Below, in pieces: positions 1 through 64,000 of a DNA stretch of 64,000 nucleotides. The notes below the pieces were generated by a model. The model was not told the DNA's origin and searched no databases. It was given only the letters and a program-made list of their open reading frames with translations. How positions within the stretch are numbered: position 1 is the stretch's first letter; each line of letters begins with the position of its first letter. The position numbers and the translations under genes were made by a program. The stretch is from NCBI GenBank assembly GCA_035390125.1, contig DAOOTD010000002.1, forward strand, positions 41,908 through 105,907, in the 5' to 3' direction. The DNA comes from Candidatus Moraniibacteriota bacterium (GTDB lineage: Bacteria > Patescibacteriota > Minisyncoccia > Moranbacterales > GWC2-37-73).

Positions 1-299
1 ATTCTGTATATAAAAAAGGATTCTGCATTGAAGAAGATGCTCTTTTAATCAAATATTTGAAATCTGAACAACCCTTAAGCCGTATAGGGTTTTCGGTCAG
101 CAAGCATTTTTCCAAGAAAGCCGTATCAAGAAATCGAACAAAAAGAGTGCTCCAAGAAGTTTGTCGATTTTATCTTCCCTCATTAAAAAATGGCTTTGAT
201 ATAGTAATTACCCCAAGACCAAACCAAGAAAGGATTGAATTTAATAAAACAAAGGATATTTTAAATAACATTTTTATAAAAGCTAATTTGTTTAAATAA
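1..299 (+). CDS. rnpA: RNase P protein component, 5'-partial (frame open to window start)
   Basis: Translation ...SRNRTKRVLQEVCRFYL... matches the RnpA basic motif. The frame is open upstream of the TTG at 57 to position 3. yidC and jag follow directly, the classic rnpA-yidC-jag order. Confidence 0.8.
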   Translation, partial: SVYKKGFCIEEDALLIKYLKSEQPLSRIGFSVSKHFSKKAVSRNRTKRVLQEVCRFYLPSLKNGFDIVITPRPNQERIEFNKTKDILNNIFIKANLFK

Positions 300-333
300 T
301 ATTTCTCCAATTGGGAGATTTTGCTAAAACAAA

Positions 334-1059
334 ATGACTATTCTCTTTCATTCACTTATATATCAGCCTCTCTATAATATGCTTATTTTCCTGTATAATA
401 TTGTTCCGGGAAAAGATTTTGGCATATCAATAATCCTTATTACGATACTTCTCAGGATAGTTTTGATCCCTATATATAAAAAACAGATAGAGTCACAGAA
501 AAAAATGCAAGAGTTGCAGCCTAAAATAAAGGAACTGCAAGAAAGAACAAAGGGAAACAAAGAACAACAGACAAAGCAAATGATGGAATTATATAAGGAG
601 CACAAAACAAATCCTTTTTCCGGTTGCCTGCCTCTTATAGTCCAGCTGATTTTCCTCATTGCAATCTATAGGGTTCTGATAACTATTTCAAATAATGGAT
701 TATTAGCAGACACTTCCCAGCTTTATTCTTTTGTTAAAAACCCGGGACAAATAAACCAGTTTTTTATTGGCATAGTTGATCTCACAAAACCAAGTGTTGT
801 AATTGCGGTTTTAGCGGCTATAGCACAGTATTTCCAAACAAAGATGCTGATGAAACAACAACCTAAGGTTGAAAAGAAAAATGATTCTGACAAGCCAGAT
901 TTAGCACAAATGATGAGCAAGCAAATGCTGTATCTTGGTCCAATTATGACTCTTTTCATAGGAATAAAATTTCCCGCAGGACTTTCTCTTTACTGGTTAA
1001 TCGGAACACTATTCATGCTAGTACAGCAGTTTTTGATTGAAAAGAAATCATTACGCTAA
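334..1059 (+). CDS. yidC: membrane protein insertase YidC (short form)
   Basis: Multi-TM protein with YidC/Oxa1 core motifs (GCLPLIVQL..., PAGLSLYWLIGTLFMLVQQ). Synteny with rnpA and jag. Confidence 0.85.
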   Translation: MTILFHSLIYQPLYNMLIFLYNIVPGKDFGISIILITILLRIVLIPIYKKQIESQKKMQELQPKIKELQERTKGNKEQQTKQMMELYKEHKTNPFSGCLPLIVQLIFLIAIYRVLITISNNGLLADTSQLYSFVKNPGQINQFFIGIVDLTKPSVVIAVLAAIAQYFQTKMLMKQQPKVEKKNDSDKPDLAQMMSKQMLYLGPIMTLFIGIKFPAGLSLYWLIGTLFMLVQQFLIEKKSLR

Positions 1060-1080
1060 TTTTTCACAATTTACAAATAT

Positions 1081-1554
1081 ATGGAAGAACAAATAAGCAA
1101 TGACCTCAAAAAAATTATTACGGATTTAATCCAAAAAATGGGTTTTTCTGCTCAGGTTTCTGTTTCAAATTCCAAAGAAAATGACAGCATAATTTGCAAT
1201 CTTTCGACCGACACTGATTCTCATTTTCTCATAGGACAACATGGTACAAATTTACAAGCAATACAACACATTGTCAGGCTTGTTGTAAGAAAAAAAATAT
1301 CAGAAAAAATAAACTTTATTCTTGATGTAAATTCTTATAAACAGCAGAGAAATGAGTCCATAGCAGAACAGGCTCAATCTGCAGCTAAGGAAGCAATAAC
1401 TCAGCATCGCGCAATAATTATGAAACCCATGTCGACATATGAACGCAGGATTGTCCATATGGAGCTTTCAAAAAATCCTAAAGTTTATACAGAAAGCGTT
1501 GGGGAGGGAGATGAGCGAAAAATAATCGTAAAGCCAAAAGATTCTATCGAATAA
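1081..1554 (+). CDS. jag: Jag/KhpB RNA-binding protein (KH + R3H domains)
   Basis: C-terminal R3H-like segment (YERRIVHMELSKNPKVYTESVGEGDERKIIVKP). Position immediately after yidC. Confidence 0.8.
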   Translation: MEEQISNDLKKIITDLIQKMGFSAQVSVSNSKENDSIICNLSTDTDSHFLIGQHGTNLQAIQHIVRLVVRKKISEKINFILDVNSYKQQRNESIAEQAQSAAKEAITQHRAIIMKPMSTYERRIVHMELSKNPKVYTESVGEGDERKIIVKPKDSIE

Positions 1555-1572
1555 TTTTAGTTTCATAATTAA

Positions 1573-2988
1573 ATGGCTATCGCACGAAAAATTGCGTATA
1601 ATGTGGTTTTTAATGTAATTACTAAGATTCTTTCAACTATTCTTGCTTTAGTTGGGATAGCTTTTATTACGCGATACCTTGGAACACAAGGCTTCGGTGA
1701 TTATTCTACTGTTTTAGCTTTTTTTTCGTTTTTTGGTTCAATTGCTGATCTTGGATTGTATTCCATAACTGCGCGCGAGATTTCACGACCTGGCGCTGAT
1801 GAAAAAAAAATATTAGGCAATGCCTTTTCCCTTCGCCTACTTTCTTCTGTTACAGTTTTTATTATTACCCCCTGTATTATTTTTTTCCTTCCTTATTCTC
1901 ATGACGTAAAATTGGGAATATTTATCGCAGCAGCTTCTTTTGTTTTTTCTTCAACCTACATGGTTCTTAATGGCGTCTTCCAGAAAAATCTAGCCATGGA
2001 TAAGGTGGCGGGAGCAGAAGTCCTTGGAAAATTACTACAAATTATAATAATAGTACTGGCCGTTAAGAATGATTTAGGATTTACATCCATTGTTCTGTCC
2101 GTGCTTTTCTCTATGATTTTTAATTTTCTTGCTGTTCTTCTCATGGTAAATAAATATATCCCCCTTAAGCTCCAGTTTGATTTTGCTTATTGGAAAAAAT
2201 TCCTTAAAGAATCCCTGCCTCTTGGAATATCTGTTGCAGTTATATTTATGTATTTTAAAATGGACACAATTATTTTGTCTATACTAAAAACAAATGCAGA
2301 AGTTGGCATATACAACGCGGCTTATAAGGTCATAGAAAATGCTTCATTTTTTCCATCCATGATTACGGGTTTAATGTTTCCCCTGTTTTCTTTGCATATT
2401 TTTTCTGATAAAAAAAGATTTTACTATTTAGCCAATGAAACATTCAAGGTTTTCACTATTCTTATCGTACCTATAGTAGTTGGAACACTATTTCTTTCGG
2501 AGGGAATAATAAACCTTATTGGTGGAGCAGCTTTTTCCCAATCAGCTGGAACTCTACGAATTTTGGTTTTTGCTTTGGCTTTTATTTTTTTTGGAGGATT
2601 GTTCAATAATATCCTGATTGCAAGTAATCATCAAAAGAAAATGCTTTGGGTTTTTGTGGCCTGCGCCTTATTCAACATAATTTTTAATATCATTTTCATA
2701 CCTTTATTTTCTTATACCGCTTCCGCTGTCATATCTTCTTTCACTGAATTTTTTGTAGCCTTGGCAGGATTTGTTCTCACTGCAAAATATGTTGGCTACA
2801 TTCCTTTGGTAAAAAATTTTCCTCAGATATTATTGTCTGGGCTAGCCATGGGTGTTTTTCTTTACCTTTTCAGAAATCAGGGATTTTTCTTACTTGCAAT
2901 ATCAAGCTCTTTTGTATATGCGACATTCCTTTGGATAACTAAAACAATAACCTTTAAAGAATTCTCTGAAATTTTCACTACCAAATAA
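1573..2988 (+). CDS. polysaccharide biosynthesis flippase (MOP/Wzx-like)
   Basis: 471 aa, about 12-14 predicted TM helices, polysaccharide-biosynthesis-protein-like. Followed by glycosyltransferases. Confidence 0.7.
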   Translation: MAIARKIAYNVVFNVITKILSTILALVGIAFITRYLGTQGFGDYSTVLAFFSFFGSIADLGLYSITAREISRPGADEKKILGNAFSLRLLSSVTVFIITPCIIFFLPYSHDVKLGIFIAAASFVFSSTYMVLNGVFQKNLAMDKVAGAEVLGKLLQIIIIVLAVKNDLGFTSIVLSVLFSMIFNFLAVLLMVNKYIPLKLQFDFAYWKKFLKESLPLGISVAVIFMYFKMDTIILSILKTNAEVGIYNAAYKVIENASFFPSMITGLMFPLFSLHIFSDKKRFYYLANETFKVFTILIVPIVVGTLFLSEGIINLIGGAAFSQSAGTLRILVFALAFIFFGGLFNNILIASNHQKKMLWVFVACALFNIIFNIIFIPLFSYTASAVISSFTEFFVALAGFVLTAKYVGYIPLVKNFPQILLSGLAMGVFLYLFRNQGFFLLAISSSFVYATFLWITKTITFKEFSEIFTTK

Positions 2989-3015
2989 AATACTAGGAGA
3001 TGGCAATAATTTATT

Positions 3016-3891
3016 ATGAGCGAAAAAATATATCCAAAAATTTCTGTCATTGTACTTAATTTTAATGGCAAAAAAACTCTCGACAATTGCTTGTCATCGG
3101 TCTTTCATTCTGATTATTCCAATTTTGATGTTGTGGTTGTAGACAATAATTCTGAAGACGGATCACTAGAACAAGCGATGAAACTTTTTTCCCGTGCATA
3201 TTTTATTAAAAACGATGATAATGTTGGTTTTTCCAAGGGAAATAATATTGGAATCCGCTATGCTTTGGAAAAATTTGCCGACTATGTTTTTATTTTGAAT
3301 AATGACACGCTTGTTGAAAAAAATACTCTTTCCTTATTGATTGATGCTATGGAAAATTATCCTTTGGCTGGAATCGGAAGTCCTTTGGTTTTCACTCCTG
3401 ATAACACAAGCATTTGGTTTGCTGGAGGAAATATCCATTGGAAAAAAATGAAAGCCAGTCATTTGCACAAGATAGAATCGGAAGCTCCATATCCGACCGA
3501 ATATATAAGTGGCTGTGCCATGCTTGTCAAAAAGGATGTTTTTAAAAAAATAGGCCTTTTTGATGAAAGATTTTTTCTTTATTACGAAGATGCTGACTTT
3601 TCTTTTAGAACAAAAGAGGCTGGCTTTAAATTAATAATTATTCCTTCAGCACATATAAGGCATTTTGAGCAAAGCAATGCAATTAATAAAATGAAGGCTT
3701 ATTGGCTAGTTTTATCTGGTCTTATTTTTTTTCGCACTCATTCTTCTTTCTTGAATAAGCTTTGGATCTTTTTTGTATATATTCCGCTCAGAAAATTGAA
3801 AAATTACTACGACGTGTGTTTCGGAAAAAATAATGTTGCGCGTGATGTGCAAAAAGCTTATAAAGATTTTAAAAATGCTTTTAAAAAGTAA
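3016..3891 (+). CDS. glycosyltransferase family 2
   Basis: N-terminal GT-A signature (ISVIVLNFNG...VVVDNNSEDGS) and a DxD-type region (YYEDADF). Confidence 0.8.
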   Translation: MSEKIYPKISVIVLNFNGKKTLDNCLSSVFHSDYSNFDVVVVDNNSEDGSLEQAMKLFSRAYFIKNDDNVGFSKGNNIGIRYALEKFADYVFILNNDTLVEKNTLSLLIDAMENYPLAGIGSPLVFTPDNTSIWFAGGNIHWKKMKASHLHKIESEAPYPTEYISGCAMLVKKDVFKKIGLFDERFFLYYEDADFSFRTKEAGFKLIIIPSAHIRHFEQSNAINKMKAYWLVLSGLIFFRTHSSFLNKLWIFFVYIPLRKLKNYYDVCFGKNNVARDVQKAYKDFKNAFKK

Positions 3892-4670
3892 TGGATGTCT
3901 CTTTTATTATTATTAATTATAGGAGCAGGAATTTTTTAGAAAATTGTATAAAATCCATATTTAAATATGCCACAAATTTTTCCTTTGAGGTTATTATAAT
4001 AAACAACGATAGAGAAGCATTAGAAAAAATCTTAGATTCATATGATTTAAAAATAGTGGAAAATAATTTAAACAAGGGCTTTTCTCACGCTTCAAATCTG
4101 GGAGCTGAAAAAGCGACAGGCAAAATATTGTTTTTTTTAAACGCTGATACTGAACTCACGGATTATAACATCATTGACATTAAGAATTCTTTCAATGATC
4201 CACTTATTGGTGCAGCTGCGCCAAAGCTAATATTGCCGAATGGGCATCCTCAGTCTTGGGGGGCTGGTTATGAAATAACTTTTTGGGATATCATTAAAAA
4301 CAATTTAGGATACATAAAAAGCAAAGCTGTTTGGTTTAAACAAGAAATCAGTGAGGTTGATTGGGCAAGTGGAGCTGCTTTAGCTGTTTCAAAAGAAGTT
4401 TTTGAAAAATGCCATGGGTTTGATGAAAATTTTTTCATGTATTTCGAAGATGTTGATTTGTGCAGACGCATAAGAAATATGGGCAAAAAAATTATACTTT
4501 TCCCAAATGCCCATGTTATCCATAATGGCGGCCAAAGTAAATTAAATGCAAAAAAACAAAAGGAACAATACTATCTGTCACAGGATTACTATTTTAAAAA
4601 GAACTTTGGCACGATTTATTATTTCATGATAAGGACAATCAGAAGTATTTTTTTATTTTTTATAGGATAA
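3891..4670 (+). CDS. glycosyltransferase family 2
   Basis: GT2-like N-terminus (VSFIIINYRS...) with an FEDVDL acidic motif. Start codon overlaps the stop of the previous gene (operon). Confidence 0.75.
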   Translation: MDVSFIIINYRSRNFLENCIKSIFKYATNFSFEVIIINNDREALEKILDSYDLKIVENNLNKGFSHASNLGAEKATGKILFFLNADTELTDYNIIDIKNSFNDPLIGAAAPKLILPNGHPQSWGAGYEITFWDIIKNNLGYIKSKAVWFKQEISEVDWASGAALAVSKEVFEKCHGFDENFFMYFEDVDLCRRIRNMGKKIILFPNAHVIHNGGQSKLNAKKQKEQYYLSQDYYFKKNFGTIYYFMIRTIRSIFLFFIG

Positions 4671-4680
4671 TCTTTGTCTC

Positions 4681-5934
4681 ATGTTTTATAAAATTTTTCT
4701 GATTTTTTGCGCATTTTTGCCGTTTCAATTTGCTCTAAACCCGCTGGAAGGAGTCGATTTAGCCGTGTCCAGAATAATCATACCTTTGCTGTTTATTTTT
4801 TGGATAATCATTTCAATAAAGAACAAATATCCACTGATTATAAAAAATAAAATAACTTACTCTCTTGTTCTTTTTGCTTTACTTGCTGTCATTTCTCTTT
4901 GTTTTTCTCAAAAAATAAGCTGGTCATTGAAAAAATTAATGTTTCTTTTTTCTTTGATGCCTGTTTATTTTATTGCTGCCCACCTATTTTATGAAAAATA
5001 CCGACAACGTAAAATAATCATTGCTCTTGTTGCTGGTGCAGGTATTATTTCCCTTTTTGGACTCTTCCAGTTTGCTTCTCAATTTATTTTTGGAATAGAT
5101 TTTGTTTATTCGTTTTTAGCAGAAAAGATTGCTCCATTTTTTCTCGGAAATTCGTTCTCGAAAGAAGTTCTTTCTTATCCCAGCTGGCTAGTCAACAGTG
5201 ACGGATCTACCTATATGCGTACAATTGCAAACTTTCCCGATCCACATATGTTTTCCTATTATCTTGAAATGCTTATGCCTTGGTCCCTGGTTCTTTGGGC
5301 GACAGCAACTAAATATAAAAAAGCTTTTCTTCTTATTTTTGTTTCGATATTACTGGCTGATATTTTTACTTTTACGCGCGGAAGTTATGTCGCCATCATT
5401 GCTGGCACATTGACGACTTTGCCTTTAGTCTCCAGGCGTGTGGTTAAAAAATTATTGGCTGGAGTTTTGTTTTTTGTCTTATTAATCATGCTTGTTCCGC
5501 ATAACCCAGTTGCTGGCAGACTCATATCAACTTTTGACGTGCAAGAAGGTTCCAATAAAGCAAGAATTTCCAACTGGCAACAAGCATTGGAAATTATAAC
5601 AGAAAAACCCTTGGGAGTAGGTATAGGAGCCTATTCGCTTGAAATCAAGCCAGATGCTGATTATCGCGAGCCTATTTATGCCCACAATTTATACCTGGAT
5701 ATAGCCAGCGAACTTGGTGTTTTGGCGACAGGTGTTTTTCTTTTTCTTTTGCTTTATGTTTTTATTGTTTTTTGGAAAAATGCCAAAAAAAATCCTTTTT
5801 TTATAGCTGGAGTTGCCAGCATAACTATTTTTTCCATTCATTCATTATTTGAAAATCCATTGTTCTCTGTTCATGTCTTAATTCTTTTCTTTATTATTAT
5901 CGCTTTAAGTTCTGCTGTTGAAAAATATGAATAA
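4681..5934 (+). CDS. O-antigen ligase-like (Wzy_C) membrane protein
   Basis: Multi-TM protein. Wzy_C-type motif (EPIYAHNLYLDIASELGVLA) within a large periplasmic loop. Confidence 0.65.
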   Translation: MFYKIFLIFCAFLPFQFALNPLEGVDLAVSRIIIPLLFIFWIIISIKNKYPLIIKNKITYSLVLFALLAVISLCFSQKISWSLKKLMFLFSLMPVYFIAAHLFYEKYRQRKIIIALVAGAGIISLFGLFQFASQFIFGIDFVYSFLAEKIAPFFLGNSFSKEVLSYPSWLVNSDGSTYMRTIANFPDPHMFSYYLEMLMPWSLVLWATATKYKKAFLLIFVSILLADIFTFTRGSYVAIIAGTLTTLPLVSRRVVKKLLAGVLFFVLLIMLVPHNPVAGRLISTFDVQEGSNKARISNWQQALEIITEKPLGVGIGAYSLEIKPDADYREPIYAHNLYLDIASELGVLATGVFLFLLLYVFIVFWKNAKKNPFFIAGVASITIFSIHSLFENPLFSVHVLILFFIIIALSSAVEKYE

Positions 5935-7135
5935 AATACTTTCTATTGAAAATTTTTTCTGCTTGGTTATTTTCAGCCTGCCCTTATATTTGTACCGCTT
6001 AAGCCTTGGAGGAATATCAACCAATCTTTTCGAGATATTAGCGGTTTCAGTTATGTTTTTTTCATTCTTTAAGAGAAAAAAATTATTTATAAATGATTTT
6101 TACGGCCTGCCAAAATATTTTATTGCTTCTGTTGTTCTTGTTGTAACGGGAGTTTTATTTTCAATACTTCTGAATAATTCTTATGCTTCGGGCTTTTCCA
6201 TTTTCAAGAGCTGGTTTATTTTGCCGATTATTTTTTCTTTTATGCTCTATGTTTTTTTGGACTCGGAAATTTTTCTTGAAAAAATATTCATGACAATTTT
6301 TCTTTCTACCGCACTCGTTGGCGCCATAAGCATTGTCTATAAAATATTGGGAATTGTAACTTATGACAATCGCTTGCAATCTTTTTATTTGTCTCCTAAC
6401 TATCTGGCTATGTATATTGCTCCAGGAATATTTTTCGGTTTTTATTTTTTAGCCAAGTCTTTCAGAAAAAATGCGTATGGATACGGTTTTTTTACAAATG
6501 TTTTTTTGCTGTTGCTTGTTTTATCGCCTTTATATTATACCTATTCCTATGGGGCATGGATGGCCGCTTGCACTTCTTTTTTGGTTTTAATAGTACTTGC
6601 TGCAAAAAAAAGGAAGTTTCTGTTTATAGCGATCTTTCTTTTAACTATTGCAGCTGCATTTGTACTTCAGATAAATTCTCCCAAGTTTTTAGATTTGTTT
6701 TCTGAAAGATCATCCTGGGCATCTCGGACTATGGTTTGGAAAGCTTCTGTGCTTATGATTAAACAAAATCCAGTTTGGGGGGTTGGACCAGGAAATTTTC
6801 AGACAAATTATCTTTCTCTTCAGAAATATTTTCCTCCTTATTTACAATGGGCAGTTCCAGAACCTCATAATATTTTCTTGGCTTTTTGGATACAGACTGG
6901 CCTGCTTGGTTTAGCTGGTTTTTTATTTTTATTATTCTATGTTTTCCGAATTCTCTTGGATATTTTAAGAGATAACAAAAAAAATGCAGCTTTTGCTGCA
7001 CCTATTTTTGGTTTTTTTCTTTACACTGTTTTACACGGATTGATAGATACTCCTTACTGGAAAAATGATCTCTCTTTTCTGTTTTGGGTTTGTGTTTTTT
7101 TAACTCTTGTTGTTTATAAAAAATATAAACATTAA
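5918..7135 (+). CDS. O-antigen ligase-like (Wzy_C) membrane protein, paralog
   Basis: Multi-TM protein. Motif VPEPHNIFLAFWIQTGLLGLAGF, the Wzy_C signature. Overlaps the upstream paralog by 17 nt. Confidence 0.65.
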   Translation: MKNMNKILSIENFFCLVIFSLPLYLYRLSLGGISTNLFEILAVSVMFFSFFKRKKLFINDFYGLPKYFIASVVLVVTGVLFSILLNNSYASGFSIFKSWFILPIIFSFMLYVFLDSEIFLEKIFMTIFLSTALVGAISIVYKILGIVTYDNRLQSFYLSPNYLAMYIAPGIFFGFYFLAKSFRKNAYGYGFFTNVFLLLLVLSPLYYTYSYGAWMAACTSFLVLIVLAAKKRKFLFIAIFLLTIAAAFVLQINSPKFLDLFSERSSWASRTMVWKASVLMIKQNPVWGVGPGNFQTNYLSLQKYFPPYLQWAVPEPHNIFLAFWIQTGLLGLAGFLFLLFYVFRILLDILRDNKKNAAFAAPIFGFFLYTVLHGLIDTPYWKNDLSFLFWVCVFLTLVVYKKYKH

Positions 7136-7175
7136 TAACTTTCTTCCACTTTCGTTTTTCATTTTTCTATTTTGT

Positions 7176-8297
7176 TTACATTTCAATTCTGTACAATTTG
7201 CCGTCAATTTTATTTACAAAATAAAGAAAGTCTTCAGTTTTGGAAAGAAATAAATTGCTTGAATCGTATTTTTTGGGAATGTTTGCTGAACTTACCACAC
7301 GCTCTTTCTTGGCTGTAGCAACATCCATTTTCCAAAAAGTATCTTCGGTTGTAAATTTGTTTTCTTGGTAATCGTTTGGCATAACAGCCTTATCGGGTAT
7401 CCCTCCGGGAAGAGCATAATAAATGGTCTTTCCGTCAGATGACCACACACACTTTGAAACCATGGTGGGTATGTTTAAATCATGATACTCGCCACTGCTT
7501 GTTACCAGCCCAAGCGTGGTTATCTTGCTGTTTTCACTAGCCAAGGAACTTACAAGCGCCTGTGTTCCATCCGGAGACCATAAGTAATCCGCTCCATGTT
7601 TCCCCCTAAAAATAGTTTGGGGCTGACCACTGATTGCGTTTACTATTATTAATTGTGATTCTTGCCCTGCGTCAGGATAATTCCAGTAGGAAACATTGGG
7701 AGTTGATGGAACAGCGGACATGGATATTTTTCTGAAATCTATATTGGCAAGCTTCTGCCAGTTTCCTCCGTCCGGATCAGCTATGTTTAAAGATCTTTCC
7801 TTTTTTATCGAGTCATAATATTTATAGAAAATTTTTGCACCTGCATTGTCCCAAACAACTAGGTCGGTGCCATCTTTTAATCTGGTACCCTTTTTGTTTT
7901 GGTGATCATAGGCATAAAAATAAGTCTGCCCATCTTTTTTGAAAGTTGTCAGAACCTTTTTGTGGTCAAGAGACCACAACGCGCCAGCCAGACCATCGAG
8001 CTTGGTCGGGTCTATTTGTTTTTCTCCACTGCCGTTCTCAATCGCTTGCCAAACAGTTCCGTCTTCTGCCGAATAAAAAACTATTGTTCCGTTTTTTTCG
8101 TCAAAAAATGGGCTCATTACTTCCTGATCAGAAACTGATTTTATTTTTTCAGGTATTTTTTGCGGAACCATTTCTTTGTTTTCCTCTGGCTGGACAATTT
8201 TTTCCGGAACATCTTGTTTAAAAGCAAAGTTATATATGCCTAAAAAAAAGAGAATGAATACGAGCAAGGCTGAGGAAAATATAAAAATTTTTTTCAT
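7176..8297 (-). CDS. secreted/anchored protein, beta-propeller-like (TolB/WD40-like repeats)
   Basis: N-terminal TM anchor followed by repeated DG..W/YY beta-strand-rich segments. Last gene of the minus-strand surface cluster. Confidence 0.4.
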   Translation of the reverse strand: MKKIFIFSSALLVFILFFLGIYNFAFKQDVPEKIVQPEENKEMVPQKIPEKIKSVSDQEVMSPFFDEKNGTIVFYSAEDGTVWQAIENGSGEKQIDPTKLDGLAGALWSLDHKKVLTTFKKDGQTYFYAYDHQNKKGTRLKDGTDLVVWDNAGAKIFYKYYDSIKKERSLNIADPDGGNWQKLANIDFRKISMSAVPSTPNVSYWNYPDAGQESQLIIVNAISGQPQTIFRGKHGADYLWSPDGTQALVSSLASENSKITTLGLVTSSGEYHDLNIPTMVSKCVWSSDGKTIYYALPGGIPDKAVMPNDYQENKFTTEDTFWKMDVATAKKERVVSSANIPKKYDSSNLFLSKTEDFLYFVNKIDGKLYRIEM

Positions 8298-8315
8298 AAA
8301 TATTTTGTATTGTTA

Positions 8316-9218
8316 TTAATTGCAAGCTGAAGACATTTTGGGCTTTTCGAAGTGCCAGGGCTCAGAAGCAAGAACGCAAAAACCTTTTTCTTTCATTGCA
8401 TCGATAAGGGGTTTTTGTATTCGTTTGCAATTGCCAATATCTTTTAAACATTGTTTTTGATAAATAACTTGAGCTCCGCCTTTGGCAACCCATATGTCTG
8501 CCGCTGCGCCCACGCAATGTGGACATCTCTTGAGAGAATCTCTTCCGTTTTTTAGTGTGTTGGTTGGTATCCTGCATTGACTTGATCTTTTTGTAGTAGG
8601 ATAACTTCCACAGTTTTGTATCACTAGCGCCTTCTGTTCCTCGAAAGTCCTGATGCCAGAAGTTACTATCGTTTTCACGCCTTTGCTATTAGCATAATCT
8701 AGCGCCTCGATAAACGGCTGGCTAAGTGGCTTGGTGTTGCGTGATTTGCTTTGGGCTATATCTCTTGGTGTCGGCGCTGGTGTTGGTCCAGGAGATATTG
8801 CGTCTTCATCTTCTGCTCCTTCTTCAATAATTACCGGCACAAAAGCTATATTTATATTAGTAAGATCGGGGTTGATGACATATACAATCAGATAAGCTGA
8901 CATGGCCGCCACAATGCCCAGCAGAGAATCAGCAATCAATTGCTTGGCGGTTTCAGCTCTGGCAGTGTTGCCTGCGCTGGTCATATACCAAAATCCGCCT
9001 ATGGTTATCATAAAAAGTCCGGCGATGCCAACTGTCCAGATGCCGAATTTATAGATGGCTAGGATCAGATCCGGAAAACTCTCAACCTTTGCGCCTGCAT
9101 CATAAAAACCAGGAATACCTTGTAGCAGTTTGTATTCCATTATCGCAGCCTGAGTTGTGTTGCTTAGTCCCCAAAAAAGAAAAAGGGCTATGGGGATAAT
9201 TAAAAAAAATTTTTTCAT
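8316..9218 (-). CDS. signal peptide + VirB2/TrbC-like two-helix pilin domain fused to an M15 (VanY-like) D-Ala-D-Ala peptidase domain
   Basis: N-terminus has a signal peptide then two long hydrophobic helices split by a short polar loop (YKFGIWTVGIAGLFMITIGGFWYMTSAGNTARAETAKQLIADSLLGIVAAMSAYLI). The C-terminus carries LAS-family zinc peptidase motifs (HCVGAAADIW and SEPWHFE). Confidence 0.6.
   Translation of the reverse strand: MKKFFLIIPIALFLFWGLSNTTQAAIMEYKLLQGIPGFYDAGAKVESFPDLILAIYKFGIWTVGIAGLFMITIGGFWYMTSAGNTARAETAKQLIADSLLGIVAAMSAYLIVYVINPDLTNINIAFVPVIIEEGAEDEDAISPGPTPAPTPRDIAQSKSRNTKPLSQPFIEALDYANSKGVKTIVTSGIRTFEEQKALVIQNCGSYPTTKRSSQCRIPTNTLKNGRDSLKRCPHCVGAAADIWVAKGGAQVIYQKQCLKDIGNCKRIQKPLIDAMKEKGFCVLASEPWHFEKPKMSSACN
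8889..9078. repeat. 190-bp identical direct repeat, copy 1 (inside the pilin-like domain coding region)
   Basis: Run atcagataagctgacatggccgcc...gatccggaaaa is identical to 9343-9533. Confidence 0.9.
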
Positions 9219-9265
9219 TTTAATTCTTTTGGGTATAATGCAATTCTGTTTTTTATTGATTATTA

Positions 9266-9673
9266 TTACTCTCCGGACTGAAAGGTTCTCTGGATAATAC
9301 TTAGATCAACTTTTGTAAGATCGGGATTGATGATATATAAAATCAGATAAGCTGACATGGCCGCCACAATGCCCAGCAGAGAATCAGCAATCAATTGCTT
9401 GGCGGTTTCAGCTCTGGCAGTGTTGCCTGCGCTGGTCATATACCAAAATCCGCCTATGGTTATCATAAAAAGTCCGGCGATGCCAACTGTCCAGATGCCG
9501 AATTTATAGATGGCTAGGATCAGATCCGGAAAATTATCCACAGTTTCGCCTGCAGCGTAAAAGCCAGGAATCCCTTGCAGTAGATTGTACTTCATTTCTA
9601 CACCATGAACTGCTCTGCCTAAAAATAAAGAGGATAGAAAACTTATTGCTATAATTATTTTTTTTCTTTTCAT
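9266..9673 (-). CDS. VirB2/TrbC-like two-helix pilin-like protein (paralog lacking the peptidase domain)
   Basis: Over 90 percent identical to the N-terminal 110 aa of the 8316-9218 product. Has its own signal peptide. Confidence 0.55.
   Translation of the reverse strand: MKRKKIIIAISFLSSLFLGRAVHGVEMKYNLLQGIPGFYAAGETVDNFPDLILAIYKFGIWTVGIAGLFMITIGGFWYMTSAGNTARAETAKQLIADSLLGIVAAMSAYLILYIINPDLTKVDLSIIQRTFQSGE
9343..9533. repeat. 190-bp identical direct repeat, copy 2
   Basis: Identical to 8889-9078. Flanks diverge immediately outside. Confidence 0.9.
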
Positions 9674-9745
9674 TTTTGTTTTATCTCATAATTATTCTTA
9701 TTGAAATTTTTTAAAACATTTTTAAACAAGCTATCCATTTTGTTT

Positions 9746-12700
9746 TTATTCTTTTTTTTCAAAAATTGATTCTGGCATTAAAGAAAATATTATCCCCATC
9801 GAGAACACCAGAACGATTGAAGTTACTGTTATTCTTAGCAAAAACAACATCTGCTCTGGCAGGTTTGTTATGAGGCTCGCAAAAATACCTGCTTTTTGGG
9901 GACTTTTCATAAACGTTATAGGGTCTTTTGTCACTTCTATAACAAACTCCTGATTAACATAGATGTCTTTATTTGAACTTAGAGGAGAGATGCCCCACTT
10001 ATCTTTAAGCTCTTTGCGCAAAGCATTGAGACCCTCCCTCTCCGCTCTTTCTAGTTTTGCTGTTCTGACTTTATATCCCACCAAATAGCTGTCCTTAGCT
10101 TCTTTTTTAACTGTAAATTCGAATGTGGAAGAATCTCCTGTAGAGGAAATTGTAATATCACCATCATCATTTCCATATGAAGCATCTCCATCTAATACCT
10201 GGACTCCATCAAGATACCATTCAAAAACTGCTTTTTGCCCAAAACTGTTTCCTGCAGTAGCTGTTAAAGAAACCCTCGTGTCTTCTTTAGCTTCCATAAC
10301 TGTATTACTAAAAGAGTCAACTTCATTGTTGTCTACGGTGTAGTATGTGCCCATAAATTTTCTCATAGCTCCTGAGGCACTGGATATCTGAGCATAGGAT
10401 CCGACAATAACAAATCTTTGGGTAATTTCTTGCCTGACGCCATTTTGGTTTGTTCCCCTAGCAACAACATTCACGGATTCTCCCGGATTACCTATAATAG
10501 GAAAGATTAGACCATTAAAACCCTGGCAGAGAGTTGAAAGACATTCCATTGATTGGCCGTTAACTTTCCAGGAATAGCCGCTTCCTCCATCTACCTCGAC
10601 CGCCACTAATTTGTTTTGTGTCACGGGACAAATTGCTTCTCCTTGTCCATTACATATTTGACTTCCTATACTAATCCCTGATGCGGAATAGCTTATCTCT
10701 CTTACTTTTATTGTTTCCGTTTGATTTCTAACCTTAACGATAACCTGCCCTTGGCTTGATTGGCCAGAGTTATTGTCCGTGGTTTTTACTGTAATCCTTA
10801 GATAAAATATGTCGCCCTCTATATCTAATGTGAGCGGGAAGCTTATTTTGCTTTTACCTAAACCGCTTAAAGATCCTATTTTCACGTCCTGTCCGCCCGT
10901 GCTTGATTCAGTTGGCGGAGAAGTAAATGCCTCCACTTTCCACTCATAATAAATGTCTTTCAAATCACCCGAGTTTTTTGACATAGCCTGAACCGTCAGG
11001 GTGTCGCTGTTTAAACCCTCTGGGTCATTCAGGGGATTTGTAGGCGTGGCAGAAAGTTTTGTTTCAAAAGCATATGAGACTCCGCCGGTTGCATCACTGC
11101 TAAGCGGATCCACTAAGTTTTCTTCTAGGCATCTATCTAAATCAAAATCTGTAGTCAATATTCCTTTATTGTTTTCAGGGTCTTTATAAAAAGCTGTCGT
11201 TGCTGTTCCATTAGTTCCTCCGTCTGTCATTTCTTTCCCCACTATGTCCTTTAATTCATCACACTTGCCTTTTGAAAATGCCCACATAATCATATTCTTT
11301 GAATCATTGTGTGGTCCCGCTAGTTGGCTTTCGCCCTCAACAACCACCCCGATTTCATCGCCATCAGTATATGTCCAATTAAATTTTTTAGCTCCCAATC
11401 CAATTACAGTAGCTTCATCTGCTTTTCCTTTAAAATTTTCTCCAAAATAAAAATTTTTTTCATTAGTTTTAAATTGGCCATCCCCGGGCTTAAAATTTTC
11501 GTCCGGATCATAAGGAAATAGGTGTTTGCATAAATTATCTTCCTCCCCCAACGCCGGTCCAAAGGAACAACTTGGTTCAAGATCTGGATTTCCTGTTACC
11601 TCAGAATTAGAATCTTCTACAAACACCCCGCTAATGGTTCCGTCTGACTTTACTCCATTTATCAGGCCCTGCGTCAGATAAGAACAATTTTCATGTTCTG
11701 AACTATAGAGCACTTCATCTAAAATTCCTGGTGGAGGTGCAAGTAGACCAATGTTAGTGTTGGGCTTTCCCAATGAAGAACAAAACGCGCCTTCACTTCT
11801 AACTATAGTCGCTCTAATATTATCAGGCGCAGTTTTATTGTTATCTATCATATTAAAATTCCCGCTTGCCGGCATGCATATCGGTGTTCCTCCATTTTTA
11901 CACGACAAATATGCATGAAACAGTTTATAGTCCTCACTTTTAGTTGTGCAATTAAATACCTGTTTCATTCCGGCTTCTCCAGTTGAGCTTGCAATACTTT
12001 TAACCATGCAGCCACTAAAATTCATGTCATTATGTTTCAGTTCCCAGCATGCATTTGCATCATAAAAAGGCGGTATAGTGTTGGGCGGACTTGTGTTTGT
12101 TGGGTCACAGACCGGCTCTGTTCCTGTAAATGCTGGGTCCAGCACCTCGCAGTTCATTGTTCGGTCTTCTACGCAAGCTGGCACCGGATAGTCATCTGGG
12201 CATGGGGTCTTGAAAATTGGTTCCGTTTTTCTTAATTCATAAATAAGTCCGCTTACTGGTTCCTGTACATAGCAATTTTCTGCTTCATACTTATTGCCGC
12301 TTTCTCTTTTCCAGGTTTTAATCCATCCATCATCATCTTCGACTGAGGGCACCGCCTCTATTCCAGCTTCCGCGGAGGTGTCTCCCTCGGCACTATTTTG
12401 GCCGGCATATCTTAGGGCGGCTAACTTCCAATCGTTAGGCGTTATGACATTATCGTTATCCAAATCACACGAGTCTCCATCGGCTCCTCCGTCCTTATCC
12501 CACCACTCGTCTGTTAAATCACAGTCTTTATTCTTTAAATACCATGTATAATAAAGATTATCACCACTAAATCCTGCCACCACTGCTTCGGCAGTTGCGG
12601 AAGCTCCAGTTTGAGGAACACCTCCTGGGAACATGACTCTTATTTCTACCTTGGGACCCTCTTTTTTGCCTTCAGCGGTTTGTTGCGCTATGGTAATCTC

Positions 12701-12832
12701 ATCTTCATCTTCCTGACTTAAGTCGGAAGAGACAGAAGCTGCTTGCAAATATACTGGAGCAGGAAATGTTTGTAAAAAAAGCATACATAAAATAGTTGCC
12801 AGATAAACTAATTTTTTATTTTTTTTACGCAT
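9746..12832 (-). CDS. giant (1028 aa) Cys-rich secreted surface protein with C-terminal TM anchor
   Basis: N-terminal signal peptide (MRKKNKKLVYLATILCMLFLQTFPAPVYLQAA) and a C-terminal hydrophobic anchor. Many paired Cys and Gly/Asp/Thr-rich segments. First gene of a co-directional cluster with the pilin-like genes. Confidence 0.6.
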   Translation of the reverse strand: MRKKNKKLVYLATILCMLFLQTFPAPVYLQAASVSSDLSQEDEDEITIAQQTAEGKKEGPKVEIRVMFPGGVPQTGASATAEAVVAGFSGDNLYYTWYLKNKDCDLTDEWWDKDGGADGDSCDLDNDNVITPNDWKLAALRYAGQNSAEGDTSAEAGIEAVPSVEDDDGWIKTWKRESGNKYEAENCYVQEPVSGLIYELRKTEPIFKTPCPDDYPVPACVEDRTMNCEVLDPAFTGTEPVCDPTNTSPPNTIPPFYDANACWELKHNDMNFSGCMVKSIASSTGEAGMKQVFNCTTKSEDYKLFHAYLSCKNGGTPICMPASGNFNMIDNNKTAPDNIRATIVRSEGAFCSSLGKPNTNIGLLAPPPGILDEVLYSSEHENCSYLTQGLINGVKSDGTISGVFVEDSNSEVTGNPDLEPSCSFGPALGEEDNLCKHLFPYDPDENFKPGDGQFKTNEKNFYFGENFKGKADEATVIGLGAKKFNWTYTDGDEIGVVVEGESQLAGPHNDSKNMIMWAFSKGKCDELKDIVGKEMTDGGTNGTATTAFYKDPENNKGILTTDFDLDRCLEENLVDPLSSDATGGVSYAFETKLSATPTNPLNDPEGLNSDTLTVQAMSKNSGDLKDIYYEWKVEAFTSPPTESSTGGQDVKIGSLSGLGKSKISFPLTLDIEGDIFYLRITVKTTDNNSGQSSQGQVIVKVRNQTETIKVREISYSASGISIGSQICNGQGEAICPVTQNKLVAVEVDGGSGYSWKVNGQSMECLSTLCQGFNGLIFPIIGNPGESVNVVARGTNQNGVRQEITQRFVIVGSYAQISSASGAMRKFMGTYYTVDNNEVDSFSNTVMEAKEDTRVSLTATAGNSFGQKAVFEWYLDGVQVLDGDASYGNDDGDITISSTGDSSTFEFTVKKEAKDSYLVGYKVRTAKLERAEREGLNALRKELKDKWGISPLSSNKDIYVNQEFVIEVTKDPITFMKSPQKAGIFASLITNLPEQMLFLLRITVTSIVLVFSMGIIFSLMPESIFEKKE

Positions 12833-12863
12833 AAATAAAAAGGGGATTATTTTATTAAAAACA

Positions 12864-13502
12864 TTATATTTGCATATTTATTAAACGCACCATATTTGCA
12901 TGTAAAACAATTATTACAAGAAATTGACAGGCTGTTGCATAAAAAATAGATCTACTCTTATATACAATCCAACCAGCTAAAGGAGCGCTTATTAAATAGG
13001 GAAAAAGAGACCAAGTTAAAGATTTTGTCCCAATAACTAAGGCAAAAAAAAGTAAAAATTGGACCAATATCCCCCACTGGGATATTCTTTTTTCTAGTAT
13101 CAGAAGCACAAATCCCCGGAAGAAAAAATCATATATAAAAATAACAGGCAAAACTCTTGAAAATTCATAAAAAATAAACTCCTTATAATTATTTATAATA
13201 GAAGAAGTTATGGGATATTTTGTTAAAAAATCAAAAAAATAAATAGCTATAAAAAAAGCAAAACCAGTTATAATTAAACTTATGCCACTCCAAATTAATC
13301 CTTGTTTCCAATTGCCAATCTTAATCCCAATATCACTTAACTTTTTTTTTAATATAAATTTATTAAATATTATAGGGATTAAAATAAAAAAAGTAACCAT
13401 TATAATAAGTAGCTGAAAATTATTTCTTGAAGGAAAAAGACCATAGGTAATTAATAAGCAAATAATAAAAAATAAGCTCATTATAAATTCTTTTGTTTTC
13501 AT
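12864..13502 (-). CDS. multi-TM membrane protein, possible CPBP (CAAX protease)-family
   Basis: Six hydrophobic helices. Weak matches to CPBP motifs (YEFSRV...FFFRGFV, LHANM). Confidence 0.3.
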   Translation of the reverse strand: MKTKEFIMSLFFIICLLITYGLFPSRNNFQLLIIMVTFFILIPIIFNKFILKKKLSDIGIKIGNWKQGLIWSGISLIITGFAFFIAIYFFDFLTKYPITSSIINNYKEFIFYEFSRVLPVIFIYDFFFRGFVLLILEKRISQWGILVQFLLFFALVIGTKSLTWSLFPYLISAPLAGWIVYKSRSIFYATACQFLVIIVLHANMVRLINMQI

Positions 13503-13818
13503 GGAAATTTAAATATATTAAAAACTCCTATTGAAATTATATTAGCATATTTTTTAGAAAAATACTAATAAATTAATTTTAATTTATTTAATTATAATAA
13601 ACCTAATTATTATTAAGATAGATGTTTTTGTGGATAAGATAAAAATCAATTAGAAAATTAGGTAACTTTTTGTTTTCCGTGTTGTGTATAAAGCATAACT
13701 AAAAATTATATGTATATGTTGACAAAAATAAACAAAAAGAAATAAATTATGTTTTTATTTTTTATACACAATTAAATAAGGTTATATTAACAAAAGAAAA
13801 CGCCTTAAAAAACTATTA

Positions 13819-14274
13819 TTAACAAATTATCCACTTTTTATTAAAGTTTTTATTTAATAATGTAAGAAACATAATAAAACTTCCAATAAAAATTCCTATA
13901 TCGGCAATATTAAAGACGGGCAATAATTCTCTAAAAAATACAATATAATCAAAAACACACCCAAAAAAAGCCCTATCAAAGGCATTTGAAAGTGCTCCAC
14001 CAATAAAAACTCCTGTGCTTAAAAAAAAGACACATAAATCAGTTTTTATTTTAATCAGGAAGATAATAAAGATCAAGCAAAAAAGGCCTAAAAAAAGCCA
14101 AAAAAAAGCATTTGGCATGCTTATGCTAAAAGATATGCCTTCATTGCATATATAAAATCCGTCTTCATGACGGATTTTATATTTAAAAAACTGATCTATA
14201 AAAAAAATAAGAGAAAAAGCAGTGAAAAAACACAAAAATCTAAAAAAATAGTTTATTAAAATTTTTCTTTGCAT
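13819..14274 (-). CDS. lspA: lipoprotein signal peptidase II
   Basis: Conserved LspA motifs GGALSNAFDR, VFDYIVF and FNIADIGIFIGS. Confidence 0.85.
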   Translation of the reverse strand: MQRKILINYFFRFLCFFTAFSLIFFIDQFFKYKIRHEDGFYICNEGISFSISMPNAFFWLFLGLFCLIFIIFLIKIKTDLCVFFLSTGVFIGGALSNAFDRAFFGCVFDYIVFFRELLPVFNIADIGIFIGSFIMFLTLLNKNFNKKWIIC

Positions 14275-14275
14275 T

Positions 14276-14629
14276 TTACTGGCAATTAAAGCATTTTTTA
14301 GCTGCTGGATAGGCCCTTAAACGTTCTAATGGTATATCAGCCTTACAATTTTCACATTTACCATAATTATCAGTAGCCATTTTATCAAGGGCGTCAGAAA
14401 TTTCTTTTAGCTGTTTTTCAAAAACAGCCTCCAACGCAAGGTTGTCTGCATATTCCTCAACCTCAGTTGCATTTTCATCCTCATCGTCCCCTATATTATC
14501 AAAAGTAGTGTTGTAATCATCAGGATTTTTTGTCGGCTTAGCTATTCTCGCAAGCTCTTCCCGTATCCTCTTTTTTTCTTTAATAAGACTTTCTTTTAAT
14601 TCTGCTAAATTTTGTTGCTCAATAGACAT
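14276..14629 (-). CDS. TraR/DksA-family C4 zinc-finger protein
   Basis: C-terminal CENCKADIPLERLRAYPAAKKCFNC four-Cys finger with an acidic coiled-coil N-terminus. Adjacent to lspA. Confidence 0.75.
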   Translation of the reverse strand: MSIEQQNLAELKESLIKEKKRIREELARIAKPTKNPDDYNTTFDNIGDDEDENATEVEEYADNLALEAVFEKQLKEISDALDKMATDNYGKCENCKADIPLERLRAYPAAKKCFNCQ

Positions 14630-14690
14630 ATAATTATGACAATTAATGGTTTATATCTGAAATTATAGCAAAAAAAAAGTCCGATGTCTA

Positions 14691-15086
14691 CTATAAAAAA
14701 ATGTTTTTTAAATGTCTTAATTCGGAACAATTTTTGTTGTTATCCAACAATATGGAAATAGCATCAAATCGGCAAGAAACATCAAATAAACTATGTTTAT
14801 TAATATAAAAATTAGCTATTTTATTTATTTTATGCAGTTTTTTTGCATTTATGCTTTCTTCAGGTAGAGGAGAATTTTTATTGAAATCTGAGCGAGTTTT
14901 TACTTCAATAAAAACCATTTCTTCCCTGTCTTTGGCGATTATGTCAATTTCGCCTAAACGGCGACCATCCGGATTAGAAAAGTTTGTTTCCAATATCTTG
15001 TATCCATGGCCTTTAAGGTACTCAGTGGCTATTTTTTCTCCGTGCTTACCTATTAAAAGGCTTTTAAATTTAAATGAAAAAGACAT
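14691..15086 (-). CDS. yraN: YraN-family endonuclease (UPF0102)
   Basis: GEIDIIAKD...VFIEVKTR...RFDAISI pattern typical of YraN PD-(D/E)xK-like proteins. Confidence 0.8.
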   Translation of the reverse strand: MSFSFKFKSLLIGKHGEKIATEYLKGHGYKILETNFSNPDGRRLGEIDIIAKDREEMVFIEVKTRSDFNKNSPLPEESINAKKLHKINKIANFYINKHSLFDVSCRFDAISILLDNNKNCSELRHLKNIFL

Positions 15087-15120
15087 ATAATGTGCATAAA
15101 AACAAAAACCCTCTGTTGAG

Positions 15121-15420
15121 GGAAGCGTCTTTAAGGTTAATGTGAGGATAAAACCGGATTTTTATGCTCGCATTATCCCTAAAATAAGGTATGGAAACCC
15201 GGCGCTGTAAAGCGCCCAATTATATAATAAATGGCGAACAGCGCCGAGTGTTTGTATGTATCAACACTCAACGTGGAAATGATATAGCCCGGGTGAAGGC
15301 TTGTTCGTCATTATAGCGTAAGTGTATTTTGTATACATACGGAAATTCATTAGTTTCTAACTTTACTAATGTTTATGCTTCTACCGTTCTCTGGCATGAT
15401 AGCCTTTGATTGGTTGTTTA
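15121..15420. ncRNA. GC-enriched structured intergenic region; candidate unidentified ncRNA
   Basis: In an otherwise AT-rich genome this 300-bp stretch has local GC-rich hairpins (ggcgctgtaaagcgcc, ggcgaacagcgccgagtg, agcccgggtgaagg). It lies in a 760-bp gene-free gap between two minus-strand genes. No rnpB/ssrA/ffs hallmark motif found by eye. Confidence 0.3.
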
Positions 15421-15533
15421 AGGTACTACTTTTTTATTGTTTATTTTTATATTTAAAAAAGTTTTTTGTTTTTGTTTTAGGGTCCCTGGTTAGAATCAGG
15501 GCGGCTTCTTGATTCATTGATCAAGAAACACTT

Positions 15534-15596
15534 GAACAGTGGAAGCGTTCCAATCACAAATAGGGGGAAATTGTGATTGGAACGCTTCCACTGTTC
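15534..15596. repeat. perfect 26-bp inverted repeat with 11-nt G-rich loop
   Basis: gaacagtggaagcgttccaatcacaa + atagggggaaa + ttgtgattggaacgcttccactgttc. No flanking T-run, so not a canonical terminator. Two shorter hairpins lie just upstream (15484-15501, 15506-15527). Confidence 0.9.
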
Positions 15597-15844
15597 CAAA
15601 AAGAAGATTTAATTTAGTAAAGAACATTTTATAACCTAATTATAGCAAAAAAAAGACAATCGGTCAATAATATTTTATAATAAAAGGCTTTTTATGGGGA
15701 AAAATGATGAAAATAACTTTTTTAACAAAAATAACTCAATAAAAAGAAAAGATAGTAAAAATTAAAAAGTAATTTATTTTTGTTTTTTAATTAGCAAAAT
15801 CCACAATTATCCCCAAGTTATCCACAATTAAACAAAAAAGCTGG

Positions 15845-16954
15845 TCACTTTTTGTCTATTAATCGATCAACTATTGCGCGCATGGTGTTTTTACTTGTGG
15901 AAACAATCAATTTATCCGAAATTATAGAATAATCTATCGACATTGTTATGCGGTCATTTACGTTAAAAAACCTTATGGGAATGTCTCTGTAAATGCTGTC
16001 TTTAAAAAGCCCCTTGGCTATCTCGGGTTTTTCATTTAGAAAGAGAAAAGAAGCATCGGTAATAAAACTTTTTTCCTGTTTCAAGAGTTCGGCTATCAAA
16101 ATTTCTTTTTTGACTACATTTGCTGCAAAGGAAAGGCGTGAGTTTCCGGAATCGTTGTAAAGAAATAGAGAAAAATTTTCTCCCAAGCTGCTCAAAATCA
16201 AGGGCGACAAATTAAGCTTTGCTGCAGTTGCAAAAATTGGGAACGCCACCGGCTTATTGTTGGCGTCAACAACAACAAACTCATAGGAAGCTCTTTCTTG
16301 AGATATTGTTTTTAATTCTTCGGCCAAACTAGTAAGTGTTTTTTTAATGTCTTCAGAAGAAATGGTTGTAAAGTCAAGAGACAAATAATTCGGTTTTGTA
16401 GAAGAATATTTTTCCATAGACACGGTGGGCTCAGTCGCGGGCGTAACCCCTGTTGGTTTTTGAGATGTTTCTTCCTCCGCAATCTCAATTGGGACATAGG
16501 CATTTTCACTTTTTTTGTTTAAGAAATAGGATTTTCCTGCATAATATCCTCCCAACATAATAACAATAGTAGCGACTACTCCAGACATAATTATGGCAAT
16601 TTTACGCCTATTGGAAGCACTTTTTTTGTTATTAGAAAAGGCCATATCAAGATCTTTTGTATCTAGCTTCCCATCCTGTTTCACAAAAGGATGAACAAGT
16701 TTAGAAGAAACTTCACCCGGAACGAAAGTCTTTTTTTGCGGAGCTTCCATTGGGGTCGGCTTAGGTATAAATATTTTAGAAACCTCGGCCTGATTTATGT
16801 TTTTTATATCACCTTTATTTTTTTGCAAATAAAGAAGATCATCTTTCATTGTATGGATTGAAAACTCTCCCACTCCCTCAATTTTCTCATCGTTAGTTTT
16901 GTTGGTAACGGTATTATTAATAAAAGGAGACCCTAGATTGGTTGGTGTTGTCAT
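15845..16954 (-). CDS. hypothetical bitopic membrane protein
   Basis: 369 aa with one central TM (IAIIMSGVVATIVIMLGGYYAG), a cytoplasmic N-terminus and an extracytoplasmic C-domain. Confidence 0.5.
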   Translation of the reverse strand: MTTPTNLGSPFINNTVTNKTNDEKIEGVGEFSIHTMKDDLLYLQKNKGDIKNINQAEVSKIFIPKPTPMEAPQKKTFVPGEVSSKLVHPFVKQDGKLDTKDLDMAFSNNKKSASNRRKIAIIMSGVVATIVIMLGGYYAGKSYFLNKKSENAYVPIEIAEEETSQKPTGVTPATEPTVSMEKYSSTKPNYLSLDFTTISSEDIKKTLTSLAEELKTISQERASYEFVVVDANNKPVAFPIFATAAKLNLSPLILSSLGENFSLFLYNDSGNSRLSFAANVVKKEILIAELLKQEKSFITDASFLFLNEKPEIAKGLFKDSIYRDIPIRFFNVNDRITMSIDYSIISDKLIVSTSKNTMRAIVDRLIDKK

Positions 16955-17045
16955 TTTTTTATTTTATAAAATAAATTTACAAAAAATGTAAGCACATTGA
17001 TTGCACTTACATTTTACAATAAACACCTTTTTTTGCCAAGAAAAA

Positions 17046-19154
17046 TTAATTCGTTATTGGCCTTACGTTTTTTGCAGTCAAGTTAATGCGACCTTGATCA
17101 TCAATAAGTTTTACTCTTACTGGAACAATGTCTCCAATTTTTACGACATCCTCAACCCTGGCTATACGCTGGTCGGAAAACTCCGAAATGTGGATAAGGC
17201 CTTCCTGTCCCGGTAAAATTTCTGCAAAAGCGCCAAAAGTCATAAGACGGGTAACCTTAGCATTGAAAATTTCTCCAACCTTTACTTCATGGGTAAGGTT
17301 ATCAATCCATTTTTGAGCTCGGAGAGCTGAAGTTTCATCGGTTGAGGTAATGAAAATAGAACCATCGTCTTCAATGTCGATCTGTACCCCGGTTTCATCG
17401 ATAATTTCATTGATAATTTTACCACCAGTTCCGATAACATTTCTGATTTTGTCAGGGTTTATGTGAAGAGTTATTATTCTAGGAGCATATTGAGACATAT
17501 TTTTTTTTGATTCCGGTATAGTAGCCAGTATTTTGTCTAATATTTCCATGCGATTATTTTTAGATTGCATCAAAACTGCCTTTAACATATCAACAGTTAT
17601 ACCATCAACTTTAACGTCCATTTGCAGGGCAGTAATTCCTTCGCTGGTTCCGGCCGCCTTAAAATCCATGTCGCCATAATGATCTTCAAGGCCCTGAATA
17701 TCAGTTAAAATCTTGAATTTATTGTTTTTTCCAACAATAATTCCCATAGCAATTCCGCTAACTGGCCGTTTTATAGGTACCCCGGCATCCATAAGGGAAA
17801 GAGTCGAACCACAGGTTGAAGCCATTGATGAAGAACCATTTGATTCAAGAATCTCACTTACAACTAAGACAGTATAAGGAAATTCTTCTTTTGGTGGGAT
17901 TACAGGCAAAAGAGCTCGTTCAGCCAAGGCCCCGTGACCAATTTCTCTTCTTCCTGGTCCACGCATGGCTTTTATTTCTCCTACGGAATAAGGAGGAAAA
18001 TTATAATGATGTATATACCTTTTCTTAGTGTCAATTTCCATTGTGTCTATAACCTGTTCATCACCTGGAGACCCTAGGGTCGTTACGGTCAGAGCCTGAG
18101 TTTCTCCGCGAGTGAAAAGTCCTGTACCATGAGTCCTTGGAAGAATTCCAACCTTACAATCAATGTGGCGAATTTCATCTAATTTTCTACCATCAGGTCT
18201 TTTTTCCTTTTCTAAAATATTCGCGTGTACGATCTCATCAGAAGCTTCTTCAAAAACTTGCTCGGCAATTTCTTTTAGCTTTTCTATATCTTCTGTGAAG
18301 GTTTCTTTTATGTATTCATTTACCTTTTCCTTTATTTTCGCGGTTTTTTCTTCTACTATTTTCTTCTTTGGATCATATAAAGCTTCAGCCAGGCCCTCTG
18401 CGAGCAAAATTTCTTTAACTTTAGCTTCAAACTCTTGGGTGCCCTGAATTAAAACTGGCTCAATTTTTTCTTTGCCAACTTCCTTGGCTATTTCTTCAAT
18501 GAAAGTAGCAATTTTTGTAATGGCCTCCTGTCCAAAAGCAAAAGCTTTAACAATTTCTTCTTCCGGAACCTCTTTGGCACCAGCTTCTAGCATGTTTATT
18601 TTGCTTTTTGTTCCAGAAATTACCAAATCAAGATTGCTTTCAGCTAATTCTCCATTTACCGGATTTAAAACAAATTCTCCATTAACTTGACCAACCCTGA
18701 CTGCAGCTACCGGACCGTTCCATGGAATATTTGAAATAGACAAAGCTGTTGAAGCGGCAATAATCGAGACGATATCTGGATCGTTTTCGCCATCAATTGA
18801 AAGTACTGTCACTACAACCTGCACCTCATTTCTCATGCGGCCATTAAAAAGAGGCCTGATGGTTCGGTCAACAACTCGTCCAGTTAAAACGGCTTCTTCT
18901 GAAGGACGGCCATCTCTTTTAATAAATTTTGAACCTTTTATTTTTCCGGCAGCATAATATCTTTCCTCAAATTCAACTGAAAGAGGAAAATAACCGCTGA
19001 CCCTGGCAGCCTCTTTGCTCATAACAGCAGTTGCTAAAACAACTGTATCACCATAACGAGCAGTTACAGCTCCGCCAGCCTGCTTAGCCAAAAGACCAGT
19101 TTCTATTTCAAGAACCCGACCTCCGATCTGGAGAGACCATTTTTTTTGTTCCAT
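17046..19154 (-). CDS. pnp: polyribonucleotide nucleotidyltransferase (PNPase)
   Basis: Two RNase PH domains plus KH and S1 tails. Highly conserved blocks (FTRGETQAL, GxxGxREIGHG). rpsO upstream. Confidence 0.95.
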   Translation of the reverse strand: MEQKKWSLQIGGRVLEIETGLLAKQAGGAVTARYGDTVVLATAVMSKEAARVSGYFPLSVEFEERYYAAGKIKGSKFIKRDGRPSEEAVLTGRVVDRTIRPLFNGRMRNEVQVVVTVLSIDGENDPDIVSIIAASTALSISNIPWNGPVAAVRVGQVNGEFVLNPVNGELAESNLDLVISGTKSKINMLEAGAKEVPEEEIVKAFAFGQEAITKIATFIEEIAKEVGKEKIEPVLIQGTQEFEAKVKEILLAEGLAEALYDPKKKIVEEKTAKIKEKVNEYIKETFTEDIEKLKEIAEQVFEEASDEIVHANILEKEKRPDGRKLDEIRHIDCKVGILPRTHGTGLFTRGETQALTVTTLGSPGDEQVIDTMEIDTKKRYIHHYNFPPYSVGEIKAMRGPGRREIGHGALAERALLPVIPPKEEFPYTVLVVSEILESNGSSSMASTCGSTLSLMDAGVPIKRPVSGIAMGIIVGKNNKFKILTDIQGLEDHYGDMDFKAAGTSEGITALQMDVKVDGITVDMLKAVLMQSKNNRMEILDKILATIPESKKNMSQYAPRIITLHINPDKIRNVIGTGGKIINEIIDETGVQIDIEDDGSIFITSTDETSALRAQKWIDNLTHEVKVGEIFNAKVTRLMTFGAFAEILPGQEGLIHISEFSDQRIARVEDVVKIGDIVPVRVKLIDDQGRINLTAKNVRPITN

Positions 19155-19320
19155 AAGAACGTATCAGCCTATAGCTAATGACGTTATAAACACGATATTA
19201 AACTCAAAAATTAAGTTTATTATTGTGTCTCCTACGCACAGGCCAAGGCTTTGAAATTGTTAATTGTTCGAATAATAGCCTCTTTTTTTATTTTTGTCAA
19301 CGTAAATTTAAAAACAGGAT

Positions 19321-19350
19321 TAAGTATTATTCCTGTTTTTAAATAAAAAA
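19321..19350 (-). terminator. hairpin + T-run downstream of the NYN gene
   Basis: aacaggattaagtattattcctgtt stem-loop with T tracts on both sides. Confidence 0.5.
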
Positions 19351-19357
19351 CAAAGAG

Positions 19358-19855
19358 TTATATCAAAAACTTTTTCTTATTTTCGCTGATATCTATGAAT
19401 CCATCAGCCTTTTCTAGCAGTTTGGTGCTGGCAGATTCTCTGAAAGCCATAACCTCCACGCGGCAGCCGGTGGTATTTTGTATATATTCAACTACGGGGA
19501 TGTAGTCTCCATCGCCAGAAACTAAAATGATAGAATCCAGGCTTTTAGATAATTTAATAGCGTCAACAGCAATGCCGACATCCCAATCTCCCTTTTTAGC
19601 TCCTCCGGGAAAAATTTGCAGATCCTTAGTTTTAACTTCAAACCCTTGTTTTTCCAGAGCTTCAAAAAACTTTTCTTCTTGTCCTTCTAGTGTTTTAATG
19701 CCATAAGCAATGGCGCGAATAATTTTTCTTTCACCCACGCCTAATTTTAGAAGCTGTCCAAAGTTAACCTTCTTTTTATATAAAACCCGAGCGCTGTAGT
19801 AGAGATTTTGGATGTCAACCAAAACTCCGACGCGCTGTTCTTTAAATTGAGCCAT
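19358..19855 (-). CDS. NYN-domain (LabA-like) protein
   Basis: LVDIQNLYYS...ILVSGDGDY pattern of NYN/LabA ribonuclease-fold proteins. Confidence 0.6.
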   Translation of the reverse strand: MAQFKEQRVGVLVDIQNLYYSARVLYKKKVNFGQLLKLGVGERKIIRAIAYGIKTLEGQEEKFFEALEKQGFEVKTKDLQIFPGGAKKGDWDVGIAVDAIKLSKSLDSIILVSGDGDYIPVVEYIQNTTGCRVEVMAFRESASTKLLEKADGFIDISENKKKFLI

Positions 19856-19938
19856 AAGCTTAGAATTTTGAATTATGAATTTATAATTTTGAATAAAGAC
19901 GGAAAAATAAAAGCAGGTTACCCTGCTTTTATAATATA

Positions 19939-20208
19939 TTAACCTTTAAGGTTTAGATCCTTTGTTATTTTCTTATAGGATTTTTCATTGGTCTTTTCGA
20001 GATAAGCCATTAGCTTGCGTCTTTTGGCAACCATCTTAAGAAGTCCTCGGCGTGAATGGAAATCTTTCTTGTTTTTCTTAAGGTGAGAAGTCAGTTTTTT
20101 GATTCTCTCTGTGAACATCGCGATCTGATATTCCGGCGAACCGGTATCTTTTTCGTGACGCTTCACTTCTTTTGTCACTTTTTCCTTTTGCTTGTGCGTT
20201 AAAGCCAT
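19939..20208 (-). CDS. rpsO: 30S ribosomal protein S15
   Basis: DTGSPEYQIAMFTERIKKLTSHLKKNKKDFHSRRGLLKMVAKRRKLMAYL is strong S15 identity. True start is the internal Met (MALTHKQ); the track ORF is over-extended. Confidence 0.9.
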   Translation of the reverse strand: MALTHKQKEKVTKEVKRHEKDTGSPEYQIAMFTERIKKLTSHLKKNKKDFHSRRGLLKMVAKRRKLMAYLEKTNEKSYKKITKDLNLKG

Positions 20209-20351
20209 AGCATTTTGTAGGCGATGAATGAGTTTTGGTTTACCCTCACGCCAACACTGTTGGTTGTGGAGAGCTGTGCCGAAAACCAATCCATGCTCAT
20301 TAAATTATTACTAAAAAACGATATCATAAATAATCTATTATGGCAATATAT

Positions 20352-22817
20352 TTATATTATTGCTGCGGCAGAAACTTTATCTCCCGTGCTTGGTTTCATA
20401 ATTCTGACACCTTGCGTAGCGCGGCCGAGAGTCGAAATGCTAGAGAGCGGGATGCGGATAATTTGTCCCTGAGCGGAAGTTACAATTAAATCACCTTCAA
20501 TGTCATCAACATTAACAATGTGTGCCCCGACAAGCTTGCCAATCTTGGCGGTAACGTTAGCAGTCTTAATTCCTGATCCTCCGCGATGCTGAATTTTGTA
20601 AGCTGAAAGATCGGTGCGTTTTCCGAAACCATTTTCAGAAATTATCAGCAACTGATTTCCTTTTTGTCCTTTAATGACAACATCCATTCCAACAACCCTG
20701 TCGCTTCCTTTGAGTTTGATGCCACGCACGCCGGCTGCATTTCTCCCCATAGCTCTTACATCTGACTCCCTAAATCTAATAGCCTGTCCCCCGGAAGTGC
20801 TAATAATAATCTCATCTGTTCCAGTTGTTGGTAAAACCCAATTTAAAGTGTCGCCTTTGTCTAATGTTATGGCAATGAGTCCACTTCTCCTGACATTATC
20901 AAAGTCTTCCACTTTAGTTTTCTTGACCACTCCAGCTGTTGTGGTAAAGAAAAAGAATTTATATCCATCAGATTTGTTAAATGGAATCATAGCAGTGATT
21001 TTTTCTTCTTGTCCAAGTTGTAAGAAATTTACAATCGCCTGACCTTTAGCAGTCCTAGATGATTCTGGGATTTCATAGGCCTTGGTTTGAAAAACTTTTC
21101 CTGAATTTGTGAAGAACATTAGATTGTCATGGGCCATAACACTGGTAACTTTTTCAATTGAATCTCCTTCGCGCGTAGTGGCGCCAATAACTCCCTTGCC
21201 GCCACGTTTCTGAACTTTATAAACCCCAGGATTCATACGCTTGATATAGCCATCTTGTGAAATAGTGATAATGGCTTCCTCGTTTGGAATCAAATCTTCC
21301 TGCTTGAATTCTTCAATGCCAGTTTTTAGTACTTTAGTTTTGCGTTCGTCACCGTATTTTTCTTTGAGCTCAATGAGTTCATTTTTAACAACAGCCAAAA
21401 TTTTCTTAGGGCTGGCTAATAAACTTTCCAGCTCGGCAATAAGATTTAATTTTTCTTTTAACTCATCTTCAATTTTCTTTCTTTCCAGTCCCGCTAAAGT
21501 CTGAAGTTTCATTTCCAGAATAGCACTAGCCTGTTTCTCGGATAATTTAAATTTTTTCATCAAATTAGCATGAGCCTCTTCTTTAGTTGGAGATTTTTTG
21601 ATAGTTTCAATGACTGCATCAATATGATCCAATGCTTTCTTTAATCCTTCCAGAATATGAGCGCGATCCCTAGCTTTATCCAACTCAAACTGCGTGCGCC
21701 TTTTGACTACTATGTTTCGGTGCTGGATATAGTGTTCCAAAATTGATTTCAAGTTTAAAATCTGTGGATCAATACCATCAACTAAGGCCAGCATGTTTAC
21801 ATTGAAATTCTTCTGCAAATCAGTCGTATCGTAAAGCTTATTTAAAACCTTTTGCGGATAAGCATCCTTTTTAAGGTCAATAACTATACGCACACCCTCT
21901 TTGTCTGACTCATCGCGCAAATCCTTGATACCTAATATTTTTCCGTCTCTTACTAATTCAGCAATTTTAGCTATCAAGGCTGATTTATTAGTGGCATAGG
22001 TTATCTCAGAAACGATGACCTGGAAGTTTCCTGCTTTTGTTTCCACTATTTCTGCCTTGGCTCTGGTTACGATTTTGCCGCGTCCGGTAGAATAAGCTTC
22101 TCGAATTCCTGGTGTATTATACATGATTCCTCCAGTTGGGAAATCAGGCCCTTTTATAAAATGCATCAAATCGTTAACAGTAGCTTCTGGGTTATCAATT
22201 AAGTGATTTATGGCATCAGCTAATTCGCTTAAATTGTGTGGAGGAATGTTTGTAGCCATACCAACAGCAATACCCATTGTTCCGTTAAGTAGAAGCTGGG
22301 GCAATTTGGCTGGCAATACAACTGGCTCTTTATGTACTCCATCAAAATTAGGCACGAAATCGACGGTGTTTTTTTCGATATCAAAAAGCATCTCTTCTGC
22401 AATAGGTCTAAGCTTTGCTTCTGTATAACGATATGCAGCTGCGCCATCCCCATCCATAGAGCCAAAGTTTCCCTGTCCCCAAATTAATGGATAGCGCAAG
22501 GAAAAATCCTGAGCTAAACGCACCATGGATTCATAAACAGCACTGTCGCCATGCGGATGATATTTTCCTAAAACTTCTCCGACAACGGTAGCTGATTTTC
22601 TGAATTTGGCAGAAGGTCTCAGTCCGCTTTCCCACATGGAATATAAAATCCGACGGTGAACAGGTTTTAGTCCATCGCGGACATCAGGCAAAGCGCGAGC
22701 CACGATTACACTCATAGCATAATCAAGATAAGACTGTTGCACTTCAGACACAATCTCTTGTGATGTAATAGTTTCCTTTTCAAGACCTGTTTTTTTGGAA
22801 GACTCTGTTTTCATCAT
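20352..22817 (-). CDS. gyrA: DNA gyrase subunit A
   Basis: Topo IV/gyrase A catalytic core (AAAMRYTEAKL-like block) and a GyrA-box-like QKRGGKGV in the C-terminal beta-pinwheel. Confidence 0.95.
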
Positions 22818-22873
22818 TTATTTTATAAATTTAAATATGGAATGTTTACCTAAAATTTTAATTAACATTATTT

Positions 22874-23257
22874 TCATTGATTGTTAGCTGGCAAATCAAT
22901 ATACCTGTTTGACTCTACCCCACTAGTAATATCAAGCGAGTCAATAGAATTATTATCAGAAGTGTTAGTATCAGGAAGAGTTTTTTCGTTACTAGTGTTG
23001 CTATTAACAGAAGATTCCGGACTGAGTTTTTCTATAGAGAGATTTTGCTCTGATAATGCCCGCATTTGTTCATTAATGCTTGGAATAATTTCATTATTTA
23101 AATTACGATGCTCAGCAATCATTGAATTTATTGAAAAAATCCACACTAAAAAGAAAACAATCATGAAAAAGGCAACACATCCCCACACATATAACATACG
23201 TATATGTTCCGGCTGATTACGAATAAGCTCAATTTTTTTAGAAATATTTATTGACAC
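22874..23257 (-). CDS. hypothetical N-terminally anchored protein (FtsB/DivIC-like topology)
   Basis: Single N-terminal TM, then a coiled-coil-like segment and a Ser/Asn-rich tail. Confidence 0.35.
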   Translation of the reverse strand: MSINISKKIELIRNQPEHIRMLYVWGCVAFFMIVFFLVWIFSINSMIAEHRNLNNEIIPSINEQMRALSEQNLSIEKLSPESSVNSNTSNEKTLPDTNTSDNNSIDSLDITSGVESNRYIDLPANNQ

Positions 23258-23304
23258 AGGTTCTTGCTTTATTTATATTAAAAAGTTTTTTATAAGCACA
23301 ATCA

Positions 23305-23967
23305 CTAAGCCTCATGTTTCATTAGAATTATTTCCATGCCCTTATTTTCAAGGTCTTTTTTCTTTACATTTAATCTGGATATTTTTTCCTTGGGACAATT
23401 TCCTATCTCGGTGCAAAACTTTTTTTCATCTTCTATTTTTAAGTTTAATCCGGGTACTTTGTAATGCATTGGAATAACCAGAGTTGGTTCTATTTTGTGA
23501 ACCAATTCGGCAGCTTTTTTTCCATCCAACGTGTAGGTTCCACCAATTGGAATTAAAAGAATGTCTACGCCGTCAATTTCTTCAAGTTGTTTAGCTGTCA
23601 AATCGCAACCCAAATCTCCCAGATGACAAATTTTTAGACCTTCTGCCTCAATAATAAAAATAGTAGAATGTCCTCTCAGTGTTCCATTTTGATTATCATG
23701 AAAAGAATCTATTCCTAAAACGTTTATGCCTTTAACTGCATATTCTCCGGGTGTATCTATAATAACAGGGTTGCCCTTTATAGCTGTTGTATTGTTGTGG
23801 TCATTATGATCATGAGAAACAAAAACAACATCTGCCTGACCCTGTGGTGGCCTGAGTCCAATTCCCTTATTAAAGGGATCAAAAAAAACAACAATATCTT
23901 CAGTTGCTCTACCTGCTGGTTTTGTTGATATTTTGAAACAAGAGTGTCCGTAATATTGAATTTGCAT
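23305..23967 (-). CDS. MBL-fold metallo-hydrolase
   Basis: HxHxDH-type motif (VVFVSHDHNDHNN) and downstream conserved His/Asp. Confidence 0.75.
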   Translation of the reverse strand: MQIQYYGHSCFKISTKPAGRATEDIVVFFDPFNKGIGLRPPQGQADVVFVSHDHNDHNNTTAIKGNPVIIDTPGEYAVKGINVLGIDSFHDNQNGTLRGHSTIFIIEAEGLKICHLGDLGCDLTAKQLEEIDGVDILLIPIGGTYTLDGKKAAELVHKIEPTLVIPMHYKVPGLNLKIEDEKKFCTEIGNCPKEKISRLNVKKKDLENKGMEIILMKHEA

Positions 23968-24322
23968 ATAATATCTTATTTATACAAAATTAGTATATCA
24001 CGCTGGAGACTTTTTGTCGAGAGTTTTTAGGCAAAAAAACACTCATTTAAAAGCAAAAAAAATAACTATAAAATAATTTCTGAGCTATAATTGATTTATA
24101 AAAGCATAAAACAACAATTGACCCGGCAATACAAAAACAGTGCTGGGCTTGTCAAATTAATAAATATACTATATACTTATCCTGCAGTTAATTATTAAGA
24201 AAATTAAATAGCGAAATGCTTCAATTTCGCAATAAAGATTTCTTTTTAATTTCCTGAAGGGAAATTTTTTTGTGCCTTTTAATTATTAAGGCAGGTTGGG
24301 CACACCTGATAATACTAAAAAT

Positions 24323-25546
24323 ATGGCAAAAAATATACTAGATAAGTTGGCCGAGGAAGTTGATAAAATAAAAAGCAACATTGCTTCTACAGAGCCAAAA
24401 AAAAGCAAGAAAACCATTTCTAAAATAGCAAAAACAACAAAAGAAGGAAATGTTTCTTTAATGGAAAGTTTGCTGGAGAAAAATCCGGTAAAAATACCTC
24501 AAATAGGGGATGTTTTAGAGGGAACTGTCATGGATATTACCTCAAACTCATTACTGCTTGACTTAGGAGCTCTAGGAACTGGCGTTGTTTTGGGAAAAGA
24601 AATAAAGGATGGCCTAGCTCTAAATAAAGTAAAAAAAGGAGACAAAGTCGGAGCAACGCTTGTTGATTTTGAAAATGAAGATGGCTATATAGAACTCTCA
24701 ATTCGCGAGGCTTCTTATGAACGAGCATGGGACGACCTTGAATCAAAAAGAGATTCTATGTCAGCGGTTACAACTAAAGTTCTCGATGCGAATAAAGGGG
24801 GTCTTATGGTTGAAATAAATGGAATAACCGGTTTTATTCCTGTTTCACAGCTTTCAAGCGAACATTATCCAAGAGTTGAAGATGGTGATAAAAACAAAAT
24901 ACTTGAGCTTCTTAAAAAAATGGTAGGCAAGGAAATTCTAGTAAGAATATTGGATGTAGATAGGGAAGCGGAAAAACTGATTATAAGCGAAAGAGCTGCA
25001 TCAAGCGAAAAAGAAAAAGAGGTGATTTCTCAGTTACAGGTGGGAGATATTATAGAAGGCGAAATCAGTGGAGTTGTTGATTTTGGAGCATTTGTAAAAT
25101 TTCTGCCACCATCAAAAGCAGATTCGACTAACGAAAGTGATAAAATAGAAGGGTTGGTACATATTTCTGAATTAGCTTGGCAACTAATTGATGATCCAAG
25201 AACGATCATCAAAACAAATGATAAAGTTAAAGCTAAAATAATTGGAATTGATGATACCAGAATCTCCCTTTCTATGAAGGCCTTAGCTAAAGATCCGTGG
25301 AGTGAAATTGCAGAGAAGTATAAAGTTGGAGATACGGTTCAAGGAAAAATAGACAAAATTAACCCGTTTGGAGCTTTTGTATATTTAGACAAGGACATTC
25401 ATGGTCTAGCTCATGTTAGCGAATTCCAGGAAGTTTATCCGGGCAAAAAAATGGATGAAATTCTAAAAGCTGGAGAAACATATTCTTGGAAAATTCTTTC
25501 CATTGAGCCGAAAGACCATAGGATGGGATTAATAATTGTTAAATAA
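24323..25546 (+). CDS. rpsA: 30S ribosomal protein S1-like (four S1 domains)
   Basis: Repeated S1 OB-fold segments (GDVLEGTVMDI..., GGLMVEINGITGFIPVSQL, GDIIEGEISGVVDFGAFVKF, GDTVQGKIDKINPFGAFVYL). ATG at 24323 preferred over the upstream TTG. Confidence 0.8.
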   Translation: MAKNILDKLAEEVDKIKSNIASTEPKKSKKTISKIAKTTKEGNVSLMESLLEKNPVKIPQIGDVLEGTVMDITSNSLLLDLGALGTGVVLGKEIKDGLALNKVKKGDKVGATLVDFENEDGYIELSIREASYERAWDDLESKRDSMSAVTTKVLDANKGGLMVEINGITGFIPVSQLSSEHYPRVEDGDKNKILELLKKMVGKEILVRILDVDREAEKLIISERAASSEKEKEVISQLQVGDIIEGEISGVVDFGAFVKFLPPSKADSTNESDKIEGLVHISELAWQLIDDPRTIIKTNDKVKAKIIGIDDTRISLSMKALAKDPWSEIAEKYKVGDTVQGKIDKINPFGAFVYLDKDIHGLAHVSEFQEVYPGKKMDEILKAGETYSWKILSIEPKDHRMGLIIVK

Positions 25547-25569
25547 TAGAAGTATTTTTGATAAATATG

Positions 25570-25597
25570 AAAACCCCGATTTTTATCGGGGTTTTTT
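25570..25597 (+). terminator. rho-independent terminator after rpsA
   Basis: aaaaccccgatttttatcggggtttttt. Confidence 0.8.
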
Positions 25598-25656
25598 GTT
25601 TTCAGACATTGCATTATGTTAAAATATATATATATACTTATATAACCAATAAAAAC

Positions 25657-26232
25657 ATGAAAAAATCAAAAATTATTATAATAGCGGGACCTACTGGTTG
25701 CGGTGAAAGCACTGTAACTAAAGAAATTATAAAAAAATTCCCGAAGTTTAAACGCTTAGTAACTGCAACGACTCGAATGCCAAGACTTAATGAAAAAAAT
25801 AAAATTGATTATTATTTTTTTTCAAAAAAAAGATTTAAAAATGAAATTGAAAAAGGAAACATTTTAGAATATACGTATATTAAAAACAGAGACACTTATT
25901 ATGGCACATACAAAAAAGACTTAGAAAAAAAATTAAATAGTGGCTTTAGTTTGATAATTAATCCAGACGTTATAGGTGCAAAATTTTTTAAAGAGAATTA
26001 TAGAGCAGTGACTATTTTTGTAAAACCAGAATCCATAGAAAGTCTCAAAAAGCGCCTAATGGATCGTGACCCGAATATTTCTCAAACTGAGCTAAAAAAA
26101 CGGCTTGAAAACGCAAAAAAAGAAATTAAAAATGAAGAGAGATTTTACGACTATACGATTATAAATAAATATGGAAAATTAAATCAAGCAGTCAAAGAAG
26201 TAATAAAAATAATTAAAAAAAATAATGTCTAA
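25657..26232 (+). CDS. gmk: guanylate kinase
   Basis: P-loop IIIIAGPTGCGEST and TTRMPR...Y motif. The track ORF start lies inside the rpsA terminator, so the true start is ATG 25657. Confidence 0.85.
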   Translation: MKKSKIIIIAGPTGCGESTVTKEIIKKFPKFKRLVTATTRMPRLNEKNKIDYYFFSKKRFKNEIEKGNILEYTYIKNRDTYYGTYKKDLEKKLNSGFSLIINPDVIGAKFFKENYRAVTIFVKPESIESLKKRLMDRDPNISQTELKKRLENAKKEIKNEERFYDYTIINKYGKLNQAVKEVIKIIKKNNV

Positions 26233-27187
26233 CCTCATCAAAAACATCCAGAATTTTGCTTTTCAAAACAATCTTTGGGAAAAAGGAGCAAAGATTGTTT
26301 TGGGTGTGTCTGGCGGGCCAGACAGTGTTTGTCTTTTAGATATTTTCAATAAACTATCTAAAAAATATGATTTTGAATTGCACATTGTTCATGTAAATTA
26401 TAATCTTCGCGGGAAAGACTCAAAAAAAGACGAATTATTCGTGAAAGATTTGGCAAAAAAATATAAGATTGCCATCGATGCTCTTTCTTCAAAGAAAAAA
26501 AATAAAGGCAATTTGGAAAATAATCTGCGCAAAATCCGTTATGATTACCTTGAACAAATCCGCAAAAAATTAAAATTCGATATTATCGCAGTTGCACACA
26601 ATCAGGATGATCAGGCTGAGACTGTTTTAATGCGTATTATAAGAGGCACAGGTCTCAATGGCCTTTCGGCCATGAAAGCTAAAAATGGAAAAATTATCCG
26701 ACCGCTTCTAGGTATTAGCCGCAAAGAAATACTTGGTTATCTGAAAAAAAATAAACTTAAATACAGAATTGATAAATCTAATAGTGATACAAAATTTACC
26801 CGAAACGCTGTAAGACATAAACTTATCCCATTTTTAGAAAAAAAATTCAATTCCTCGATTAAAAAAACTCTTAGTCATTGGTCATTTTCAGTAGCAGACG
26901 ACTATGAGTTTATAAATAAAAACACAGAAGACTTTATGAATAATATCCATAAAAGCAATTACGTTAAATTTAGCGCTAAAAATTTTCTTAAATTACACAG
27001 TGCTATTCAGCGGCAAACACTAAGAAATATTTTTCAAGAACTGAAAATAATAGCAGACGTTGATAATCAGCAAATTGAAGAAATTTCTAAAATAATCAGG
27101 AGCACCAAAAACAAGAGTCAGAAAAGCTTAATAGGAGGCTTGAGTATATTAAAAAAAGGTGATAAGGTTATTATGTTTTTGAAATAA
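26225..27187 (+). CDS. tilS: tRNA(Ile)-lysidine synthetase
   Basis: PP-loop SGGPDS (VLGVSGGPDSVCLL). Upstream of ftsH as in many bacteria. Confidence 0.85.
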   Translation: MSNLIKNIQNFAFQNNLWEKGAKIVLGVSGGPDSVCLLDIFNKLSKKYDFELHIVHVNYNLRGKDSKKDELFVKDLAKKYKIAIDALSSKKKNKGNLENNLRKIRYDYLEQIRKKLKFDIIAVAHNQDDQAETVLMRIIRGTGLNGLSAMKAKNGKIIRPLLGISRKEILGYLKKNKLKYRIDKSNSDTKFTRNAVRHKLIPFLEKKFNSSIKKTLSHWSFSVADDYEFINKNTEDFMNNIHKSNYVKFSAKNFLKLHSAIQRQTLRNIFQELKIIADVDNQQIEEISKIIRSTKNKSQKSLIGGLSILKKGDKVIMFLK

Positions 27188-27222
27188 CAAAATAAAGAAA
27201 ATAACTCGTAAAATTTAAAAAA

Positions 27223-29064
27223 ATGGAAAAATTTTTAAAAAATATAGGTTTTGTTGTATTGTTTTTTCTTCTTCTTTCAACAATAATGATTCTTTACAGC
27301 GGACCAGCTCAAAAACCAGCCACTATCTCATTGAGCGAACTAGTCACTCAGATAAATGAGGGAAAGGTTAGGGCTATTTCCATAAAAGGAAATGACTTAG
27401 AAATTGAATTAAATGATGGCACAAAAGAAATTTCTATTAAGGAACCTCAAAGCGCTCTGACTGATTCACTTAATAATTATGGAGCTGATAAAGAAAAATT
27501 TAAGGCAGTTCAAATGAAAATTATTCAAGAATCAGGCTTTAGTTCTTTTGCTAAAAATATACTTATTCCGATATTTCTCCCATTTGTTATTATAGGTGCC
27601 TTTATTTGGTTTATGTTTAGGCAAGCCCAAAGAGGAAATTCCCAGGCCTTATCTTTTGGTTTAAGCAAAGCAAGAATGACCGATCCAAAAGATAAAAATA
27701 AAAAAACAACCTTTGCAGACGTTGCTGGAGCCAAGGAGGCAAAAGAAGAGCTGGGGGAAATTGTAGAATTTTTAAAACATCCCAAAAAATTTATCTCAAT
27801 CGGAGCAAAAATTCCAAAAGGCGTTTTGCTTCTTGGCTCCCCAGGAACAGGAAAAACGCTTATTGCAAAAGCAGTGGCCGGTGAAGCCGGAGTGCCATTT
27901 TTTAATATAAGTGGTTCTGAATTCGTAGAAATGTTTGTAGGCGTTGGAGCAAGCAGGGTGCGTGATCTTTTTAAACAAGCGAAAAAAAATGCGCCAGCGA
28001 TAGTTTTTATTGACGAAATAGATGCAGTAGGCAGACACAGAGGGGCTGGTCTAGGAGGCGGTCACGACGAAAGAGAGCAGACACTGAATCAAATTTTGGT
28101 AGAAATGGATGGTTTTGAGAGCAATGTTAGCGTTATTGTAATCGCTGCCACAAATCGTCCGGATGTATTGGACCCAGCGCTTTTAAGGCCAGGACGCTTT
28201 GATCGACGCGTAGTTATGGACTTACCAGACATAAACGAGAGAGAAGAAATCTTAAAGATACATATGAAAAATAAACCTTTAGCAAAAGACATAAATGTCA
28301 GGACTTTGGCCGAAAGGACAGCGGGATTTTCTGGAGCAGATTTGGCTAACCTGGTAAATGAGGCTGCTATATTATCTGTAAGACGTGACAAAAAATCTAT
28401 AACGGAAGATGAACTGAAAGAATCAATAGAAAAAGTTATTCTTGGTCCAGAAAGGCGCAGTAAGGCCATAAACAAGAAAGAAAAAGAAATAATAGCCTAT
28501 CATGAAGCGGGACATGCCTTGGTAGGAGCCACCCTGCCAAATGCTGATCCTGTACAGAAAGTTTCTGTTATTGCCCGCGGACAAGCTGGCGGATACACAT
28601 TATCTGCTCCGACAGAAGATAAAAGACTTCAATCAAAAGCTTATTTTCTTGATGAATTAGCAACGCTTCTTGGCGGACATGTTAGCGAGAAAATGTTTAT
28701 TGGTGACCTTACTACCGGACCATCAAATGATTTAGAAAGAGCCACTCATATGGCCAGAGCTATGGTTACCAGATATGGCATGAGCAGTTTAGGGCCCAGG
28801 ACATTTGGCAAAAAAGAGGAACTCGTTTTTCTGGGCCGGGAAATAAGTGAAGAAAAAGATTATTCGGAACACACAGCTGAAGCTATAGACAAAGAAGTTT
28901 CTTTTTTGATAAAGAATGCTTTTGATACTGCCGAAAAAATCCTAAAGGAAAAGCAGGACATCTTGAAGAAGCTGGTTGCTGAGCTTTTAGAAAAAGAAAC
29001 TCTTGAAAAAGATGAATTCGATGAAATTGTTGGTATAAAAACGACCAAGAACGAATCCGAATAA
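27223..29064 (+). CDS. ftsH: ATP-dependent zinc metalloprotease FtsH
   Basis: N-terminal TM pair, AAA Walker [12 protein letters not shown] region, zinc site HEAGHA. Confidence 0.95.
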
Positions 29065-29109
29065 AAAACCAAGACAAAAAACAAACAGATAATCGAAAGA
29101 ATATTATTT

Positions 29110-30036
29110 ATGAAAATAAAAGCAATTAAATATTCCGATATCTTCAGAAAATCATTAGCTATGGCACTTAGAAACAAACCAATGTGGTTTTTCGGCTTGC
29201 TTATTTTTCTTAGTTCAATTTTTTCAAATGTAATGAATGTTTTTTCTACAACCGGAAACAAAGAACAAGTGCAATCCCTGATAATAGTGGTGAAAGAAAA
29301 TCCCTCATTTTTTCTAAAAGCAGTCATTGTTTTTGTTTTATTATGGCTGGTATTTTTTCTTTTAAGGTTTATTGCAATTGCTGGAATTATAAAGTCTGCA
29401 AACAACATTAATATATATAAGCAAAGCAAAATTAGAGCTATCTTTTACGAGGGGACAATATATTTATGGCCCATGTTCTTAATTGAAATTATAATCAGTT
29501 TCGCATTAGCTGTAATTTTTTTGGCACTTTATTTTCCTGTTTTATATTTATTGATTCTTGGAGAAAAGTTTTTTGCAGCAAGCTTATTTTTAACTGCTTC
29601 TTTTATCATTACTGTAATAGTTGTTGTGGCATATTATTTAAAAAAATATGCCTATTTATATGTTGTTATTGGCAATATGAAAATAAAAATGGCCATAGAA
29701 GAAGCTTATCGTTTGCTGGCGAAAAATATTTGGGAAAGTCTGATAATGGGATGCTTTATTGGAATTTTACAAGTGTTATTTTCAGCGGTGCTTTTATCAT
29801 TGTTATTTCTTGACTTAATGATATATTCTCAAATATTTGAGATGAAAAATATCTTTGTGGGCTTGATTATGGTTATTGAAATTTTAATTTTTATAGCATT
29901 GTTCTCAATATATGCCTCTTTTTATCAGATTGTCTGGGTTTTATTTTTTCAGGAAATTTCTTTAGATAAAAAGGAAAATATAGCTGTTAGGGAATTGGAA
30001 ACTGAAACAAAAGAAGCAACAATTGAAACAATATAA
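29110..30036 (+). CDS. hypothetical multi-TM membrane protein
   Basis: 308 aa with about six hydrophobic helices and no recognisable motif. Confidence 0.5.
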   Translation: MKIKAIKYSDIFRKSLAMALRNKPMWFFGLLIFLSSIFSNVMNVFSTTGNKEQVQSLIIVVKENPSFFLKAVIVFVLLWLVFFLLRFIAIAGIIKSANNINIYKQSKIRAIFYEGTIYLWPMFLIEIIISFALAVIFLALYFPVLYLLILGEKFFAASLFLTASFIITVIVVVAYYLKKYAYLYVVIGNMKIKMAIEEAYRLLAKNIWESLIMGCFIGILQVLFSAVLLSLLFLDLMIYSQIFEMKNIFVGLIMVIEILIFIALFSIYASFYQIVWVLFFQEISLDKKENIAVRELETETKEATIETI

Positions 30037-30063
30037 AAATTTAATTTATCTATTTTCATTAAT

Positions 30064-30137
30064 GGGCCTATAGCTCAGTTGGTTAGAGCGCTACATTGAC
30101 ATTGTAGAGGTCTGCAGTTCGAGTCTGCATAGGCCCA
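30064..30137 (+). tRNA. tRNA-Val (anticodon GAC)
   Basis: Cloverleaf folds by eye. Acceptor gggccta/taggccc, anticodon loop ttGACat, T-loop ttcgagt. Confidence 0.85.
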
Positions 30138-30158
30138 CAAAAATTTTTAAAAACAAAA

Positions 30159-30189
30159 AAGAGAATCCAATGGGATTCTCTTTTTTTTG
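30159..30189 (+). terminator. rho-independent terminator
   Basis: gagaatccaatgggattctc followed by T8. Confidence 0.8.
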
Positions 30190-30200
30190 CTTAAATAAGT

Positions 30201-31373
30201 TTAATAACCATAATAATCCAATTCTGCATTACGTTCAGCATCACTGTTATTATTACTGGTAGCATTTCTGACTCCTTCAACAGCAGATCCAATGGCGCCT
30301 ACCTGAGCAGCATTTACAGTGTCAATAGCGCTGTTAAGAGAATCAGTGACTTTATTTGTAACACCGGTTACAGCATTAGTAATAACGTTGTTATAAGCTG
30401 TGCTGAAAGGGAATTGGTTGTTTTGCGCAATAATTGCTGCTTTTCCTTCATCATCAGAAATGCCATAATTAGCCGATCGAGCTAGTGTACTTATAACCAT
30501 GCCTTCAGCAATTTGGGCAAGTGCTGCTCCTGCATCATCAACTCCAGTGGCTTCTGCAGTCATGATGAGATCAGTTCCCATTTTGTCAAGAGTTGAAAAA
30601 GCACTGCTTATGAGGGCTGTTGGCTTGATTATACGTCCAAGCTTTTTTTGTGGTATAAGCCCATTGTTCTGCTCTGTTTTGGCCTGCTCCTTGTTTTGCT
30701 TTAAATATTCATCATATTGGGTCTGAGACATAATAGAAAAACAAGGCAGATTATTGGCGCATTTGACATATGCCATCACTCCTCTCATATTTCTACTCTT
30801 GAAAAGGCTTTGGCGGGGATCACCTCCTCCTGTAATGTCTTGGATATCAGTTGCGTGTTTCTCGCCGCCCTTTATCATTTTGGTGGCACCTGAGCTCAAA
30901 TAAACATCATAAATCGAACCGACACCTTCATAATTAGCAGAAGAAAGCCTTCCTTTGGCGACAGTATTATAAAAGGTTTCCATTTGATTCATGGCTTTCT
31001 GTGCTGGAGCCGTAAATAAATAATTAGCATAGTCTCTTATCATTAAAGACCCACCGCTATCCTCGGAGTCGCCACCGATAAGTTCAGCTGTAAACTTCTG
31101 AACTGCATATAAAGCAACCATTTTAGCAGCAAATACGGCTAAAGCAGCAAGATAATTTTTCAAAACCTCATAAACTTCCCAAGCAAATTCTCCTATGGCT
31201 GTCATCCAATCGCCGAGGTTGGTCACCCAATCTCCGGTATTTGGTACAAAATTCGGTGCATCAAAAACTGTATAAGCTTGGGCTACCTTTAAGTTTGTAA
31301 CAAAAACGCCATAAAATATTATGGAAAAGCATAATATAACTGAGATTACTGAAAAAAAAGGCTTCTTTTTCAT
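30201..31373 (-). CDS. hypothetical secreted/anchored protein
   Basis: N-terminal signal/anchor (MKKKPFFSVISVILCFSIIFYGVFV). Gly/Ala/Thr-rich C-terminal region. Confidence 0.5.
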   Translation of the reverse strand: MKKKPFFSVISVILCFSIIFYGVFVTNLKVAQAYTVFDAPNFVPNTGDWVTNLGDWMTAIGEFAWEVYEVLKNYLAALAVFAAKMVALYAVQKFTAELIGGDSEDSGGSLMIRDYANYLFTAPAQKAMNQMETFYNTVAKGRLSSANYEGVGSIYDVYLSSGATKMIKGGEKHATDIQDITGGGDPRQSLFKSRNMRGVMAYVKCANNLPCFSIMSQTQYDEYLKQNKEQAKTEQNNGLIPQKKLGRIIKPTALISSAFSTLDKMGTDLIMTAEATGVDDAGAALAQIAEGMVISTLARSANYGISDDEGKAAIIAQNNQFPFSTAYNNVITNAVTGVTNKVTDSLNSAIDTVNAAQVGAIGSAVEGVRNATSNNNSDAERNAELDYYGY

Positions 31374-31389
31374 AGCTTGAAAAACTTAT

Positions 31390-32373
31390 TTAATTAGCAC
31401 TTATTTCTTTATAGTATGATTGAAAATCATTTTTAAAAAAATCAGCAAATAGGTCTAAATAGGCAGTTGCTTTGTTTGCAATGACTAGCTTTCCCATTGG
31501 GTCGTTTGAACTCAAAGAATAGTCTTTTAATGTCAAAACGCCCTTGATAAGCCTTAAAAATTTTACATGTAAATCAACCATGGTCTCTGGAACCTGGACA
31601 CTACTGACTTGATTTGAAAACGCTTCTAATCTATTACCAAGATCAGAAAAATAGGAGATATTTTCTTTTGAATTTCCAACATCAGCTACCTTTGAAAGGA
31701 AATCTTCTTGAAATGCAGTAAAATCATCTTTTGTTAAAATTTGAACAGGAAGATTATTGGCCATTAGATATAATACCTGATTCAAATATCTTGCGGAGTC
31801 TTCAGCTTCTCTCTTTTTCCTGTCTGCATCACTGAGTGATGAATAATTTTGTTTCAGTATGTTGAGTTGTGTTTCATCAACAAAAGGTAACGTATCCCAA
31901 GTTATAGAATCTCCCATATTTTTAGCAATTTGTTCATCGGCAAAATTGCGCAAATCGGTTACTGAAACATTCTGGCCTTCTTTCGAGGAAACAAATGCAC
32001 TTAAGTTTTGCAAATATTCATCTGTGAGTGTTGAACTGTTGCTAACTGAAGATGTGCTTTTTGAAGAAGCATCAGAAGTCTTTATTCCAGTTTCAATTTT
32101 ATCTCCCGGGGCCGGCTTAAGAGGATCATATCCGCTTTGGACTTCAATGCCATCCGAATAGCTATCATTATCGGTGTCATTTTTGTTAATGTCTGTTCCG
32201 TATAAATTTTCTTCTGTGTTTGTAAGTCCGTCACAATCAGAATCAATATTTTTATCACAAGAATTTGAGTCTGAATCAATATTTTCTGCATATGTAAAAT
32301 AATTGAAACTTGCAAAAAAAATACAAACCATGATTAGGAATAATTTTTTAAGAGTGTTTATTTTTATATACAT
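31390..32373 (-). CDS. hypothetical secreted protein with Asp-rich (TSP3-like) calcium-binding-type repeats
   Basis: Signal peptide, then DSDCDGLTNTEEN...DTDNDSYSDGIE repeats. Confidence 0.5.
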   Translation of the reverse strand: MYIKINTLKKLFLIMVCIFFASFNYFTYAENIDSDSNSCDKNIDSDCDGLTNTEENLYGTDINKNDTDNDSYSDGIEVQSGYDPLKPAPGDKIETGIKTSDASSKSTSSVSNSSTLTDEYLQNLSAFVSSKEGQNVSVTDLRNFADEQIAKNMGDSITWDTLPFVDETQLNILKQNYSSLSDADRKKREAEDSARYLNQVLYLMANNLPVQILTKDDFTAFQEDFLSKVADVGNSKENISYFSDLGNRLEAFSNQVSSVQVPETMVDLHVKFLRLIKGVLTLKDYSLSSNDPMGKLVIANKATAYLDLFADFFKNDFQSYYKEISAN

Positions 32374-32651
32374 AACATTTATTATTTTATGTCGTAATTA
32401 TACTATTATTTTTAAAAGCAGTAAAGTATCCTATTTAAAAAATTTAATATATTTCAAAAATATGTTTTTAGGATAAAAATAAAAACGTAATGCACAATTA
32501 ATACACCACGCGTGAAATCTATAATAAATAAAAAATTTATATTTTTTATTATCAGAATTAAATAATTTTAATTTTTAAAAAACATACTAAACAATTAAAA
32601 AAAGAGTACAGCCATTTTTATATTAAGACATAATATATTTATATTGTCAAG

Positions 32652-34265
32652 TTAAATAAAGCTCTTCTTGTTACTTAAAATAAATCCAAATATAAGCCAC
32701 AACAGTATTTGCCCCTGTTGGATATCCCAAAAGTAATGATCGAAAAGCATTATAAAAAGAAATGAAACAAGTACCGCCCTAAAATGATAATTTTCTAAGG
32801 TATTTATTTGTATATTTTTTTCAATAGACTCATTATTTTTAAAGTTACTTAAATTGTTCCACGTGGAACAAATGTCAATTTTTTCACCGAATAGCTTAAA
32901 CAAAAAGATTAAAAAAAGAAAAAGCATCAATATACCAAAATCATTTAATAAAAGCAAAAAAACATTATGGACGGGCTGAAATTGCCATATTTGTACATCT
33001 TTTATTTTTTCTATGTAAGCAATAAATTGTCCACTACCTAATCCTAGAATTGGGTTTAGAGCAAAAATTTGGCTTGAAATACTTGTATAAAATCCTCTTT
33101 CTTGAAGGCTTTTATAAAATATTGAATTCAGATCTGTATTTAGTAGAAAAAATAGAAAGAAAAATATACATAAAATCAAGAAAAATTTTTTAATAAAGAC
33201 TATTTTATTAAAAAAAATGAAATTGTTCCACGTGGAACAATTTTTTTTACAGAGGTAAATAAAAGCTATTATAAGACCTAAGATTGCGGATTTTGAAAAT
33301 GTTAAAAAAATGGCTAAAAACTGAATTAATATAATGAAAAAAAATATAAATGTTTCACGTGGAACATTTATATTAAAAACATTAATAAATAACATTTTTT
33401 CAGGTGCTTTTTTAAGCCTTGAAAATTGTTCCACGCGGAACAATTTAAAATATAGTATAGATATGATTATAGAAAAAACTAAAAAACCTCCAAGTATATT
33501 TGGATGAGGAAAAAGACCGTAAGCTCTCAGGTATGTTGATCCATTTATGATAATTTTAGCGACTCCTGTTAATTGAGTTGAAATAATGCTTTCTTTCAGC
33601 CATATTAAACCTAGGGATTGTTGGCTTAAAATCTGAATTATTCCGATAATTGATTGTAATATACCTATTCCTATAATTATCTTAAAAATTATTCTAAGCC
33701 TATATAAATGTTCCACGTGGAACATTTTGCTTATATAAATAAAAAGTAGAACAAATTCGAGAATTTTTAATGATCTAAATAGAGCAATTTGGTGACTTTC
33801 TGACCATAGGATAGATATAAAAGAAAAAATAACTAAAAATAAAGGAAAAAATAATAGTAAGTTGTGATTAAATTGTTGATAAAGGTTTTTTAAACATGAA
33901 AAAAGATTATTAAATGTTTTTTTATTTAATATTTTGTTGTAATTGTTCCACGTGGAACAATTTATTTTTAGAGTAGAAAAAGCTGTCAATATTGACAGAA
34001 TACTATTTTTATTGCATAATATTAAAAACCAAGTAAATAATGTCAGAAAAAGGAATATGTCAGACAAGTATATGTATACTCCCATATATTCATTAAATAC
34101 ACCTTTTACAGGATAATAGAAAAGCACTTTTCTTATGGATAATGTGCTTGTGGCAAGAAAAGCACAAAAAAACCAAAAATCTGGTTTTTTTCTAAAAGAG
34201 ATTAAAGTTTTTCTGATTAAATCAGTCATATTCTTATTATAATGTATTTTTAGCAAAAAAAACAT
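32652..34265 (-). CDS. Wzy_C/O-antigen-ligase-like polytopic membrane protein carrying six in-frame palindrome insertions
   Basis: 537-aa ORF open in AT-rich DNA with many TM helices and a Wzy_C-like segment (FPHPNILGGFLVFSI). Palindrome copies translate as CSTWNN (three times), NVPRETF, LFRVEQF and MFHVEHL. Confidence 0.55.
   Translation of the reverse strand: MFFLLKIHYNKNMTDLIRKTLISFRKKPDFWFFCAFLATSTLSIRKVLFYYPVKGVFNEYMGVYIYLSDIFLFLTLFTWFLILCNKNSILSILTAFSTLKINCSTWNNYNKILNKKTFNNLFSCLKNLYQQFNHNLLLFFPLFLVIFSFISILWSESHQIALFRSLKILEFVLLFIYISKMFHVEHLYRLRIIFKIIIGIGILQSIIGIIQILSQQSLGLIWLKESIISTQLTGVAKIIINGSTYLRAYGLFPHPNILGGFLVFSIIISILYFKLFRVEQFSRLKKAPEKMLFINVFNINVPRETFIFFFIILIQFLAIFLTFSKSAILGLIIAFIYLCKKNCSTWNNFIFFNKIVFIKKFFLILCIFFFLFFLLNTDLNSIFYKSLQERGFYTSISSQIFALNPILGLGSGQFIAYIEKIKDVQIWQFQPVHNVFLLLLNDFGILMLFLFLIFLFKLFGEKIDICSTWNNLSNFKNNESIEKNIQINTLENYHFRAVLVSFLFIMLFDHYFWDIQQGQILLWLIFGFILSNKKSFI
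32854..33960. repeat. array of six copies of an 18-22 bp perfect palindrome (AA)TTGTTCCACGTGGAACAA(TT)
   Basis: Copies at 32854, 33223, 33351 (variant), 33427 (CACGCG variant), 33709 and 33943. All lie inside one ORF and occupy three different reading frames. Confidence 0.9.
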
Positions 34266-34316
34266 TGACCTATTTTTTATGGTTGTTATGATAGAAAGAG
34301 CTCAAGTTTGAAACAC

Positions 34317-34387
34317 GGGCCTATAGTAAAATGGTATTACGCGTCCATGGCATGGATGAAGCTGGAGTTCAATTCTCCATAGGTCCA
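34317..34387 (+). tRNA. tRNA-Ala (anticodon GGC)
   Basis: Acceptor gggccta/taggtcc, anticodon loop atGGCat, T-arm tggagttcaattctcca. Confidence 0.75.
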
Positions 34388-34415
34388 CAGAATAAAAAAT
34401 TAAAAATTAAATCAA

Positions 34416-34487
34416 GCCCCCATAGCTCAACGGATAGAGCGGATCCGTCCTAAGGATACGATGTGTGTTCAATTCATGCTGGGGGCA
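34416..34487 (+). tRNA. tRNA-Arg (anticodon CCU)
   Basis: Acceptor gccccca/tgggggc, D-arm gctc...gagc, anticodon loop gtCCTaa, T-loop ttcaatt. Confidence 0.7.
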
Positions 34488-34497
34488 CAAAAGCTAA

Positions 34498-35946
34498 ATG
34501 ATAAAAAAAATTCCAAAATCAATAATCAATGTTTTGGATAAAATAGAAAAAGCTGGATTCGAAGCTTATATTGTTGGGGGTTCCGTGCGTGATTTATTGA
34601 TGAAACGTGAAGTCAGGGATTGGGATATAACAACCAATGCTAAGCCTAGAGATATTTTAGAAATTTTTACGGAAAGTTTTTATGAAAATGATTTTGGGAC
34701 GGTGGGAGTGAAAATAAAAGAAAAAGGAATAACAAAAAATATTGTAGAAATAACAACTTATCGTACCGAATCACAATATTCAGACAAAAGACATCCAGAC
34801 AAAATAAAATTCGCCAAAACCATAGAAGAAGATTTGAGTCGCAGGGATTTTACCATGAATGCTTTAGCTGCAAGAGTCAAAAAAAATAGTTTTGAAGTGG
34901 TTGATCTCTTTAATGGACAAAATGATATTAAAAATAAAATCATTCGTGCAGTGGGAGATGCTGAAAGCAGATTTTCTGAAGATGCTCTCCGCATGATGCG
35001 TGCAGTTCGTTTCCAAGCTGAATTGGGCTTTTCTATTGAAGAAAAAACTTTAGAGGCCATTAAAAAAAATGCACAGCTTATCAAGTTGGTTGCTTTGGAA
35101 AGGATTAAAGATGAATTAACCCGCATAATCATTTCAGAAAATCCTGCAGGAGGAATTGATGCTATGCAAAAAACTGGTCTGCTTTCTTATATAATGCCGG
35201 AGCTTGAGAAAGGAATCGGGGTAGCTCAAAACAGGCATCATATACATACTATATACAAGCACAGCCTTTTAGCTCTCAAATATTGCCCATCAAAAAATGT
35301 AAGTGTAAGATTGGCGGCGCTTCTGCATGACATCGCAAAACCACAGACAAAAAGAGGTGAGGGCACATATGCAACATTTTATAACCATGATCATGTGGGC
35401 GCATGTGTGGCGGAAAAAATTCTTTCTAGACTAAGATTTTCAAAAGAAATCATAGAAAAGGTGAAACTGCTTGTGGATAATCATATGTTTTATTACAATC
35501 CCGACGAGGTTGGTGAAAGTAGCGTAAGAAAGCTTATAAAAAAAGTCGGGTTGGAAAACATTAAAGACTTGATCGAACTTAGAATCGCTGATCGCCTGGG
35601 AAGTGGAACTCCGAAAGCAAAACCTTATAAACTGAGGCATTTGGAATATATGATAGATAGGGTTTCGCACGATGCGGTTTCAGTCAAAATGCTTAAAATA
35701 AATGGCAATGATCTTATAAAAAAAATAAAAATTAAACCTGGTCCTAAAATAGGCGCTATCCTAGACGTTCTTTTAGCTGAAGTTATTGAAAATCCTGAAA
35801 AAAATGAAAAAAAACATCTCCTCGCTTTAGCCGAAGAATTGAGTAAAAAAGACCTGACAAATCTTCGTGAAATGGCGCAGGAAAAAATAGAAGATAGAAA
35901 AGAAGAAAATGACAAAGAGATAAAAAATAAATATTGGGTAAAATAA
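34498..35946 (+). CDS. cca: CCA-adding tRNA nucleotidyltransferase with HD domain
   Basis: Pol-beta NTase head (YIVGGSVRDLLMKREVRDWDITT) and HD motif (LLHDIAKP). Immediately follows two tRNA genes. Confidence 0.85.
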   Translation: MIKKIPKSIINVLDKIEKAGFEAYIVGGSVRDLLMKREVRDWDITTNAKPRDILEIFTESFYENDFGTVGVKIKEKGITKNIVEITTYRTESQYSDKRHPDKIKFAKTIEEDLSRRDFTMNALAARVKKNSFEVVDLFNGQNDIKNKIIRAVGDAESRFSEDALRMMRAVRFQAELGFSIEEKTLEAIKKNAQLIKLVALERIKDELTRIIISENPAGGIDAMQKTGLLSYIMPELEKGIGVAQNRHHIHTIYKHSLLALKYCPSKNVSVRLAALLHDIAKPQTKRGEGTYATFYNHDHVGACVAEKILSRLRFSKEIIEKVKLLVDNHMFYYNPDEVGESSVRKLIKKVGLENIKDLIELRIADRLGSGTPKAKPYKLRHLEYMIDRVSHDAVSVKMLKINGNDLIKKIKIKPGPKIGAILDVLLAEVIENPEKNEKKHLLALAEELSKKDLTNLREMAQEKIEDRKEENDKEIKNKYWVK

Positions 35947-36965
35947 TTATGCAAATCAATAGAAAAAGCAAGATAATTTTTTGTTGGGCATTATTTTTTA
36001 TTATTGTTTTTCTGGTTGTTTTCAAAGATCAAATGATTTTAAAAACTCATGCTTATTTTTCAATTAGGAAAAGCTTGTCTTATATTTTTTCTCAGCAATC
36101 GGAAAACGGAGAATTTAAAACATATGCCTGCAAGAACGAAAACATGGATGAATGTATTTTAGATTCCACATCTTATAATGTTTCCATGGTGATTAATTCA
36201 ATACAAAATATAAAAATAAAAAAGTCAAAGAAGAATATAATTTTAAAAAAGGGAGCCAATTTTTTATTAAAGAGCCAGGAAAAAAATGGAGCATGGCATT
36301 ATTGGACAAGTAAAGTTTTAAAAGGATTTATAATACCGCCGGACGTCGATGATACAGTAAATGCTTCTTATGCTTTGCTTAAAAATAATATCAAATTTAT
36401 CGACAATAAAGATTTGATAGAAAAAAATAGAGACGAAAGAGGACTTTTCTATACTTACATAAGAGAAAAACACACCGGATTTGACCCGGATATTGATTGT
36501 GTCGTAAATATAAGCGCACTGCTGTATTTGCAGAGCAATGATCCGAGGATATGTTCATATATAAATGAATCAATACGTTCTGAAAATAAGTGTTCCCCGT
36601 ATTATTATCCGGATAGACTGGGGATGTACTATTTTTTATCCAGGGCATATACAAACGGCATAACATGTCTAGGAGATGAAAAAAATATTATTATTTCTTC
36701 CATATTGAAAAAGCAAAATAAAGATGGATCTTTTGGTAATGATTTGCAAAATGGATTAGCAATCAACGCTCTTTTGGATATGGGCTATTCTGGTCCGGAA
36801 ATAAAAAAAGGAATTTCATTGATAATAAAAAATCAGAAAGAAGATGGTTCCTGGGAAAATGAAAGTTTTTGGATGGGTATGCAACCATATCAACACAACG
36901 GATCACCCGTATTAACAACAGCTATAAATAGTGAAGCGCTAAATAAATATTTGTTTAAATTATAG
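35934..36965 (+). CDS. alpha/alpha-toroid repeat protein (prenyltransferase / terpene-cyclase-like), N-terminally anchored
   Basis: Repeated Q/K-x-x-DGS/W motifs (KNGAWHYW, KDGSFGN, EDGSWEN) typical of squalene-cyclase/prenyltransferase beta-subunit repeats. Confidence 0.5.
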   Translation: MGKIIMQINRKSKIIFCWALFFIIVFLVVFKDQMILKTHAYFSIRKSLSYIFSQQSENGEFKTYACKNENMDECILDSTSYNVSMVINSIQNIKIKKSKKNIILKKGANFLLKSQEKNGAWHYWTSKVLKGFIIPPDVDDTVNASYALLKNNIKFIDNKDLIEKNRDERGLFYTYIREKHTGFDPDIDCVVNISALLYLQSNDPRICSYINESIRSENKCSPYYYPDRLGMYYFLSRAYTNGITCLGDEKNIIISSILKKQNKDGSFGNDLQNGLAINALLDMGYSGPEIKKGISLIIKNQKEDGSWENESFWMGMQPYQHNGSPVLTTAINSEALNKYLFKL

Positions 36966-38690
36966 CGAAGAAACAAACAAAAGAAGCAGATATAAAAATA
37001 TAGATAGAAATATATATTTTTCCTGGTATATTTTTTTAATAAATAGATAAAATAAGAACGAGGCTATTAAAATAGAAAAAAACAACATTGAGTACATCTT
37101 TAATATAATAGGTATAGTAATAATAACGATAGCACATAAAGTTGCAATTATGTATTTCGCATTTTTAAGCCCAAAAACAACCGGAATAGTTTTTATGTTT
37201 TCATAACTATCTCCTTCAAAATCTTTTATATCTTTAAGGTTTGAAACAAGAGCATAAGAAATTCCCAGGATGACGATAGCTTTTATAGGAAAAACGAAAA
37301 AAGATTGATTCGGGGAAACTAGGAAAAATCCCGACATTGCAACTGAAATAGTAGCAAAACCAATCAAAATAGAAGAAAACAAGAAATGCTTCTTTAGTCT
37401 TAATGGCTTGGCGGAATAAATATAGTAGGGGGCTTGCGCTAAAAGAAGCAAAAAAGCGGTGGCATTATTCAAGGTGGCCAGACCAAAGGCGATAAAGATG
37501 CAAAGAACAACTTGGGCTGTATGCCATTCTTGTTCTGAGAATTCTTTTTTTACAAGAGGTCTTTCAGGATTTGATATTTTGTCGATCTCGATGTCTTCCG
37601 CATCATTGATAAAAACAGCCAGCCAGATATTCAAAGCAATCAATGAAAAAAACAATAATAAGGAAATAAAATTTACGGGATTTTGCAAATTAATACTTCC
37701 GAACATTTTTTGGTTTATAATAATTCCAATGGTTGCAATAATAAACCAGTATGCAATTCTTTCTATGCGCAAGTTTTTTTTGAAAGAACTCCAAAGGCGC
37801 TTATTGGTTATAAATAGTATTATTATTATTTCAATGAATATATATATCCAAAAGAAACGTGCGATTGCAATCTCATTCCAAAAATTTAATGTAGTCGGAG
37901 TTATCAAAAAACTGTCCAGATTATTAGAAATATTTTCAAATGAATTGGTTATCCAGCTGTCTTTTAAAATAAAAGCATAGGAAGATATGGCAGACTGGTC
38001 ATGAATAAAATTTTTATTTCCGAAAAAAGAAATTATGCTTGGAATCACAGCATCAACAAAAAGGATTGCATAACCTGCTATTATTGAAAATAAAGATTTT
38101 GAAACACTTCTTGTTTTTTTATAAATAAAAATAGCTAAGGATATAAAAATGGCATAAGCCCCAATATGCTGACCAAGTGTTATTCCTTGTCCGCTGAAAG
38201 GATTCATTATTTTAAAAAAGGTTACTAAAATTTCATTTGTTTCGGTAACTAAATAAATTGGCGGACTAGTCTTGCCTATTGTAAAAACGAGATCAGTCAG
38301 TGGTACTAACAAAATAAACAGAAATACTTTTGTTAAAAAATTTAAAACATCTTTGAAGGATATTTTTGTAAGGAGATAAACTAAAATTGAGAGTGCAAGA
38401 AAAACAGAAAAATAATATAAAGAAGCATGGACAGCTCTTTCATAAGGCAGAAAATAATTACCTGTACTTTGGTAAGCTAATTTATCCAGGGGCATTCTTA
38501 TGCCGATTATGCAGAAAACGGTAAATATGACCTTAAGTAAAGAAAAATCACTGTCGTTTTCAGATGCTTCATTATTTGAATTTGACATATGTTTCGAAAG
38601 GTTTATCTTAAGAGTAATACAAAATCTTAATATTATTATGAGGCTAAAATTCGAAAATATCAAGGAAAATTCAGCTATGCTAATGCGCAA
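36960..38690 (-). CDS. polytopic membrane protein with C-terminal UbiA-family prenyltransferase domain
   Basis: Asp-rich motifs NDAEDIEID and KDIKDFEGD in the UbiA spacing. About 16 TM helices. Confidence 0.6.
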   Translation of the reverse strand: MRISIAEFSLIFSNFSLIIILRFCITLKINLSKHMSNSNNEASENDSDFSLLKVIFTVFCIIGIRMPLDKLAYQSTGNYFLPYERAVHASLYYFSVFLALSILVYLLTKISFKDVLNFLTKVFLFILLVPLTDLVFTIGKTSPPIYLVTETNEILVTFFKIMNPFSGQGITLGQHIGAYAIFISLAIFIYKKTRSVSKSLFSIIAGYAILFVDAVIPSIISFFGNKNFIHDQSAISSYAFILKDSWITNSFENISNNLDSFLITPTTLNFWNEIAIARFFWIYIFIEIIIILFITNKRLWSSFKKNLRIERIAYWFIIATIGIIINQKMFGSINLQNPVNFISLLLFFSLIALNIWLAVFINDAEDIEIDKISNPERPLVKKEFSEQEWHTAQVVLCIFIAFGLATLNNATAFLLLLAQAPYYIYSAKPLRLKKHFLFSSILIGFATISVAMSGFFLVSPNQSFFVFPIKAIVILGISYALVSNLKDIKDFEGDSYENIKTIPVVFGLKNAKYIIATLCAIVIITIPIILKMYSMLFFSILIASFLFYLFIKKIYQEKYIFLSIFLYLLLLFVSSL

Positions 38691-38934
38691 GGCAGGATAT
38701 ATTTTTCAGCATAAGGAAGGGGCAAAGATGAGTTTTATTAAGCCTCTTGCCAGAAGTGGTTATCCTCGTTTCCATGCATATATTGAAGTCGATGGTGCTA
38801 ACCTGATTCTGAATTTGCATTTAGATCAGAAAAAAGTGACTTATGGAAGAGCAACGAGGCATCATGGTGAGTATGAAGACAGCGATTTAGTAAAAAACGA
38901 AGCAGAAAGAATAAAAAAGACAGCGAATCCATAA
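38677..38934 (+). CDS. hypothetical small protein
   Basis: Open frame with internal ATG at 38677 (MLMRKAGYIFQHKEGAK...HHGEY). Start uncertain because it overlaps the start of the divergent UbiA gene. Confidence 0.3.
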   Translation: MLMRKAGYIFQHKEGAKMSFIKPLARSGYPRFHAYIEVDGANLILNLHLDQKKVTYGRATRHHGEYEDSDLVKNEAERIKKTANP

Positions 38935-38972
38935 TTGACTTAATGGAATAATTTGGATAGAATCTTATTTAT

Positions 38973-39056
38973 GCCGCGGTGGTGGAATTGGTATACACGC
39001 CAGTCTTAGGAACTGGTAGAGCAATCTGTGCGAGTTCGAGTCTCGCTCGCGGCACC
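38973..39056 (+). tRNA. tRNA-Leu (anticodon UAG), type II
   Basis: D-arm ggtggaattggtatacac, anticodon loop ctTAGga, long variable arm, T-arm gcgagttcgagtctcgc. Confidence 0.85.
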
Positions 39057-39094
39057 GGCTTAAAATTAAATAAAATTTTTTAAAGGAGGTTAAT

Positions 39095-39274
39095 GTGGCC
39101 AGAAGAGAAGATATTTGCAAGTTTTGTGGTCATCCAAAGGAGGATCACACATCGAAGCTTTTTCATGAATACAAGTTAAAGTACAAGGATACTGAAAAGG
39201 CTTGGAAAGTGCTAAAGGAAATTCACCCCAAACTTCTAAAATGTTTTGGTTTCAAACCAGCTGATAAGAATTAA
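39095..39274 (+). CDS. small (59 aa) Cys/His-containing protein absent from the ORF track
   Basis: GTG start 5 nt after a consensus AGGAGG. Product MARREDICKFCGHPKEDHTSKLFHEYKLKYKDTEKAWKVLKEIHPKLLKCFGFKPADKN. Followed by a hairpin terminator. Confidence 0.45.
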   Translation: MARREDICKFCGHPKEDHTSKLFHEYKLKYKDTEKAWKVLKEIHPKLLKCFGFKPADKN

Positions 39275-39287
39275 CAATAAGCCAAAA

Positions 39288-39325
39288 GAAGAGAGTGTGC
39301 TTATTTTTCGCACTCTCTTTATCTA
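39288..39325 (+). terminator. hairpin terminator
   Basis: agagagtgtgc ttatttttc gcactctct. Confidence 0.5.
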
Positions 39326-39341
39326 ATTTTTTATTCTAAAT

Positions 39342-40271
39342 ATGCAAAATATAGTAGTTAAAAAAAAATTTGCAGATATCCGATTAGACAAATTCCTTTC
39401 CAAGGAATTTTTTTCGCATACTCGCGGAGAAATTATTAAAAAAATAAAAGAGGAAAAAATTTCAGTTAATGGTAAAAAAACAAAACCTAGCTATATTCTC
39501 AAGGAAAATGATATTGTCGGATTGAAAAATTTTTCAAAGGAAGGTGCTGATAAAAAACTTATTAAAAATAGCAAAATTCCTTTGGAAATAATATTTGAAA
39601 ACAGTGATATTGTCGTTATCAATAAACAAGCAGGAATACAGGTTCACCCAAGTCACAATGAAAAAATAAACACTATAGCTAACGCACTTTTGGCACATTT
39701 TCCTGAGATTGCCAAGGTTCATGACGATTCTGTTGGTGGTGAGTCTCGACCTGGCATAGTACACAGGCTCGACAAAGATACTTCCGGGGTTATGGTAATT
39801 GCACGCAATAAAAAAACATTCAATGAATTGAAAAAAAAATTTAAAGACAGAAGCATTTCCAAAAAATATGTTGCAATTTGTGAAGGAATTTTTGAAAAAA
39901 AGCAGGGAGTCATAAAAAAACCCATCGCACGCTCTTCGAATTACCGCAAACAGATTATCGCCAAAAAAAATACGAAAACAAAAATAAGGCCTGCCGAAAC
40001 AGAATATAAAGTCATAAAGGAATCAAAGGAATATTCTTTTGTTGAGGTGGTTCCAAAAACGGGCAGGATGCATCAGATCAGGCTTCATCTTGCTTCGATG
40101 GGTCATCCAGTAGTGGGAGATTTATTGTATAAAAATAGGGGAGATAAAGACAAAGCAAAACGGCAACTTCTGCATGCTGAAAAATTGGAATTTGAAATTT
40201 TTAATAAAAAATATACTTTTTTAGTTCCATTGCCACAAGATTTCATCGATTTTTTGGCTAATATTGACTAA
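39342..40271 (+). CDS. RluA-family pseudouridine synthase (RluD-like, S4 + catalytic domain)
   Basis: Catalytic motif HRLDKDTSGVMVIA. N-terminal S4-like segment. Confidence 0.85.
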   Translation: MQNIVVKKKFADIRLDKFLSKEFFSHTRGEIIKKIKEEKISVNGKKTKPSYILKENDIVGLKNFSKEGADKKLIKNSKIPLEIIFENSDIVVINKQAGIQVHPSHNEKINTIANALLAHFPEIAKVHDDSVGGESRPGIVHRLDKDTSGVMVIARNKKTFNELKKKFKDRSISKKYVAICEGIFEKKQGVIKKPIARSSNYRKQIIAKKNTKTKIRPAETEYKVIKESKEYSFVEVVPKTGRMHQIRLHLASMGHPVVGDLLYKNRGDKDKAKRQLLHAEKLEFEIFNKKYTFLVPLPQDFIDFLANID

Positions 40272-40383
40272 ACTTTATTTTTTTATTATTATAAAATAGC
40301 TTTTTAATTTACATTTAACTTATTTTCCGATGCCTCCTGAGGGCTGTTTTAGCAGTATGCTCATGTCGGATTGGGATTAAAAT

Positions 40384-40842
40384 ATGAACAAGAAATTATT
40401 GGAATTCAACATGTTACAAAAAACTTCAAAAATGCCAGTTTTTAGAGCTGGTGATGTGGTTAAGGTTTATCGAAAAATTGTTGAAGGCGGGAAAGAAAGA
40501 TCTCAGGTTTTTGAGGGTATGATCATTGCAGTTAAAGGTAACCAAAGCTCATCTACAATGATAACTGTGCGTAAAGTATCAAACGGGGTTGGAGTAGAAA
40601 TTATCGTACCTATCCAGTCACCAAATATTGAGAAAATAGTCCTTGTAAAAAGAGCCAAAGTCCGTCAAGGAAAACTATATTTTATTCGTGAAAAAAGCGC
40701 CAAGTCTTTAAAAATGAAATATAAAGATTTAGCTGCTGTGGCCAAGGTTGAAGAAGAGATTGTCCCGGAGGTTCAAGTAGAAACTAAAACTGAAACAGTA
40801 GAAAATACCGAAAATAAAGCTGAAGAAAAAAAGGAAAACTAA
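40384..40842 (+). CDS. rplS: 50S ribosomal protein L19 with C-terminal extension
   Basis: FRAGDVVKVYRKIVEGGKERSQVFEGMIIAVKG...ITVRKVSNGVGVE matches the L19 core. Confidence 0.85.
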   Translation: MNKKLLEFNMLQKTSKMPVFRAGDVVKVYRKIVEGGKERSQVFEGMIIAVKGNQSSSTMITVRKVSNGVGVEIIVPIQSPNIEKIVLVKRAKVRQGKLYFIREKSAKSLKMKYKDLAAVAKVEEEIVPEVQVETKTETVENTENKAEEKKEN

Positions 40843-40856
40843 TTATATTTTCTTTT

Positions 40857-40937
40857 GGGGATATGGTGGAATTGGTATACACACACGTTTGAGGGGCGTG
40901 ACCGAAAGGTGTGAGGGTTCGAGTCCCTCTATCCCCA
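40857..40937 (+). tRNA. tRNA-Leu (anticodon GAG), type II
   Basis: Acceptor ggggata/tatcccc, same D-arm as the other Leu genes, anticodon loop ttGAGgg, T-arm gagggttcgagtccctc. Confidence 0.85.
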
Positions 40938-40946
40938 CGTGTTCAA

Positions 40947-41025
40947 AAGGATGTTTAGCTCAGTTGGCTAGAGCACTTCTCTTACAAAGAAGGGGTCACT
41001 GGTTCGAGTCCAGTAACATCCACCA
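40947..41025 (+). tRNA. tRNA-Val (anticodon UAC), CCA encoded
   Basis: Acceptor ggatgtt/aacatcc + a + cca. Anticodon stem-loop cttct-ctTACaa-agaag. Confidence 0.85.
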
Positions 41026-41040
41026 TGCAAAAAAGATAGA

Positions 41041-41113
41041 GCCGAAATAGCTCAGCGGTAGAGCGAAGGACTGAAAATCCTTGCGTCGGCAGTTCAACTC
41101 TGCCTTTCGGCAC
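41041..41113 (+). tRNA. tRNA-Phe (anticodon GAA)
   Basis: Anticodon stem-loop aagga-ctGAAaa-tcctt. T-arm ggcagttcaactctgcc. Confidence 0.85.
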
Positions 41114-41141
41114 ATTTTAAAAATCAAAGATTGAGCTAAGA

Positions 41142-41213
41142 GGGACCATAGCTCAGCGGTAGAGCAGGCGACTCATAATCGCTTGGTCATAGGTTCGAAT
41201 CCTATTGGTCCCA
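41142..41213 (+). tRNA. tRNA-Met (anticodon CAU)
   Basis: Anticodon stem-loop ggcga-ctCATaa-tcgct. Initiator versus elongator not resolved. Confidence 0.8.
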
Positions 41214-41228
41214 CAAGAATTTAAAAAT

Positions 41229-41300
41229 GCGGGTATCGTATAGTGGCTATTATACGTCCTTGCCAAGGATGAGACGGCAGTTCGATTCTGCTTACCCGCT
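41229..41300 (+). tRNA. tRNA-Gly (anticodon GCC)
   Basis: Anticodon stem-loop cgtcc-ttGCCaa-ggatg. The 3' end overlaps the stop of the recombinase gene. Confidence 0.85.
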
Positions 41301-42899
41301 CAGAAGTTCAAAAACGGCCTTAGATTGGGCTGTTTTTGTTTTATCTAAGGCAAAATTAGTCAGTTCTAACCTTGGACATTCTGCCTTTATGGTTTCCAAT
41401 CCTTTTTCAATGAGTTGGTATTGTTTTCTTAGTGTGATATCTAGCACGCCATCCTTGAGGGTGAAATCTGATCCCAAAGCCCGTAAAATGTTGGTTTTCT
41501 CGGTATAATCACCAACATTAAAATTATGTTTTGCATATACCGCAAACTTGAATGTTTTTTCGGTCAGTTCTAACCATTCATCGGCTCGCTGGTTTATGTC
41601 ATCTAAAGATTGTTGAATCTTGTCTTTTTCTTTCAGTAGGGTCGCTTTTCTTTCCTTGAATTCGTCATCGCCAATTAAATCCTTGTTGGCATTTTCGGGT
41701 GAGATGTAGATATCTAACAACTTATCAATCCTATCTTGGCATTTCTTCAATGCTTTTTGTTGGTTTTCAATCATTATGTTCCTATTATCAACTTCGAGTT
41801 CGTTATCTCGCCTTAAGATTTTCAAAGCATAATCCAAAAAACTTTTAGGTATAGTGATTTTATCCAACTTATCTGCAATCTGCTTGTTGATGTCGTTGTA
41901 GGTAATGGATTTTTGTTTGCAATTAACATTCAACTTCTTTCTAGTGCAGTTATGATAGATGAATGTTCGGACAACATTTTCGGTTTTTATATGCTTCAGT
42001 TTTAGTTGGGTAGTAATATGACATCCGCACTCACCGCAACGGATAGTTCCTCGATAGGGAAGAATTTTATGTTTTGTTTGTGGCTTAGTTTTATTTCCCA
42101 AAAGTCCTTGAACATAATCAAATTCAGCTTCGGTTATCATCGGTGTGTGATTTCCTTCATAAACCTTACCAGTCCATTCATATTTTCCACAATAAAAAGG
42201 ATTGGTAAAAATATCGTATCCATGGCTAGCGTGCAGTTTTATTTCTTGCCCCTTGCACATTCTTCGCAAACCCCATTCATTGTTGGCAATCTCGATAATT
42301 TTTGAAACAGAATAGTCGCCAGTTAACATCAAGTCCCACATCTTACGAACAATGGGGAATTTTACTTCATCTACAAAAATCTGTTTTTTACCTTGGTCTG
42401 TTCCTTTGTCATTTTTATATCCTATCGGTGCACGACCAGGTCTCCAGCCTTGCTCTGCCTTATTCAACAGTCCTCGTCGGACATCTTTTCCTAAATCAAT
42501 AACATATTGGTTCGCCATTCCAAATTCAACACTCATCATTATCACATTGTCTACGGTTTTGTATTCTCTGCCGACTGTTTGGATGGACTGGATGAGTCCT
42601 TGTTGAAGCAACCACATTATCTCACCACCATCAACGGGATTTCTTGCTAGACGATTTAACTTCCAGCATATAATTCCATCTGCCTTGCCTTGTTTAATAG
42701 CAGACAGCATTTTGTTGAATTGTTCCCGACCTGGCTTTTTCGCTGATTTGCTCTCTTGAAAAACACCGACAATTTTAACATCGAGATGGCGTGCTAATTT
42801 TTCCAGTTCTTTTTTCTGGCTTTCAATAGATTGCGTTTGACGATCTTCCGCTTCGGTACTTTTGCGAAGATACATCAGATATTTTTGTTTTGTTTCCAT
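41292..42899 (-). CDS. large serine recombinase (phage-integrase type)
   Basis: N-terminal resolvase catalytic domain (YLRKSTEAEDRQTQSIESQ with the nucleophilic Ser), recombinase domain, zinc-ribbon CGECGCH...C and a C-terminal coiled-coil. The stop overlaps the tRNA-Gly 3' end. Confidence 0.85.
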   Translation of the reverse strand: METKQKYLMYLRKSTEAEDRQTQSIESQKKELEKLARHLDVKIVGVFQESKSAKKPGREQFNKMLSAIKQGKADGIICWKLNRLARNPVDGGEIMWLLQQGLIQSIQTVGREYKTVDNVIMMSVEFGMANQYVIDLGKDVRRGLLNKAEQGWRPGRAPIGYKNDKGTDQGKKQIFVDEVKFPIVRKMWDLMLTGDYSVSKIIEIANNEWGLRRMCKGQEIKLHASHGYDIFTNPFYCGKYEWTGKVYEGNHTPMITEAEFDYVQGLLGNKTKPQTKHKILPYRGTIRCGECGCHITTQLKLKHIKTENVVRTFIYHNCTRKKLNVNCKQKSITYNDINKQIADKLDKITIPKSFLDYALKILRRDNELEVDNRNIMIENQQKALKKCQDRIDKLLDIYISPENANKDLIGDDEFKERKATLLKEKDKIQQSLDDINQRADEWLELTEKTFKFAVYAKHNFNVGDYTEKTNILRALGSDFTLKDGVLDITLRKQYQLIEKGLETIKAECPRLELTNFALDKTKTAQSKAVFELLSG

Positions 42900-42932
42900 A
42901 TTAGTGTGTACAGAATTTATGCCACGGATTGA

Positions 42933-43115
42933 TTATATTATGTTCTCTCTTCTTGTACATGGCTCAGAGTCGACCTTTCTGAGAGGTTTATATATATGTC
43001 TAATCATTTCAACCAAAGTTTCCGCACATTCCAAAGACTCCTCGGATGACAGTTTTTGTCCGAATTCTTTTTCATAAAGTGCTTGAAATTTTTTTGCGTC
43101 AGCCTTGGTTATCAT
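42933..43115 (-). CDS. small acidic protein upstream of the integrase (candidate directionality factor / regulator)
   Basis: 60 aa, co-directional and 33 nt from the integrase start. Palindromic operator-like sites lie upstream. Confidence 0.35.
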   Translation of the reverse strand: MITKADAKKFQALYEKEFGQKLSSEESLECAETLVEMIRHIYKPLRKVDSEPCTRRENII

Positions 43116-43221
43116 TTTAATTTAATAAAATAAGATAGATGAATAGGATATTTATAGATTTAGGATATGTATAGTTCCTCTTATTTAGAGGTATATATAG
43201 ACTAAAGTAAAAATTATAGTA

Positions 43222-43263
43222 TTTACTATAGTAAGGAGGAGAATTATCCTTACTATAGTAAGG
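43222..43263. promoter_or_regulatory. two tandem copies of the palindrome CCTTACTATAGTAAGG
   Basis: ttactatagtaagg-aggagaattat-ccttactatagtaagg, in the 150-bp gap upstream of the integrase operon. Confidence 0.5.
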
Positions 43264-43266
43264 TTA

Positions 43267-43575
43267 TTATTCTTCAACGATTTCAATACTGGCATAGTCA
43301 TAAGCGTCTAAAATAAATTTTCTGATTTTATTCCAAATCGCTTTTTCAAAAAGACAGAATTTGAATCCAGCTTTCTGTGGCATCGTGACATTTAATCCCT
43401 CAAACTTGCTTTTCCAAACACCAAAGCCAGTGACCGTAAAGTATTCTCCAGTTTCAAACTTGAAACTCACATTGGCGTTGGCAAGCAAGTTCTCGTGCTT
43501 TCCTTTAATCATGTTTATTTTTATCGACACTTCTTTAAGATGTAGGTCGAGCGGGTAGGTGGTAAATGGTTTCAT
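43267..43575 (-). CDS. hypothetical protein
   Basis: 102-aa ORF with no recognisable motif. Confidence 0.4.
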   Translation of the reverse strand: MKPFTTYPLDLHLKEVSIKINMIKGKHENLLANANVSFKFETGEYFTVTGFGVWKSKFEGLNVTMPQKAGFKFCLFEKAIWNKIRKFILDAYDYASIEIVEE

Positions 43576-43592
43576 AATTTTCGGTAATTTTG

Positions 43593-43808
43593 TTAAGATG
43601 GTTCAGTTTTATTTTTTTGTTTAGATTTTTCTGCCATTATTCTGTCGACAGACTCATTAAAATAACTCAACATATCAGAGGCAACTTTCCAAAAATCGTC
43701 ATCGTTAAAATTTGCATTAGGTATTAGTTTCATGTACTTTACAACAAATTCATCAAGGTCAGCCCATAAGTTTTCTTCAATTGACAGTTCTTCATTGATT
43801 GATTCCAT
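43593..43808 (-). CDS. hypothetical acidic small protein
   Basis: 71 aa. Tightly spaced with the 43267-43575 gene. Confidence 0.35.
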   Translation of the reverse strand: MESINEELSIEENLWADLDEFVVKYMKLIPNANFNDDDFWKVASDMLSYFNESVDRIMAEKSKQKNKTEPS

Positions 43809-44043
43809 AAAATTAAAATTTAATAATTAGACACACACCCCGATTTTTCAGTGGGAGAACGACATTTTGGGGAATTTTTCATAAAATATTCTTTAAATTA
43901 TTTTTTATTTTTTCATTATATTTAACCCACTATTTGATAAAGAATTAGTGGGTTGCTAGTGGTTTAAAAAAACAAAAAAAGACTTTTAATAAAGTCTTTT
44001 GATACAACTAAAGAAGTTTTAAGTTTAGGTATAAACCACTCTT

Positions 44044-44844
44044 TTACCTATAAGATAGCCATGCTTTATCGCTGTCAATTTTAAATTTAAATTTTTTATT
44101 AACATCATGTGCTGATAACAATCTCTGCAACTCTTTTATTGTTCCCTCAATTTTAAGTTTCTTGTAATTTTTTTTCAAATATTCATCAGCTTCATCCGAT
44201 GCATTTTTTTTGGTAAATCTCTTTATTTTTTCAAATAAATATTCCAAAGTTCGTGCTGTTCCAATAGGATTACAAAAAGATTTTAATAATTGATACTTGG
44301 CTGTTTCAGCGTTACCAACTTCAATATTTTTCTTATCAACCTTTAAATAACCGATCCCATTTTTTTCAAATGTGGCAACTTTTATTTTACTTGTTTTTTC
44401 CTTCAATTTTTCAATTTTATTGTTTCCTATTCGATAACTGGAATATTCTAATATTTTATTCAAGCTTTCTTTGAATTTACCAGCCTCGTTTTTATTTGCC
44501 TTAAACAATAATGGATGCGTGGATTTACAAATAATGTTAAATAGTATTTTCTTGTTTTTCTTGCATGAATAATAAAGCAATATATTATGAAGTAGTTTTT
44601 GTCTTGAGTTGAAATAATTTGTCTTTAAAGATTCAGCCATATAATTGAGTGTAGATATATGGCCATATAAATCTTTTTTTACACCGCATTCATTTAAAAA
44701 ATCGCCCATTTTTATGTGAGATTTTAAACTTTCTATGGCATTTATTTTTTTAGCAATAAGTTCCAATGACTGCTCATTTAATATACAGCCTTCTTTTTTA
44801 AGGGAGCTTACTGTTATTGCTAATTCAATTTCATTTTTAAACAT
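44044..44844 (-). CDS. hypothetical protein (Lys-rich)
   Basis: 266-aa ORF with no recognisable domain. Confidence 0.45.
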   Translation of the reverse strand: MFKNEIELAITVSSLKKEGCILNEQSLELIAKKINAIESLKSHIKMGDFLNECGVKKDLYGHISTLNYMAESLKTNYFNSRQKLLHNILLYYSCKKNKKILFNIICKSTHPLLFKANKNEAGKFKESLNKILEYSSYRIGNNKIEKLKEKTSKIKVATFEKNGIGYLKVDKKNIEVGNAETAKYQLLKSFCNPIGTARTLEYLFEKIKRFTKKNASDEADEYLKKNYKKLKIEGTIKELQRLLSAHDVNKKFKFKIDSDKAWLSYR

Positions 44845-44924
44845 ATATTTATTATTGATATTTTCTCACTAGATAGGCTTAAAAGCAAGATAAATGTTTA
44901 CTTTTAGCCATTTTTATATTACAT

Positions 44925-45078
44925 TGTAAGTGGTACCATACTCATATAGACACTGAGAGTAATCTCAGTAATTTTGCTTCATCACGCCTTTAAGCGGGCG
45001 GCTCGGCGCACATGATGGGGCATTTCGGTGTCTTTTGAGTGTGGTACCCGTCGGGTCGTCCACTCAAGCGGAACTTCT
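44925..45078 (+). ncRNA. GC-rich structured element; candidate ncRNA or cis-acting site
   Basis: A 13-bp long-range helix (GGTACCATACTCA at 44928 pairs with TGAGTGTGGTACC at 45035) encloses local hairpins. GC is about 50 percent versus about 28 percent around it. Ends at a strong terminator. Confidence 0.3.
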
Positions 45079-45112
45079 CGACGACTTAATTATTAAGTCG
45101 TTTTTTGTTTTT
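45079..45112 (+). terminator. rho-independent terminator
   Basis: acgacttaattattaagtcgt followed by T6. Confidence 0.75.
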
Positions 45113-45138
45113 AAAAAACAAATTACACAATAAAAAAT

Positions 45139-45489
45139 ATGGGTGTAATTGAATCAATCGGAGCTAACCGAGCAAGAATCATTTTCGATGATTTTTGTGT
45201 TAGATTATTTTTAAAATATAAAGGAAACTATTGCTCTGATGTTAGAATATGGAAATTATCAAAATCCAATATACTTTTTGGCATGTTTAATAGTAAAAAT
45301 TTATACTGGGCTGTTTGTGATGAGGCGGCCAATTCTTTACACGGTTGGTTTTATAAAGAAGGCGATCTACTTAAGTCATTGGCGCATAGAATAGAGCAAT
45401 GCTCTAATGAGAATGAACTGAAAAGATTGTGTCTTAATCTGGAAAATATAATTGAAAAAGGAATTCCATTAGATATAGGAGAATTTTAA
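45139..45489 (+). CDS. hypothetical protein
   Basis: 116-aa ORF, Cys-containing, no motif recognised. Confidence 0.45.
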   Translation: MGVIESIGANRARIIFDDFCVRLFLKYKGNYCSDVRIWKLSKSNILFGMFNSKNLYWAVCDEAANSLHGWFYKEGDLLKSLAHRIEQCSNENELKRLCLNLENIIEKGIPLDIGEF

Positions 45490-45490
45490 T

Positions 45491-45700
45491 ATGGAAAATA
45501 AAAAACATCGTCTCCAATCAAATTTCGAATTTATTGCTGAAACATCCTTGCGAGTAGTGCGAGCGTTTTCATATTTCTTTATGGTTGCGATACCCCTTTT
45601 GAATTATAAAGATCTGCGATTTTCAATTAAAACTATCTTGATTTGCTTGAGTTTGGTTTTTATTTCTAATAGACTACTTGGCAAAATTAGAAGCAAATAA
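45491..45700 (+). CDS. hypothetical small membrane protein
   Basis: 69 aa with one or two hydrophobic helices. Start is 2 nt after the previous stop. Confidence 0.35.
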   Translation: MENKKHRLQSNFEFIAETSLRVVRAFSYFFMVAIPLLNYKDLRFSIKTILICLSLVFISNRLLGKIRSK

Positions 45701-46130
45701 GGTTTTATCTAAAACGAATAATCGTGTTTGGTCGCGGATTCTAGCTATGCAAGATATAACAAAAAACGACCCTCTCTTTTTTGCGAAGGTCTTTTTTTAT
45801 TCCTCTTTTGTCACCAAAACACTCTCTTTTGGCTTTAAATAGCCAAAGATATAAAGTTATATGGCTGACCAGCCAAGACATCCTCTAGGGATGAAATAAA
45901 GCCTCCAGGGGCAGTGAGAGTGTCTCGCCAAATGGGCTTTTTGGCTAAAATAAGGCAAAGATTTCTTAATTAAACGATAAAAGGTTTTAAATAGCGGAAA
46001 TTATCGTGTTTGGTCGATTAATTTGTGTAGTATGATAACTGTTTAAAGAATTAATTATTATATAAGTTTATGGGTTAAAAAGCTATATATTGGCATAAGG
46101 CAATTTAAGTGATAAGCTAAAAATACAAAT

Positions 46131-47045
46131 ATGGCATTATTTAGCATACAAGGCGAGAAAACTAAAAAGATTTTATCTAAAAGCTTAGATTTAGAAAAAA
46201 AACTTCAAAAATTATTCGAGAATAATCTTGAAGACGTTTTGAATATCACTTTTTTAGCCCATGAATATTCCACAAGTTTTGGCGGAAGAATTGATACATT
46301 GGGAATAGATAAAAACGGATCTCCCGCAATAATAGAATATAAAAAGAACCAAAATGATAATGTAATTAATCAAGGACTCTCCTATTTGCGATGGCTTTTA
46401 GATCATAAGGCTGATTTTGAAATATTATGCAGAAATAATAAAGTTGCAGTTGAAATTGATTGGGATTCGCCAAGGGTTATCTGTATAGCAGAAAACTATA
46501 ATAAATTTGATATTGACACTGCGGATATTTTGCCTATAAATATTGAATTGCTAAGATATAGGATCTATGAAAACGATATTTTATCTCTAGACATAGAAAA
46601 TTATCAAAAAGTAAGAATTTCAACTTCTGGCATATTAAAGAAAGCAAGAAATCAAAAAGAGAAGCAGAATGTTCTTCAGAAAAATTATTTATTAGAAGAT
46701 CATCTGAAAAATGCGCAAAAGGAAATAAAATTACTTTTTTATAAGTTGCGAGAAAAGATCACAGCACTTGATGAAAATATTATTGAAGAGGCTAAGGCAA
46801 AGTATATCGCCTATAAAACTTCAACTAATTTTGTTGATATTGTGGTGCTTGGCAATAGTTTAAAAATATTTTTAAATGTGAAAAGTGGAAAACTTATTGA
46901 TAAAAATTCAATAGCCAGAGACTTAACTAAGCCAAAATCCGTTGGTCATTGGGGGAATGGTGATTATGAGGTAAAATTGCAAAGCGAAAATGATTTAGAA
47001 AAAGTTTTTGACCTAATAAAACAAAGTTATGGTTATAATAAATAA
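46131..47045 (+). CDS. PD-(D/E)xK nuclease-fold protein (NucS/DUF91-like core) with C-terminal extension
   Basis: GRIDTLGIDKNGSPAIIEYKKN...NVINQGLSYLRWL carries the D...D...ExK...Q..Y signature. Overlaps the downstream gene by 17 nt. Confidence 0.6.
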   Translation: MALFSIQGEKTKKILSKSLDLEKKLQKLFENNLEDVLNITFLAHEYSTSFGGRIDTLGIDKNGSPAIIEYKKNQNDNVINQGLSYLRWLLDHKADFEILCRNNKVAVEIDWDSPRVICIAENYNKFDIDTADILPINIELLRYRIYENDILSLDIENYQKVRISTSGILKKARNQKEKQNVLQKNYLLEDHLKNAQKEIKLLFYKLREKITALDENIIEEAKAKYIAYKTSTNFVDIVVLGNSLKIFLNVKSGKLIDKNSIARDLTKPKSVGHWGNGDYEVKLQSENDLEKVFDLIKQSYGYNK

Positions 47046-48348
47046 AACTATGTACCAAGTAAAAATACCTAAGATATTATTTTTAGCACTAGGGACAGCA
47101 AGATTTTATTATAAAGGTTATTATAATACAAATGATCTCGCTGGAATTGCAAATAAATATGCCGAACATCTCGTTCGTTTAAGATCAGACAAAAAAGATT
47201 ATAAGTATTTGGATGATACTAATTTTGGTGGATTAAGAGGAAATTTTTCAACACTTCTTACGTGGAAAGGGTTTGTTAAAAGGGGAAATGCCATAGTAAG
47301 TAGATATTATATTGGCAGGGATAAAAGATTGGCTAATGCAGTATGTAATGGTGAAATTATACTAAATGAGAGTAATATGACTGCGTATACTACAAATGAA
47401 AAATTAAAAGAACTTTTAGAATTAGAAGCATGGCTTTTCACCGTAAAGGAAACACAGGCACATATAAAAGTTATGTTAGGAAAAGATAAGAGCATACCTC
47501 TTTCTAGAGATAACGATAATTTCAAAAAAGTATCTGTCGTAAGGAGTGCAAATGGTCAATATTTTATAAGATCGTTAGTTAACAATTTTATTGATTCAAA
47601 AAATAAAGTTCTGGAGTACAGTATAGTTAATTTTTGGGAAGGAAAAAAGTTAAAGAAGAAAAATCTTCATCCATTAATAGTTATTCCTACGAAAGATACT
47701 CCTTGGAGTAAAATATTTGCAATAAAAATGGAAGATTTGATTGATAATAAACCTTTGACATTATTGGTTGATTTAGAAAAAGAAATTTGTTTTGATACGG
47801 ACAATAATAAATACAAGCTATATTCTCTAAGGGAAGCCGTTGACGAATTTACAACTGGAGATGAAAATATACCTCAAAGGCTTTCATATTCCTGGGAAAA
47901 AATAAAAGAGGCTCACTGTGATAAAGAAGCTGATTTTTCTGAAATCAAAGAAGATGAATTTATAATTTTTCTAGAGAAATTCCTCAAGTGGCAAAAAGAA
48001 TTTGAAGTTGGAGAAAAGAAAGTTGTGGGTGTAAATGTATCGAGCTCTGGTGGTCCCGATGTTCACTTAACATTTTCGGGTGGCACAGCCCAAAAATTAG
48101 AACTTGAACATAACTGGAAAAGCTACTTAGATCACAGGCATCACGAAAGTAATGCATGGGTAGATACATGGCTTTTTGCAGAAGAAGAATGGAATCCTAA
48201 AAGAATATTAAGTTTATACAAGACACATAGAAAAACCAATGGTCAAAGAATTCCTAATGTATTTTTATGTTTAGAAAGAGGAGAACGCAAGTGCTATGAA
48301 GCAAATTGGGATGAAGAAACATTTACAGAAATACCTTTAAAATTTTAG
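47029..48348 (+). CDS. hypothetical 439-aa protein, candidate second endonuclease subunit / specificity partner
   Basis: No family recognised. Possible D...ExK-like patch (PTKD...LLVDLEKE). Start overlaps the PD-(D/E)xK gene and the 3' end overlaps the convergent methyltransferase by 12 nt. Confidence 0.45.
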   Translation: MVIINKTMYQVKIPKILFLALGTARFYYKGYYNTNDLAGIANKYAEHLVRLRSDKKDYKYLDDTNFGGLRGNFSTLLTWKGFVKRGNAIVSRYYIGRDKRLANAVCNGEIILNESNMTAYTTNEKLKELLELEAWLFTVKETQAHIKVMLGKDKSIPLSRDNDNFKKVSVVRSANGQYFIRSLVNNFIDSKNKVLEYSIVNFWEGKKLKKKNLHPLIVIPTKDTPWSKIFAIKMEDLIDNKPLTLLVDLEKEICFDTDNNKYKLYSLREAVDEFTTGDENIPQRLSYSWEKIKEAHCDKEADFSEIKEDEFIIFLEKFLKWQKEFEVGEKKVVGVNVSSSGGPDVHLTFSGGTAQKLELEHNWKSYLDHRHHESNAWVDTWLFAEEEWNPKRILSLYKTHRKTNGQRIPNVFLCLERGERKCYEANWDEETFTEIPLKF

Positions 48349-49128
48349 TTTACTTAATTGATTTTTATTTTTTAACACAACTATTTTCGAGGTTGTGTTA
48401 TTTTTTTTCGCTCGATTTTTCATTATTTCAAAATATTCATTGTCATTCTCTATACTTATACTGTTCCTTTTTAATTGATCCGCTGAAGATTGAAGCGTTC
48501 CACTGCCGGCAAAACAATCTAAAACCCAGTCATTTTCATTAGTAAATATTTTTAGTAAGTGCTCTAAAACCTTGGCTGGTTTTTGAGTGGGATGTTTCGT
48601 TCTTTCATTGCCCATGCATATCGGAGTTTCTACAAAATCAGCCTTGATGTGATTATGCATTTCATTTTGCTTTGTAAAATTGAAAGTATAATCTATTTTT
48701 TTTTCATTAAATCCTTTCGTTGCCCATAAAATTGCCTCACATGAAGATAAAAAACCTGTTTTTCTAATTTGGGGGGCTGGATTAGTTTTGTGCCAAATAA
48801 TAGTAGCATGGTGTTTAAAATCATGCTTTTCATATATTCTTTTTATATCACTAATATATTCTAATTTGCTAAAAATTAACAAATTTCCAGATTCTTTAAC
48901 TTTATTTTTTGTATTCTTTATCCATTTATCAGTAAATAATAGATATTCATCATCAGAAAAATAATCCCACTTTCCAAAATCTGATGATCTAGCCTTTCTT
49001 CCTTTTAATATCTTGGTATTTTTATTAGCAGTATTGTAAGGAGGATCAACAATTACGGCATCGAATTTTTTATTGATTTTTGGCAAAATATCCAAAGCAT
49101 CTCCGAATATTAAATAATGTGAATTCAT
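48337..49128 (-). CDS. DNA methyltransferase, beta-class amino-MTase (N6A or N4C)
   Basis: Motif IV DPPY (AVIVDPPYNT) precedes motif I FxGxG (LDCFAGSGTL). Confidence 0.85.
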   Translation of the reverse strand: MNSHYLIFGDALDILPKINKKFDAVIVDPPYNTANKNTKILKGRKARSSDFGKWDYFSDDEYLLFTDKWIKNTKNKVKESGNLLIFSKLEYISDIKRIYEKHDFKHHATIIWHKTNPAPQIRKTGFLSSCEAILWATKGFNEKKIDYTFNFTKQNEMHNHIKADFVETPICMGNERTKHPTQKPAKVLEHLLKIFTNENDWVLDCFAGSGTLQSSADQLKRNSISIENDNEYFEIMKNRAKKNNTTSKIVVLKNKNQLSKLKF

Positions 49129-49133
49129 AAAGT

Positions 49134-49898
49134 TTATTTTTTTAGTCGTTTAAGTGAATCAATATAATAACCCTTGTCAACTTCAGAACCTATAAAATTT
49201 CTTTTTAATCTTTTCGCCACAACCGCAGTAGTCCCTGAACCCATAAAAGGATCGAATATAATATCATTTTCATTTGAAGTTGCTAGTATTATTTTCTCTA
49301 AAAGCCATTCTGGTTTTTGTGTAGGATGTATTTTTTTTCCTCCCGCAGTTTTTCCTCTTGTCAAAACAGCTTCTCCATACCACATGCACCTCATTTGCTT
49401 TCCGTGATTAATCTTTTTCATCTCACCATAATTAAATGTATTTTTTTTAGTTTTTCTTGCCCATATGAAATTTTCATGATCAGCTACAAATCTCGTACAA
49501 GACAAATTTGGTGTAGCATCAGATTTGTGCCATATTATTTCATTTAAAGGCTCAAGCCCTATTTTTTTTAATAAGTATCCTGTTAAATAAATATTATGAT
49601 AAGTTCCTGCAACCCATATTGCTCCTTCATTTTTTAATATTCTATAACATTCTTGTAGCCATTTCTTTGTAAATTCTTCGAATTCAATATCTCCAAAATT
49701 ATCCCAATGCCCTTTATTTGTGCTTAAATCAGAACCGCCAGATTTTATGAATTTTATCTTAAAATTGCTTTTGCTTAGGTTATAGGGAGGATCTGCAAAT
49801 ATCAAGTCAATAGAGTTGCTTTTAATTTTTTTCATTAATTTTAAGCAATCTTCATTGTAGATTTTATTTATTTTCAGTTTTTTATCTGTAAAAATCAT
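49134..49898 (-). CDS. DNA methyltransferase, beta-class amino-MTase (N6A or N4C), second copy
   Basis: IFADPPYNL then FDPFMGSGTTAVVA. Lies 5 nt upstream of the other MTase. Confidence 0.85.
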   Translation of the reverse strand: MIFTDKKLKINKIYNEDCLKLMKKIKSNSIDLIFADPPYNLSKSNFKIKFIKSGGSDLSTNKGHWDNFGDIEFEEFTKKWLQECYRILKNEGAIWVAGTYHNIYLTGYLLKKIGLEPLNEIIWHKSDATPNLSCTRFVADHENFIWARKTKKNTFNYGEMKKINHGKQMRCMWYGEAVLTRGKTAGGKKIHPTQKPEWLLEKIILATSNENDIIFDPFMGSGTTAVVAKRLKRNFIGSEVDKGYYIDSLKRLKK

Positions 49899-50198
49899 CC
49901 TTATTTTTTAATTTATAGATTATAGGTTAATTATAACCTTAAAAGAGAGAAAAATACACCCCCAGGGCAATTTATTAAAAATATGCGAATTCTGTGTTTA
50001 AAATGTACCTAAATTGCTTTGACAAAGCACTTATTCCATGCTATAGTTTTTTCTAAAGACGAGGCATAGCTTTAAAGCTTTTAGGTATATCTCGATCGCT
50101 CTTATCTGAGTAGCGGCATTGGAACGGGCCGTGAAGAACGGTATAAGAAGAAAGTGGTCGAGCCTTCTTGTGTAATTAAGACATAATAAGAGAGCCAT

Positions 50199-50408
50199 AT
50201 GCCAAAGAAGCAAGATGCTTCTGGTATGCGAGGATATCGAACTCGAAACGAAGATGGAGAATTGCGCGATAAGCGTGATGATACCCACATTGGGACCATT
50301 GAGAAGCAGTACGATATAGATCTCGAAGTCAGAAGTGATATGCACTTAGGAACATATCTTAAGGAGCATAAAATAAAATCCCTTAACGACCTAATTAATG
50401 GTCAATAA
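50199..50408 (+). CDS. hypothetical small charged protein
   Basis: 69-aa ORF after a GC-rich leader. Flanked by a 14-bp inverted repeat (50059 / 50426). Confidence 0.3.
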   Translation: MPKKQDASGMRGYRTRNEDGELRDKRDDTHIGTIEKQYDIDLEVRSDMHLGTYLKEHKIKSLNDLINGQ

Positions 50409-50465
50409 GAGATTTTAGAACAAGAAGCTATTGCCTCGTCTTTATTTTACCATAAAATAGAGCAA

Positions 50466-51368
50466 TTGTTATCCACAACAAATATGTCTGATGGTGAAGA
50501 ACTTAAAATCTATATAGACGGATCTGCTATAACAAATCCAGGAAAATTAGTTGGATGTGCGGGAATAGTTTGCTATCCAGAATTCCTTAATATCCCAAAC
50601 AAAGAGCTCAGATGGTCCTACTCATTGGGGTCAATTGGCAGCATGGAACTTCTGGCTTTGATAAATGCTTTAAAGTGGATTAACAAAAATGTAGCACATC
50701 TTCTTGAAAATTCTATAAGTTCAATATTAATCCTAAGTGATTCTGACTACATTGTTAGTTCGGCCAATTCATGGGTCTATAAATGGAGCAATCCATGGAA
50801 TAAAAATAAATGGAAAAAATCTGATGGTGGTACGGTTAAACACGAGAAATTATGGAAAGAATTTCTAAAAGAACGTAAAAAAACACGGATCAATTTCAAT
50901 ATTACAATTGAATGGATTGAAGGCAAGAGTACCCAAGAGACGAAAAGTGTCGATAAGGCAGCAAAAAGATCAGCAAGAAGTCTGGTGAAAAAGCCGAATT
51001 TTGAACAAATGCCTTATAAACAAGGGCGATCTTTACTGGGAAAAAAATCAAAATTAGAGTTATTTCTTGAAGTTGGAGAAACACACTTAATAAGAGTTTA
51101 CTCTCATTGTTTAGTCAGTAGAAAAAAAGATGCCGAATGTGAAGTTAGATTTGAGGTGATTAAAGACAAAAGCATCGAAGGAAGATTTAAAGCTTTCACA
51201 TCTCAGAAAATAGGTATTAGCAATATTGATAGGGGGCATTATTATTATGCGACTTTTGCTGACAATAAAATATTGCCGTGGATTGATAAAATAGAAGAAA
51301 TTGAAGAAAAAGAGGTTGAAATTATTAAGAAAAAGGCAAAGACCATAATAAAAGCGAAAACTAGTTAA
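50466..51368 (+). CDS. RNase H (type 1) domain protein with about 130-aa C-terminal extension
   Basis: DEDD-type pattern: IYIDGSA..., SMELLALINAL, ILSDSDYIV, KSVDKAAKRSA. Alternative start at 50484. Confidence 0.65.
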   Translation: MLSTTNMSDGEELKIYIDGSAITNPGKLVGCAGIVCYPEFLNIPNKELRWSYSLGSIGSMELLALINALKWINKNVAHLLENSISSILILSDSDYIVSSANSWVYKWSNPWNKNKWKKSDGGTVKHEKLWKEFLKERKKTRINFNITIEWIEGKSTQETKSVDKAAKRSARSLVKKPNFEQMPYKQGRSLLGKKSKLELFLEVGETHLIRVYSHCLVSRKKDAECEVRFEVIKDKSIEGRFKAFTSQKIGISNIDRGHYYYATFADNKILPWIDKIEEIEEKEVEIIKKKAKTIIKAKTS

Positions 51369-51439
51369 GATAAAGCACCTTGTAGGGTTGATTCAATTGT
51401 ATTAGGATATTAATATGTTTAGACAATATTTTTTACCAT

Positions 51440-51522
51440 AAATCCAGTTCTAACCGTATTAACTAGCCCGCTCAGGTATAAATTTACGGCTTTGTTAAGC
51501 CGTATTTTTGTTGTGGTATAAT
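51440..51522 (+). promoter_or_regulatory. cassette module A: 19-nt boundary motif + palindromic operator ACGGCTTTGTTAAGCCGT + extended -10 TGGTATAAT
   Basis: Operator 51486-51503, TATAAT 51517-51522. Same module recurs at 52209, 53200, 55932 and 57671. Confidence 0.7.
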
Positions 51523-51547
51523 AGAAATATAAAATTAAAATAAAAAA

Positions 51548-52171
51548 ATGCTAAACATTGATTCTGCAAATAAATTAAATCCAAAAGCTATATATTTATT
51601 TGCACTTAGATCATTTATCGCTTGGAGCTTACTAATGCTTGTTGTCGTCGGTCTTACAATATTTGTTATAAACATTTTTAATCAGAAAGAAATTATCTTA
51701 TCATCTAGCACAAAAGTTGGAGTTGGAATTCTAAATGAATACGACTATAGCAAAGCATTTCTTTTATTAATTTGGTTATTGCCAACAATAATTTTGTCTA
51801 TCCTTAGTTCGCTAATTTGGGGATTTCTAGTCTGGAAAAATTATACTTTTGAAATAACCGAAAATTCGATAAATATCAACTATGGAATTATAAAAAAAAC
51901 AAAAGATGTGATTTTTTATTTGGATATTGAAAAAATTGAATCTGAAAAACTAATAGCAGAAACATTAACAGGATTGGTAGCTCTAACTTTCTATTGTTCT
52001 GAAAATAAAACAAGCTCATTTCATAAAATAGTAAGAAATAGAATTATGCAAGCAACTTATTCAAGTGATTTTGTTGATGGCAGATCAATTCCAGGACTTT
52101 CGCCTGAAGAAGCATTAAAATTGAAAGAGACAATCTTGTCGTTCATAGGAAACAAGATAAATAAGAATTAA
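51548..52171 (+). CDS. membrane protein with bacterial PH-like (YdbS/YdbT-type) topology
   Basis: Two N-terminal TM helices then a roughly 120-aa soluble domain. Similar in architecture to bPH_2/DUF304 proteins. Confidence 0.4.
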   Translation: MLNIDSANKLNPKAIYLFALRSFIAWSLLMLVVVGLTIFVINIFNQKEIILSSSTKVGVGILNEYDYSKAFLLLIWLLPTIILSILSSLIWGFLVWKNYTFEITENSININYGIIKKTKDVIFYLDIEKIESEKLIAETLTGLVALTFYCSENKTSSFHKIVRNRIMQATYSSDFVDGRSIPGLSPEEALKLKETILSFIGNKINKN

Positions 52172-52208
52172 CAATGCATTTAAAATTTTAAATAAGGAAT
52201 TCTCCCCT

Positions 52209-52291
52209 AAACTCATTTCGAACATCATCTGCTAATGGGCTCACCTATGAATTTACGGCTTTTTTAAGCCGTATTTTTGTTGTGGTATAAT
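52209..52291 (+). promoter_or_regulatory. cassette module B (operator ACGGCTTTTTTAAGCCGT + TGGTATAAT)
   Basis: Operator 52254-52272, TATAAT 52286-52291. ATG lies 6 nt after the -10, so leaderless geometry. Confidence 0.7.
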
Positions 52292-52297
52292 GAAAAC

Positions 52298-53182
52298 ATG
52301 AATTCTATGAATCCAGAATGGCAAAAGCAAAAGATAGAAAAACAAGAAGCCAAAATTAACATTGGAGATGTTTATTTTAGTGAAGGCTTAAAATCTGTTT
52401 TTGAGAAAGAGGAGTTTGAGAATGAAATACTAAAAATAAATAAGGAAATCGAAAAATACTTGGGAGAGAATAAAAATTCAGCCGTTTACGATTTTAGGAT
52501 ATATGACAACAGAAAAGAATATGAAGAATATTTCAGAACCAATTATCCAGAAAAATCTGATTATATGGAAAATGACATGGTTTTTTATTCTCCAGATGAA
52601 AAACATAATAAAAATGTTATAGCTAAGTTTATGGAGCAAGCGACCTTAGATCCAAATGATTTAAAGATTCGAAAATATCTCGAAAAAGAAAAAATCAAAT
52701 TCGATGAGTTAGAGGCTTTGTCTAAGCAGAATTATAAAAATAATATTTATCCAACAATAGCACATGAATTAACTCATTCTCACCCATTTTTTAAAGGAAT
52801 GGATAATAAATCATCTAGAAGTAAATGGGAACAAGAAATGGTGTGTGTGTTTATTGACCAAAAAATGTGGGAGGAATATGTTCCATCCTATGGCAAAATG
52901 ATAAGAACAAAAGCAAAAGATCAATCTTTAGGTAGAGATTTGTTTGATGAAATCATTAAAGATTTTGAAGAAGGTGATTTTCAGGTTGAAGACTGGGAAA
53001 GGCTTTTTTACAACTTTTTGGAAAACAGACATGGCAAAGAAAAATTAAAAGATTTTTGGAATATTTTGGCCGAACTAAAAGACAAAGCTAATTTTGAACG
53101 ATGCTATGAAAAAATTTTTAGAGAAAATTTGAAAGATGCTATGATTATATTTCAAGAAAGAATAACAACAGATAAAATTTAA
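52298..53182 (+). CDS. HExxH-motif protein (putative zinc metallopeptidase)
   Basis: IAHELTHSHPFF. The track ORF start at 52277 is an artefact that reads through the promoter (TTG TTG TGG TAT AAT). Confidence 0.5.
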   Translation: MNSMNPEWQKQKIEKQEAKINIGDVYFSEGLKSVFEKEEFENEILKINKEIEKYLGENKNSAVYDFRIYDNRKEYEEYFRTNYPEKSDYMENDMVFYSPDEKHNKNVIAKFMEQATLDPNDLKIRKYLEKEKIKFDELEALSKQNYKNNIYPTIAHELTHSHPFFKGMDNKSSRSKWEQEMVCVFIDQKMWEEYVPSYGKMIRTKAKDQSLGRDLFDEIIKDFEEGDFQVEDWERLFYNFLENRHGKEKLKDFWNILAELKDKANFERCYEKIFRENLKDAMIIFQERITTDKI

Positions 53183-53199
53183 ATAAAGCTCTTATTCAC

Positions 53200-53310
53200 A
53201 AACCCAGTTCGAACGTCATCTACTAAGGGGCTCAGTTTTCTAAATTATGGCTTGCTAAAGCCATTTTTTGGTATTAGACATTGACATAATTATTAAAAAT
53301 ATACTATCAT
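53200..53310 (+). promoter_or_regulatory. cassette module C (boundary motif + variant palindrome ATGGCTTGCTAAAGCCAT + TTGACA promoter)
   Basis: Boundary motif 53200-53218, palindrome 53247-53264, consensus -35 TTGACA at 53281. Confidence 0.55.
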
Positions 53311-53388
53311 CAAATATTAGTTTTAGTTCGTTAATATAGATTAATAAATAATTTTACAAAAACAAAAAATATCGAAAGGAGAGAGGAA

Positions 53389-53961
53389 ATGAAATTTAAA
53401 ATACTCTGTATTCACGATACCAAAGGTATCAATTCTAATGAAACAGTAGCAGACTACCACCCGTTAACACTAGTGGATGTCTCAATGCTGATTCACGTGG
53501 CGTATGCCTTTAGAAAAAATGACCAAAAAGTTGCTGACATTCAAGCGCGACTCATTCAGGGGGTTATAGGTATGACCTGTCCATTTCCTGAAAAAGGTGA
53601 AATTAACGAAAGGGCAATAATAATTAAACGATTGTTTATGGAGGCAATGAGAAATAATAAACCCCCAGTTTATTCACAGTTAGCTCTACAACTTTTCGAA
53701 AACATGATGTTTGAAACAGACGCTGATATATTTACGCCAAAGTCTTCAGAAGATGACATGCTTACAAAAAGCATTGAGGAACTCGAATTACCTATTCGTG
53801 CATACAGATTTCTCAAAAGCATCAACATTAATACAATTGGAGAGTTAGTTCAAAAGACAGAAACAGAAATACTTAAGGAAAGAAATGCAGGCCAAAAGAT
53901 ACTTAGCCAAATAAAAGATGCTCTCATTGAGCATGATCTGTATTTCGCCGTAAGAACATAA
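53389..53961 (+). CDS. protein with C-terminal RNA polymerase alpha-subunit CTD-like (helix-hairpin-helix) domain
   Basis: SIEELELPIRAYRFLKSININTIGELVQKTETEILKERNAGQKILSQIKDALIEHDL aligns position-by-position with the bacterial RpoA alpha-CTD (IEELELSVRSANCLK...GELVQRTE.ELLK.PNLGKKSL.EIKD.L). The roughly 120-aa N-terminal domain is unknown. Confidence 0.6.
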   Translation: MKFKILCIHDTKGINSNETVADYHPLTLVDVSMLIHVAYAFRKNDQKVADIQARLIQGVIGMTCPFPEKGEINERAIIIKRLFMEAMRNNKPPVYSQLALQLFENMMFETDADIFTPKSSEDDMLTKSIEELELPIRAYRFLKSININTIGELVQKTETEILKERNAGQKILSQIKDALIEHDLYFAVRT

Positions 53962-54045
53962 AAAAATCCAATTTGATATTAAAAAAAGCCGAAAACCTGG
54001 ATTCAAGTCGTAGGCTTTTTTATTTTAAATAAAACATTTTTTCAT

Positions 54046-54064
54046 AAACCCAGTTCAAACGTCA
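54046..54064 (+). repeat. boundary motif AAACCCAGTTCAAACGTCA (copy D, without operator module)
   Basis: Identical 19-mer directly after the stop of the alpha-CTD-like gene. Downstream promoter differs (TTGACA at 54098 and 54118). Confidence 0.8.
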
Positions 54065-54217
54065 TATACTTAAGTAATTATTTAATAACACTTTAAATTG
54101 ACATTTAGGCTGTGATCTTGACAAATTAGCGCAGAAAGAGGACAATAGAAAACTAATTAGAGGAAAGTTTTTAGTAATTTTAAAACAAGTTCGAAATTCG
54201 AACAGAGAGGTGCAATA

Positions 54218-54613
54218 ATGAAAGAAAAGGTGAAAAATGCATGGTTTTTTGGAAAAGACAGCCCGGAAAAGAACGTTTTGCTTTTGTATTGTATCCTGCT
54301 GCAATTCCATACAAGCGGGTACAAAGACAGAGAGGCTCCCCTGAGAATTCTTAGCAAAAAGGAGCGGAACTTTGTTAATGAGAAAAAAAAGGAGGTCAGA
54401 GAAGATGGTGAAGGAAGAATACCATTCAGATTTTTTCAACTGATAGTGAAAAAAGGAGATGCATTATTGCAAGATGAATGTGTAATGATCCACTTTTGTC
54501 GCTACAAAAACAACTCTTCAATGATTGAGGAACTGAAAAAAGTGGGGAGCAAAAACAACTTCCTGCTGATTAAAAAGAAAAAAAACCTGTTCATATTGAA
54601 ATTCGAAGAATAA
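54218..54613 (+). CDS. hypothetical protein
   Basis: GAGAGG RBS 7 nt upstream of ATG. 131 aa. The overlapping minus-strand ORF 54062-54439 is rejected. Confidence 0.45.
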   Translation: MKEKVKNAWFFGKDSPEKNVLLLYCILLQFHTSGYKDREAPLRILSKKERNFVNEKKKEVREDGEGRIPFRFFQLIVKKGDALLQDECVMIHFCRYKNNSSMIEELKKVGSKNNFLLIKKKKNLFILKFEE

Positions 54614-54626
54614 AGGTTGAAAAAGT

Positions 54627-54678
54627 AGAGCCTCATGAGATAAACACTTTCTCATGAGGCTCTTGTTCTTTGTGTTTT
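54627..54678 (+). terminator. rho-independent terminator (12-bp perfect stem)
   Basis: gagcctcatgag-ataaacacttt-ctcatgaggctc followed by a T-rich run. Confidence 0.7.
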
Positions 54679-54726
54679 ACAATGGTAACATTAGGTAGTA
54701 TTGTAAAAATTAATGACTTAAATCTT

Positions 54727-55812
54727 ATGCCAAGACAAGAAAAATTCGAAACATTTGTGGGCAAAACCTACAAGGAAGGTAGTTTGGAAAAAAGAAAAGA
54801 AATAAGAACTGACTATGAAAATATAGAAGATCAAATAAATTCTTATTATGAAAAGAAAATCACCGCAAAAAATTTAGTTGATAACTTGGGGCTAGTTATT
54901 CTTGGTTCACAAGGTGAGCATGCCAGCACTCAAATTTATGCCTATGAAAATTTGATAAAAACAATTGCTGAAACAGAAAAAGAAGAAGACATAGACATAA
55001 TAGCTGAAGAAATTTTTTATAGCGCAGCAACTGAAAATAATCCAATGAAAAAAGCTTATTTGTTGGGGATATTAAATAATTTTTCTAATCTGGAAAGACT
55101 GGAAGAATTGTTTGGTAAAAAAGATGAAACAAACAATTCAGCAGATGTAAAAATTACAGAAGAAATAAATATAATTCAAAAAATCAGAAAAGCTGCACTA
55201 AGAATAAAAAAAGAAGGGAAAGTTTCCGAACAAGAGGAAGAAGTGTTAAATTATGTCCTAGATAATTTTCCAAGAGATAATAACGAGTGCGAATCCGCTC
55301 GGTTGGTGTCAGCTTATTATAGCAAGGAAAATTATGCGACAAGAATGCCTGCGCTAGGAAAACAAAAATTGCTCGAAGATGAAGTGTGGAAATGTTTAGA
55401 AGGAAACGGAATTCCTCGCTATGTGTATGCTCTTCCGGCGGGATGGCATCCTTCTGGCGAAAAATTAGATGAGGCTGATAGGTTTGGTATTAATTTGACT
55501 CAACAAGCGGCTATTTTCGAAGGAAAAGAAAAAATATTTATTGAATACGACATGAATCCACGATTATCGCGGCTTTATAATAGAAGAATAAAATATTATA
55601 GAGATCAAAAAAATCTCAAGAAAGTTGAAGAACTAGAAAATGCTTTAAAATTGAGGGTGTGGAGAGAAATTGAAAAAGATCCTGAAGCTATGGAAACATT
55701 CCAAAATATTGATAATATAGTTATTATCAAAAAAACAATTCGAGATTACGCAGACGATGTTGATATTAATAATTTAATGGAAAAAGACTTCCGTGATGAT
55801 GCAGTTCGATAA
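54727..55812 (+). CDS. hypothetical protein
   Basis: About 360 aa, Glu/Lys-rich, no motif recognised. Start taken at MPRQEKF just after the terminator. Confidence 0.45.
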   Translation: MPRQEKFETFVGKTYKEGSLEKRKEIRTDYENIEDQINSYYEKKITAKNLVDNLGLVILGSQGEHASTQIYAYENLIKTIAETEKEEDIDIIAEEIFYSAATENNPMKKAYLLGILNNFSNLERLEELFGKKDETNNSADVKITEEINIIQKIRKAALRIKKEGKVSEQEEEVLNYVLDNFPRDNNECESARLVSAYYSKENYATRMPALGKQKLLEDEVWKCLEGNGIPRYVYALPAGWHPSGEKLDEADRFGINLTQQAAIFEGKEKIFIEYDMNPRLSRLYNRRIKYYRDQKNLKKVEELENALKLRVWREIEKDPEAMETFQNIDNIVIIKKTIRDYADDVDINNLMEKDFRDDAVR

Positions 55813-55931
55813 TTAGCTTAATGTTTTAAATCTAAATTCTATTTTTAAATAAAAAACTTCCATTTTGGGAGTTTTTTATTAATATTTATTTATATTTAGA
55901 GCTTCTGAATAAAAGCAGATAGGGCACATTT

Positions 55932-55969
55932 ACTGCTTTGTTAAGCCGTATTTTTTGTTGTGGTATAAT
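55932..55969 (+). promoter_or_regulatory. cassette module E (operator ACTGCTTTGTTAAGCCGT + TGGTATAAT)
   Basis: One-mismatch palindrome 55932-55949, TATAAT 55964-55969. Confidence 0.65.
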
Positions 55970-55993
55970 GAAAAATGTAAATTGATAAATAAT

Positions 55994-56512
55994 ATGGAAA
56001 TCAAAAATAAGCTTCTATTTAAAACTGAAGTAAAAAAGAAAATAGATAGATTTATCAAAGAATTCCCTATATATTTTTTTATAAACATCGTTATTAACAT
56101 TTCTCTCATAGTAATGATATTGGGAAGTGCCTTTTTTGTAGCTTTTAGCCTTGAAATGCTCGGCACCGGAATACATGCATATATAATCTTATTTATTGCT
56201 TTTTTATCTCTCGTTTTCAGAATAACCATAAAAGGCTTTTTTCGAAATATTAAAATTCTGAAAAGCATTCAAGCGGGCGACTATGAATTTGGAATTGAAA
56301 ATCATGAGCTGGATAATGCGATAGAATTTATTGAAGACATGCCGATAAAAAAAGACGAAGTTGAAAAAATGAGAGTAGCTCTTTCTTTTAATAAATTGAT
56401 TGATGTACTTGAGTACGCGCGTATTATAAAATGTAGCAAAGGCTTATATGATGTTGATTTGGTTTTTAAATATAGAGTAGAAAAAGTTATAGAAGATTGT
56501 ATTAAAATGTAA
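55994..56512 (+). CDS. hypothetical membrane protein
   Basis: Three N-terminal TM helices and a cytoplasmic C-domain. The track start 55955 reads through the promoter (the same MLWYNE artefact). Confidence 0.5.
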   Translation: MEIKNKLLFKTEVKKKIDRFIKEFPIYFFINIVINISLIVMILGSAFFVAFSLEMLGTGIHAYIILFIAFLSLVFRITIKGFFRNIKILKSIQAGDYEFGIENHELDNAIEFIEDMPIKKDEVEKMRVALSFNKLIDVLEYARIIKCSKGLYDVDLVFKYRVEKVIEDCIKM

Positions 56513-56534
56513 ATTTGTAAACTAATAGAAAAAC

Positions 56535-56855
56535 ATGATTCCAATAGAATTTCTCAGGCAGTTTCGCGTTGGTGAATATGCAATCTTCGATCTAGCAGTA
56601 TCTTTTCTAGGAATTTATTTATTATCCTCTTTGCTGTCAAAAATGTTTCTTAAAATAAGAATCAATGTTCCTAAACATAACTGGTTGTTTCTAACTTTGC
56701 CAATTGGCATTGTTGCTCATCTGATTTTCGGACATATGACACCCATGACTAAAAATTTCCTGGATATTCATGGTCATTATGTTCTAAAAAGCTTAATTGT
56801 AGGTCTGTTGATTCTTGGTTTGAGGAATATAAAAATAATTAAGAAAAATAAATAA
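56535..56855 (+). CDS. hypothetical small membrane protein
   Basis: 106 aa with three hydrophobic helices. Confidence 0.4.
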   Translation: MIPIEFLRQFRVGEYAIFDLAVSFLGIYLLSSLLSKMFLKIRINVPKHNWLFLTLPIGIVAHLIFGHMTPMTKNFLDIHGHYVLKSLIVGLLILGLRNIKIIKKNK

Positions 56856-56878
56856 TCTTTTTCCGATAGAATATTTTC

Positions 56879-57649
56879 ATGGAAAAAATAATTATCAAAA
56901 ACAGGAAAGATCAAAACGTTGTAGTTTTGTTAGAAAGAGCTGCAAATCAAAAAGGATTGGCATTTGTTATGCATGGACTAGGGGGTTTTAAGGAGCAAGA
57001 ACATATTGAAACATTTGCCGATGCTTTCAAGAAAAAGAACTATACCGTAATTAGATTTGATACAACAAATACAATAGGTGAAAGCGATGGAAACATGGTT
57101 GACGCAACACTTACTAATTATTATGAAGACTTAGAAGATGTGATTGATTGGGCGAGTAAACAAAATCTTTATCAACAACCATTTGTTTTGTGTGGTCATA
57201 GTCTTGGTGCAATATCCTCGGCTTTATATGCTGAAAAATATCCAGAAAAAATAAAAGCTCTCGCTCCTATTTCCACGGTGATTTCCGGAAAGCTAACAGA
57301 AGAAACGCCAAATTTCATGGAAATTGGAAAAGAATGGGAAGAAAAAGGCATAAGAGAATGGGAAAGCAAAAGTCAGCCAGGTTTAGTTAAAAAATTAAAA
57401 TGGTCGCATGTTGAAGACAGAAGGAAATACGATTTGCTTCCAGCGGTTAAAAAATTAAAAATGCCTGTACTTTTAATTGTTGGTGATTTAGACGATACCA
57501 CTCCACTTAATCAACAAGAATTGCTATATAATAGTTTACCCGGGAAGAGAGAGCTCCATATTATAAGGGGCGCAGAACATACTTTTAGAGAAAAAGAGCA
57601 TCTCGATGAAATATATAAAATATTTTTGAGGTGGATTGAAAGTCTATAG
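56879..57649 (+). CDS. alpha/beta-hydrolase fold protein (esterase/lipase-like)
   Basis: Nucleophile elbow GHSLG. Downstream Asp/His in the usual order (VGDLDD..., GAEHTF). Confidence 0.7.
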   Translation: MEKIIIKNRKDQNVVVLLERAANQKGLAFVMHGLGGFKEQEHIETFADAFKKKNYTVIRFDTTNTIGESDGNMVDATLTNYYEDLEDVIDWASKQNLYQQPFVLCGHSLGAISSALYAEKYPEKIKALAPISTVISGKLTEETPNFMEIGKEWEEKGIREWESKSQPGLVKKLKWSHVEDRRKYDLLPAVKKLKMPVLLIVGDLDDTTPLNQQELLYNSLPGKRELHIIRGAEHTFREKEHLDEIYKIFLRWIESL

Positions 57650-57670
57650 TCTAAATGAAGCATTTTCTCT

Positions 57671-57754
57671 AAACCCAGTTCAAACGTCAGATAATAATGG
57701 GCTCAGGTATGAATCTACAGCTTTGTTAAGCTGTATTTTTTGTTGTGATATAAT
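57671..57754 (+). promoter_or_regulatory. cassette module F (boundary motif + operator ACAGCTTTGTTAAGCTGT + TGATATAAT)
   Basis: Motif 57671-57689, perfect palindrome 57717-57734, TATAAT 57749-57754. ATG 6 nt downstream (leaderless geometry). Confidence 0.7.
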
Positions 57755-57760
57755 TTAATT

Positions 57761-58249
57761 ATGAAGAAAAAAACGAAAGAAGCTTTTGATTGGATAATTA
57801 AAATATTCAGAGATAATAATATACCCTTTCAATTATCCGGAGGCCTTGCTGCTAAAATTTATGGTTCGCCAAAAGATTTGTGGGATATTGATTTTGATAT
57901 TCCAGATAGCTGTTTTTCCAAGGTGAGAAATTTAGTTTCCAAATATGTTATATTTGGTCCTAAAAAAACAACCGCCGAAGGTTTTGATTGTATGCTTTTA
58001 AGGCTGAATTATCATGGGCAGCAAATTGATGTGAGCGGAAATTGTATAAAAATTTTTGATAAGGTTAAAAAGAAATGGGTCAAAGATAATACTGACTTTG
58101 AAAGATCAGCCAAAAAAAGAGTGTTCGATAGAATTGTTCCGGTGATATGTCCGGAAGATCTGCTAAAGTATAAAAGCAAACTCTCAAGAAAGGCGGATTC
58201 AATAGACATAAAGGCTTTAAAAAAATATCTATTACAAAAAAATAAATAA
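57761..58249 (+). CDS. minimal nucleotidyltransferase-fold (Pol-beta superfamily) protein
   Basis: hG[GS]-x9-DhD pattern: LSGGLAAKIYGSPKDLWDIDFDI. Confidence 0.5.
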   Translation: MKKKTKEAFDWIIKIFRDNNIPFQLSGGLAAKIYGSPKDLWDIDFDIPDSCFSKVRNLVSKYVIFGPKKTTAEGFDCMLLRLNYHGQQIDVSGNCIKIFDKVKKKWVKDNTDFERSAKKRVFDRIVPVICPEDLLKYKSKLSRKADSIDIKALKKYLLQKNK

Positions 58250-58355
58250 AGTATTTCTATCTTAAAAGGATAGTGTCATCAACTCTTGTTTTATAAATTA
58301 TGCAATTTTTGTTATAATAAAGGCGTAAGAATAAAGGCAATAATCAAATAAGCAT

Positions 58356-58643
58356 ATGAATAAACCAAAAGTAAATTATGTTATAGATTTTTTAGCTTTT
58401 ATTTCTTTTATCATCACCGCCCTCTCGGGTTTAGTGATAAAGTTTTTTATGCCTAGTGGAGTGAGGCAGGGCAGATTCCAGGAATTTCTTGGTGTCCAAA
58501 AAGGAGCTTGGTCAGAAGTCCACGATTTTTTTGGAATACTGATGATCATTCTTGTTTTGGTTCATTTTATCCTGCACTGGGACTGGATTGTTTGTATGAC
58601 GAAAAATATATTAAAATCAAATAATTGTGAAGTTAAAAAATAA
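58356..58643 (+). CDS. hypothetical small membrane protein
   Basis: Two TM helices with conserved His (HDFFG...HFILHWDW). Confidence 0.4.
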   Translation: MNKPKVNYVIDFLAFISFIITALSGLVIKFFMPSGVRQGRFQEFLGVQKGAWSEVHDFFGILMIILVLVHFILHWDWIVCMTKNILKSNNCEVKK

Positions 58644-58660
58644 TAATTAATAACAAATCA

Positions 58661-59326
58661 ATGAAAAAGACACTACTCATTGCTTTCCTTCTGATGTTTG
58701 GTTTGGTCATCCAAGCTCAGGCGGCAAGTACTAATGCCAATCAGGGGAATAAAACGGGGCAGGAAAATTCCCAGGGGAATCAAAACGGTAATACTGTCCA
58801 AGTTCAAGAAAAAAATCAGGTTCAAAATCAAGGGGAAGAAACTCAAGTTCAGACGCAAGAACAGAATACAGTCCAGACAAAGGATAAAAATGAAAACAAA
58901 AAACAAGACAATGCCGAGGTGCACAGAAGCGCAGTAGCTAACTTTGTGCAAAATTTATTATCTGTAGCTGATCGGGAAGGCGGAATTGGTCAGGAAGTGA
59001 GAGTGATTGCTCAGCAGCAAAATGATATGAAAGACAGAGCAGCGGATCTGATATATGCCGTGGAAAACAGAAACAAAGTGAAAACATTTTTTATCGGTAC
59101 CAGCTATAGAAATGTCGGGGAACTAAGGAGCCAAATGGTGCAAACAAGGAATCAAGTTGAGCAATTGAAAAGATTGATAGAAAAAACCACCAACGAACAA
59201 GACAAGACGGAGTTGCAAAACCAGATTCAAACAATGGAGCAGGAACAAGCAAGGATTAATGATTTTATAACTCAAAATGAAAGCAAATTCAGCTTGTTTG
59301 GATGGGCGGTAAAAATGTTTAGATAG
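58661..59326 (+). CDS. secreted Gln/Asn-rich coiled-coil protein
   Basis: Signal peptide MKKTLLIAFLLMFGLVIQAQA. Q/N/T-rich low-complexity region then a coiled-coil. Confidence 0.5.
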   Translation: MKKTLLIAFLLMFGLVIQAQAASTNANQGNKTGQENSQGNQNGNTVQVQEKNQVQNQGEETQVQTQEQNTVQTKDKNENKKQDNAEVHRSAVANFVQNLLSVADREGGIGQEVRVIAQQQNDMKDRAADLIYAVENRNKVKTFFIGTSYRNVGELRSQMVQTRNQVEQLKRLIEKTTNEQDKTELQNQIQTMEQEQARINDFITQNESKFSLFGWAVKMFR

Positions 59327-59344
59327 GTTTGCTTTTAATAAATA

Positions 59345-59368
59345 AAAAACACCCGAAAGGTGTTTTTT
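59345..59368 (+). terminator. rho-independent terminator
   Basis: aaaaacacccgaaaggtgtttttt. Confidence 0.85.
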
Positions 59369-59509
59369 ATTATGTCTCAAAAATCCAATTCTATAATTAA
59401 TCTGCTTATGTATAAAAATAGAAGAGAAAATTTTTCATTGACAGTTTAATATTTTAGACTAAACTCAAAGCAGTTATTTGTATCTATTTTTTAAAACAGG
59501 AGGTTGAAA

Positions 59510-59671
59510 ATGGCAACTAGAGAAATAGCAAAAAATGAAGACAGGGAAATAATCAAAAAAATAAATCGTCTTCAAGCAGATCATGAAAAGGAGGAGGAAG
59601 AGCTTTGTTTTTGTGATATATGTGCCTTTTCCAGAGCTCTAAAGGGCGGTCTTGAAAAAAGAGCAAAATAA
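59510..59671 (+). CDS. small (53 aa) protein with CxC..C motif, absent from the ORF track
   Basis: Consensus SD AGGAGG 6 nt upstream. Product MATREIAKNEDREIIKKINRLQADHEKEEEELCFCDICAFSRALKGGLEKRAK. Followed by a hairpin. Confidence 0.4.
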   Translation: MATREIAKNEDREIIKKINRLQADHEKEEEELCFCDICAFSRALKGGLEKRAK

Positions 59672-59689
59672 AAATCAAAGTTCTGCACA

Positions 59690-59727
59690 GGGGCTATTTG
59701 TATGTTTACAATAGCCCCTCATTTTTA
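59690..59727 (+). terminator. hairpin terminator
   Basis: aggggctatt-tgtatgtttaca-aatagcccct then a T-rich run. Confidence 0.55.
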
Positions 59728-60067
59728 ATTAAATTTATACAAAGAGAATATTTTTTAGAAATACTTTATTTAAGCCACGAAAAGTGTATTTTTTATTAAT
59801 TCTCAAAATAAAATGGCTTATTTAAGCAAAAAATATCTTTTAAGTGTTGACCATATAATTATAATGTGCTAATATTAGTTGTTGACAATAATAAACAATA
59901 AAGATCCCTAGATTAAGGGATTTTTGGTTTAAATAAGTGTTGACTCGCTTATTGCAGAAGCATAACTGAACTAAAACCTACACTTCTACGTGAAGATTTT
60001 TGTTTAGCGAATTAGTTATAGCGGAGTAAATGCAAATCAATAGCGAATAACAATTAAGATATATTGC

Positions 60068-60652
60068 ATGCGTATTGTAAAGTTAGTCGTATTTTTATTA
60101 ATAGCTGTTTGCTCTGTTTTACCACAAACAACATTAGCTAGTGAAAAAAGTATAAATGTGGAAGAAAATAAAAACACATTCTCAGAAATTATAGGCCTTC
60201 TTTCTCCCGGATCCATTACAATGAGAGAAAAAGCCTCTAGAGATAAAATGAAAAATGATTTTATCCTAAAAAAAGAAACCAAATCAGAAGAAGACATAAA
60301 AAGAGAACAAGTATTAAACAAATGGAAAGAAAAACAATATAAAAAATGGAAAAACTTGCCCGAAGGACAATTTAGAATAAATGCTTCAGCCTATACGGCA
60401 GCAGCCGATGAATGCGGTAAAAACGATGGAATTACAGCCTCGGGGCTAAAAGTGAAAGAAAACAGAACTATTGCCTGTCCCAAAGAATTTCCTTTCGGAG
60501 TTAAATTAAAAATAGAAGGAATGGGAATATACACCTGCGAAGATCGTGGGGGAGCGATCAAGGGTAATAAAATTGATATCTACATGGAAACAAAGAAAGA
60601 AGCATTTAGATTCGGGCGTCAGCATTTAAAAGCTGAAATTATCGAAGGATAA
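60068..60652 (+). CDS. 3D-domain (MltA-like / YuiC-like) cell-wall-binding protein
   Basis: Signal peptide. C-terminal NASAYTAAADECGKNDGITASG...CEDRGGAIKGNKIDIY has the three conserved Asp of the 3D domain. Confidence 0.7.
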   Translation: MRIVKLVVFLLIAVCSVLPQTTLASEKSINVEENKNTFSEIIGLLSPGSITMREKASRDKMKNDFILKKETKSEEDIKREQVLNKWKEKQYKKWKNLPEGQFRINASAYTAAADECGKNDGITASGLKVKENRTIACPKEFPFGVKLKIEGMGIYTCEDRGGAIKGNKIDIYMETKKEAFRFGRQHLKAEIIEG

Positions 60653-60671
60653 AAATTGAGAAAGAAACAAA

Positions 60672-60699
60672 AAACATCCGTTCAAAGCGGATGTTTTTT
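60672..60699 (+). terminator. rho-independent terminator
   Basis: aaaacatccgttcaaagcggatgtttttt. Confidence 0.85.
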
Positions 60700-60759
60700 A
60701 ATATTTGTGGATTGACCTCGCATAATAATTTTGCTAATCTGAAAGAAGTTTAAAATAAT

Positions 60760-60830
60760 GGTCACATGGCGGAAAGGTTACGCAGCGGTCTGCAAAACCG
60801 CGTATGCCGGTTCAATTCCGGCTGTGACCT
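60760..60830 (+). tRNA. tRNA-Cys (anticodon GCA)
   Basis: Acceptor ggtcaca/tgtgacc, anticodon stem-loop gcggt-ctGCAaa-accgc, T-arm gccggttcaattccggc. Short D-stem. Confidence 0.75.
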
Positions 60831-60836
60831 CATTTT

Positions 60837-60920
60837 GCCCGGATGGTGGAATTGGTATACACAAGGGACTTAAAATCCCTCGGTAGTAATACCTTGCGAG
60901 TTCGAGTCTCGCTCCGGGCA
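60837..60920 (+). tRNA. tRNA-Leu (anticodon UAA), type II
   Basis: Same D-arm as the other Leu genes. Anticodon stem-loop aggga-ctTAAaa-tccct. Long variable arm. Confidence 0.85.
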
Positions 60921-60924
60921 CAAC

Positions 60925-60950
60925 TAAAAAAGAGCATTACTGCTCTTTTT
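60925..60950. terminator. bidirectional hairpin terminator between tRNA-Leu and the convergent udg
   Basis: aaaaaagagcattactgctcttttttt. Confidence 0.7.
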
Positions 60951-61527
60951 TTGTTTTTTCTAAAATCTTTGGAATTTTTCTGAAATCTTTTATGAGCACT
61001 TCGCGCATACTTCCATTATAGAGTGCAGCAGCCGGATGATAGAGCGCGTAGAAAACCCGGGAACCTATTTTGGGAAAATTTCGACGAAATGCTTTCCCGT
61101 GAACTTCAGAAATTTTCATAAGCGGGAAGAATCTTCCCAAAGAATGCCTTCCCAGCGTTATTATCAGTTTGGGATCAATAATTTCGATTTGTTTTTCTAG
61201 CCATGGCCAGCAAGCTCCAATTTCTTCCGGCAGCGGATCGCGATTTTCCGGTGGACGGCACTTTATTACATTGGCGATATAGATATCTTCACGTTTTAAA
61301 TTTATAGATGCCAGCATTTCATTGAGGAATTTTCCGGCTGCTCCGACGAAAGGAATTCCCATTTCATCTTCTTTTTTTCCTGGTGCTTCACCAATAAACA
61401 TAATTTCAGCTTCAGGATTGCCGTCCCCAGAGACAACCTGAGAACAACCTTTGCGGAGCGCGCAGTTATTACAGAGAGAAGCGAGCATATTTAATTGTTC
61501 CATTTGTTCCTTTTTTGTCATAAGCAT
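60937..61527 (-). CDS. uracil-DNA glycosylase, family 4 (Fe-S type)
   Basis: Motif A GEAPG (FIGEAPGKKEDEMGIPFVGAAGKFL), N-terminal Cys cluster and C-terminal HPAA. Confidence 0.85.
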   Translation of the reverse strand: MLMTKKEQMEQLNMLASLCNNCALRKGCSQVVSGDGNPEAEIMFIGEAPGKKEDEMGIPFVGAAGKFLNEMLASINLKREDIYIANVIKCRPPENRDPLPEEIGACWPWLEKQIEIIDPKLIITLGRHSLGRFFPLMKISEVHGKAFRRNFPKIGSRVFYALYHPAAALYNGSMREVLIKDFRKIPKILEKTKKEQ

Positions 61528-61528
61528 C

Positions 61529-62035
61529 TTATACTAGTTCATTTATTTTGATCAGATCAAATTTGTTATTTTCTGTATGCCACACCGCAAATGTTGGCGG
61601 ATAAATCTGATTGGCAACATTGCCGGGATTAAGAATCGTACGGTTGTTTATTTTTTCAGTCCATGGCTTGTGAGTATGGCCATGGAAAACGAAATCATAT
61701 TTTCCTGTTTCGCATAAGTTTTTAGCTGGTTCCGGCTTATGTACAAAAGCAATTTTTTGTTTTTCAATTTCAGCTTCGCCAAAGTCTTTGAATATTTTGG
61801 TGTGTTTGTATATATTATTTTCAAAAGGATAATTTCTGAGATAATCATCATCCATGTTACCGAAAACAAAAAATATTTCTTTCTGAAAATTATCATTCAG
61901 GAAATCCAGAGTTTCCAGCGACGCCAAATCTCCGCAGCAGATTGTTTTTTCAATTTTATGCTCACGGCAATAATCCAACACTTTCGTGAGATTGGTGATA
62001 TTGTCATGAATGTCAGAAATAATAGCGATTTGCAT
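61529..62035 (-). CDS. metallophosphoesterase (YfcE-like)
   Basis: MPP motifs ISDIHDN, CCGDL, GNMD and GHTHKP. Confidence 0.8.
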   Translation of the reverse strand: MQIAIISDIHDNITNLTKVLDYCREHKIEKTICCGDLASLETLDFLNDNFQKEIFFVFGNMDDDYLRNYPFENNIYKHTKIFKDFGEAEIEKQKIAFVHKPEPAKNLCETGKYDFVFHGHTHKPWTEKINNRTILNPGNVANQIYPPTFAVWHTENNKFDLIKINELV

Positions 62036-62047
62036 AAATAAATAATT

Positions 62048-62836
62048 TTAATTTTTATCTAAAGTATTCTCCGGCAGTTTTTTCCAAAGCAATTCAAAAA
62101 TTGATTTCATGGTTTTGCAGACCTCTGTGCTTTCAATGATGGCTGCCATAGATTCTTTGGCTGATATCAAGGAAACTTTTGAATCACCATAAATATCAAT
62201 TTCAATCGAGAAAGGAAAATCTTTCGAGTCAATAAATTTCATCGACCTCAATTGCTCCTTATCTTTCTCCAAGAGATTTTTTGCATAATATTCCGTCTGG
62301 GGGACAATGGCTCTTACGGATATTTTATTTTTTACCCGATCTTTAATGAAGCTGTCCATCCATTCATTGCCCAAAACATCGGCCATGTTTTCAGATCCAA
62401 AGGCTAGAAATTCCTGTCCATGTTTCAGGGTGTCTTTGTAAACTTCTTTCACGCCCTCCGGTCCCTCGAAATAGGAAACATTTACTTTGCCTATGTTTTT
62501 CTTTTGCATTGCCAAAAGTTCCGGCAAAATTTCTTTGGCTTCGTTAAATTTTTGCTGAACTAAATTTATACATTCCTGGGGAGATTTAGCTATGTAGAAG
62601 CTTTTTTTATCTTGAGGGGTTTTCAAAACAAAGCCCCTTTTGACTAATTCTTCTAAAATAACATAGGTTGTTGGCTTTTTTAAGCCGCTTTTGAGGGCAA
62701 TATAATAGGCTGTAGCTTTTTGTAGAGGCAAAAGAGCTAAGTATACTTTAGCCTCTTTTTCATTTAAGCCCAAATTAATTAGTTTTTCAATGTATTCCAT
62801 ATAATCTATTTTAGCATGTTTTTGCAGTATGGTCAA
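62048..62836 (-). CDS. TrmB-like HTH transcriptional regulator
   Basis: N-terminal winged helix (LNEKEAKVYLALL...ATAYYIALKSGLKKPTTYVILEELVKRGFV) and a C-terminal effector-like domain. Confidence 0.6.
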   Translation of the reverse strand: MTILQKHAKIDYMEYIEKLINLGLNEKEAKVYLALLPLQKATAYYIALKSGLKKPTTYVILEELVKRGFVLKTPQDKKSFYIAKSPQECINLVQQKFNEAKEILPELLAMQKKNIGKVNVSYFEGPEGVKEVYKDTLKHGQEFLAFGSENMADVLGNEWMDSFIKDRVKNKISVRAIVPQTEYYAKNLLEKDKEQLRSMKFIDSKDFPFSIEIDIYGDSKVSLISAKESMAAIIESTEVCKTMKSIFELLWKKLPENTLDKN

Positions 62837-63074
62837 TATTTTTGACGAATATATTATTTATATCAATATTTTGCTTTATTGAAGCAATAAATAGCTAGAT
62901 TATATATTCTCCATAATTGACTATTTGCTGTTTTTGGTATATAATAAGCTGTTAAGATGAAAATTAAAAAACATCCTAACAAGTTCATTGAAAATCAAAT
63001 AAGAATTTCTCCGAATATTATGCTATCCGGCCGGAAGCATAATATTAACTAAACTAAAAAAGGAGAAAAAATCA

Positions 63075-64000
63075 TGAAACAAATTACACAACATGGGTTG
63101 GGGAGAAAGAATGCGGGTAATTTGCAGACAATCTGGGTTGAACTGCCTGGTTACTGCAATTTAGCATGTTCCTACTGCTTTGCTCGCGGTGGAGAAAACA
63201 TTGATGTTGCAAATTTGTTGACCTGGGAAAATTATGAATTGATTATCGATGAAGCAAAAAAAATCGGAATCAATTCGATATCCATTCCAGGAGCTGGTGA
63301 GCCGTTCATCGCCAAGAATCTTGATCTGGCAATGAGGTTTTTGCATAAATGTAAAGAAGTCGGCATATTTGTAACTTTGTTTACAACTGCCGAATTCATT
63401 ACCGATGAATTGGCCGACGAGTTGTTTTCTTTACCAGTCGAATTGATGGTTAAGGGAAACAGTCTTAACCCGGAAATGCAGGATCGTTTTGTTTCTGACC
63501 CTAATCGTGGAAGAATTATTCACGGCTTTGGGGAAAGACGCAACGCGGCTATCGAACTTCTTATGCAACATGGCTTCAACGACGAAGCTAAGTGTATGGA
63601 AAGTTTCGGTTGCAAATCACGCATGGCACTGGTATCGTCGATCATGACGGACGAAAGTGAATTGTCCAACTATGATGAAATCGTAGACATCCTGCGGTTT
63701 TGTCGGAAAAACAATTTCATTTTCGATTGTGACAGTGTTCTGGGGATTGGCCGCGGTGCATCCTGCAGTCTTTGTACAGCAGACGAGAGATTGAAAGCCA
63801 AAATGATCGAGCTTCAGCGAGTTGATCGCGAAGAGTTCGGGAATTTTTGGGAAATCTCGCAGAGCTATGTCGGGGCGGTGTGTGATCGCTTCCATCACCA
63901 TTTATACATTAATCAGTATGGCGATATTCGCCCCTGTATTGGTGCAAATGGTGTGGATCTCGGAAACGTAAGAGGCATTTCTTTATTTGATGCTTTTAAC
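63075..64000 (+). CDS. radical SAM protein, 3'-partial (runs off window)
   Basis: CxxxCxxC cluster (CNLACSYC) 30 aa from the N-terminus, SD-like AAGGAG upstream. Visibly GC-richer than the rest of the window. Not reported in the ORF track because there is no stop within the window. Confidence 0.75.

What the first reader, a model, noticed from the sequence alone, without database searches (positions are those of the whole stretch)
8316..9673. VirB2/TrbC-like two-helix pilin-like domain fused to an M15 D-Ala-D-Ala peptidase, plus a tandem paralog sharing a 190-bp identical stretch
The 300-aa protein has a signal peptide, then two long hydrophobic helices joined by a short polar loop (the conjugative-pilin-like fold), then a LAS/VanY-type zinc peptidase domain (HCVGAAAD, EPWHFE). 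The upstream 135-aa paralog is the pilin-like domain alone. Nucleotides 8889-9078 and 9343-9533 are identical, which means recent duplication or ongoing gene conversion. A membrane-embedded or filament-forming module that carries its own peptidoglycan-cutting domain is unusual; it could be a wall-breaching surface appendage, or a holin-endolysin-like fusion.
Basis: partly seen in the sequence, partly recalled or inferred. Interest (0 to 1): 0.7.

Follow-up and report, generated by a model that had tools for sequence, protein, structure and literature searches.

The report
Pilin-like anchor carrying swappable wall-cutting enzymes
Two neighbouring genes of an uncultured Moranbacteria (CPR) genome encode a conjugative-pilin-like membrane hairpin, once alone and once fused to a zinc cell-wall peptidase. 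They belong to an undescribed family in which this hairpin carries interchangeable wall-cutting domains and is kept nearly identical between copies by gene conversion.

Summary
ORF 8316-9218(-) encodes a signal peptide, a two-helix hairpin, a disordered linker and an intact M15/VanY-type zinc peptidase. ORF 9266-9673(-) encodes the hairpin alone. The identical stretch is 193 nt (8886-9078 = 9341-9533), with no synonymous differences, against about 40% third-position differences in the flanks.

The hairpin is homologous to the VirB2/TrbC-like pilins of Patescibacteria (Pfam PF18895): profile-profile probability 98.9%, E 1.3e-17. The window proteins themselves score below Pfam's cut-off.

The fusion is one case of a family found in about 36 species-level genomes. 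About 45 of 48 members carry a 140-280 aa cysteine-rich C-domain. These fall into at least 14 sequence classes; those that can be named are VanY, SLT, SLT_3, NlpC/P60 and C39-like.

All members lie in one origin-proximal operon with a ~1,000-1,150 aa surface protein and a TolB-like propeller. No T4SS gene is nearby. In all 14 genomes with two copies, the hairpins are 85-100% identical in DNA while the cargo differs.

The phage holin-endolysin reading is rejected. Most likely these are membrane-tethered wall hydrolases on a pilin-derived docking module. Display of the enzyme on a pilus is not excluded. I found no paper describing this. It is a new variant of known kinds.

The parts
8316..9218 (-). 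Gene for the 300-aa fusion protein: signal peptide, pilin-like hairpin, linker, M15/VanY-type zinc peptidase
   Evidence: ORF. 17 full-length orthologues at 47-54% identity. AlphaFold model, pLDDT 76.
9147..9218 (-). Signal peptide (about residues 1-24, MKKFFLIIPIALFLFWGLSNTTQA|A)
   Evidence: Hydrophobic N-terminus. The cleavage site is read from the sequence (inference).
8847..9140 (-). VirB2/TrbC-like (PF18895-type) pilin domain of the fusion protein, residues 27-124: conserved Y-LL-G-PGF motif, TM helix 1, basic loop SAGN...AK, TM helix 2, INPDL motif
   Evidence: N-domain HMM 164 bits. PF18895 20.6 bits, below the cut-off of 26.6. hhalign against true pilins 98.9%.
8769..8846 (-). Acidic, Pro-rich disordered linker (residues about 125-150)
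   Evidence: pLDDT below 50 for residues 120-146.
8319..8768 (-). M15/LAS (VanY-like) zinc peptidase domain, residues about 151-300. It has SGIR(190), H234-x6-D241, E286-x-x-H289 and 8 Cys.
   Evidence: Invariant columns. Profile against PDB: VanY 5hnm, E 8.9e-5. Foldseek: VanY/VanYB, Ply500, LysB4, LdcB, ChiX, E 3e-4 to 9e-3.
9266..9673 (-). Gene for the 135-aa paralogue: signal peptide plus pilin-like hairpin only (cargo-less copy)
   Evidence: ORF. N-domain HMM 169 bits with 11 residues after the domain. Model pLDDT 80.
8886..9078 (-). Gene-conversion tract, copy in the fusion gene (codons 48-111)
   Evidence: 193 nt identical to 9341-9533. No synonymous differences.
9341..9533 (-). Gene-conversion tract, copy in the 135-aa gene (codons 48-111)
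9746..12832 (-). Operon partner: 1028-aa secreted, Cys-rich protein with one C-terminal TM helix and no known domain
   Evidence: No Pfam, NCBIfam or PDB hit. A homologue lies directly upstream of the fusion genes in most related loci; it was not detected at E 1e-6 in about 9 of them.
7176..8297 (-). Operon partner: 373-aa N-terminally anchored TolB-like beta-propeller
   Evidence: TIGR02800 propeller_TolB 49 bits and PD40 17 bits, both below cut-off. Adjacent to the fusion genes in 34 of 37 related loci.
12864..13502 (-). Conserved upstream neighbour: CPBP/Rce1-like intramembrane protease
   Evidence: PF02517 25.7 bits, above cut-off. Weak MrtA hit. Synteny.

Best explanation
The two genes belong to a Moranbacteria-wide family. 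In it, a VirB2/TrbC-type pilin hairpin has become a conserved N-terminal module that carries interchangeable, disulfide-rich, extracytoplasmic cell-wall-hydrolase domains.

Shown or directly read from the sequence:
- The 300-aa protein is exported with a cleavable signal peptide.
- Its two helices form a hairpin. The loop is basic, while the N-terminal segment and the linker are acidic. This places both termini outside the cell.
- A 27-residue flexible linker therefore holds an M15/LAS zinc peptidase outside the membrane. Its active site is complete: R190, H234, D241, E286, H289.
- The 135-aa gene is a copy of the module without cargo.

Inferred:
- The enzyme cuts peptidoglycan peptide stems in the cell's own wall. 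It would act as a membrane-tethered 'space-making' or remodelling hydrolase within the envelope complex encoded by the conserved operon (giant surface protein, TolB-like propeller). That role is functionally like VirB1, PrgK or TraG.
- The pilin-derived module serves as the docking or oligomerisation element.
- Recurrent gene conversion keeps the module nearly identical between the copies in each genome. This fits copies that must fit the same partner or each other.
For: Architecture and topology.

Pilin homology:
- PF18895 is the only consistent Pfam hit.
- The family HMM finds tandem arrays of short pilins in Saccharibacteria and Moranbacteria.
- All 30 sampled array pilins hit PF18895 at E of 0.001 or better, and 14 also hit PF04956 TrbC.
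- hhalign between the two groups gives 98.9%, E 1.3e-17, over 74 columns, with a shared IGGxxYxTSAG(N/D)...AK motif.
- The precomputed Pfam annotation of the distant homologue P0097 lists PF02557 and PF18895 together.

Peptidase: invariant catalytic motifs, profile hit to VanY and Foldseek hits to VanY, Ply500, LysB4, LdcB and ChiX.

Family character:
- 45 of 48 members in species-representative genomes have a 140-280 aa C-domain.
- 125 of the best 150 representatives carry at least 100 aa after the hairpin.
- There are at least 8 multi-member C-domain clusters plus 6 singletons, each with 6-16 Cys. Pfam names VanY, SLT, SLT_3, NlpC/P60 and C39-like among them.

In favour of action in cis on the cell's own wall:
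- Conserved core operon next to dnaA in about 36 genomes.
- No room for immunity genes; the gaps are 18-72 nt.
- No VirB4 or VirB6 within the 64-kb window or 10 kb upstream.
- The short linker keeps the enzyme near the membrane.

Concerted evolution:
- 14 of 14 two-copy genomes show 85-100% nt identity over 285-420 nt that coincide with the N-domain.
- Amino-acid identity within a genome averages 97%, against 70% between genomes, and 20 of 20 copies have their best match in their own genome.
Against: - No experiment exists for any family member. Enzyme specificity (DD- or LD-carboxypeptidase versus L-Ala-D-Glu endopeptidase) is unresolved at 15-22% identity to solved structures.
- Exchanging cargo classes between closely related species at one locus is more typical of effectors under conflict than of housekeeping enzymes.
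- A simple anchor would not need the full conserved pilin fold. Nor would it need about 70% identity between species, which is as conserved as YidC in the same loci.
- At least one genome with this operon also has a separate locus with pilins and a VirB4-like ATPase (L014 and L051). Incorporation into a pilus is therefore possible.
- Most C-domain classes have no recognisable fold by sequence.
Confidence: 0.45

Rival explanations
1. 'Evolved pilin': the hairpin is extracted from the membrane by the Patescibacterial T4SS and built into, or onto the tip of, a VirB2-like pilus. Because both pilin termini face the outside of conjugative pili, the C-terminal hydrolase would be displayed on the filament and would cut the wall of the host cell. 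Cargo swapping would then reflect an arms race with hosts. This would be the T4SS counterpart of Hcp-, VgrG- and PAAR-toxin fusions of T6SS.
For: - True homology to T4SS pilins.
- A conserved N-module with polymorphic C-terminal enzymatic domains, and different cargo in the two copies of every genome.
- Homogenised N-domains would be expected for subunits that must co-polymerise.
- A T4SS locus with VirB4 co-exists with this operon in MAG CAZAFB01.
- Pilin arrays are essential for epibiotic growth in Southlakia (PMC10633639).
- Most Patescibacteria that have VirB2 lack a recognisable VirB1 (PMC12102498).
- That termini are exposed on the outside of F- and T-pili is from my own knowledge, not tested here.
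Against: - No T4SS gene lies in or near the operon in any of about 36 loci.
- There are no immunity genes.
- A 150-aa globular domain on every subunit would sterically hinder a homopolymer.
- The N-domain is far more conserved (70%) than the array pilins, which are presumed to be exposed (about 25%, PMC12102498).
- No pilus has yet been seen for any Patescibacterial T4SS (PMC12857230 speaks only of a 'potential').
Confidence: 0.28
2. Carrier and release: the pilin module is a secretion or insertion carrier, and the enzyme is cleaved off after the conserved INPDL junction. The neighbouring CPBP intramembrane protease could do this. The products would be a mature short pilin and a free secreted hydrolase. 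This would echo the C-terminal trimming of RP4 TrbC prepilin.
For: - A class-specific, nearly invariant INPDL motif lies exactly at the end of TM2, followed by a disordered linker.
- A CPBP/Rce1-like protease is conserved two genes upstream.
- Cargo-less copies ending just after the motif exist in the window and in L029.
- TrbC C-terminal processing is from my own knowledge.
Against: - There is no evidence of cleavage.
- The CPBP protease is equally well explained as the processor of the C-terminal anchor of the adjacent 1028-aa protein.
- Sec signal peptides alone suffice for secretion, so a carrier is not needed.
Confidence: 0.12
3. Phage-type lysis cassette: a holin-like membrane protein fused to an endolysin.
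For: - Two TM helices followed by an M15 domain.
- The closest folds include the phage endolysins Ply500 and LysB4.
Against: - Core chromosomal synteny next to dnaA in about 36 species, with no phage genes among the neighbours.
- A cleavable signal peptide and N-out/C-out topology.
- Homology to pilins, not to holins.
- No holin family appears in the Pfam hits.
Confidence: 0.02
4. The identical 193-nt stretch is an assembly artefact, such as a collapsed or chimeric repeat in a metagenome-assembled genome, and not biology.
For: The source is a MAG, and repeats shorter than the read or k-mer length can be mis-joined.
Against: - The same locus, with these exact proteins, is present in independently assembled contigs (the 300-aa protein is on 4 contigs).
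- Fourteen different assemblies from different studies show the same domain-bounded pattern with varying identity of 85-100%.
- The flanks of both copies are in frame and homologous.
Confidence: 0.02

Closest known systems
VirB2-like pilins of Patescibacteria (Pfam PF18895 T4SS_pilin; arrays described by Wang et al. 2023, PMC10633639, and Quinonero-Coronel et al. 2025, PMC12102498)
   Same: Signal peptide plus two-helix hairpin with the shared core motif IGGxxYxTSAG(N/D)...AK...G. Profile-profile probability is 98.9%. Both occur in tandem paralogues and both are found near the replication origin.
   Different: - Array pilins are 95-150 aa and end 5-10 residues after TM2. They average 25% identity within an array, with a maximum of 54% (PMC12102498), and many lie near virB4.
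- The family here carries 140-280 aa enzymatic C-domains. It has extra conserved Y-LLE-PGF and INPDL motifs and is about 70% identical between species. Its copies are homogenised within genomes to 85-100% nt identity.
- It sits in a different operon with no T4SS genes.
T4SS-associated peptidoglycan hydrolases of monoderms (PrgK of pCF10, TraG of pIP501) and VirB1
   Same: These are membrane-anchored, extracytoplasmic wall hydrolases that combine glycosidase (SLT) and peptidase (CHAP/NlpC-P60) activities to open the wall for an envelope machine. The present family offers SLT, SLT_3, NlpC/P60 and M15 cargo.
   Different: - The anchor here is a pilin-fold hairpin, not a single TM helix.
- The activities are split over separate genes that share the same anchor.
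- The genes are not encoded in a T4SS cluster.
- M15 and C39-like cargo are not typical of VirB1-type proteins.
Peptidase M15 / LAS enzymes: VanY, VanYB, LdcB, the phage endolysins Ply500 and LysB4, ChiX
   Same: Same fold and same zinc and catalytic motifs: SxHxxGxAxD, ExxH and the SGxR arginine.
   Different: Only 15-22% identity. The domain has eight conserved cysteines, so disulfides are likely. It is fused to a pilin-like hairpin. Its substrate specificity is unknown.
Specialised (cargo-fused) secretion-system subunits and polymorphic toxins (Hcp-, VgrG- and PAAR-toxin fusions of T6SS) - from my own knowledge
   Same: A conserved N-terminal structural or trafficking module with exchangeable C-terminal enzymatic domains, including peptidoglycan hydrolases.
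   Different: There are no adjacent immunity genes and no linkage to the secretion machinery. Only one or two copies occur per genome, at a fixed core locus.

Membership tests
Pfam PF18895 T4SS_pilin / PF04956 TrbC-VirB2 superfamily | Score above the curated Pfam gathering cut-off | tested here: not met
   The window proteins score 20.6 and 20.3 bits against a cut-off of 26.6. They give no PF04956 hit at E up to 1. 30 of 48 family members hit PF18895 at E of 0.01 or better, best 3.9e-8.
Pfam PF18895 T4SS_pilin / PF04956 TrbC-VirB2 superfamily | Demonstrable homology to accepted members | tested here: met
   hhalign of the family alignment A2 against 30 array pilins (A4) gives 98.9%, E 1.3e-17, over 74 columns. 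All 30 A4 members hit PF18895 at E of 0.001 or better, and 14 hit PF04956.
Pfam PF18895 T4SS_pilin / PF04956 TrbC-VirB2 superfamily | Signal peptide followed by two hydrophobic helices joined by a short, basic loop | tested here: met
   Hydropathy. AlphaFold helices 48-80 and 85-115. The loop SAGNTARAETAK carries R and K, while the flanking outside segments are acidic (read from the sequence).
Pfam PF18895 T4SS_pilin / PF04956 TrbC-VirB2 superfamily | Small protein that ends shortly after TM2 | tested here: not met
   The 300-aa protein has 176 residues after the domain. The 135-aa paralogue has 11 and so meets the feature.
Pfam PF18895 T4SS_pilin / PF04956 TrbC-VirB2 superfamily | Encoded with T4SS genes (virB4, virB6 and others) | tested here: not met
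   No such domain was found in the ORFs scanned across the 64-kb window or in the 10 kb upstream. No VirB4-sized gene is seen in the operons whose genes were annotated (L001-L003, L076), and all related loci share the same gene order. A VirB4-like gene does exist elsewhere in one genome that carries the operon.
Pfam PF18895 T4SS_pilin / PF04956 TrbC-VirB2 superfamily | Polymerises into an extracellular pilus | not testable with these tools
   The monomer fold search is uninformative: no PDB hit with E below 0.4, only generic helical hairpins.
Peptidase M15 (VanY / LAS zinc peptidases) | Zinc ligands H-x6-D and a distal H, plus catalytic E (ExxH) and the SGxR arginine | tested here: met
   R190, H234, D241, E286 and H289 are invariant in 17 orthologues and align to the VanY motifs.
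Peptidase M15 (VanY / LAS zinc peptidases) | Significant sequence or structure similarity to solved members | tested here: met
   Pfam VanY on the single sequence gives only 15 bits, below the cut-off of 25. The profile against PDB gives 5hnm at E 8.9e-5. Foldseek gives VanY/VanYB 3e-4, Ply500 6.5e-4, LysB4 1.2e-3, LdcB 2.3e-3 and ChiX 8.7e-3.
Peptidase M15 (VanY / LAS zinc peptidases) | Peptidoglycan peptidase activity and bond specificity | not testable with these tools
   This needs a purified domain and muropeptide analysis.
VirB1 / PrgK / TraG-type T4SS wall hydrolases | Encoded inside a T4SS gene cluster, with SLT and/or CHAP domains | tested here: not met
   The operon has no T4SS genes. 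The window protein carries M15, not SLT or CHAP. Some paralogues elsewhere carry SLT or NlpC/P60.
Phage holin-endolysin lysis cassette | Phage or prophage context and holin topology without a cleavable signal peptide | tested here: not met
   The neighbours are housekeeping genes and the synteny is conserved. A signal peptide is present. No holin family appears among the Pfam hits.
Polymorphic toxin / specialised effector fusions | Conserved N-terminal module with variable C-terminal enzymatic domains | tested here: met
   At least 14 C-domain classes sit behind one N-domain. The two copies in a genome never share a cargo class: 12 genomes have two different classes, and in 2 genomes one copy has no cargo.
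Polymorphic toxin / specialised effector fusions | Adjacent cognate immunity gene | tested here: not met
   The intergenic gaps are 18-72 nt and there is no small ORF between the operon genes. The same holds in L001 and L002.

The most novel reading that the evidence does not exclude
These proteins are 'evolved pilins': subunits of the Patescibacterial T4SS pilus that carry interchangeable peptidoglycan-hydrolase warheads on their exposed C-terminus. Epibiotic CPR bacteria would use them to open the wall of the host cell. This would be the first cargo-fused T4SS pilin and the T4SS equivalent of Hcp-, VgrG- and PAAR-effector fusions. Gene conversion would keep the polymerising module compatible while the cargo diversifies.
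Probability: 0.25. Interest if true: 0.85.

Novelty: new variant of a known kind. Interest (0 to 1): 0.62.

Why it matters
VirB2-like pilins are unexpected in monoderm Patescibacteria, and in one species they are essential for epibiotic growth. What they build and do is unknown. Published surveys also noted that most of these genomes lack a recognisable VirB1-type wall hydrolase.

A widespread subfamily in which the pilin fold is covalently joined to wall-cutting enzymes links the two questions directly. It offers concrete, testable candidates for how these ultrasmall cells breach a wall, whether their own or a host's.

The systematic, domain-bounded gene conversion next to non-homologous cargo is also a clean natural example of concerted evolution acting on one module of a multidomain protein.

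Tried and rejected
- **Sequence search of PDB with the N-domain profile:** no pilin hit.
- **Foldseek of the 135-aa model against PDB:** only non-significant generic helical hairpins such as ATP synthase c subunit and designed proteins. The fold alone cannot show pilin identity.
- **Single-sequence Pfam:** both domains fall below the curated cut-offs. Family-level evidence was needed.
- **NCBIfam:** no hit for either protein.
- **Search for T4SS genes:** none in the window or 10 kb upstream. The pilin array of another Moranbacteria locus, L067, also lacks an adjacent VirB4. Only L051 has one.
- **Naming the unannotated C-domain classes:** cluster 1 gives only weak hits (E about 0.7), though they are consistently to Hedgehog/LAS proteins. 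Clusters 0 and 3 gave nothing significant. My motif reading of them as lysozyme-like and LAS-like remains a lead, not a result.
- **Promoter and terminator scan:** not above shuffled expectation, so uninformative.
- **Literature searches** for PF18896 and for pilin-hydrolase fusions in CPR: nothing found.
- **Holin-endolysin and assembly-artefact readings:** rejected for the reasons given under the rival explanations.
Full report
**Source and context**

The window is a chromosomal stretch (GC 33.7%) of an uncultured Candidatus Moranbacteria genome (CPR/Patescibacteria). The 300-aa protein is identical to an NCBI entry from a Moranbacteria MAG and occurs on 4 contigs of up to 375 kb. The window begins about 1 kb from rnpA and dnaA. 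The genes around the finding are housekeeping and envelope genes: yidC, jag, a polysaccharide flippase, two glycosyltransferases, two Wzy-type genes, lspA, dksA-type, pnp, rpsO and gyrA.

**Checking the observation**

Two minus-strand ORFs, 9266-9673 (135 aa) and 8316-9218 (300 aa), lie 47 nt apart. Both start with a hydrophobic signal peptide. Both have two long hydrophobic segments at about residues 50-78 and 93-115.

AlphaFold models show helices 48-80 and 85-115 forming a hairpin (pLDDT 76 and 80). In the long protein a disordered linker (120-146) and a confident globular domain (pLDDT about 90) follow.

The exact repeat is 193 nt: 8886-9078 = 9341-9533. It covers codons 48-111 of both genes, that is TM1, the loop and TM2. 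There is not one synonymous difference in it. About 40% of third positions differ in the homologous flanks, so P is about 4e-15.

The repeat is a gene-conversion tract and is not explained by selection on the protein alone.

**The C-terminal domain**

In an alignment of 17 full-length orthologues (47-54% identity) the M15/VanY signature is invariant: SG-x-R190, H234-x6-D241 and E286-x-x-H289. Eight cysteines are conserved as well.

- The single sequence is below Pfam's VanY cut-off (15 bits against 25).
- The family profile finds VanY structures at E 8.9e-5 and the Listeria phage endolysin Ply500 at 0.009.
- Foldseek of the model finds VanY/VanYB, Ply500, LysB4, LdcB, VanXYg and ChiX, with E from 3e-4 to 9e-3.

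The domain is thus a LAS-fold zinc peptidase with an intact active site. Which bond of the peptide stem it cuts cannot be decided at 15-22% identity.

**The N-terminal domain**

The only consistent Pfam hit is PF18895 (T4SS_pilin). It scores 20.6 and 20.3 bits for the window proteins, below the cut-off of 26.6. It was found in 12 of 99 metagenomic homologues at E of 0.001 or better, and in 30 of 48 genome-derived homologues at E of 0.01 or better.

An HMM of the domain, searched in 75 related loci, separates two groups.

- *Class A* (above 100 bits) comprises the close relatives.
- *Class B* (20-70 bits) comprises tandem arrays of 4-7 short genes (95-150 aa) in Saccharibacteria and some Moranbacteria. 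These are the VirB2-like pilin arrays described in the literature (PMC10633639, PMC12102498).

All 30 class-B proteins sampled hit PF18895 at E of 0.001 or better, and 14 also hit PF04956 TrbC/VirB2. Profile-profile comparison of class A with class B gives 98.9% probability, E 1.3e-17, over 74 columns. The shared motif, IGGxxYxTSAG(N/D)...AK...G, is visible by eye.

Homology to VirB2/TrbC-type pilins is therefore well supported. The fold search of the hairpin alone is uninformative, and PDB sequence searches find no pilin.

**A family with swappable cargo**

The fusion is not a singular event.

- The first homologue search found about 17 VanY-type orthologues. It also found more than 100 proteins that share only the N-domain (55-70% identity) and carry other C-terminal domains: SLT, SLT_3, NlpC/P60 and C39-like.
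- In species-representative genomes, 45 of 48 class-A proteins carry 140-280 residues after the hairpin.
- Of the best 150 cluster representatives in a 1.84-billion-protein library, 125 carry at least 100 residues after it. In total 12,961 representatives match at E of 1e-3 or better and 790 at 1e-10 or better.
- All-against-all BLAST of the C-domains gives 8 multi-member clusters and 6 singletons. All are cysteine-rich, with 6-16 Cys. Where a genome has two copies with cargo, the cargo classes differ (12 of 12). In two more genomes, including the window, one copy has no cargo.
- Only about a third of the cargo domains are named by Pfam. Cluster 1 gives weak hits that are consistently to Hedgehog/LAS proteins. 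Clusters 0 and 3 give nothing significant.
- The cargo-less state of the window's 135-aa gene is the exception. Other examples are L029:8494-9285 and a truncated VanY-type copy at L015:11997-12650.

**Conserved genomic context**

Every class-A locus with enough flanking DNA lies in the same place. The gene order is dksA-type, lspA, a CPBP/Rce1-like protease, and a secreted protein of roughly 1,000-1,150 aa with one C-terminal TM helix. One or two fusion genes follow, interleaved with a 373-aa TolB-like beta-propeller that is anchored at its N-terminus.

This block converges on wzy-wzy-GT-GT-flippase-jag-yidC-rnpA-rpmH, next to dnaA. The gaps between the operon genes in the window are 18-72 nt.

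I found no VirB4- or VirB6-type domain in the ORFs scanned across the window or in the 10 kb upstream. In one MAG that has the operon (L014), a separate contig (L051) carries class-B pilins followed by a VirB4-like ATPase. A T4SS can therefore co-exist with the operon without being linked to it.

**Concerted evolution is general**

In all 14 genomes with two class-A copies, the DNA similarity between the copies is confined to 285-420 nt that coincide with the N-domain. It reaches 85-100% identity, including two cases of 100% over about 350 nt.

At the protein level the within-genome identity is 87.5-100% (mean 97%). Between genomes it averages 70%, with a maximum of 88.5%. Every one of 20 copies has its best match in its own genome. 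The window pair is in fact the least homogenised of the set.

**Mechanism**

Several steps are shown or follow directly from the sequence: Sec export, the hairpin with a basic loop and acidic outer segments (N-out/C-out, as in VirB2), and an extracytoplasmic, probably disulfide-bonded zinc peptidase on a flexible linker.

The rest is inferred. My best reading (confidence about 0.45) is a membrane-tethered wall hydrolase. It would act on the cell's own peptidoglycan within the complex encoded by the operon. The pilin-derived module would serve as the docking or oligomerising element.

- *For this reading:* the core-genome location, the lack of immunity genes, the lack of T4SS linkage, the short tether, and the high conservation of the module.
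- *Against it:* cargo swapping looks like conflict-driven diversification, and the retention of a complete pilin fold.

The main rival (about 0.28) is a cargo-bearing pilin displayed on a T4SS pilus to attack the host's wall. A third option (about 0.12) is proteolytic release at the conserved INPDL junction, perhaps by the neighbouring CPBP protease. The phage holin-endolysin reading and an assembly artefact are each at about 0.02.

**Comparison with what is known**

The pilin family (PF18895) and its arrays in Patescibacteria are published, and M15 peptidases are well known. Membrane-anchored T4SS hydrolases (PrgK, TraG, VirB1) are the closest functional analogues.

In the searchable literature I found no description of pilin-hydrolase fusions, of their conserved operon, or of the concerted evolution. 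The 2025 survey of Patescibacterial T4SS counted VirB2 homologues and noted that most genomes with VirB2 lack VirB1. It did not mention fusions.

Some homologues already carry both PF18895 and a hydrolase domain in precomputed Pfam annotation, for example P0097. The architecture is therefore implicit in databases but has not been interpreted.

I rate it a new variant of known kinds, with moderate-to-high interest.

Noticed in passing
window 41292-42899 (-), 48337-49898 (-), 50466-51368 (+): A large serine recombinase, two adjacent N6/N4 DNA methyltransferases and an RNase H-like gene, among several ORFs without Pfam hits. This may be an integrated mobile element at about 41-56 kb.
   Followed up: no
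window 12864-13502 (-) and 9746-12832 (-): A CPBP/Rce1-like intramembrane protease, with a weak NCBIfam hit to the archaeomyxosortase MrtA, lies directly upstream of the 1028-aa secreted protein that ends in a single C-terminal TM helix. The pair is conserved in most related loci. It could be a sorting-signal protease and its substrate.
   Followed up: partly
P0126, P0135, P0159, P0166, P0170, P0223; L067:9470-10222, L051:9924-10916, L065:9425-10228: Some proteins carry 2-6 pilin domains in tandem within one polypeptide (480-620 aa for the longest). Double-domain pilins often head the class-B arrays.
   Followed up: no
L015:11997-12650; L029:8494-9285: Other genomes also hold decayed or cargo-less copies: a VanY-type fusion truncated to 79 aa of C-domain, and an N-domain-only gene that is 100% identical over 348 nt to its neighbour. 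Loss of cargo therefore recurs.
   Followed up: partly
L051:12175-13995 (same MAG, CAZAFB01, as class-A locus L014): A VirB4-like ATPase (P-loop_TraG, AAA_10, DUF87) lies downstream of class-B pilins, followed by an RpfB-like G5/DPBB lytic transglycosylase and ksgA. It shows that a T4SS locus co-exists with the fusion operon in one genome.
   Followed up: partly
window 31390-32373 (-) and 32652-34265 (-): A bacterial TSP3-repeat protein lies next to a third Wzy/O-antigen-ligase-like gene. This is a further cell-surface gene cluster.
   Followed up: no
L002:9871-11004 and other class-A genes with 100-220 aa before the hairpin: Several family members also carry a long cysteine-rich extension between the signal peptide and the hairpin, up to about 220 aa. 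In these, both outward-facing termini carry extra domains.
   Followed up: no

Follow-up and report, generated by a model that had tools for sequence, protein, structure and literature searches.

The DNA analysed here, a 64,000-nucleotide stretch of a Moranbacteria contig (hereinafter, the window), contains six short palindromes that all lie within one gene encoding a predicted polytopic membrane protein. Most likely, these palindromes are chromosomal parS sites that together form a single dense, origin-proximal, putative centromere array inside a coding gene. Both parS and ParB are textbook components, and the site itself is not new; the system is known but the architecture, with the array housed in one conserved membrane-protein gene, is new.

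The palindromes and their host gene

A search of the 64-kb window for the 18-mer with up to three mismatches yields matches at positions 32854, 33223, 33350, 33426, 33708 and 33943. The earlier note on this DNA described them as six copies of a perfect palindrome. The six sites are indeed present at these positions but only three of them (32854, 33223 and 33943) are exact 18-mers, the copy at 33708 is another perfect palindrome, ATGTTCCACGTGGAACAT, and the copies at 33350 (ATGTTTCACGTGGAACAT) and 33426 (TTGTTCCACGCGGAACAA) are imperfect. At the 16-bp level, the set consists of four exact copies of TGTTCCACGTGGAACA and one copy each of TGTTTCACGTGGAACA and TGTTCCACGCGGAACA; compared with the 16-mer TGTTYCACGTGRAACA, five of the six sites are exact, and the sixth has a single mismatch. 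The spacings of successive copies are 369, 127, 76, 282 and 235 bp, within the previously given range of 76–369 bp, and high-identity similarity between the copies ends at ∼22–26 bp. Chance is excluded as the source of the six sites: in shuffled sequence, 0.02 matches are expected, and none of 100 shuffles attained six. Elsewhere, the palindrome is missing from the 64 kb, as originally noticed, and indeed, 82.5 kb of this contig contain no further match to the 16-mer within two mismatches. The hexamer CACGTG is not subject to detectable restriction-site avoidance or enrichment, with only two of the seven copies in the window located outside the sites, compared with 2.4 expected.

The sites conform to the 16-bp palindrome that defines chromosomal parS (tGTTNCACGTGNAACa), and TGTTCCACGTGGAACA is the exact sequence of parS2 and parS3 of Pseudomonas aeruginosa (PMC4368675, Table 1). 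Judging from this identity, the 16-mer corresponds to the canonical parS of bacterial chromosomes, the ParB centromere site. This supports the alternative initially offered for the palindromes, in which a dimeric DNA-binding protein would recognise an array of sites located within coding sequence.

Table 1. Host gene, candidate parS sites and origin-side landmark in the window
Feature	Position	Strand	Description
Divergent intergenic region	23968..24295		Between MBL-fold gene (-) and rpsA (+); cumulative GC-skew minimum and strand switch; candidate origin-side landmark
Host gene	32652..34265	-	Predicted 537-aa polytopic membrane protein, O-antigen-ligase/Wzy_C family; holds all six candidate parS sites in inter-helix loops
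Candidate parS site 1	33944..33959		TGTTCCACGTGGAACA, exact; CSTWNN, residues 103–108; low-pLDDT segment 86–136
Candidate parS site 2	33709..33724		TGTTCCACGTGGAACA, exact, flanks give ATG...CAT; MFHVEH, residues 181–186
Candidate parS site 3	33427..33442		TGTTCCACGCGGAACA, single mismatch, within the central CGTG; LFRVEQ, residues 275–280
Candidate parS site 4	33351..33366		TGTTTCACGTGGAACA, hybrid of two canonical half-sites; NVPRET, residues 300–305
Candidate parS site 5	33224..33239		TGTTCCACGTGGAACA, exact; CSTWNN, residues 343–348; low-pLDDT segment 342–357
Candidate parS site 6	32855..32870		TGTTCCACGTGGAACA, exact; CSTWNN, residues 466–471; low-pLDDT segment 460–488

All six copies fall inside the Wzy_C-like open reading frame (ORF) to which they had been assigned, and the peptides read from them are those given in the earlier note (Table 1). 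The host protein is a predicted member of the Wzy_C/O-antigen ligase family: it matches Pfam Wzy_C (PF04932) over residues 311–452 with 38.5 bits (cut-off 31.7), contains about 10 hydrophobic segments and has 661 homologs that are named Moranbacteria or Parcubacteria O-antigen ligase family. An alignment of 18 sequences (45–59% identity, two near-identical sequences left out) includes 74 invariant columns. All six site peptides are located between hydrophobic segments and either within or bordering on low-confidence segments of an AlphaFold2 model; this model is poor overall (mean pLDDT 53) and was used for no purpose other than finding low-confidence loops. The window also contains two paralogous Wzy_C genes (4681–7135) that carry no parS site, and the site-free relatives and paralogs are 405–417 aa long versus 537 aa for the host protein. 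The observation that the sites occupy three reading frames holds, whereas the preservation of the ORF needs no special explanation because the palindromic 16-mer contains no stop codon in any of its reading frames and can therefore be read as CSTWN, VPRGT or FHVE(Q/H).

Conservation in the clade and proximity to the origin

The array is a conserved feature of the clade. In 80 GTDB species representatives, almost all of them Moranbacteria or Parcubacteria, the orthologous genes (132 kb) contain 621 parS-like sites with up to one mismatch, compared with only four in 1.14 Mb of flanking DNA, so that, with none outside the gene in the 82.5 kb of the contig, the palindrome is not at background frequency elsewhere. 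Of the 80 species, 79 have at least one site in the orthologous gene, and the maximum is 18. Two of the four flank sites are at the edges of the same host gene and, apart from one orthologous weak site, no copies were detected in other genes or intergenic DNA of the flanks; 130 kb from other Moranbacteria regions contain no parS-like sites at all. Across the clade, the sites fall in the same six inter-helix loops and use all three frames; a relative with 88% identity has identical positions for its six sites. In this relative (L210), the position of site 3 holds an exact site, read as LFHVEQ, and that of site 4 holds an exact TGTTCCACGTGGAACA; in the loop of site 2, the most frequent reading in other species is NVPRGT (frame 2).

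This pattern bears on the possibility that the palindromes are short mobile elements (similar to the Rickettsia palindromic elements (RPEs), REPs or MITEs) that were inserted in-frame and spread within the gene. Copy number varies between species from 0 to 18, protein length tracks it (∼10 aa more per site, r = 0.61), and the unit of 22–24 bp, being a perfect palindrome, may be copied whole. Nevertheless, a mobile origin appears highly improbable given that the conserved stretch is only ∼22 bp, against the expected ∼100 bp or more, that the dispersal in the genome expected of such elements is not observed in the 82.5 kb of the contig or the 1.14 Mb of flanks, that the same six loops are filled throughout the clade, and that no transposase association is seen. 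The RPE-like interpretation put forward in the earlier note is thus abandoned; its view of the sites as insertions survives in a weaker form, in that the protein gains about 10 aa per site and is shorter when site-free. A role of the sites as recombination targets of the nearby serine recombinase (41292–42899) is rejected as well, as species in which the neighbourhood differs also retain them.

The dnaA gene is located at -1981..-578, just outside the window, with dnaA-dnaN directly upstream, and the array lies 33–36 kb (∼35 kb) from dnaA and ∼9–10 kb from the GC-skew minimum (Table 1). The array is thus origin-proximal by the landmarks dnaA/dnaN and the GC-skew minimum. The neighbourhood of the host gene is syntenic in most relatives, the gyrA-MBL/rpsA-gmk-tilS-ftsH block being found within 10 kb of this gene in 33–49 of the 80 related loci, and the yidC-to-host-gene distance is ∼35 kb in another species as well.

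Selection on DNA rather than peptide

The 542 sites of the clade are distributed among all three reading frames (129, 175 and 238 sites), and five of the six loops contain sites in more than one frame. The peptides CSTWN, VPRGT and FHVE are encoded by the exact parS nucleotides in 116 of 121, 176 of 178 and 147 of 157 cases, respectively, that is, 439 of the 456 motif instances, despite rare codons, whereas local codon usage predicts exact parS nucleotides in just 0.15–0.6% of the motifs. The exact parS nucleotides in all frames, with rare codons, argue that selection acts on the DNA instead of the peptide. Of the two refuting conditions named in the earlier note, neither holds in the DNA examined: orthologs encode the motifs with, not without, the palindrome and, as described above, the palindrome is not at background frequency elsewhere. 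The converse possibility, that CSTWN, VPRGT and FHVEQ are functional protein repeats and the DNA palindrome is a by-product, could draw on the hotspot YLNVSRGTF, which is single-frame in 29 of 30 species and is embedded in an otherwise conserved block. However, the same loops accommodate three unrelated peptides, each the product of reading one DNA word in a different frame, and synonymous codons are essentially never used (exact DNA being expected in under 1% of the cases), so that this explanation is refuted by the codon test and has a practically negligible probability. Between the window and the 88%-identical relative, mismatches occur at 3 of 96 positions in the sites and 110 of 1518 in the rest of the gene, a low-power comparison in which the stronger conservation of the sites does not reach significance (p = 0.08).

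Of the 16 core positions, 14 deviate in no more than 18 of the 542 sites; the only varying core positions are 5 (C/T) and 12 (G/A), which correspond to the two known canonical parS variants. G2, T10 and C15 are present in all 542 sites and A7 in 541. Because G2 and A7, with their symmetric partners, are the bases that tell parS from Noc sites (NBS), the sites are, by these specificity bases, of the parS type and not the Noc type. Information content drops to background beyond 3–4 bp on either side of the 16-mer, and the flank preference A(-1)/T(+18) is common to parS sites of unrelated GC-rich bacteria.

The symmetry of the sites could also reflect selection for RNA or single-strand structure, either mRNA hairpins, involved in translation pausing at membrane insertion or in mRNA stability, or DNA cruciforms. 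Each site folds into a hairpin of 7–11 bp at −7 to −11 kcal/mol (z about −4 in five of the six sites and −2.2 in the sixth), and beyond the 16-mer, the arms co-vary within species at flank positions 0/+17, −1/+18, −2/+19 and −3/+20. At 0/+17, A..T or T..A is found far above the level of within-species shuffles (z = 9.5), which is not predicted by independent half-site reading by a dimer and counts against the ParB reading. Flank covariation, however, can equally come from quasipalindrome correction by template switching, a known mutational process. Furthermore, most of the core is near-invariant over the 542 sites, with no compensatory changes, the sole core covariation (5/12) vanishes under within-species shuffling, no Rfam family matches the sites, and a constraint on structure only would not fix the exact canonical parS. 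Selection for structure is accordingly quite improbable as the explanation, and recognition of the palindromes as parS is preferred.

The ParB question and the proposed embedded centromere

The usual linkage between parS and parB is absent at this array in the DNA sampled. No parB was detected in Pfam scans of the 51 ORFs of the window, in phmmer searches that used Spo0J as the query and covered every ORF of the 80 loci and of the extended contig, in the 10 kb past both window ends, in the DNA up to 10 kb from the host gene of the 80 species, or in YidC/dnaA-anchored regions of three other species. Regions of other Moranbacteria anchored on DUF4446, a family that often adjoins parB in Firmicutes, lack parB as well; the gene order there is methyltransferase-tRNA-DUF4446-infB. 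A profile of 22 ParBs retrieved nothing at E<0.1 in 1.54 Mb (94 loci, sampled from three origin-side Moranbacteria regions). For most species, this search covers ∼18 kb of each genome, and a missed parB is therefore uninformative on its absence. As an independent control, metagenome loci were scanned for two exact copies of the 16-mer with 10–40 nt between the copies; among the 80 such loci listed, a ParB homolog is encoded as well in 24 (E-values from 1e-8 to 1e-70, 21 of these below 1e-40), and the ParB detector was validated on these 24 loci. The searchable literature contained nothing relevant on parS or ParB in Patescibacteria, CPR, Parcubacteria or Saccharibacteria and no mention of the peptide motifs CSTWN, VPRGT and FHVEQ.

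The failure to find parB in the sampled Moranbacteria DNA, together with the confinement of the sites to one gene, as would be the case for operators, is compatible with recognition by a different dimeric DNA-binding protein, either a regulator or silencer of the gene or a novel centromere-binding protein that replaces ParB. This appears improbable, considering that all 16 bases match canonical parS and that the variable positions 5/12 and the flank preference recur at parS of unrelated bacteria. We know of no regulator with up to 18 operators across a coding region.

If the palindromes are parS, then, by analogy with the established ParABS model, ParB dimers, presumably encoded in this lineage, would bind each 16-bp site, close into clamps with CTP and slide to adjacent DNA, and the partition complex would recruit SMC condensin and, if present, ParA, to organize and separate the newly replicated origin regions. 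The stop-free 16-mers would have accumulated in six length-tolerant loops between the transmembrane helices, with purifying selection holding the protein core while the loops carry 1–18 DNA sites.

Chromosomal parS of other bacteria, such as the Spo0J sites of Bacillus subtilis and parS1–10 of P. aeruginosa, share with the array the 16-bp palindrome, multiplicity, location near the origin and tolerance of coding placement; the parS inside B. subtilis spo0J reads NVPRET, the same peptide as site 4. In the known genomes, however, 1–25 sites are distributed among many genes and intergenic regions that together span tens to hundreds of kb, usually adjacent to parAB, whereas here, all detected sites (6, and up to 18 in relatives) lie in 1.1–2 kb of one ORF that has housed the array across the whole candidate phylum, with parB not nearby. 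Dense parS clusters are known in Myxococcus xanthus (22–24 sites), Caulobacter crescentus (7) and Corynebacterium glutamicum (10). As in the array described here, many close sites make up one centromere region near oriC but, rather than being restricted to one frame-constrained gene, those clusters extend over ∼10–35 kb around parAB; in the relatives examined here, spacing is as short as 29–49 bp. For M. xanthus, 22 parS near the origin are reported (PMC3899335). Like the RPEs, the array places palindromic DNA in unbroken ORFs and adds peptide segments but, in contrast to the 16–22-bp candidate protein-binding site, which is found in one gene only and is conserved at orthologous loops, RPEs are selfish repeats of 100–150 bp dispersed in many unrelated genes and intergenic regions. 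The plasmid centromere repeat arrays (F sopC, P1 parS and the RK2 OB sites) resemble the array in being clustered or tandem sites for a partition protein that form one strong centromere but these are non-coding, plasmid-borne and of other sequences, whereas the present array lies on the chromosome and is at the same time part of a coding sequence.

The use of one membrane-protein gene as centromere housing is unusual. A bolder scenario, which we consider rather unlikely, is that the Moranbacteria centromere moved into, and co-evolves with, a membrane-protein gene unlinked from parB, and that the choice of the host is functional: through transertion, in which the protein is translated and inserted into the membrane while its gene is still being transcribed, the origin region would be tethered to the cell membrane together with the ParB-parS complex, and this tether could replace polar anchors, and perhaps ParA, that these tiny cells may lack. 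In a still more radical variant, the lineage may be devoid of canonical ParB, with the sites read by a new protein.

If the array is a parS centromere, it would provide the first concrete handle on chromosome segregation in a major uncultured group of ultra-small bacteria. It would also be a remarkably clear natural example of overlapping codes, in which a protein-binding array and a coding sequence share nucleotides over long evolution and, in the loops, the DNA code prevails over the protein code, as well as a natural system for studying the compatibility of sliding ParB clamps with transcription and translation of the DNA on which they are loaded. In practical terms, CSTWN, VPRGT and FHVEQ in annotated proteins would become a cheap marker of parS hidden in coding regions of metagenome-assembled genomes.

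The six palindromes and their host gene

A search of the whole 64-kb window for TTGTTCCACGTGGAACAA, with up to three mismatches allowed, yields exactly six matches; 0.02 are predicted by chance, and none of 100 dinucleotide-preserving shuffles reaches six. The earlier note described six perfect copies: the sites are where it placed them, but only three are exact 18-mers, the site at 33708 being another perfect palindrome, ATGTTCCACGTGGAACAT, and those at 33350 and 33426 carrying one internal change apiece. Compared with the 16-mer TGTTYCACGTGRAACA, five of the six sites are exact and one has a single mismatch. As noted earlier for the 64 kb, the palindrome is absent from the rest of the window (no further 16-mer copy at up to two mismatches), and none was found when 82.5 kb of its contig was covered. 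High-identity similarity between the copies stops at ∼22–26 bp.

All six copies indeed lie within a single ORF with an above-threshold match to the Pfam family Wzy_C, and the peptide readings reported for them are confirmed, CSTWNN three times and MFHVEH, LFRVEQ and NVPRET once each. That this ORF stays open was initially considered striking; the palindrome contains no stop codon in any frame, so that the open ORF is not itself remarkable. Within the window, G+C is lowest around the host gene, despite the six GC-rich sites. Homologs of the host and neighboring proteins are named Candidatus Moranbacteria or Parcubacteria group, and the JGI contig Ga0209507_1000038 is 100% identical to the window over the 11-kb overlap examined.

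Features of the window and its surroundings (window coordinates unless stated otherwise)
Feature	Position	Remark
rnpA, then dnaA and dnaN	-1981..-578 and beyond	directly upstream of position 1; dnaA and dnaN oriented opposite to rnpA
DnaA-box clusters	near -500; near 13.5–14 kb	
Polysaccharide cluster	1573-7135	directly after yidC-jag; flippase-like Polysacc_synt gene, two GT2 glycosyltransferases, two Wzy_C paralogs; conserved in three other Moranbacteria
Wzy_C paralogs	4681-5934; 5918-7135	
Weak T4SS-pilin-like ORFs	8316-9218; 9266-9673	adjoin the 1028-aa ORF
1028-aa ORF	9746-12832	no Pfam match; G+C of the window peaks here (0.40)
Skew minimum, strand switch	∼23–24 kb; 23968-24295 (junction 23967/24296)	∼25 kb away from dnaA-dnaN
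Low-G+C region	32001-34000	0.25 vs ∼0.33 overall
Host gene	32652..34265 (-)	537 aa
Matches to TTGTTCCACGTGGAACAA (starts)	32854, 33223, 33350, 33426, 33708, 33943	
tRNA cluster	40857-41301	six tRNAs
Large serine recombinase	41292-42899	abuts the tRNA cluster
Two N6/N4 DNA methyltransferases	48337-49898	
DUF4446 gene	L082:3985-4488 (∼window +68.4..+68.9 kb)	also in L086-L089

The host protein has a strongly conserved core, with 74 invariant columns among 18 sequences at 45–59% identity (two near-identical ones left out) and conserved blocks that include LTFSKSA, YGLFPHPN, WQFQPVHNVFLL and FDHYFWDIQQGQ, and therefore is the product of a working gene rather than a decayed scaffold. The six site-encoded peptides all fall between hydrophobic segments, and each lies within or borders a low-confidence segment in an AlphaFold2 model that is itself poor (mean pLDDT 53). 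Across orthologs, protein length rises with the number of sites (r=0.61, ∼10 aa per site, p=1e-7), so the loops have grown to hold them.

Conservation in relatives and constraint on the DNA

Through host-protein alignment, 80 loci were retrieved from species-representative genomes, nearly all labeled Moranbacteria, Moraniibacteriota or Parcubacteria. The orthologous genes (132 kb in total) contain 621 sites with at most one mismatch to TGTTYCACGTGRAACA, compared with four in 1.14 Mb of flanking sequence. At least one site is present in 79 of the 80 genes (median 7, maximum 18), the sole site-free ortholog being a 408-aa protein from a Curtissbacteria genome. Two of the four flank matches are edges of the host gene, and the other two are orthologous occurrences of a single weak site in a different protein. 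This site (L021:3161 and L029:2323 in two relatives), the only genuinely extragenic one in these flanks, has one mismatch and lies in the same ∼210-aa protein of both species, where it is read NVSRETF or NVPRETF. Neither the two Wzy_C paralogs of the window nor ∼130 kb sampled elsewhere in Moranbacteria genomes contain a parS-like site. In a relative with 88% identity, the six sites occupy identical positions, with one slightly degraded there and two in the window, as redundancy among the sites would lead one to expect.

Five of 81 loci (L024, L030, L071, L079 and L080) have the host gene split into two overlapping frames by a frameshift. The splits may be genuine, marking frameshifted genes or pseudogenes, or may stem from misassembly at the palindromes. 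The Moranbacteria-type gene also occurs on contigs of metagenome-assembled genomes labeled Bdellovibrionales, Ignavibacteriaceae, Methanosarcinales and Brevundimonas (L007, L011, L016, L020, L064, L073 and others), bins that are probably mislabeled or contaminated.

The constraint was analyzed on 542 sites in 76 uninterrupted genes, which divide among the three reading frames as 129, 175 and 238. When sites were mapped onto a protein alignment of 63 full-length orthologs, a single one fell outside six hotspots that lie between the conserved blocks. Each hotspot is occupied in 30–58 of the 63 species, and five of the six mix frames, as with MFHVEH in the window where NVPRGT is the commonest reading elsewhere. 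Counted from the peptides, the exact parS nucleotides underlie 116 of 121 occurrences of CSTWN, 176 of 178 of VPRGT and 147 of 157 of FHVE. Local codon usage would predict 0.15–0.6%, since TCC, ACG, CGT, GTG and CAC are locally minority codons. The earlier note had proposed the same peptides encoded without the palindrome as a refutation, and the finding held. Selection acts on the DNA. A protein repeat is rejected because three frames are used and the exact parS nucleotides are kept despite the minority codons; a mobile palindromic element akin to the Rickettsia RPEs, to which the earlier note likened the sites, is rejected given the near-complete confinement of the sites to one gene in the loci covered, and to the same six hotspots within it.

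The sites as parS and the search for parB

Judged by its sequence, TGTTCCACGTGGAACA is parS in its canonical chromosomal form, the centromere site that loads the partition protein ParB; Table 1 of PMC4368675 lists the identical sequence for parS2 and parS3 of Pseudomonas aeruginosa. Within the 16-mer core (positions 1–16), 14 positions are nearly fixed, each deviating in no more than 18 of the 542 sites. The variable ones are just 5 (C or T) and 12 (G or A), which gives the two classical parS variants. The covariation of 5 and 12 is lost on within-species shuffling, and this variation is a species-level preference. The array of binding sites that the earlier note offered as an alternative is supported, and specified as parS by the exact canonical 16-mer. 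That the sites are read by a protein other than ParB is possible but unlikely, for the same reason.

As a control, public metagenome contigs were scanned for two exact 16-mers 10–40 nt apart. Among the 80 loci listed, 24 lie on contigs, often short ones, that also encode a ParB homolog (E 1e-8 to 1e-70; 21 below 1e-40), mostly in GC-rich organisms unrelated to that of the window. Only one listed locus, L152, is of the Wzy type, and in the ten other low-GC loci the sites are mostly outside long ORFs.

No parB was found in the window, its 10-kb extensions or the 80 relative loci, nor around DUF4446/infB or dnaA/yidC in other Moranbacteria, and a ParB profile HMM gave nothing below E=0.1 in 1.54 Mb (94 loci). 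The Spo0J query is a valid ParB detector according to the control loci. The sample comprises ∼18 kb per genome in most species, in which ∼1.5 parB genes are expected by chance at random placement; parB is, then, unlinked to the array, which is unusual, and its absence does not follow. The DUF4446 family often adjoins parB in Firmicutes. In Moranbacteria, the DUF4446 gene (63–100% identity) always lies between a tRNA/methyltransferase and infB, and parB was not found nearby.

Beyond the core, the 5' flank is rich in A and the 3' flank in T, with A at -1 in 88% and T at +18 in 82% of the sites, a tendency also seen at parS sites of unrelated GC-rich bacteria (60% and 51%). The pairs 0/+17, -1/+18, -2/+19 and -3/+20 are complementary above within-species shuffles (z = 9.5, 3.2, 5.2 and 3.1, respectively); for 0/+17, A..T or T..A is found in 398 of the 542 sites compared with 320 in the shuffles (host genes of L001-L080; window 32848-33966). 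Therefore, palindromy as such reaches 22–24 bp. This covariation is not explained by a dimer that reads its two half-sites independently. It may come from template switching that corrects quasipalindromes, from duplication of entire 22–24 bp units as sites are gained, or from selection for a hairpin. The mRNA hairpins predicted at the sites have energies of -7 to -11 kcal/mol. A role of the palindromes in RNA or DNA structure draws only on the flank covariation and sits poorly with a core that is invariant in sequence; the host-gene region matches no Rfam family.

Genomic setting and a candidate centromere

The cumulative GC skew reaches its minimum, and gene orientation switches, at ∼23–24 kb, so that the array lies 33–36 kb from dnaA and ∼9–10 kb from the skew minimum. 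In another species (JBAXDL010000001.1), the distance between yidC and the host gene is again ∼35 kb, and a conserved block of gyrA, an MBL-fold gene, rpsA, tilS, ftsH and the CCA-adding enzyme is found within 10 kb of the host gene in 33–49 of the 80 loci. Elsewhere in the window, the 1028-aa ORF and the adjoining pilin-like ORFs keep their arrangement in other Moranbacteria. The serine recombinase is followed by ORFs without a family match, a DUF5655 protein and the methyltransferases, and the segment 41292-49898 looks like an integrated mobile element or a restriction-modification island.

We consider it likely that the palindromes are an origin-proximal array of ParB-loading parS sites, a chromosome centromere housed in the loop-encoding parts of a gene for a membrane protein. 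Under the established ParABS model, ParB would recognize the parS sites and form CTP-dependent clamps, which would then slide and recruit SMC and ParA. A conservative reading of the placement in this gene is that streamlined genomes offer little intergenic DNA, that the site has no stop codon whichever frame it is read in, and that long unconstrained loops tolerate hexapeptide insertions. The parS site itself is already known, and no description of such an architecture was found in the searchable literature. What appears to be new is an arrangement in which nearly all detected sites in more than 80 genomes reside in one ORF, with as many as 18 in a gene. They use three frames and have been kept throughout a candidate phylum, and parB is not linked to them.

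Follow-up and report, generated by a model that had tools for sequence, protein, structure and literature searches.

In the 64,000-nucleotide window (the whole stretch of DNA analyzed here, from a member of the Moranbacteria in the CPR), ARAGORN predicts five tRNA genes on the forward strand, with concordant Rfam calls (Table 1). With L19 upstream, this arrangement is kept across the Moranbacteria relatives. The last of the five, tRNA-Gly(GCC), is intact and shares 100% identity with the tRNA-Gly of six relatives without a recombinase element at this site (L013, L016, L018, L021, L030 and L010). A large serine recombinase (LSR) gene has its TAA stop codon (41292-41294) inside the tRNA gene, an overlap of 9-10 nt, and its final three codons plus stop (L-S-G-stop) are the reverse complement of TTACCCGCTCAG, the tRNA 3′ acceptor strand. 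The recombinase ORF is intact and identical across 13 contigs. It has a PHROG integrase match (9.5e-65), while its best NCBIfam match, XisF, is far under the family cut-off (93 vs 375 bits), as are further matches to CcrA, CcrB and CcrC. No phage or plasmid recombinase in the curated collections is more than 27% identical to it.

Immediately upstream of the recombinase lies h60, a candidate accessory or directionality factor with a same-strand upstream homologue in 33 of 45 family loci. Among the backbone genes, h102 and h71 are shared with the related locus L020, and h102 occurs in several further family loci. The PDC-S18 match of the candidate defence protein is full length (E 1.8e-97). The adjacent h439 is a probable type II restriction endonuclease: it has weak matches only to the restriction-endonuclease-like fold, and its homologues are convergent to two DNA methyltransferases in Omnitrophota and Adlerbacteria contexts. 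The final genes before position 51475 are h69b and the RNase HI fusion. Transfer, replication and packaging genes were not recognized, and phage structural genes were not found. The cargo of related elements is also defence-like. Judged from ORF translations alone, L017 encodes a cytosine-5 DNA methyltransferase-like protein, followed by an ORF that is a possible restriction endonuclease, and L020 encodes a 900-aa ATPase; precomputed Pfam hits give Abi_C and SNase in L173.

Table 1. Coordinates of features at the tRNA-Gly locus, numbered from the first nucleotide of the window.
Feature	Position	Strand	Remarks
Five-tRNA array Leu-Val-Phe-Met-Gly	40857-41301	+	ARAGORN, Rfam
tRNA-Leu(gag)	40857-40938	+	ARAGORN, Rfam
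tRNA-Val(tac)	40949-41025	+	ARAGORN, Rfam
tRNA-Phe(gaa)	41041-41113	+	ARAGORN, Rfam
tRNA-Met(cat)	41142-41214	+	ARAGORN, Rfam
tRNA-Gly(gcc), last of five	41229-41301	+	ARAGORN, Rfam; integration target
LSR, 535 aa	41292-42899	-	Pfam Resolvase, Recombinase, Zn_ribbon_recom
attL common core CCCGCTCAG	41295-41303	+	9-bp repeat
P′ arm	41304-41345	+	within recombinase C-terminal codons
h60, 60 aa	42933-43115	-	
h102	43267-43575	-	backbone gene
h71	43593-43808	-	backbone gene
h266	44044-44844	-	backbone gene
h116 and h69a, small ORFs	45139-45700	+	
PDC-S18 candidate defence protein	46131-47045	+	NucS-like N-terminal region and DUF5655
h439, 439 aa	47029-48348	+	without annotation
N6_N4 DNA methyltransferase	48337-49128	-	type II
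N6_N4 DNA methyltransferase	49134-49898	-	type II, tandem partner
h69b	50199-50408	+	
RNase HI fusion	50466-51368	+	RNase HI domain aa 12-171, C-terminal ~130-aa extension
attR, P arm CCATAAATCCAGTTCTAACCGTATTAACTAG and core CCCGCTCAG	51436-51475	+	core at 51467-51475
Cassette array	51415-57760	+	outside recombinase element
Unit U1	51415-51529		
Cassette bPH	51548-52171		
Unit U2	52184-52298		
Cassette h301	52277-53182		
Unit U3	53176-53290		
Cassette RNAP-alpha-CTD protein	53389-53961		
Unit U4	54021-54128		truncated
Cassette h131 and h380	54218-55812		
Unit U5	55885-55975		degenerate
Cassette h185, h106, alpha/beta hydrolase	55955-57649		
Unit U6	57647-57760		
h162, DUF4405, h221, h55	57761-59671	+	without repeat units
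3D-domain gene (+), tRNA-Cys, tRNA-Leu(taa), UDG (-)	60068-61527		conserved right flank

The recombinase belongs to a clade with at least 498 metagenome matches. A convergent tRNA gene, starting -20 to +100 nt from the end of the recombinase match, is found at the recombinase stop codon in 40 of the 58 related loci with enough sequence to be testable. Against a background of 0.14 tRNA per kb, this adjacency is not due to chance. The family targets 17 tRNAs, isoacceptors for 12 amino acids, and two members carry a direct repeat of the tRNA 3′ end at a distance (23 bp, 7.5 kb away in L102; 18 bp, 5.9 kb away in L128). The initial annotation of a serine-recombinase element integrated at tRNA-Gly holds: the protein has LSR domains and its stop codon lies inside the last of the five tRNAs.

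The same 9 bp, CCCGCTCAG, occur in attL and again in attR, which is the left half of the first repeat unit of the cassette array. This is the sole direct repeat of ≥9 nt from the last ~25 nt of the tRNA between 41.3 and 62 kb; the T-arm sequence GCAGTTCGAT also recurs, once, at 55801. A 9-bp core would be unconvincing without comparison to L082 and L036. In L082, where a recombinase 62% identical to ours also adjoins tRNA-Gly, the string AGTTCTAACCG-N5-ACTAGCCCGCTCA is located 7.54 kb from the tRNA. It is found 10.16 kb from tRNA-Gly in the window, and in both cases a terminator and TTGTTGTGGTATAWT come after it. In L036 and L037 this P arm recurs together with CCCGCTCAA at a distance of 1.85 kb from tRNA-Gly, and another P arm there agrees with that of the window at 28 of 28 positions; a weaker candidate lies 10.4 kb out in L084. 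At the CAGTTC motif, the P arm and the tRNA align only at an offset of +5 (8 of 14 matches, ≤4 at other offsets), with CAGTTC 5 bp farther from the core in the P arm. The same displacement of the ZD motif distinguishes attP from attB (Rutherford et al., 2013; PMC3783163). Read by hand, the P and P′ arms appear to share an inverted TCTAA(GG)CCGT.TT motif centred between CCCGC and TCAG. We set the right end at 51467-51475 from the 9-bp repeat, the conserved P arm, the 5-bp shift of the motif and the inverted symmetry of the arms. The initial annotation considered this end impossible to set from sequence and drew the element to 59730 (18.5 kb), whereas the attachment sites suggest a span from about 41295 to 51475, or 10.2 kb. 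The restriction-modification (RM) module and RNase H fusion that it assigned to the element do lie to the left of attR.

The symmetry centre, obtained by reading the attL and attR sequences, would place the crossover dinucleotide CT at 41299-41300, which correspond to the final acceptor base and the discriminator. The T arm and acceptor end of tRNA-Gly make up the attL B arm. The P′ arm, which includes a terminator-like hairpin (41309-41338), is kept in all tRNA-Gly-associated relatives. The predicted element-free junction would join tRNA-Gly to GTATAAATTTACGG..., and the reconstructed attB reads tRNA, terminator, TG-extended -10 promoter and gene, the same layout as at the sites of L016, L021, L029 and L030, which have no recombinase element. 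An attR was not seen in the closest relatives, L079, L017 and L020 (8-10 kb available). We detected no empty attB in the JGI metagenomes and no attP junction of an excised circle in IMG/VR, the sole collection searched for the latter. All 13-14 contigs with an identical recombinase or an identical bPH protein show the element integrated, which leaves the mobility of this copy putative.

The six repeat units of the cassette array are ~115 nt in length and have no copy elsewhere in the 64-kb window. They comprise a P-arm-like sequence, a GCTCA core, a terminator and a promoter; conservation is structural only for the terminator, and is at the sequence level for the P arm and core. The type-B P arms of the units match the real P arm at 20 of 32 positions and share its spacing, a score that none of 5000 shuffles attained, and the spacers between cassettes look like old copies of the element attachment site. 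To call the units full attP copies is not justified, as the P′ arms and the right arms of the units are not significantly alike (~5% of shuffles reach the score). Arrays of the same units with wholly different genes occur in L013, where the stretch from tRNA-Gly to the 3D gene holds no recombinase. A permuted array that differs in content and order occurs in L172, whose contig begins within it. The units were not found in 79 of the 80 other recombinase loci, and L115 gave one weak match. The initial annotation counted the array as cargo, but because homologous units form arrays in L013 (without a recombinase in that stretch) and L172, it is separate from the element.

To the right of the array, h162, DUF4405, h221 and h55 had also been included in the element. 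These genes are probably chromosomal, as in L172 they are collinear with the 3D-UDG-metallophosphoesterase block and equally diverged (78-93% amino acid identity vs 80-93% for those core genes). Core genes return after them, as originally described. None of 25 tested genes between tRNA-Gly and the 3D gene was found in that interval of nine species-level relatives that keep both flanks, and the interval is 1.1-7.9 kb in these relatives vs 18.8 kb here; the gene order is thus not common to all relatives. The absence of these genes could also reflect a single element occupying the whole 18.5 kb (41229-59730), with its right end just upstream of the 3D-domain gene, as could the 99.9% identity of the array in L008 (a strain with ~97% ANI), which is above the L008 genome baseline. 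We disfavour this reading as very unlikely. It conflicts with an internal attR that has a conserved P arm, with the arrays of L013, whose tRNA-Gly to 3D interval lacks a recombinase, and with the collinearity and matching divergence of h162 to h55 in L172, where the cassettes to the left of h162 are permuted at 78-95% nucleotide identity. Moreover, no tRNA-like repeat or P arm was found near 59.7 kb.

The L013 units propagated although ~40 nt are inserted between their P motif and core, and the breakpoints between the window and L172 fall at varied positions within units. Both observations favour homologous recombination over site-specific exchange for the recent shuffling. They would also fit a recombination hot spot, in which DNA uptake and homologous recombination are anchored on the conserved flanks (the tRNA-Gly array, 3D domain and tRNA-Cys/Leu). 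In that case the recombinase would travel as a passenger or be a decayed relic, and the units would be no more than portable terminator-promoter modules. The identity mosaic with L008 is in line with this (99.9% in the array, 93.5% in h221-h55, 99% in the 3D gene and tRNAs, and ~80% across the UDG and metallophosphoesterase genes). So are the points where assemblies break: three independent ones at 60388 inside the 3D gene, a fourth at 60482, and others within or just upstream of tRNA-Gly. We consider a hot spot unlikely, as it does not account for the fact that recombinase stops lie at tRNA 3′ ends across the family, the 18-23-bp tRNA repeats of L102 and L128, or the P arm conserved with its 5-bp offset at the far end of related elements. 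An intact ORF, identical in 13 contigs, also speaks against this reading.

Still less probable is a domesticated recombinase that performs host-regulated excision or inversion, like XisF or SpoIVCA, rather than selfish mobility. XisF is the best NCBIfam match, though well below its cut-off, the element is fixed throughout the sampled contigs of the strain, and L013 has an inverted copy of the tRNA-Gly T arm just downstream of tRNA-Gly. Yet the target tRNA is uninterrupted, so excision would restore nothing. The cargo is wholly different between related elements, the spread of the family over 17 tRNA targets is a mobile-element pattern, and the intervals of the relatives contradict one site with one cargo across all Moranbacteria.

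We therefore return to a locus with two adjacent parts, which we regard as the likely reading: a 10.2-kb tRNA-Gly integrative element and an array built from stacked earlier integrations. The element (~41295-51475) would have been inserted by its own LSR at the extreme 3′ end of tRNA-Gly(GCC), with crossover at CT in CCCG-CT-CAG. Only the tRNA 3′ trailer would be replaced, leaving the mature tRNA unchanged. The reconstructed attP (about 51420-51475 joined to 41304-41345) would span the 3′ end of the recombinase gene, so that integration would swap its last codons, giving 535 aa when integrated vs a predicted 550 aa in the excised circle. The putative defensive, anti-phage cargo consists of a type II RM system (h439 and two methyltransferases) and the PDC-S18 candidate, with the RNase HI fusion also aboard. 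The array most likely arose when related recombinases integrated elements at this tRNA earlier on; these would have piled up in tandem and lost their recombinases. Cassettes may later have been gained, lost and permuted, either at unit sites or via homologous recombination between units.

Several known systems share parts of this organization. Phage large serine integrases (Listeria A118-type LI integrase, Bxb1 and phiC31) have the same domain architecture, a quasi-palindromic attP centred on a dinucleotide, and a distal arm motif 5 bp nearer the centre in attB than in attP. They differ in sequence (≤27% identity), in the target, a protein-coding gene rather than the predicted tRNA 3′ end, and in the phage structural genes that our element lacks. 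In streptococcal ICEs with a single serine integrase in rumA, target and integrase swap 3′ ends and the integrase C-terminus is altered (Ambroset et al., 2016; PMC4701971). There, as here, the repeat occurs both within the target and within the integrase gene, and the C-terminal change would here be 535 vs 550 aa, but here the tRNA is left functionally intact and no conjugation module was found. In SCCmec/Ccr elements, too, a large serine recombinase directs integration to a conserved housekeeping gene, at its 3′ end, and tandem or composite arrays occur, but with a CcrAB pair rather than a single recombinase, another target and cargo, and far larger modules. Integrons resemble the array in their one-directional small cassettes with ~100-nt related sites, an adjoining site-specific recombinase and content that turns over. 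They use the tyrosine enzyme IntI rather than a serine enzyme and attC-type imperfect palindromes, whereas our units conserve only a terminator hairpin, each cassette has its own promoter, and no attI or Pc was identified. Tyrosine-integrase islands also integrate at tRNA 3′ ends, carry defence or accessory cargo and keep the tRNA intact, via a duplicated 3′ segment. Their recombinase superfamily and mechanism differ, and the repeat here is very short, as expected if crossover is at the last acceptor base and discriminator.

The closest analogue is the ssrA genomic islands of Dehalococcoides, with a reverse-strand, CcrB-like serine recombinase of ~540 aa adjoining attL and tandem islands downstream of the target, some without integration genes, read as cis-mobilizable and built by accretion (McMurdie et al., 2011; PMC3146451). 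Our locus differs in its Patescibacteria host, in the target (tRNA-Gly here and 17 tRNA isoacceptors across the family, rather than tmRNA), and in a repeat of 9 bp at the acceptor/discriminator boundary rather than 20 bp from the T loop. The second small recombinase (DsiA), ParB and RecF genes were not found here, and the modules that lack a recombinase are cassettes 0.7-1.8 kb long, which hold one to three genes and have a promoter of their own. The two systems share a reverse-strand serine recombinase by attL, a target at the 3′ terminus of a gene for a small stable RNA, a conserved motif that directly precedes every distal repeat and corresponds to our P arm, and tandem modules downstream of the target, some of which are recombinase-free.

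An integrated element is indeed present at the locus. It is of a general type already known, the serine-recombinase islands found at 3′ ends of genes for stable RNAs, here tRNA-Gly(GCC), and its host belongs to an understudied phylum. Every feature reported in the initial annotation was found in place, and its main proposal, that a serine-recombinase element has integrated at tRNA-Gly, is supported by a 9-nt repeat, by the recombinase domains and by a clade of relatives that adjoin tRNA genes. The recombinase has a Resolvase domain (PF00239, E 1.8e-20, residues 9-151) with a YLRKST motif in which S14 is invariant (alignment A2), a Recombinase domain (PF07508, E 2.8e-08) and a zinc ribbon (PF13408, E 1.7e-05, 25.5 bits against a cut-off of 25.3), and C288, C291, C293, C318 and C327 are invariant in the same alignment. 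Judged from sequence, an N-terminal catalytic domain with a serine nucleophile, together with Recombinase and zinc-ribbon domains bearing a cysteine cluster, marks it as a large serine recombinase. The final three codons and stop of the gene are the reverse complement of TTACCCGCTCAG, a string made up of the tRNA-Gly 3′ acceptor strand and three further bases. The tRNA-Gly gene is intact and 100% identical to that of relatives without a recombinase element at this site.

Allowing up to 6-7 errors, we found no long downstream copy of the tRNA-Gly 3′ end in the window or in tRNA-Gly-associated relatives. The 9-mer CCCGCTCAG at the tRNA end recurs once in direct orientation, within the first repeat unit of the neighboring cassette array. 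We assign this second copy as attR because the arm to its left (the P arm) is conserved in relatives, a motif in this arm is offset by 5 bp, and the joined arms show inverted symmetry. In locus L082, whose recombinase is 62% identical and also lies at tRNA-Gly, aaAGTTCTAACCGcgtgaACTAGCCCGCTCAc is found 7.54 kb from the tRNA; the window has ccAGTTCTAACCGtattaACTAGCCCGCTCAg at 10.16 kb, and in both the arm is followed by a terminator and TTGTTGTGGTATAWT. The same P arm occurs with CCCGCTCAA 1.85 kb from tRNA-Gly in L036/L037, which have no recombinase, and a second P arm there equals the window arm over 28 nt. A weaker candidate arm is located 10.4 kb from tRNA-Gly(TCC) in locus L084.

The P arm and the tRNA T-loop both contain CAGTTC, and they match at 8 of 14 positions at a 5-bp shift only (other offsets give at most 4), the copy in the element arm being the more distant from the core by 5 bp. 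This shift agrees with the 5-bp difference in distal motif position between attP and attB half-sites of serine integrases (Rutherford et al., 2013; PMC3783163). When the arm was joined to the sequence right of the tRNA and read by hand, inverted TCTAA(GG)CCGT.TT motifs appeared in both arms, 30 bp apart and centered on CCCGC|TCAG. From this symmetry we infer that the crossover occurred at CT, the last acceptor base and the discriminator, which would explain both the short repeat and the unaltered mature tRNA. In combination, the repeat, P arm, offset and symmetry delimit an element of 10.17 kb, in place of the 18.5 kb previously proposed, for which the right end was said not to be settable from sequence alone.

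The predicted attP and attB junctions read ...AACCGTATTAACTAGCCCGCTCAGAAGTTCAAAAACGG... and ...GATTCTGCTTACCCGCTCAGGTATAAATTTACGG..., respectively. In the reconstructed attB, the tRNA is followed by a terminator, a TG-extended -10 promoter and a gene, the same layout as at sites free of a recombinase element in L016, L021, L029 and L030. In the circular form, the recombinase is predicted to be 15 residues longer (550 aa); rumA-specific serine-integrase ICEs of streptococci make a like exchange of 3′ ends (PMC4701971). As in ssrA-GI-type islands, the integrase gene adjoins attL, which coincides with the end of a stable RNA gene, and that 3′ end is repeated directly at the distal side.

Coordinates of the features of the element, the cassette array and their surroundings in the window
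Feature	Position	Strand	Detail
Lowest-G+C stretches	13001-14000; 32001-34000		0.22-0.26 vs ~0.33
Element	~41295-51475		predicted extent
Recombinase	41292-42899	-	overlaps tRNA-Gly 3′ end
9-mer at tRNA-Gly	41295-41303		attL side
h60	42933-43115	-	60 aa
Inverted repeat, 26 nt	43960-43985; 45095-45120		85% complementary
Direct repeats, 36 nt	45699-45734; 45981-46016		78% identical, 282 nt apart
PDC-S18 gene	46131-47045		candidate defence gene
h439	47029-48348		probable endonuclease
Methyltransferases	48337-49898		two genes
9-mer in first unit	51467-51475		attR
Cassette array	51.4-57.8 kb		six units
aCTD cassette	53389-53961		PF03118, 6e-17
Array breakpoint vs L172	54072		P-arm/core boundary
h162, DUF4405, h221, h55	57.8-59.7 kb		no units
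3D-domain gene	60068-60652		right flank
Common contig ends	60388 (three assemblies); 60482 (a fourth)		60388 is the start of the conserved 3D domain
UDG/metallophosphoesterase region	60900-64000		77-80% identical in L008

The clade of this recombinase was searched with an alignment of the window protein and those of L020 (69% identity) and L017 (56%), both of which likewise overlap the 3′ end of tRNA-Gly. At least 498 relatives were found in JGI metagenomes. We sampled the best 80 of them (42-70% identity). For 58, sequence extends at least 170 nt past the point where the recombinase match ends; of these, 40 have a convergent tRNA gene that begins -20 to +100 nt from that point, against a background density of 0.14 tRNAs per kb. 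The targets of the clade include Gly (GCC, TCC, CCC), His, Asn, Trp, Gln, Ser, Asp, Arg, Lys, Pro and Glu, with 17 isoacceptors in the sample. Repeats of the tRNA 3′ end were found 7.5 kb away in L102 (tRNA-Gln, 23 bp) and 5.9 kb away in L128 (tRNA-His, 18 bp). Directly upstream of the window recombinase is h60; among 45 loci whose upstream sequence reaches 4 kb or more, 33 encode a homolog upstream of the recombinase, on its strand. Given this co-occurrence, h60 is a candidate directionality factor. Identity to phage and plasmid recombinases in curated collections does not exceed 27%, and the single recombinase match in IMG/VR has 23% identity.

Tyrosine integrases are generally seen as the enzymes that target tRNA 3′ ends, and protein-coding genes as the sites used by the well-studied serine integrases. 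The contrast is drawn in part from PMC4701971. This locus is one member of a serine-recombinase clade, large and little studied, that sits at tRNA 3′ ends. The definable attL, attR and inferred attP and attB offer substrates for direct tests and could lead to new orthogonal integrases.

The cargo includes predicted defence functions. PADLOC assigned one gene to PDC-S18 (profile PDLC04946, E 1.8e-97, residues 2-301 of 304); the N-terminal part of the protein matches NucS weakly, a DUF5655 domain is also present, and we consider it a candidate defence gene. Two type II N6/N4 methyltransferases were identified, both firmly. The adjacent protein h439 has no Pfam domain and ~190 unannotated homologs in CPR and Omnitrophota genomes. 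On an Omnitrophota contig, the homolog follows an HTH_3 (controller-like) gene and is convergent to two methyltransferases; on Adlerbacteria contigs, the same convergent arrangement with two methyltransferases is seen, and a large serine recombinase is encoded 5 kb from it. The AlphaFold model of h439 (pLDDT 86) has weak fold matches to YaeQ and restriction-endonuclease-like structures (E 0.02-0.5). Based on the linkage in two unrelated contexts, h439 is probably the endonuclease partner of the two methyltransferases. Across Omnitrophota and several CPR lineages (L175 and L176-L178), members of its family are consistently encoded convergent to two DNA methyltransferases, and the family appears to represent restriction endonucleases not described before. 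The RNase H gene product combines an RNase HI domain (residues 12-171) with ~130 residues of other sequence.

Defence-like cargo is found in related elements too: in L017, a gene resembling cytosine-5 DNA methyltransferases and, downstream, an ORF that may encode its endonuclease; in L020, a 900-aa ATPase (both read from ORF translations); and in L173, Abi_C and SNase (precomputed Pfam hits). The distal part of the L020 contig (18900-20441) is G+C-rich with long overlapping ORFs, unlike the remaining locus, and may be chimeric or foreign DNA. Among the element proteins, PHROGs matched the integrase, RNase H and one unknown family only, with no capsid, terminase, tail or lysis gene; Pfam matched no relaxase, coupling protein or type IV secretion component, and no replication gene was recognized. 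By gene content the element would be classed neither as a prophage nor as an ICE/IME. Such elements may be one route by which predicted defence genes enter small Candidate Phyla Radiation genomes.

Two repeats in this part of the element were also noted. Direct repeats of 36 nt (AAGGTTTTA..ATCGTGTTTGGTCG) lie in the 430-nt gap before the PDC-S18 gene and could be operator or iteron-like sites. A 26-nt inverted repeat flanks the gene for h266, its right arm overlapping a terminator-like hairpin, and may be what had been described earlier as paired palindromic operators.

The nearest relatives of the window L19 protein among species-representative genomes are from Candidatus Moranbacteria/Moraniibacteriota MAGs (Patescibacteria), with at most 88% amino acid identity. 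The G+C content of the window is ~32%. Many of these genomes keep both the left flank (UbiA, a 144-aa gene, RluD, L19 and tRNAs Leu-Val-Phe-Met-Gly) and the right flank (3D-domain gene, tRNA-Cys, tRNA-Leu, UDG and the metallophosphoesterase gene); one member of the tRNA array is absent or substituted in some relatives. From tRNA-Gly to the 3D-domain gene, relatives span as little as 1.1 kb (L021), with 1.5 kb in L022 and 2.0 kb in L016, and as much as 7.9 kb (L018), compared with 18.8 kb in the window. From this stretch, 25 window proteins were tested, and in the nine relatives with both flanks none of them occurs there, so the gene order from tRNA-Gly to tRNA-Cys is not common to all relatives.

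Other variation was seen in the flanks. A gene of ~236 aa replaces tRNA-Phe, between tRNA-Val and tRNA-Met, in L019, L021 and L003, and distant homologs (27-33% amino acid identity) occur elsewhere, including the recombinase loci L085 and L157. In the complete Moraniibacteriota genome CP064994.1 (L046:10528-15373), tRNA-Leu(gag) and tRNA-Val of this array are separated by a more distant serine recombinase (32% identity) and ~4.7 kb of sequence; the tRNA-Leu 3′ end is not clearly repeated at this locus. Contigs of three independent assemblies (ERZ795055, Ga0116155 and ERZ27257480) stop at exactly the same position inside the 3D-domain gene, which suggests strain heterogeneity or a shared repeat beginning there; the N-terminal half of the 3D protein is poorly conserved among relatives.

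The element is in place in every contig that encodes the identical recombinase or the identical bPH protein (the first array cassette), and absent from the nine species-level relatives with both flanks. No strain-level empty site, which the initial annotation had proposed to look for, was found: the arrangement of tRNA-Gly followed by the unit-1 terminator did not occur in JGI metagenomes, and IMG/VR contained neither a circular attP junction nor a type-B unit. Mobility at the present day and a means of transfer from cell to cell are presumed.

One 74-kb Logan contig (SRR4244739_50047, L003) is 100% identical to window positions 52899-41229, down to the 5′ end of tRNA-Gly, beyond which there are a different tRNA-Met and a 235-aa gene; the switch was noted at L003:11672-12604. 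This left flank is 75% identical to the arrangement of the 236-aa gene and tRNA-Met in L019 and L021. We rejected L003 as a second host, since the flank switches at tRNA-Gly, which is identical across species, and a contig of the same size class also holds the core metallophosphoesterase gene of the window. L003 is probably a chimera of co-occurring Moranbacteria with identical tRNA-Gly, a real rearrangement also being possible, and was for this reason left out as evidence of mobility. Transfer across species was likewise considered for L008, where an array of the same order, 99.9% identical to the window, lies beside a far more divergent UDG/metallophosphoesterase region. We dropped it given the genome baseline of ~97% ANI with mosaic windows of 90-99.8%; divergence around the island is strongly mosaic, with h221-h55 (58.7-59.7 kb) 93.5% identical and TrmB and a radical-SAM gene (~2.2 kb) missing. 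Counts of contigs with the exact UDG and L19 proteins were set aside as a test because gene calls differ between assemblies, so the counts are not comparable.

The more unusual feature is the array to the right of the element, with its att-like spacers reshuffled between relatives. Six units of ~115 nt (U1-U6) lie between cassettes of one to three genes, a full unit consisting of TTTAAATAA..CATAAACCCAGTTCGAACGTCATCTACTAAGGGGCTCAG, a terminator hairpin and TTGTGGTATAAT. In units 2, 3 and 6, 17-20 of the 32 left-arm positions agree with the true P arm, and the GCTCA core, common to both, lies at the same distance; for unit 3 none of 5000 shuffles matched as well. U2-U6 combine P-arm-like sequence with a GCTCA core and bound modules without an integrase; two such att-like sites also occur, without recombinase, in L036. 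We rejected the units as a known or structured RNA (there was no Rfam match, and the terminator hairpin is the only conserved structure in the consensus fold) and as a genome-wide intergenic repeat, none being present elsewhere in the window. The units do not generally accompany the recombinase family: among the 80 metagenome recombinase loci and L159 from IMG/VR, a single weak match to them was found, in L115.

Units were, however, identified at the same hot spot in other Moranbacteria. L013 has four between four unrelated single genes, with no recombinase hit from tRNA-Gly to the 3D gene, and L019 and L036-L039 have isolated units. An inverted copy of at least 17 nt of the tRNA-Gly T-arm (reverse complement CAGTTCGATTCTGCTTA) is located at L013:8895-8925, ~45 nt downstream of tRNA-Gly, and similar copies are just downstream of tRNA-Gly in L019 and L025; they may be scars of an inversion or of an oppositely oriented element.

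In L172, a block from h162 to the metallophosphoesterase gene has 87.5% DNA identity to the window, and about nine units accompany a different set and order of cassettes: U, [126 aa] aCTD, U, U, [MTase(-)], U, [h106 + M23 peptidase], U, [167 aa], U, [hydrolase], U, [225 aa, HisPhos(-)], degenerate U, [h131 h380], U, h162. The window order is U3, aCTD, U4, [h131 h380], U5, [h185 h106 hydrolase], U6, h162. Cassettes common to both share 78-95% nucleotide identity. The breakpoints are in or beside units at varying positions, one at the boundary of P arm and core and others past the T-run of the terminator. The genes from h162 to h55 are, in L172, collinear with the 3D, UDG and metallophosphoesterase genes at like divergence; we class them as chromosomal, although the initial annotation had extended the element to 59730. 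The aCTD cassette encodes a stand-alone RNA polymerase alpha C-terminal domain with an N-terminal region of other sequence, and a 70%-identical homolog is encoded in the L172 array.

The recent shuffling of the array could be site-specific, or the units could have served as portable homology. We think it unlikely that the units are working sites of an integron-like serine-recombinase system in Moranbacteria, with cassettes caught at the tRNA-Gly 3′ end. On this model, small cassettes with their own promoters and an attP-like site apiece would be stacked and reshuffled after capture, with the tRNA-targeting recombinase clade as the enzyme source in cis or in trans. If true, bacteria with very small genomes would have a cassette-capture platform whose mechanism is unrelated to IntI/attC. 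Against it, units in L013 have a ~40-nt insertion between motif and core, breakpoints are not fixed within units, and the right arms of the units are not significantly like the P′ arm (the arm right of the tRNA core), which also led us to reject the units as full attP copies. The array is not an integron in the strict sense, which would call for an IntI-type tyrosine recombinase and attC sites that form imperfect hairpins: the only recombinase here is a serine enzyme, and the consensus fold of the units contains a terminator hairpin only. The array offers a system for asking whether serine recombinases build integron-like arrays.

Our reading is that the units descend from the attachment sites of earlier integrations at tRNA-Gly. 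In the ssrA islands of Dehalococcoides, tandem accretion has likewise left modules without a recombinase (PMC3146451), and the window array agrees with such accretion of recombinase-free modules.
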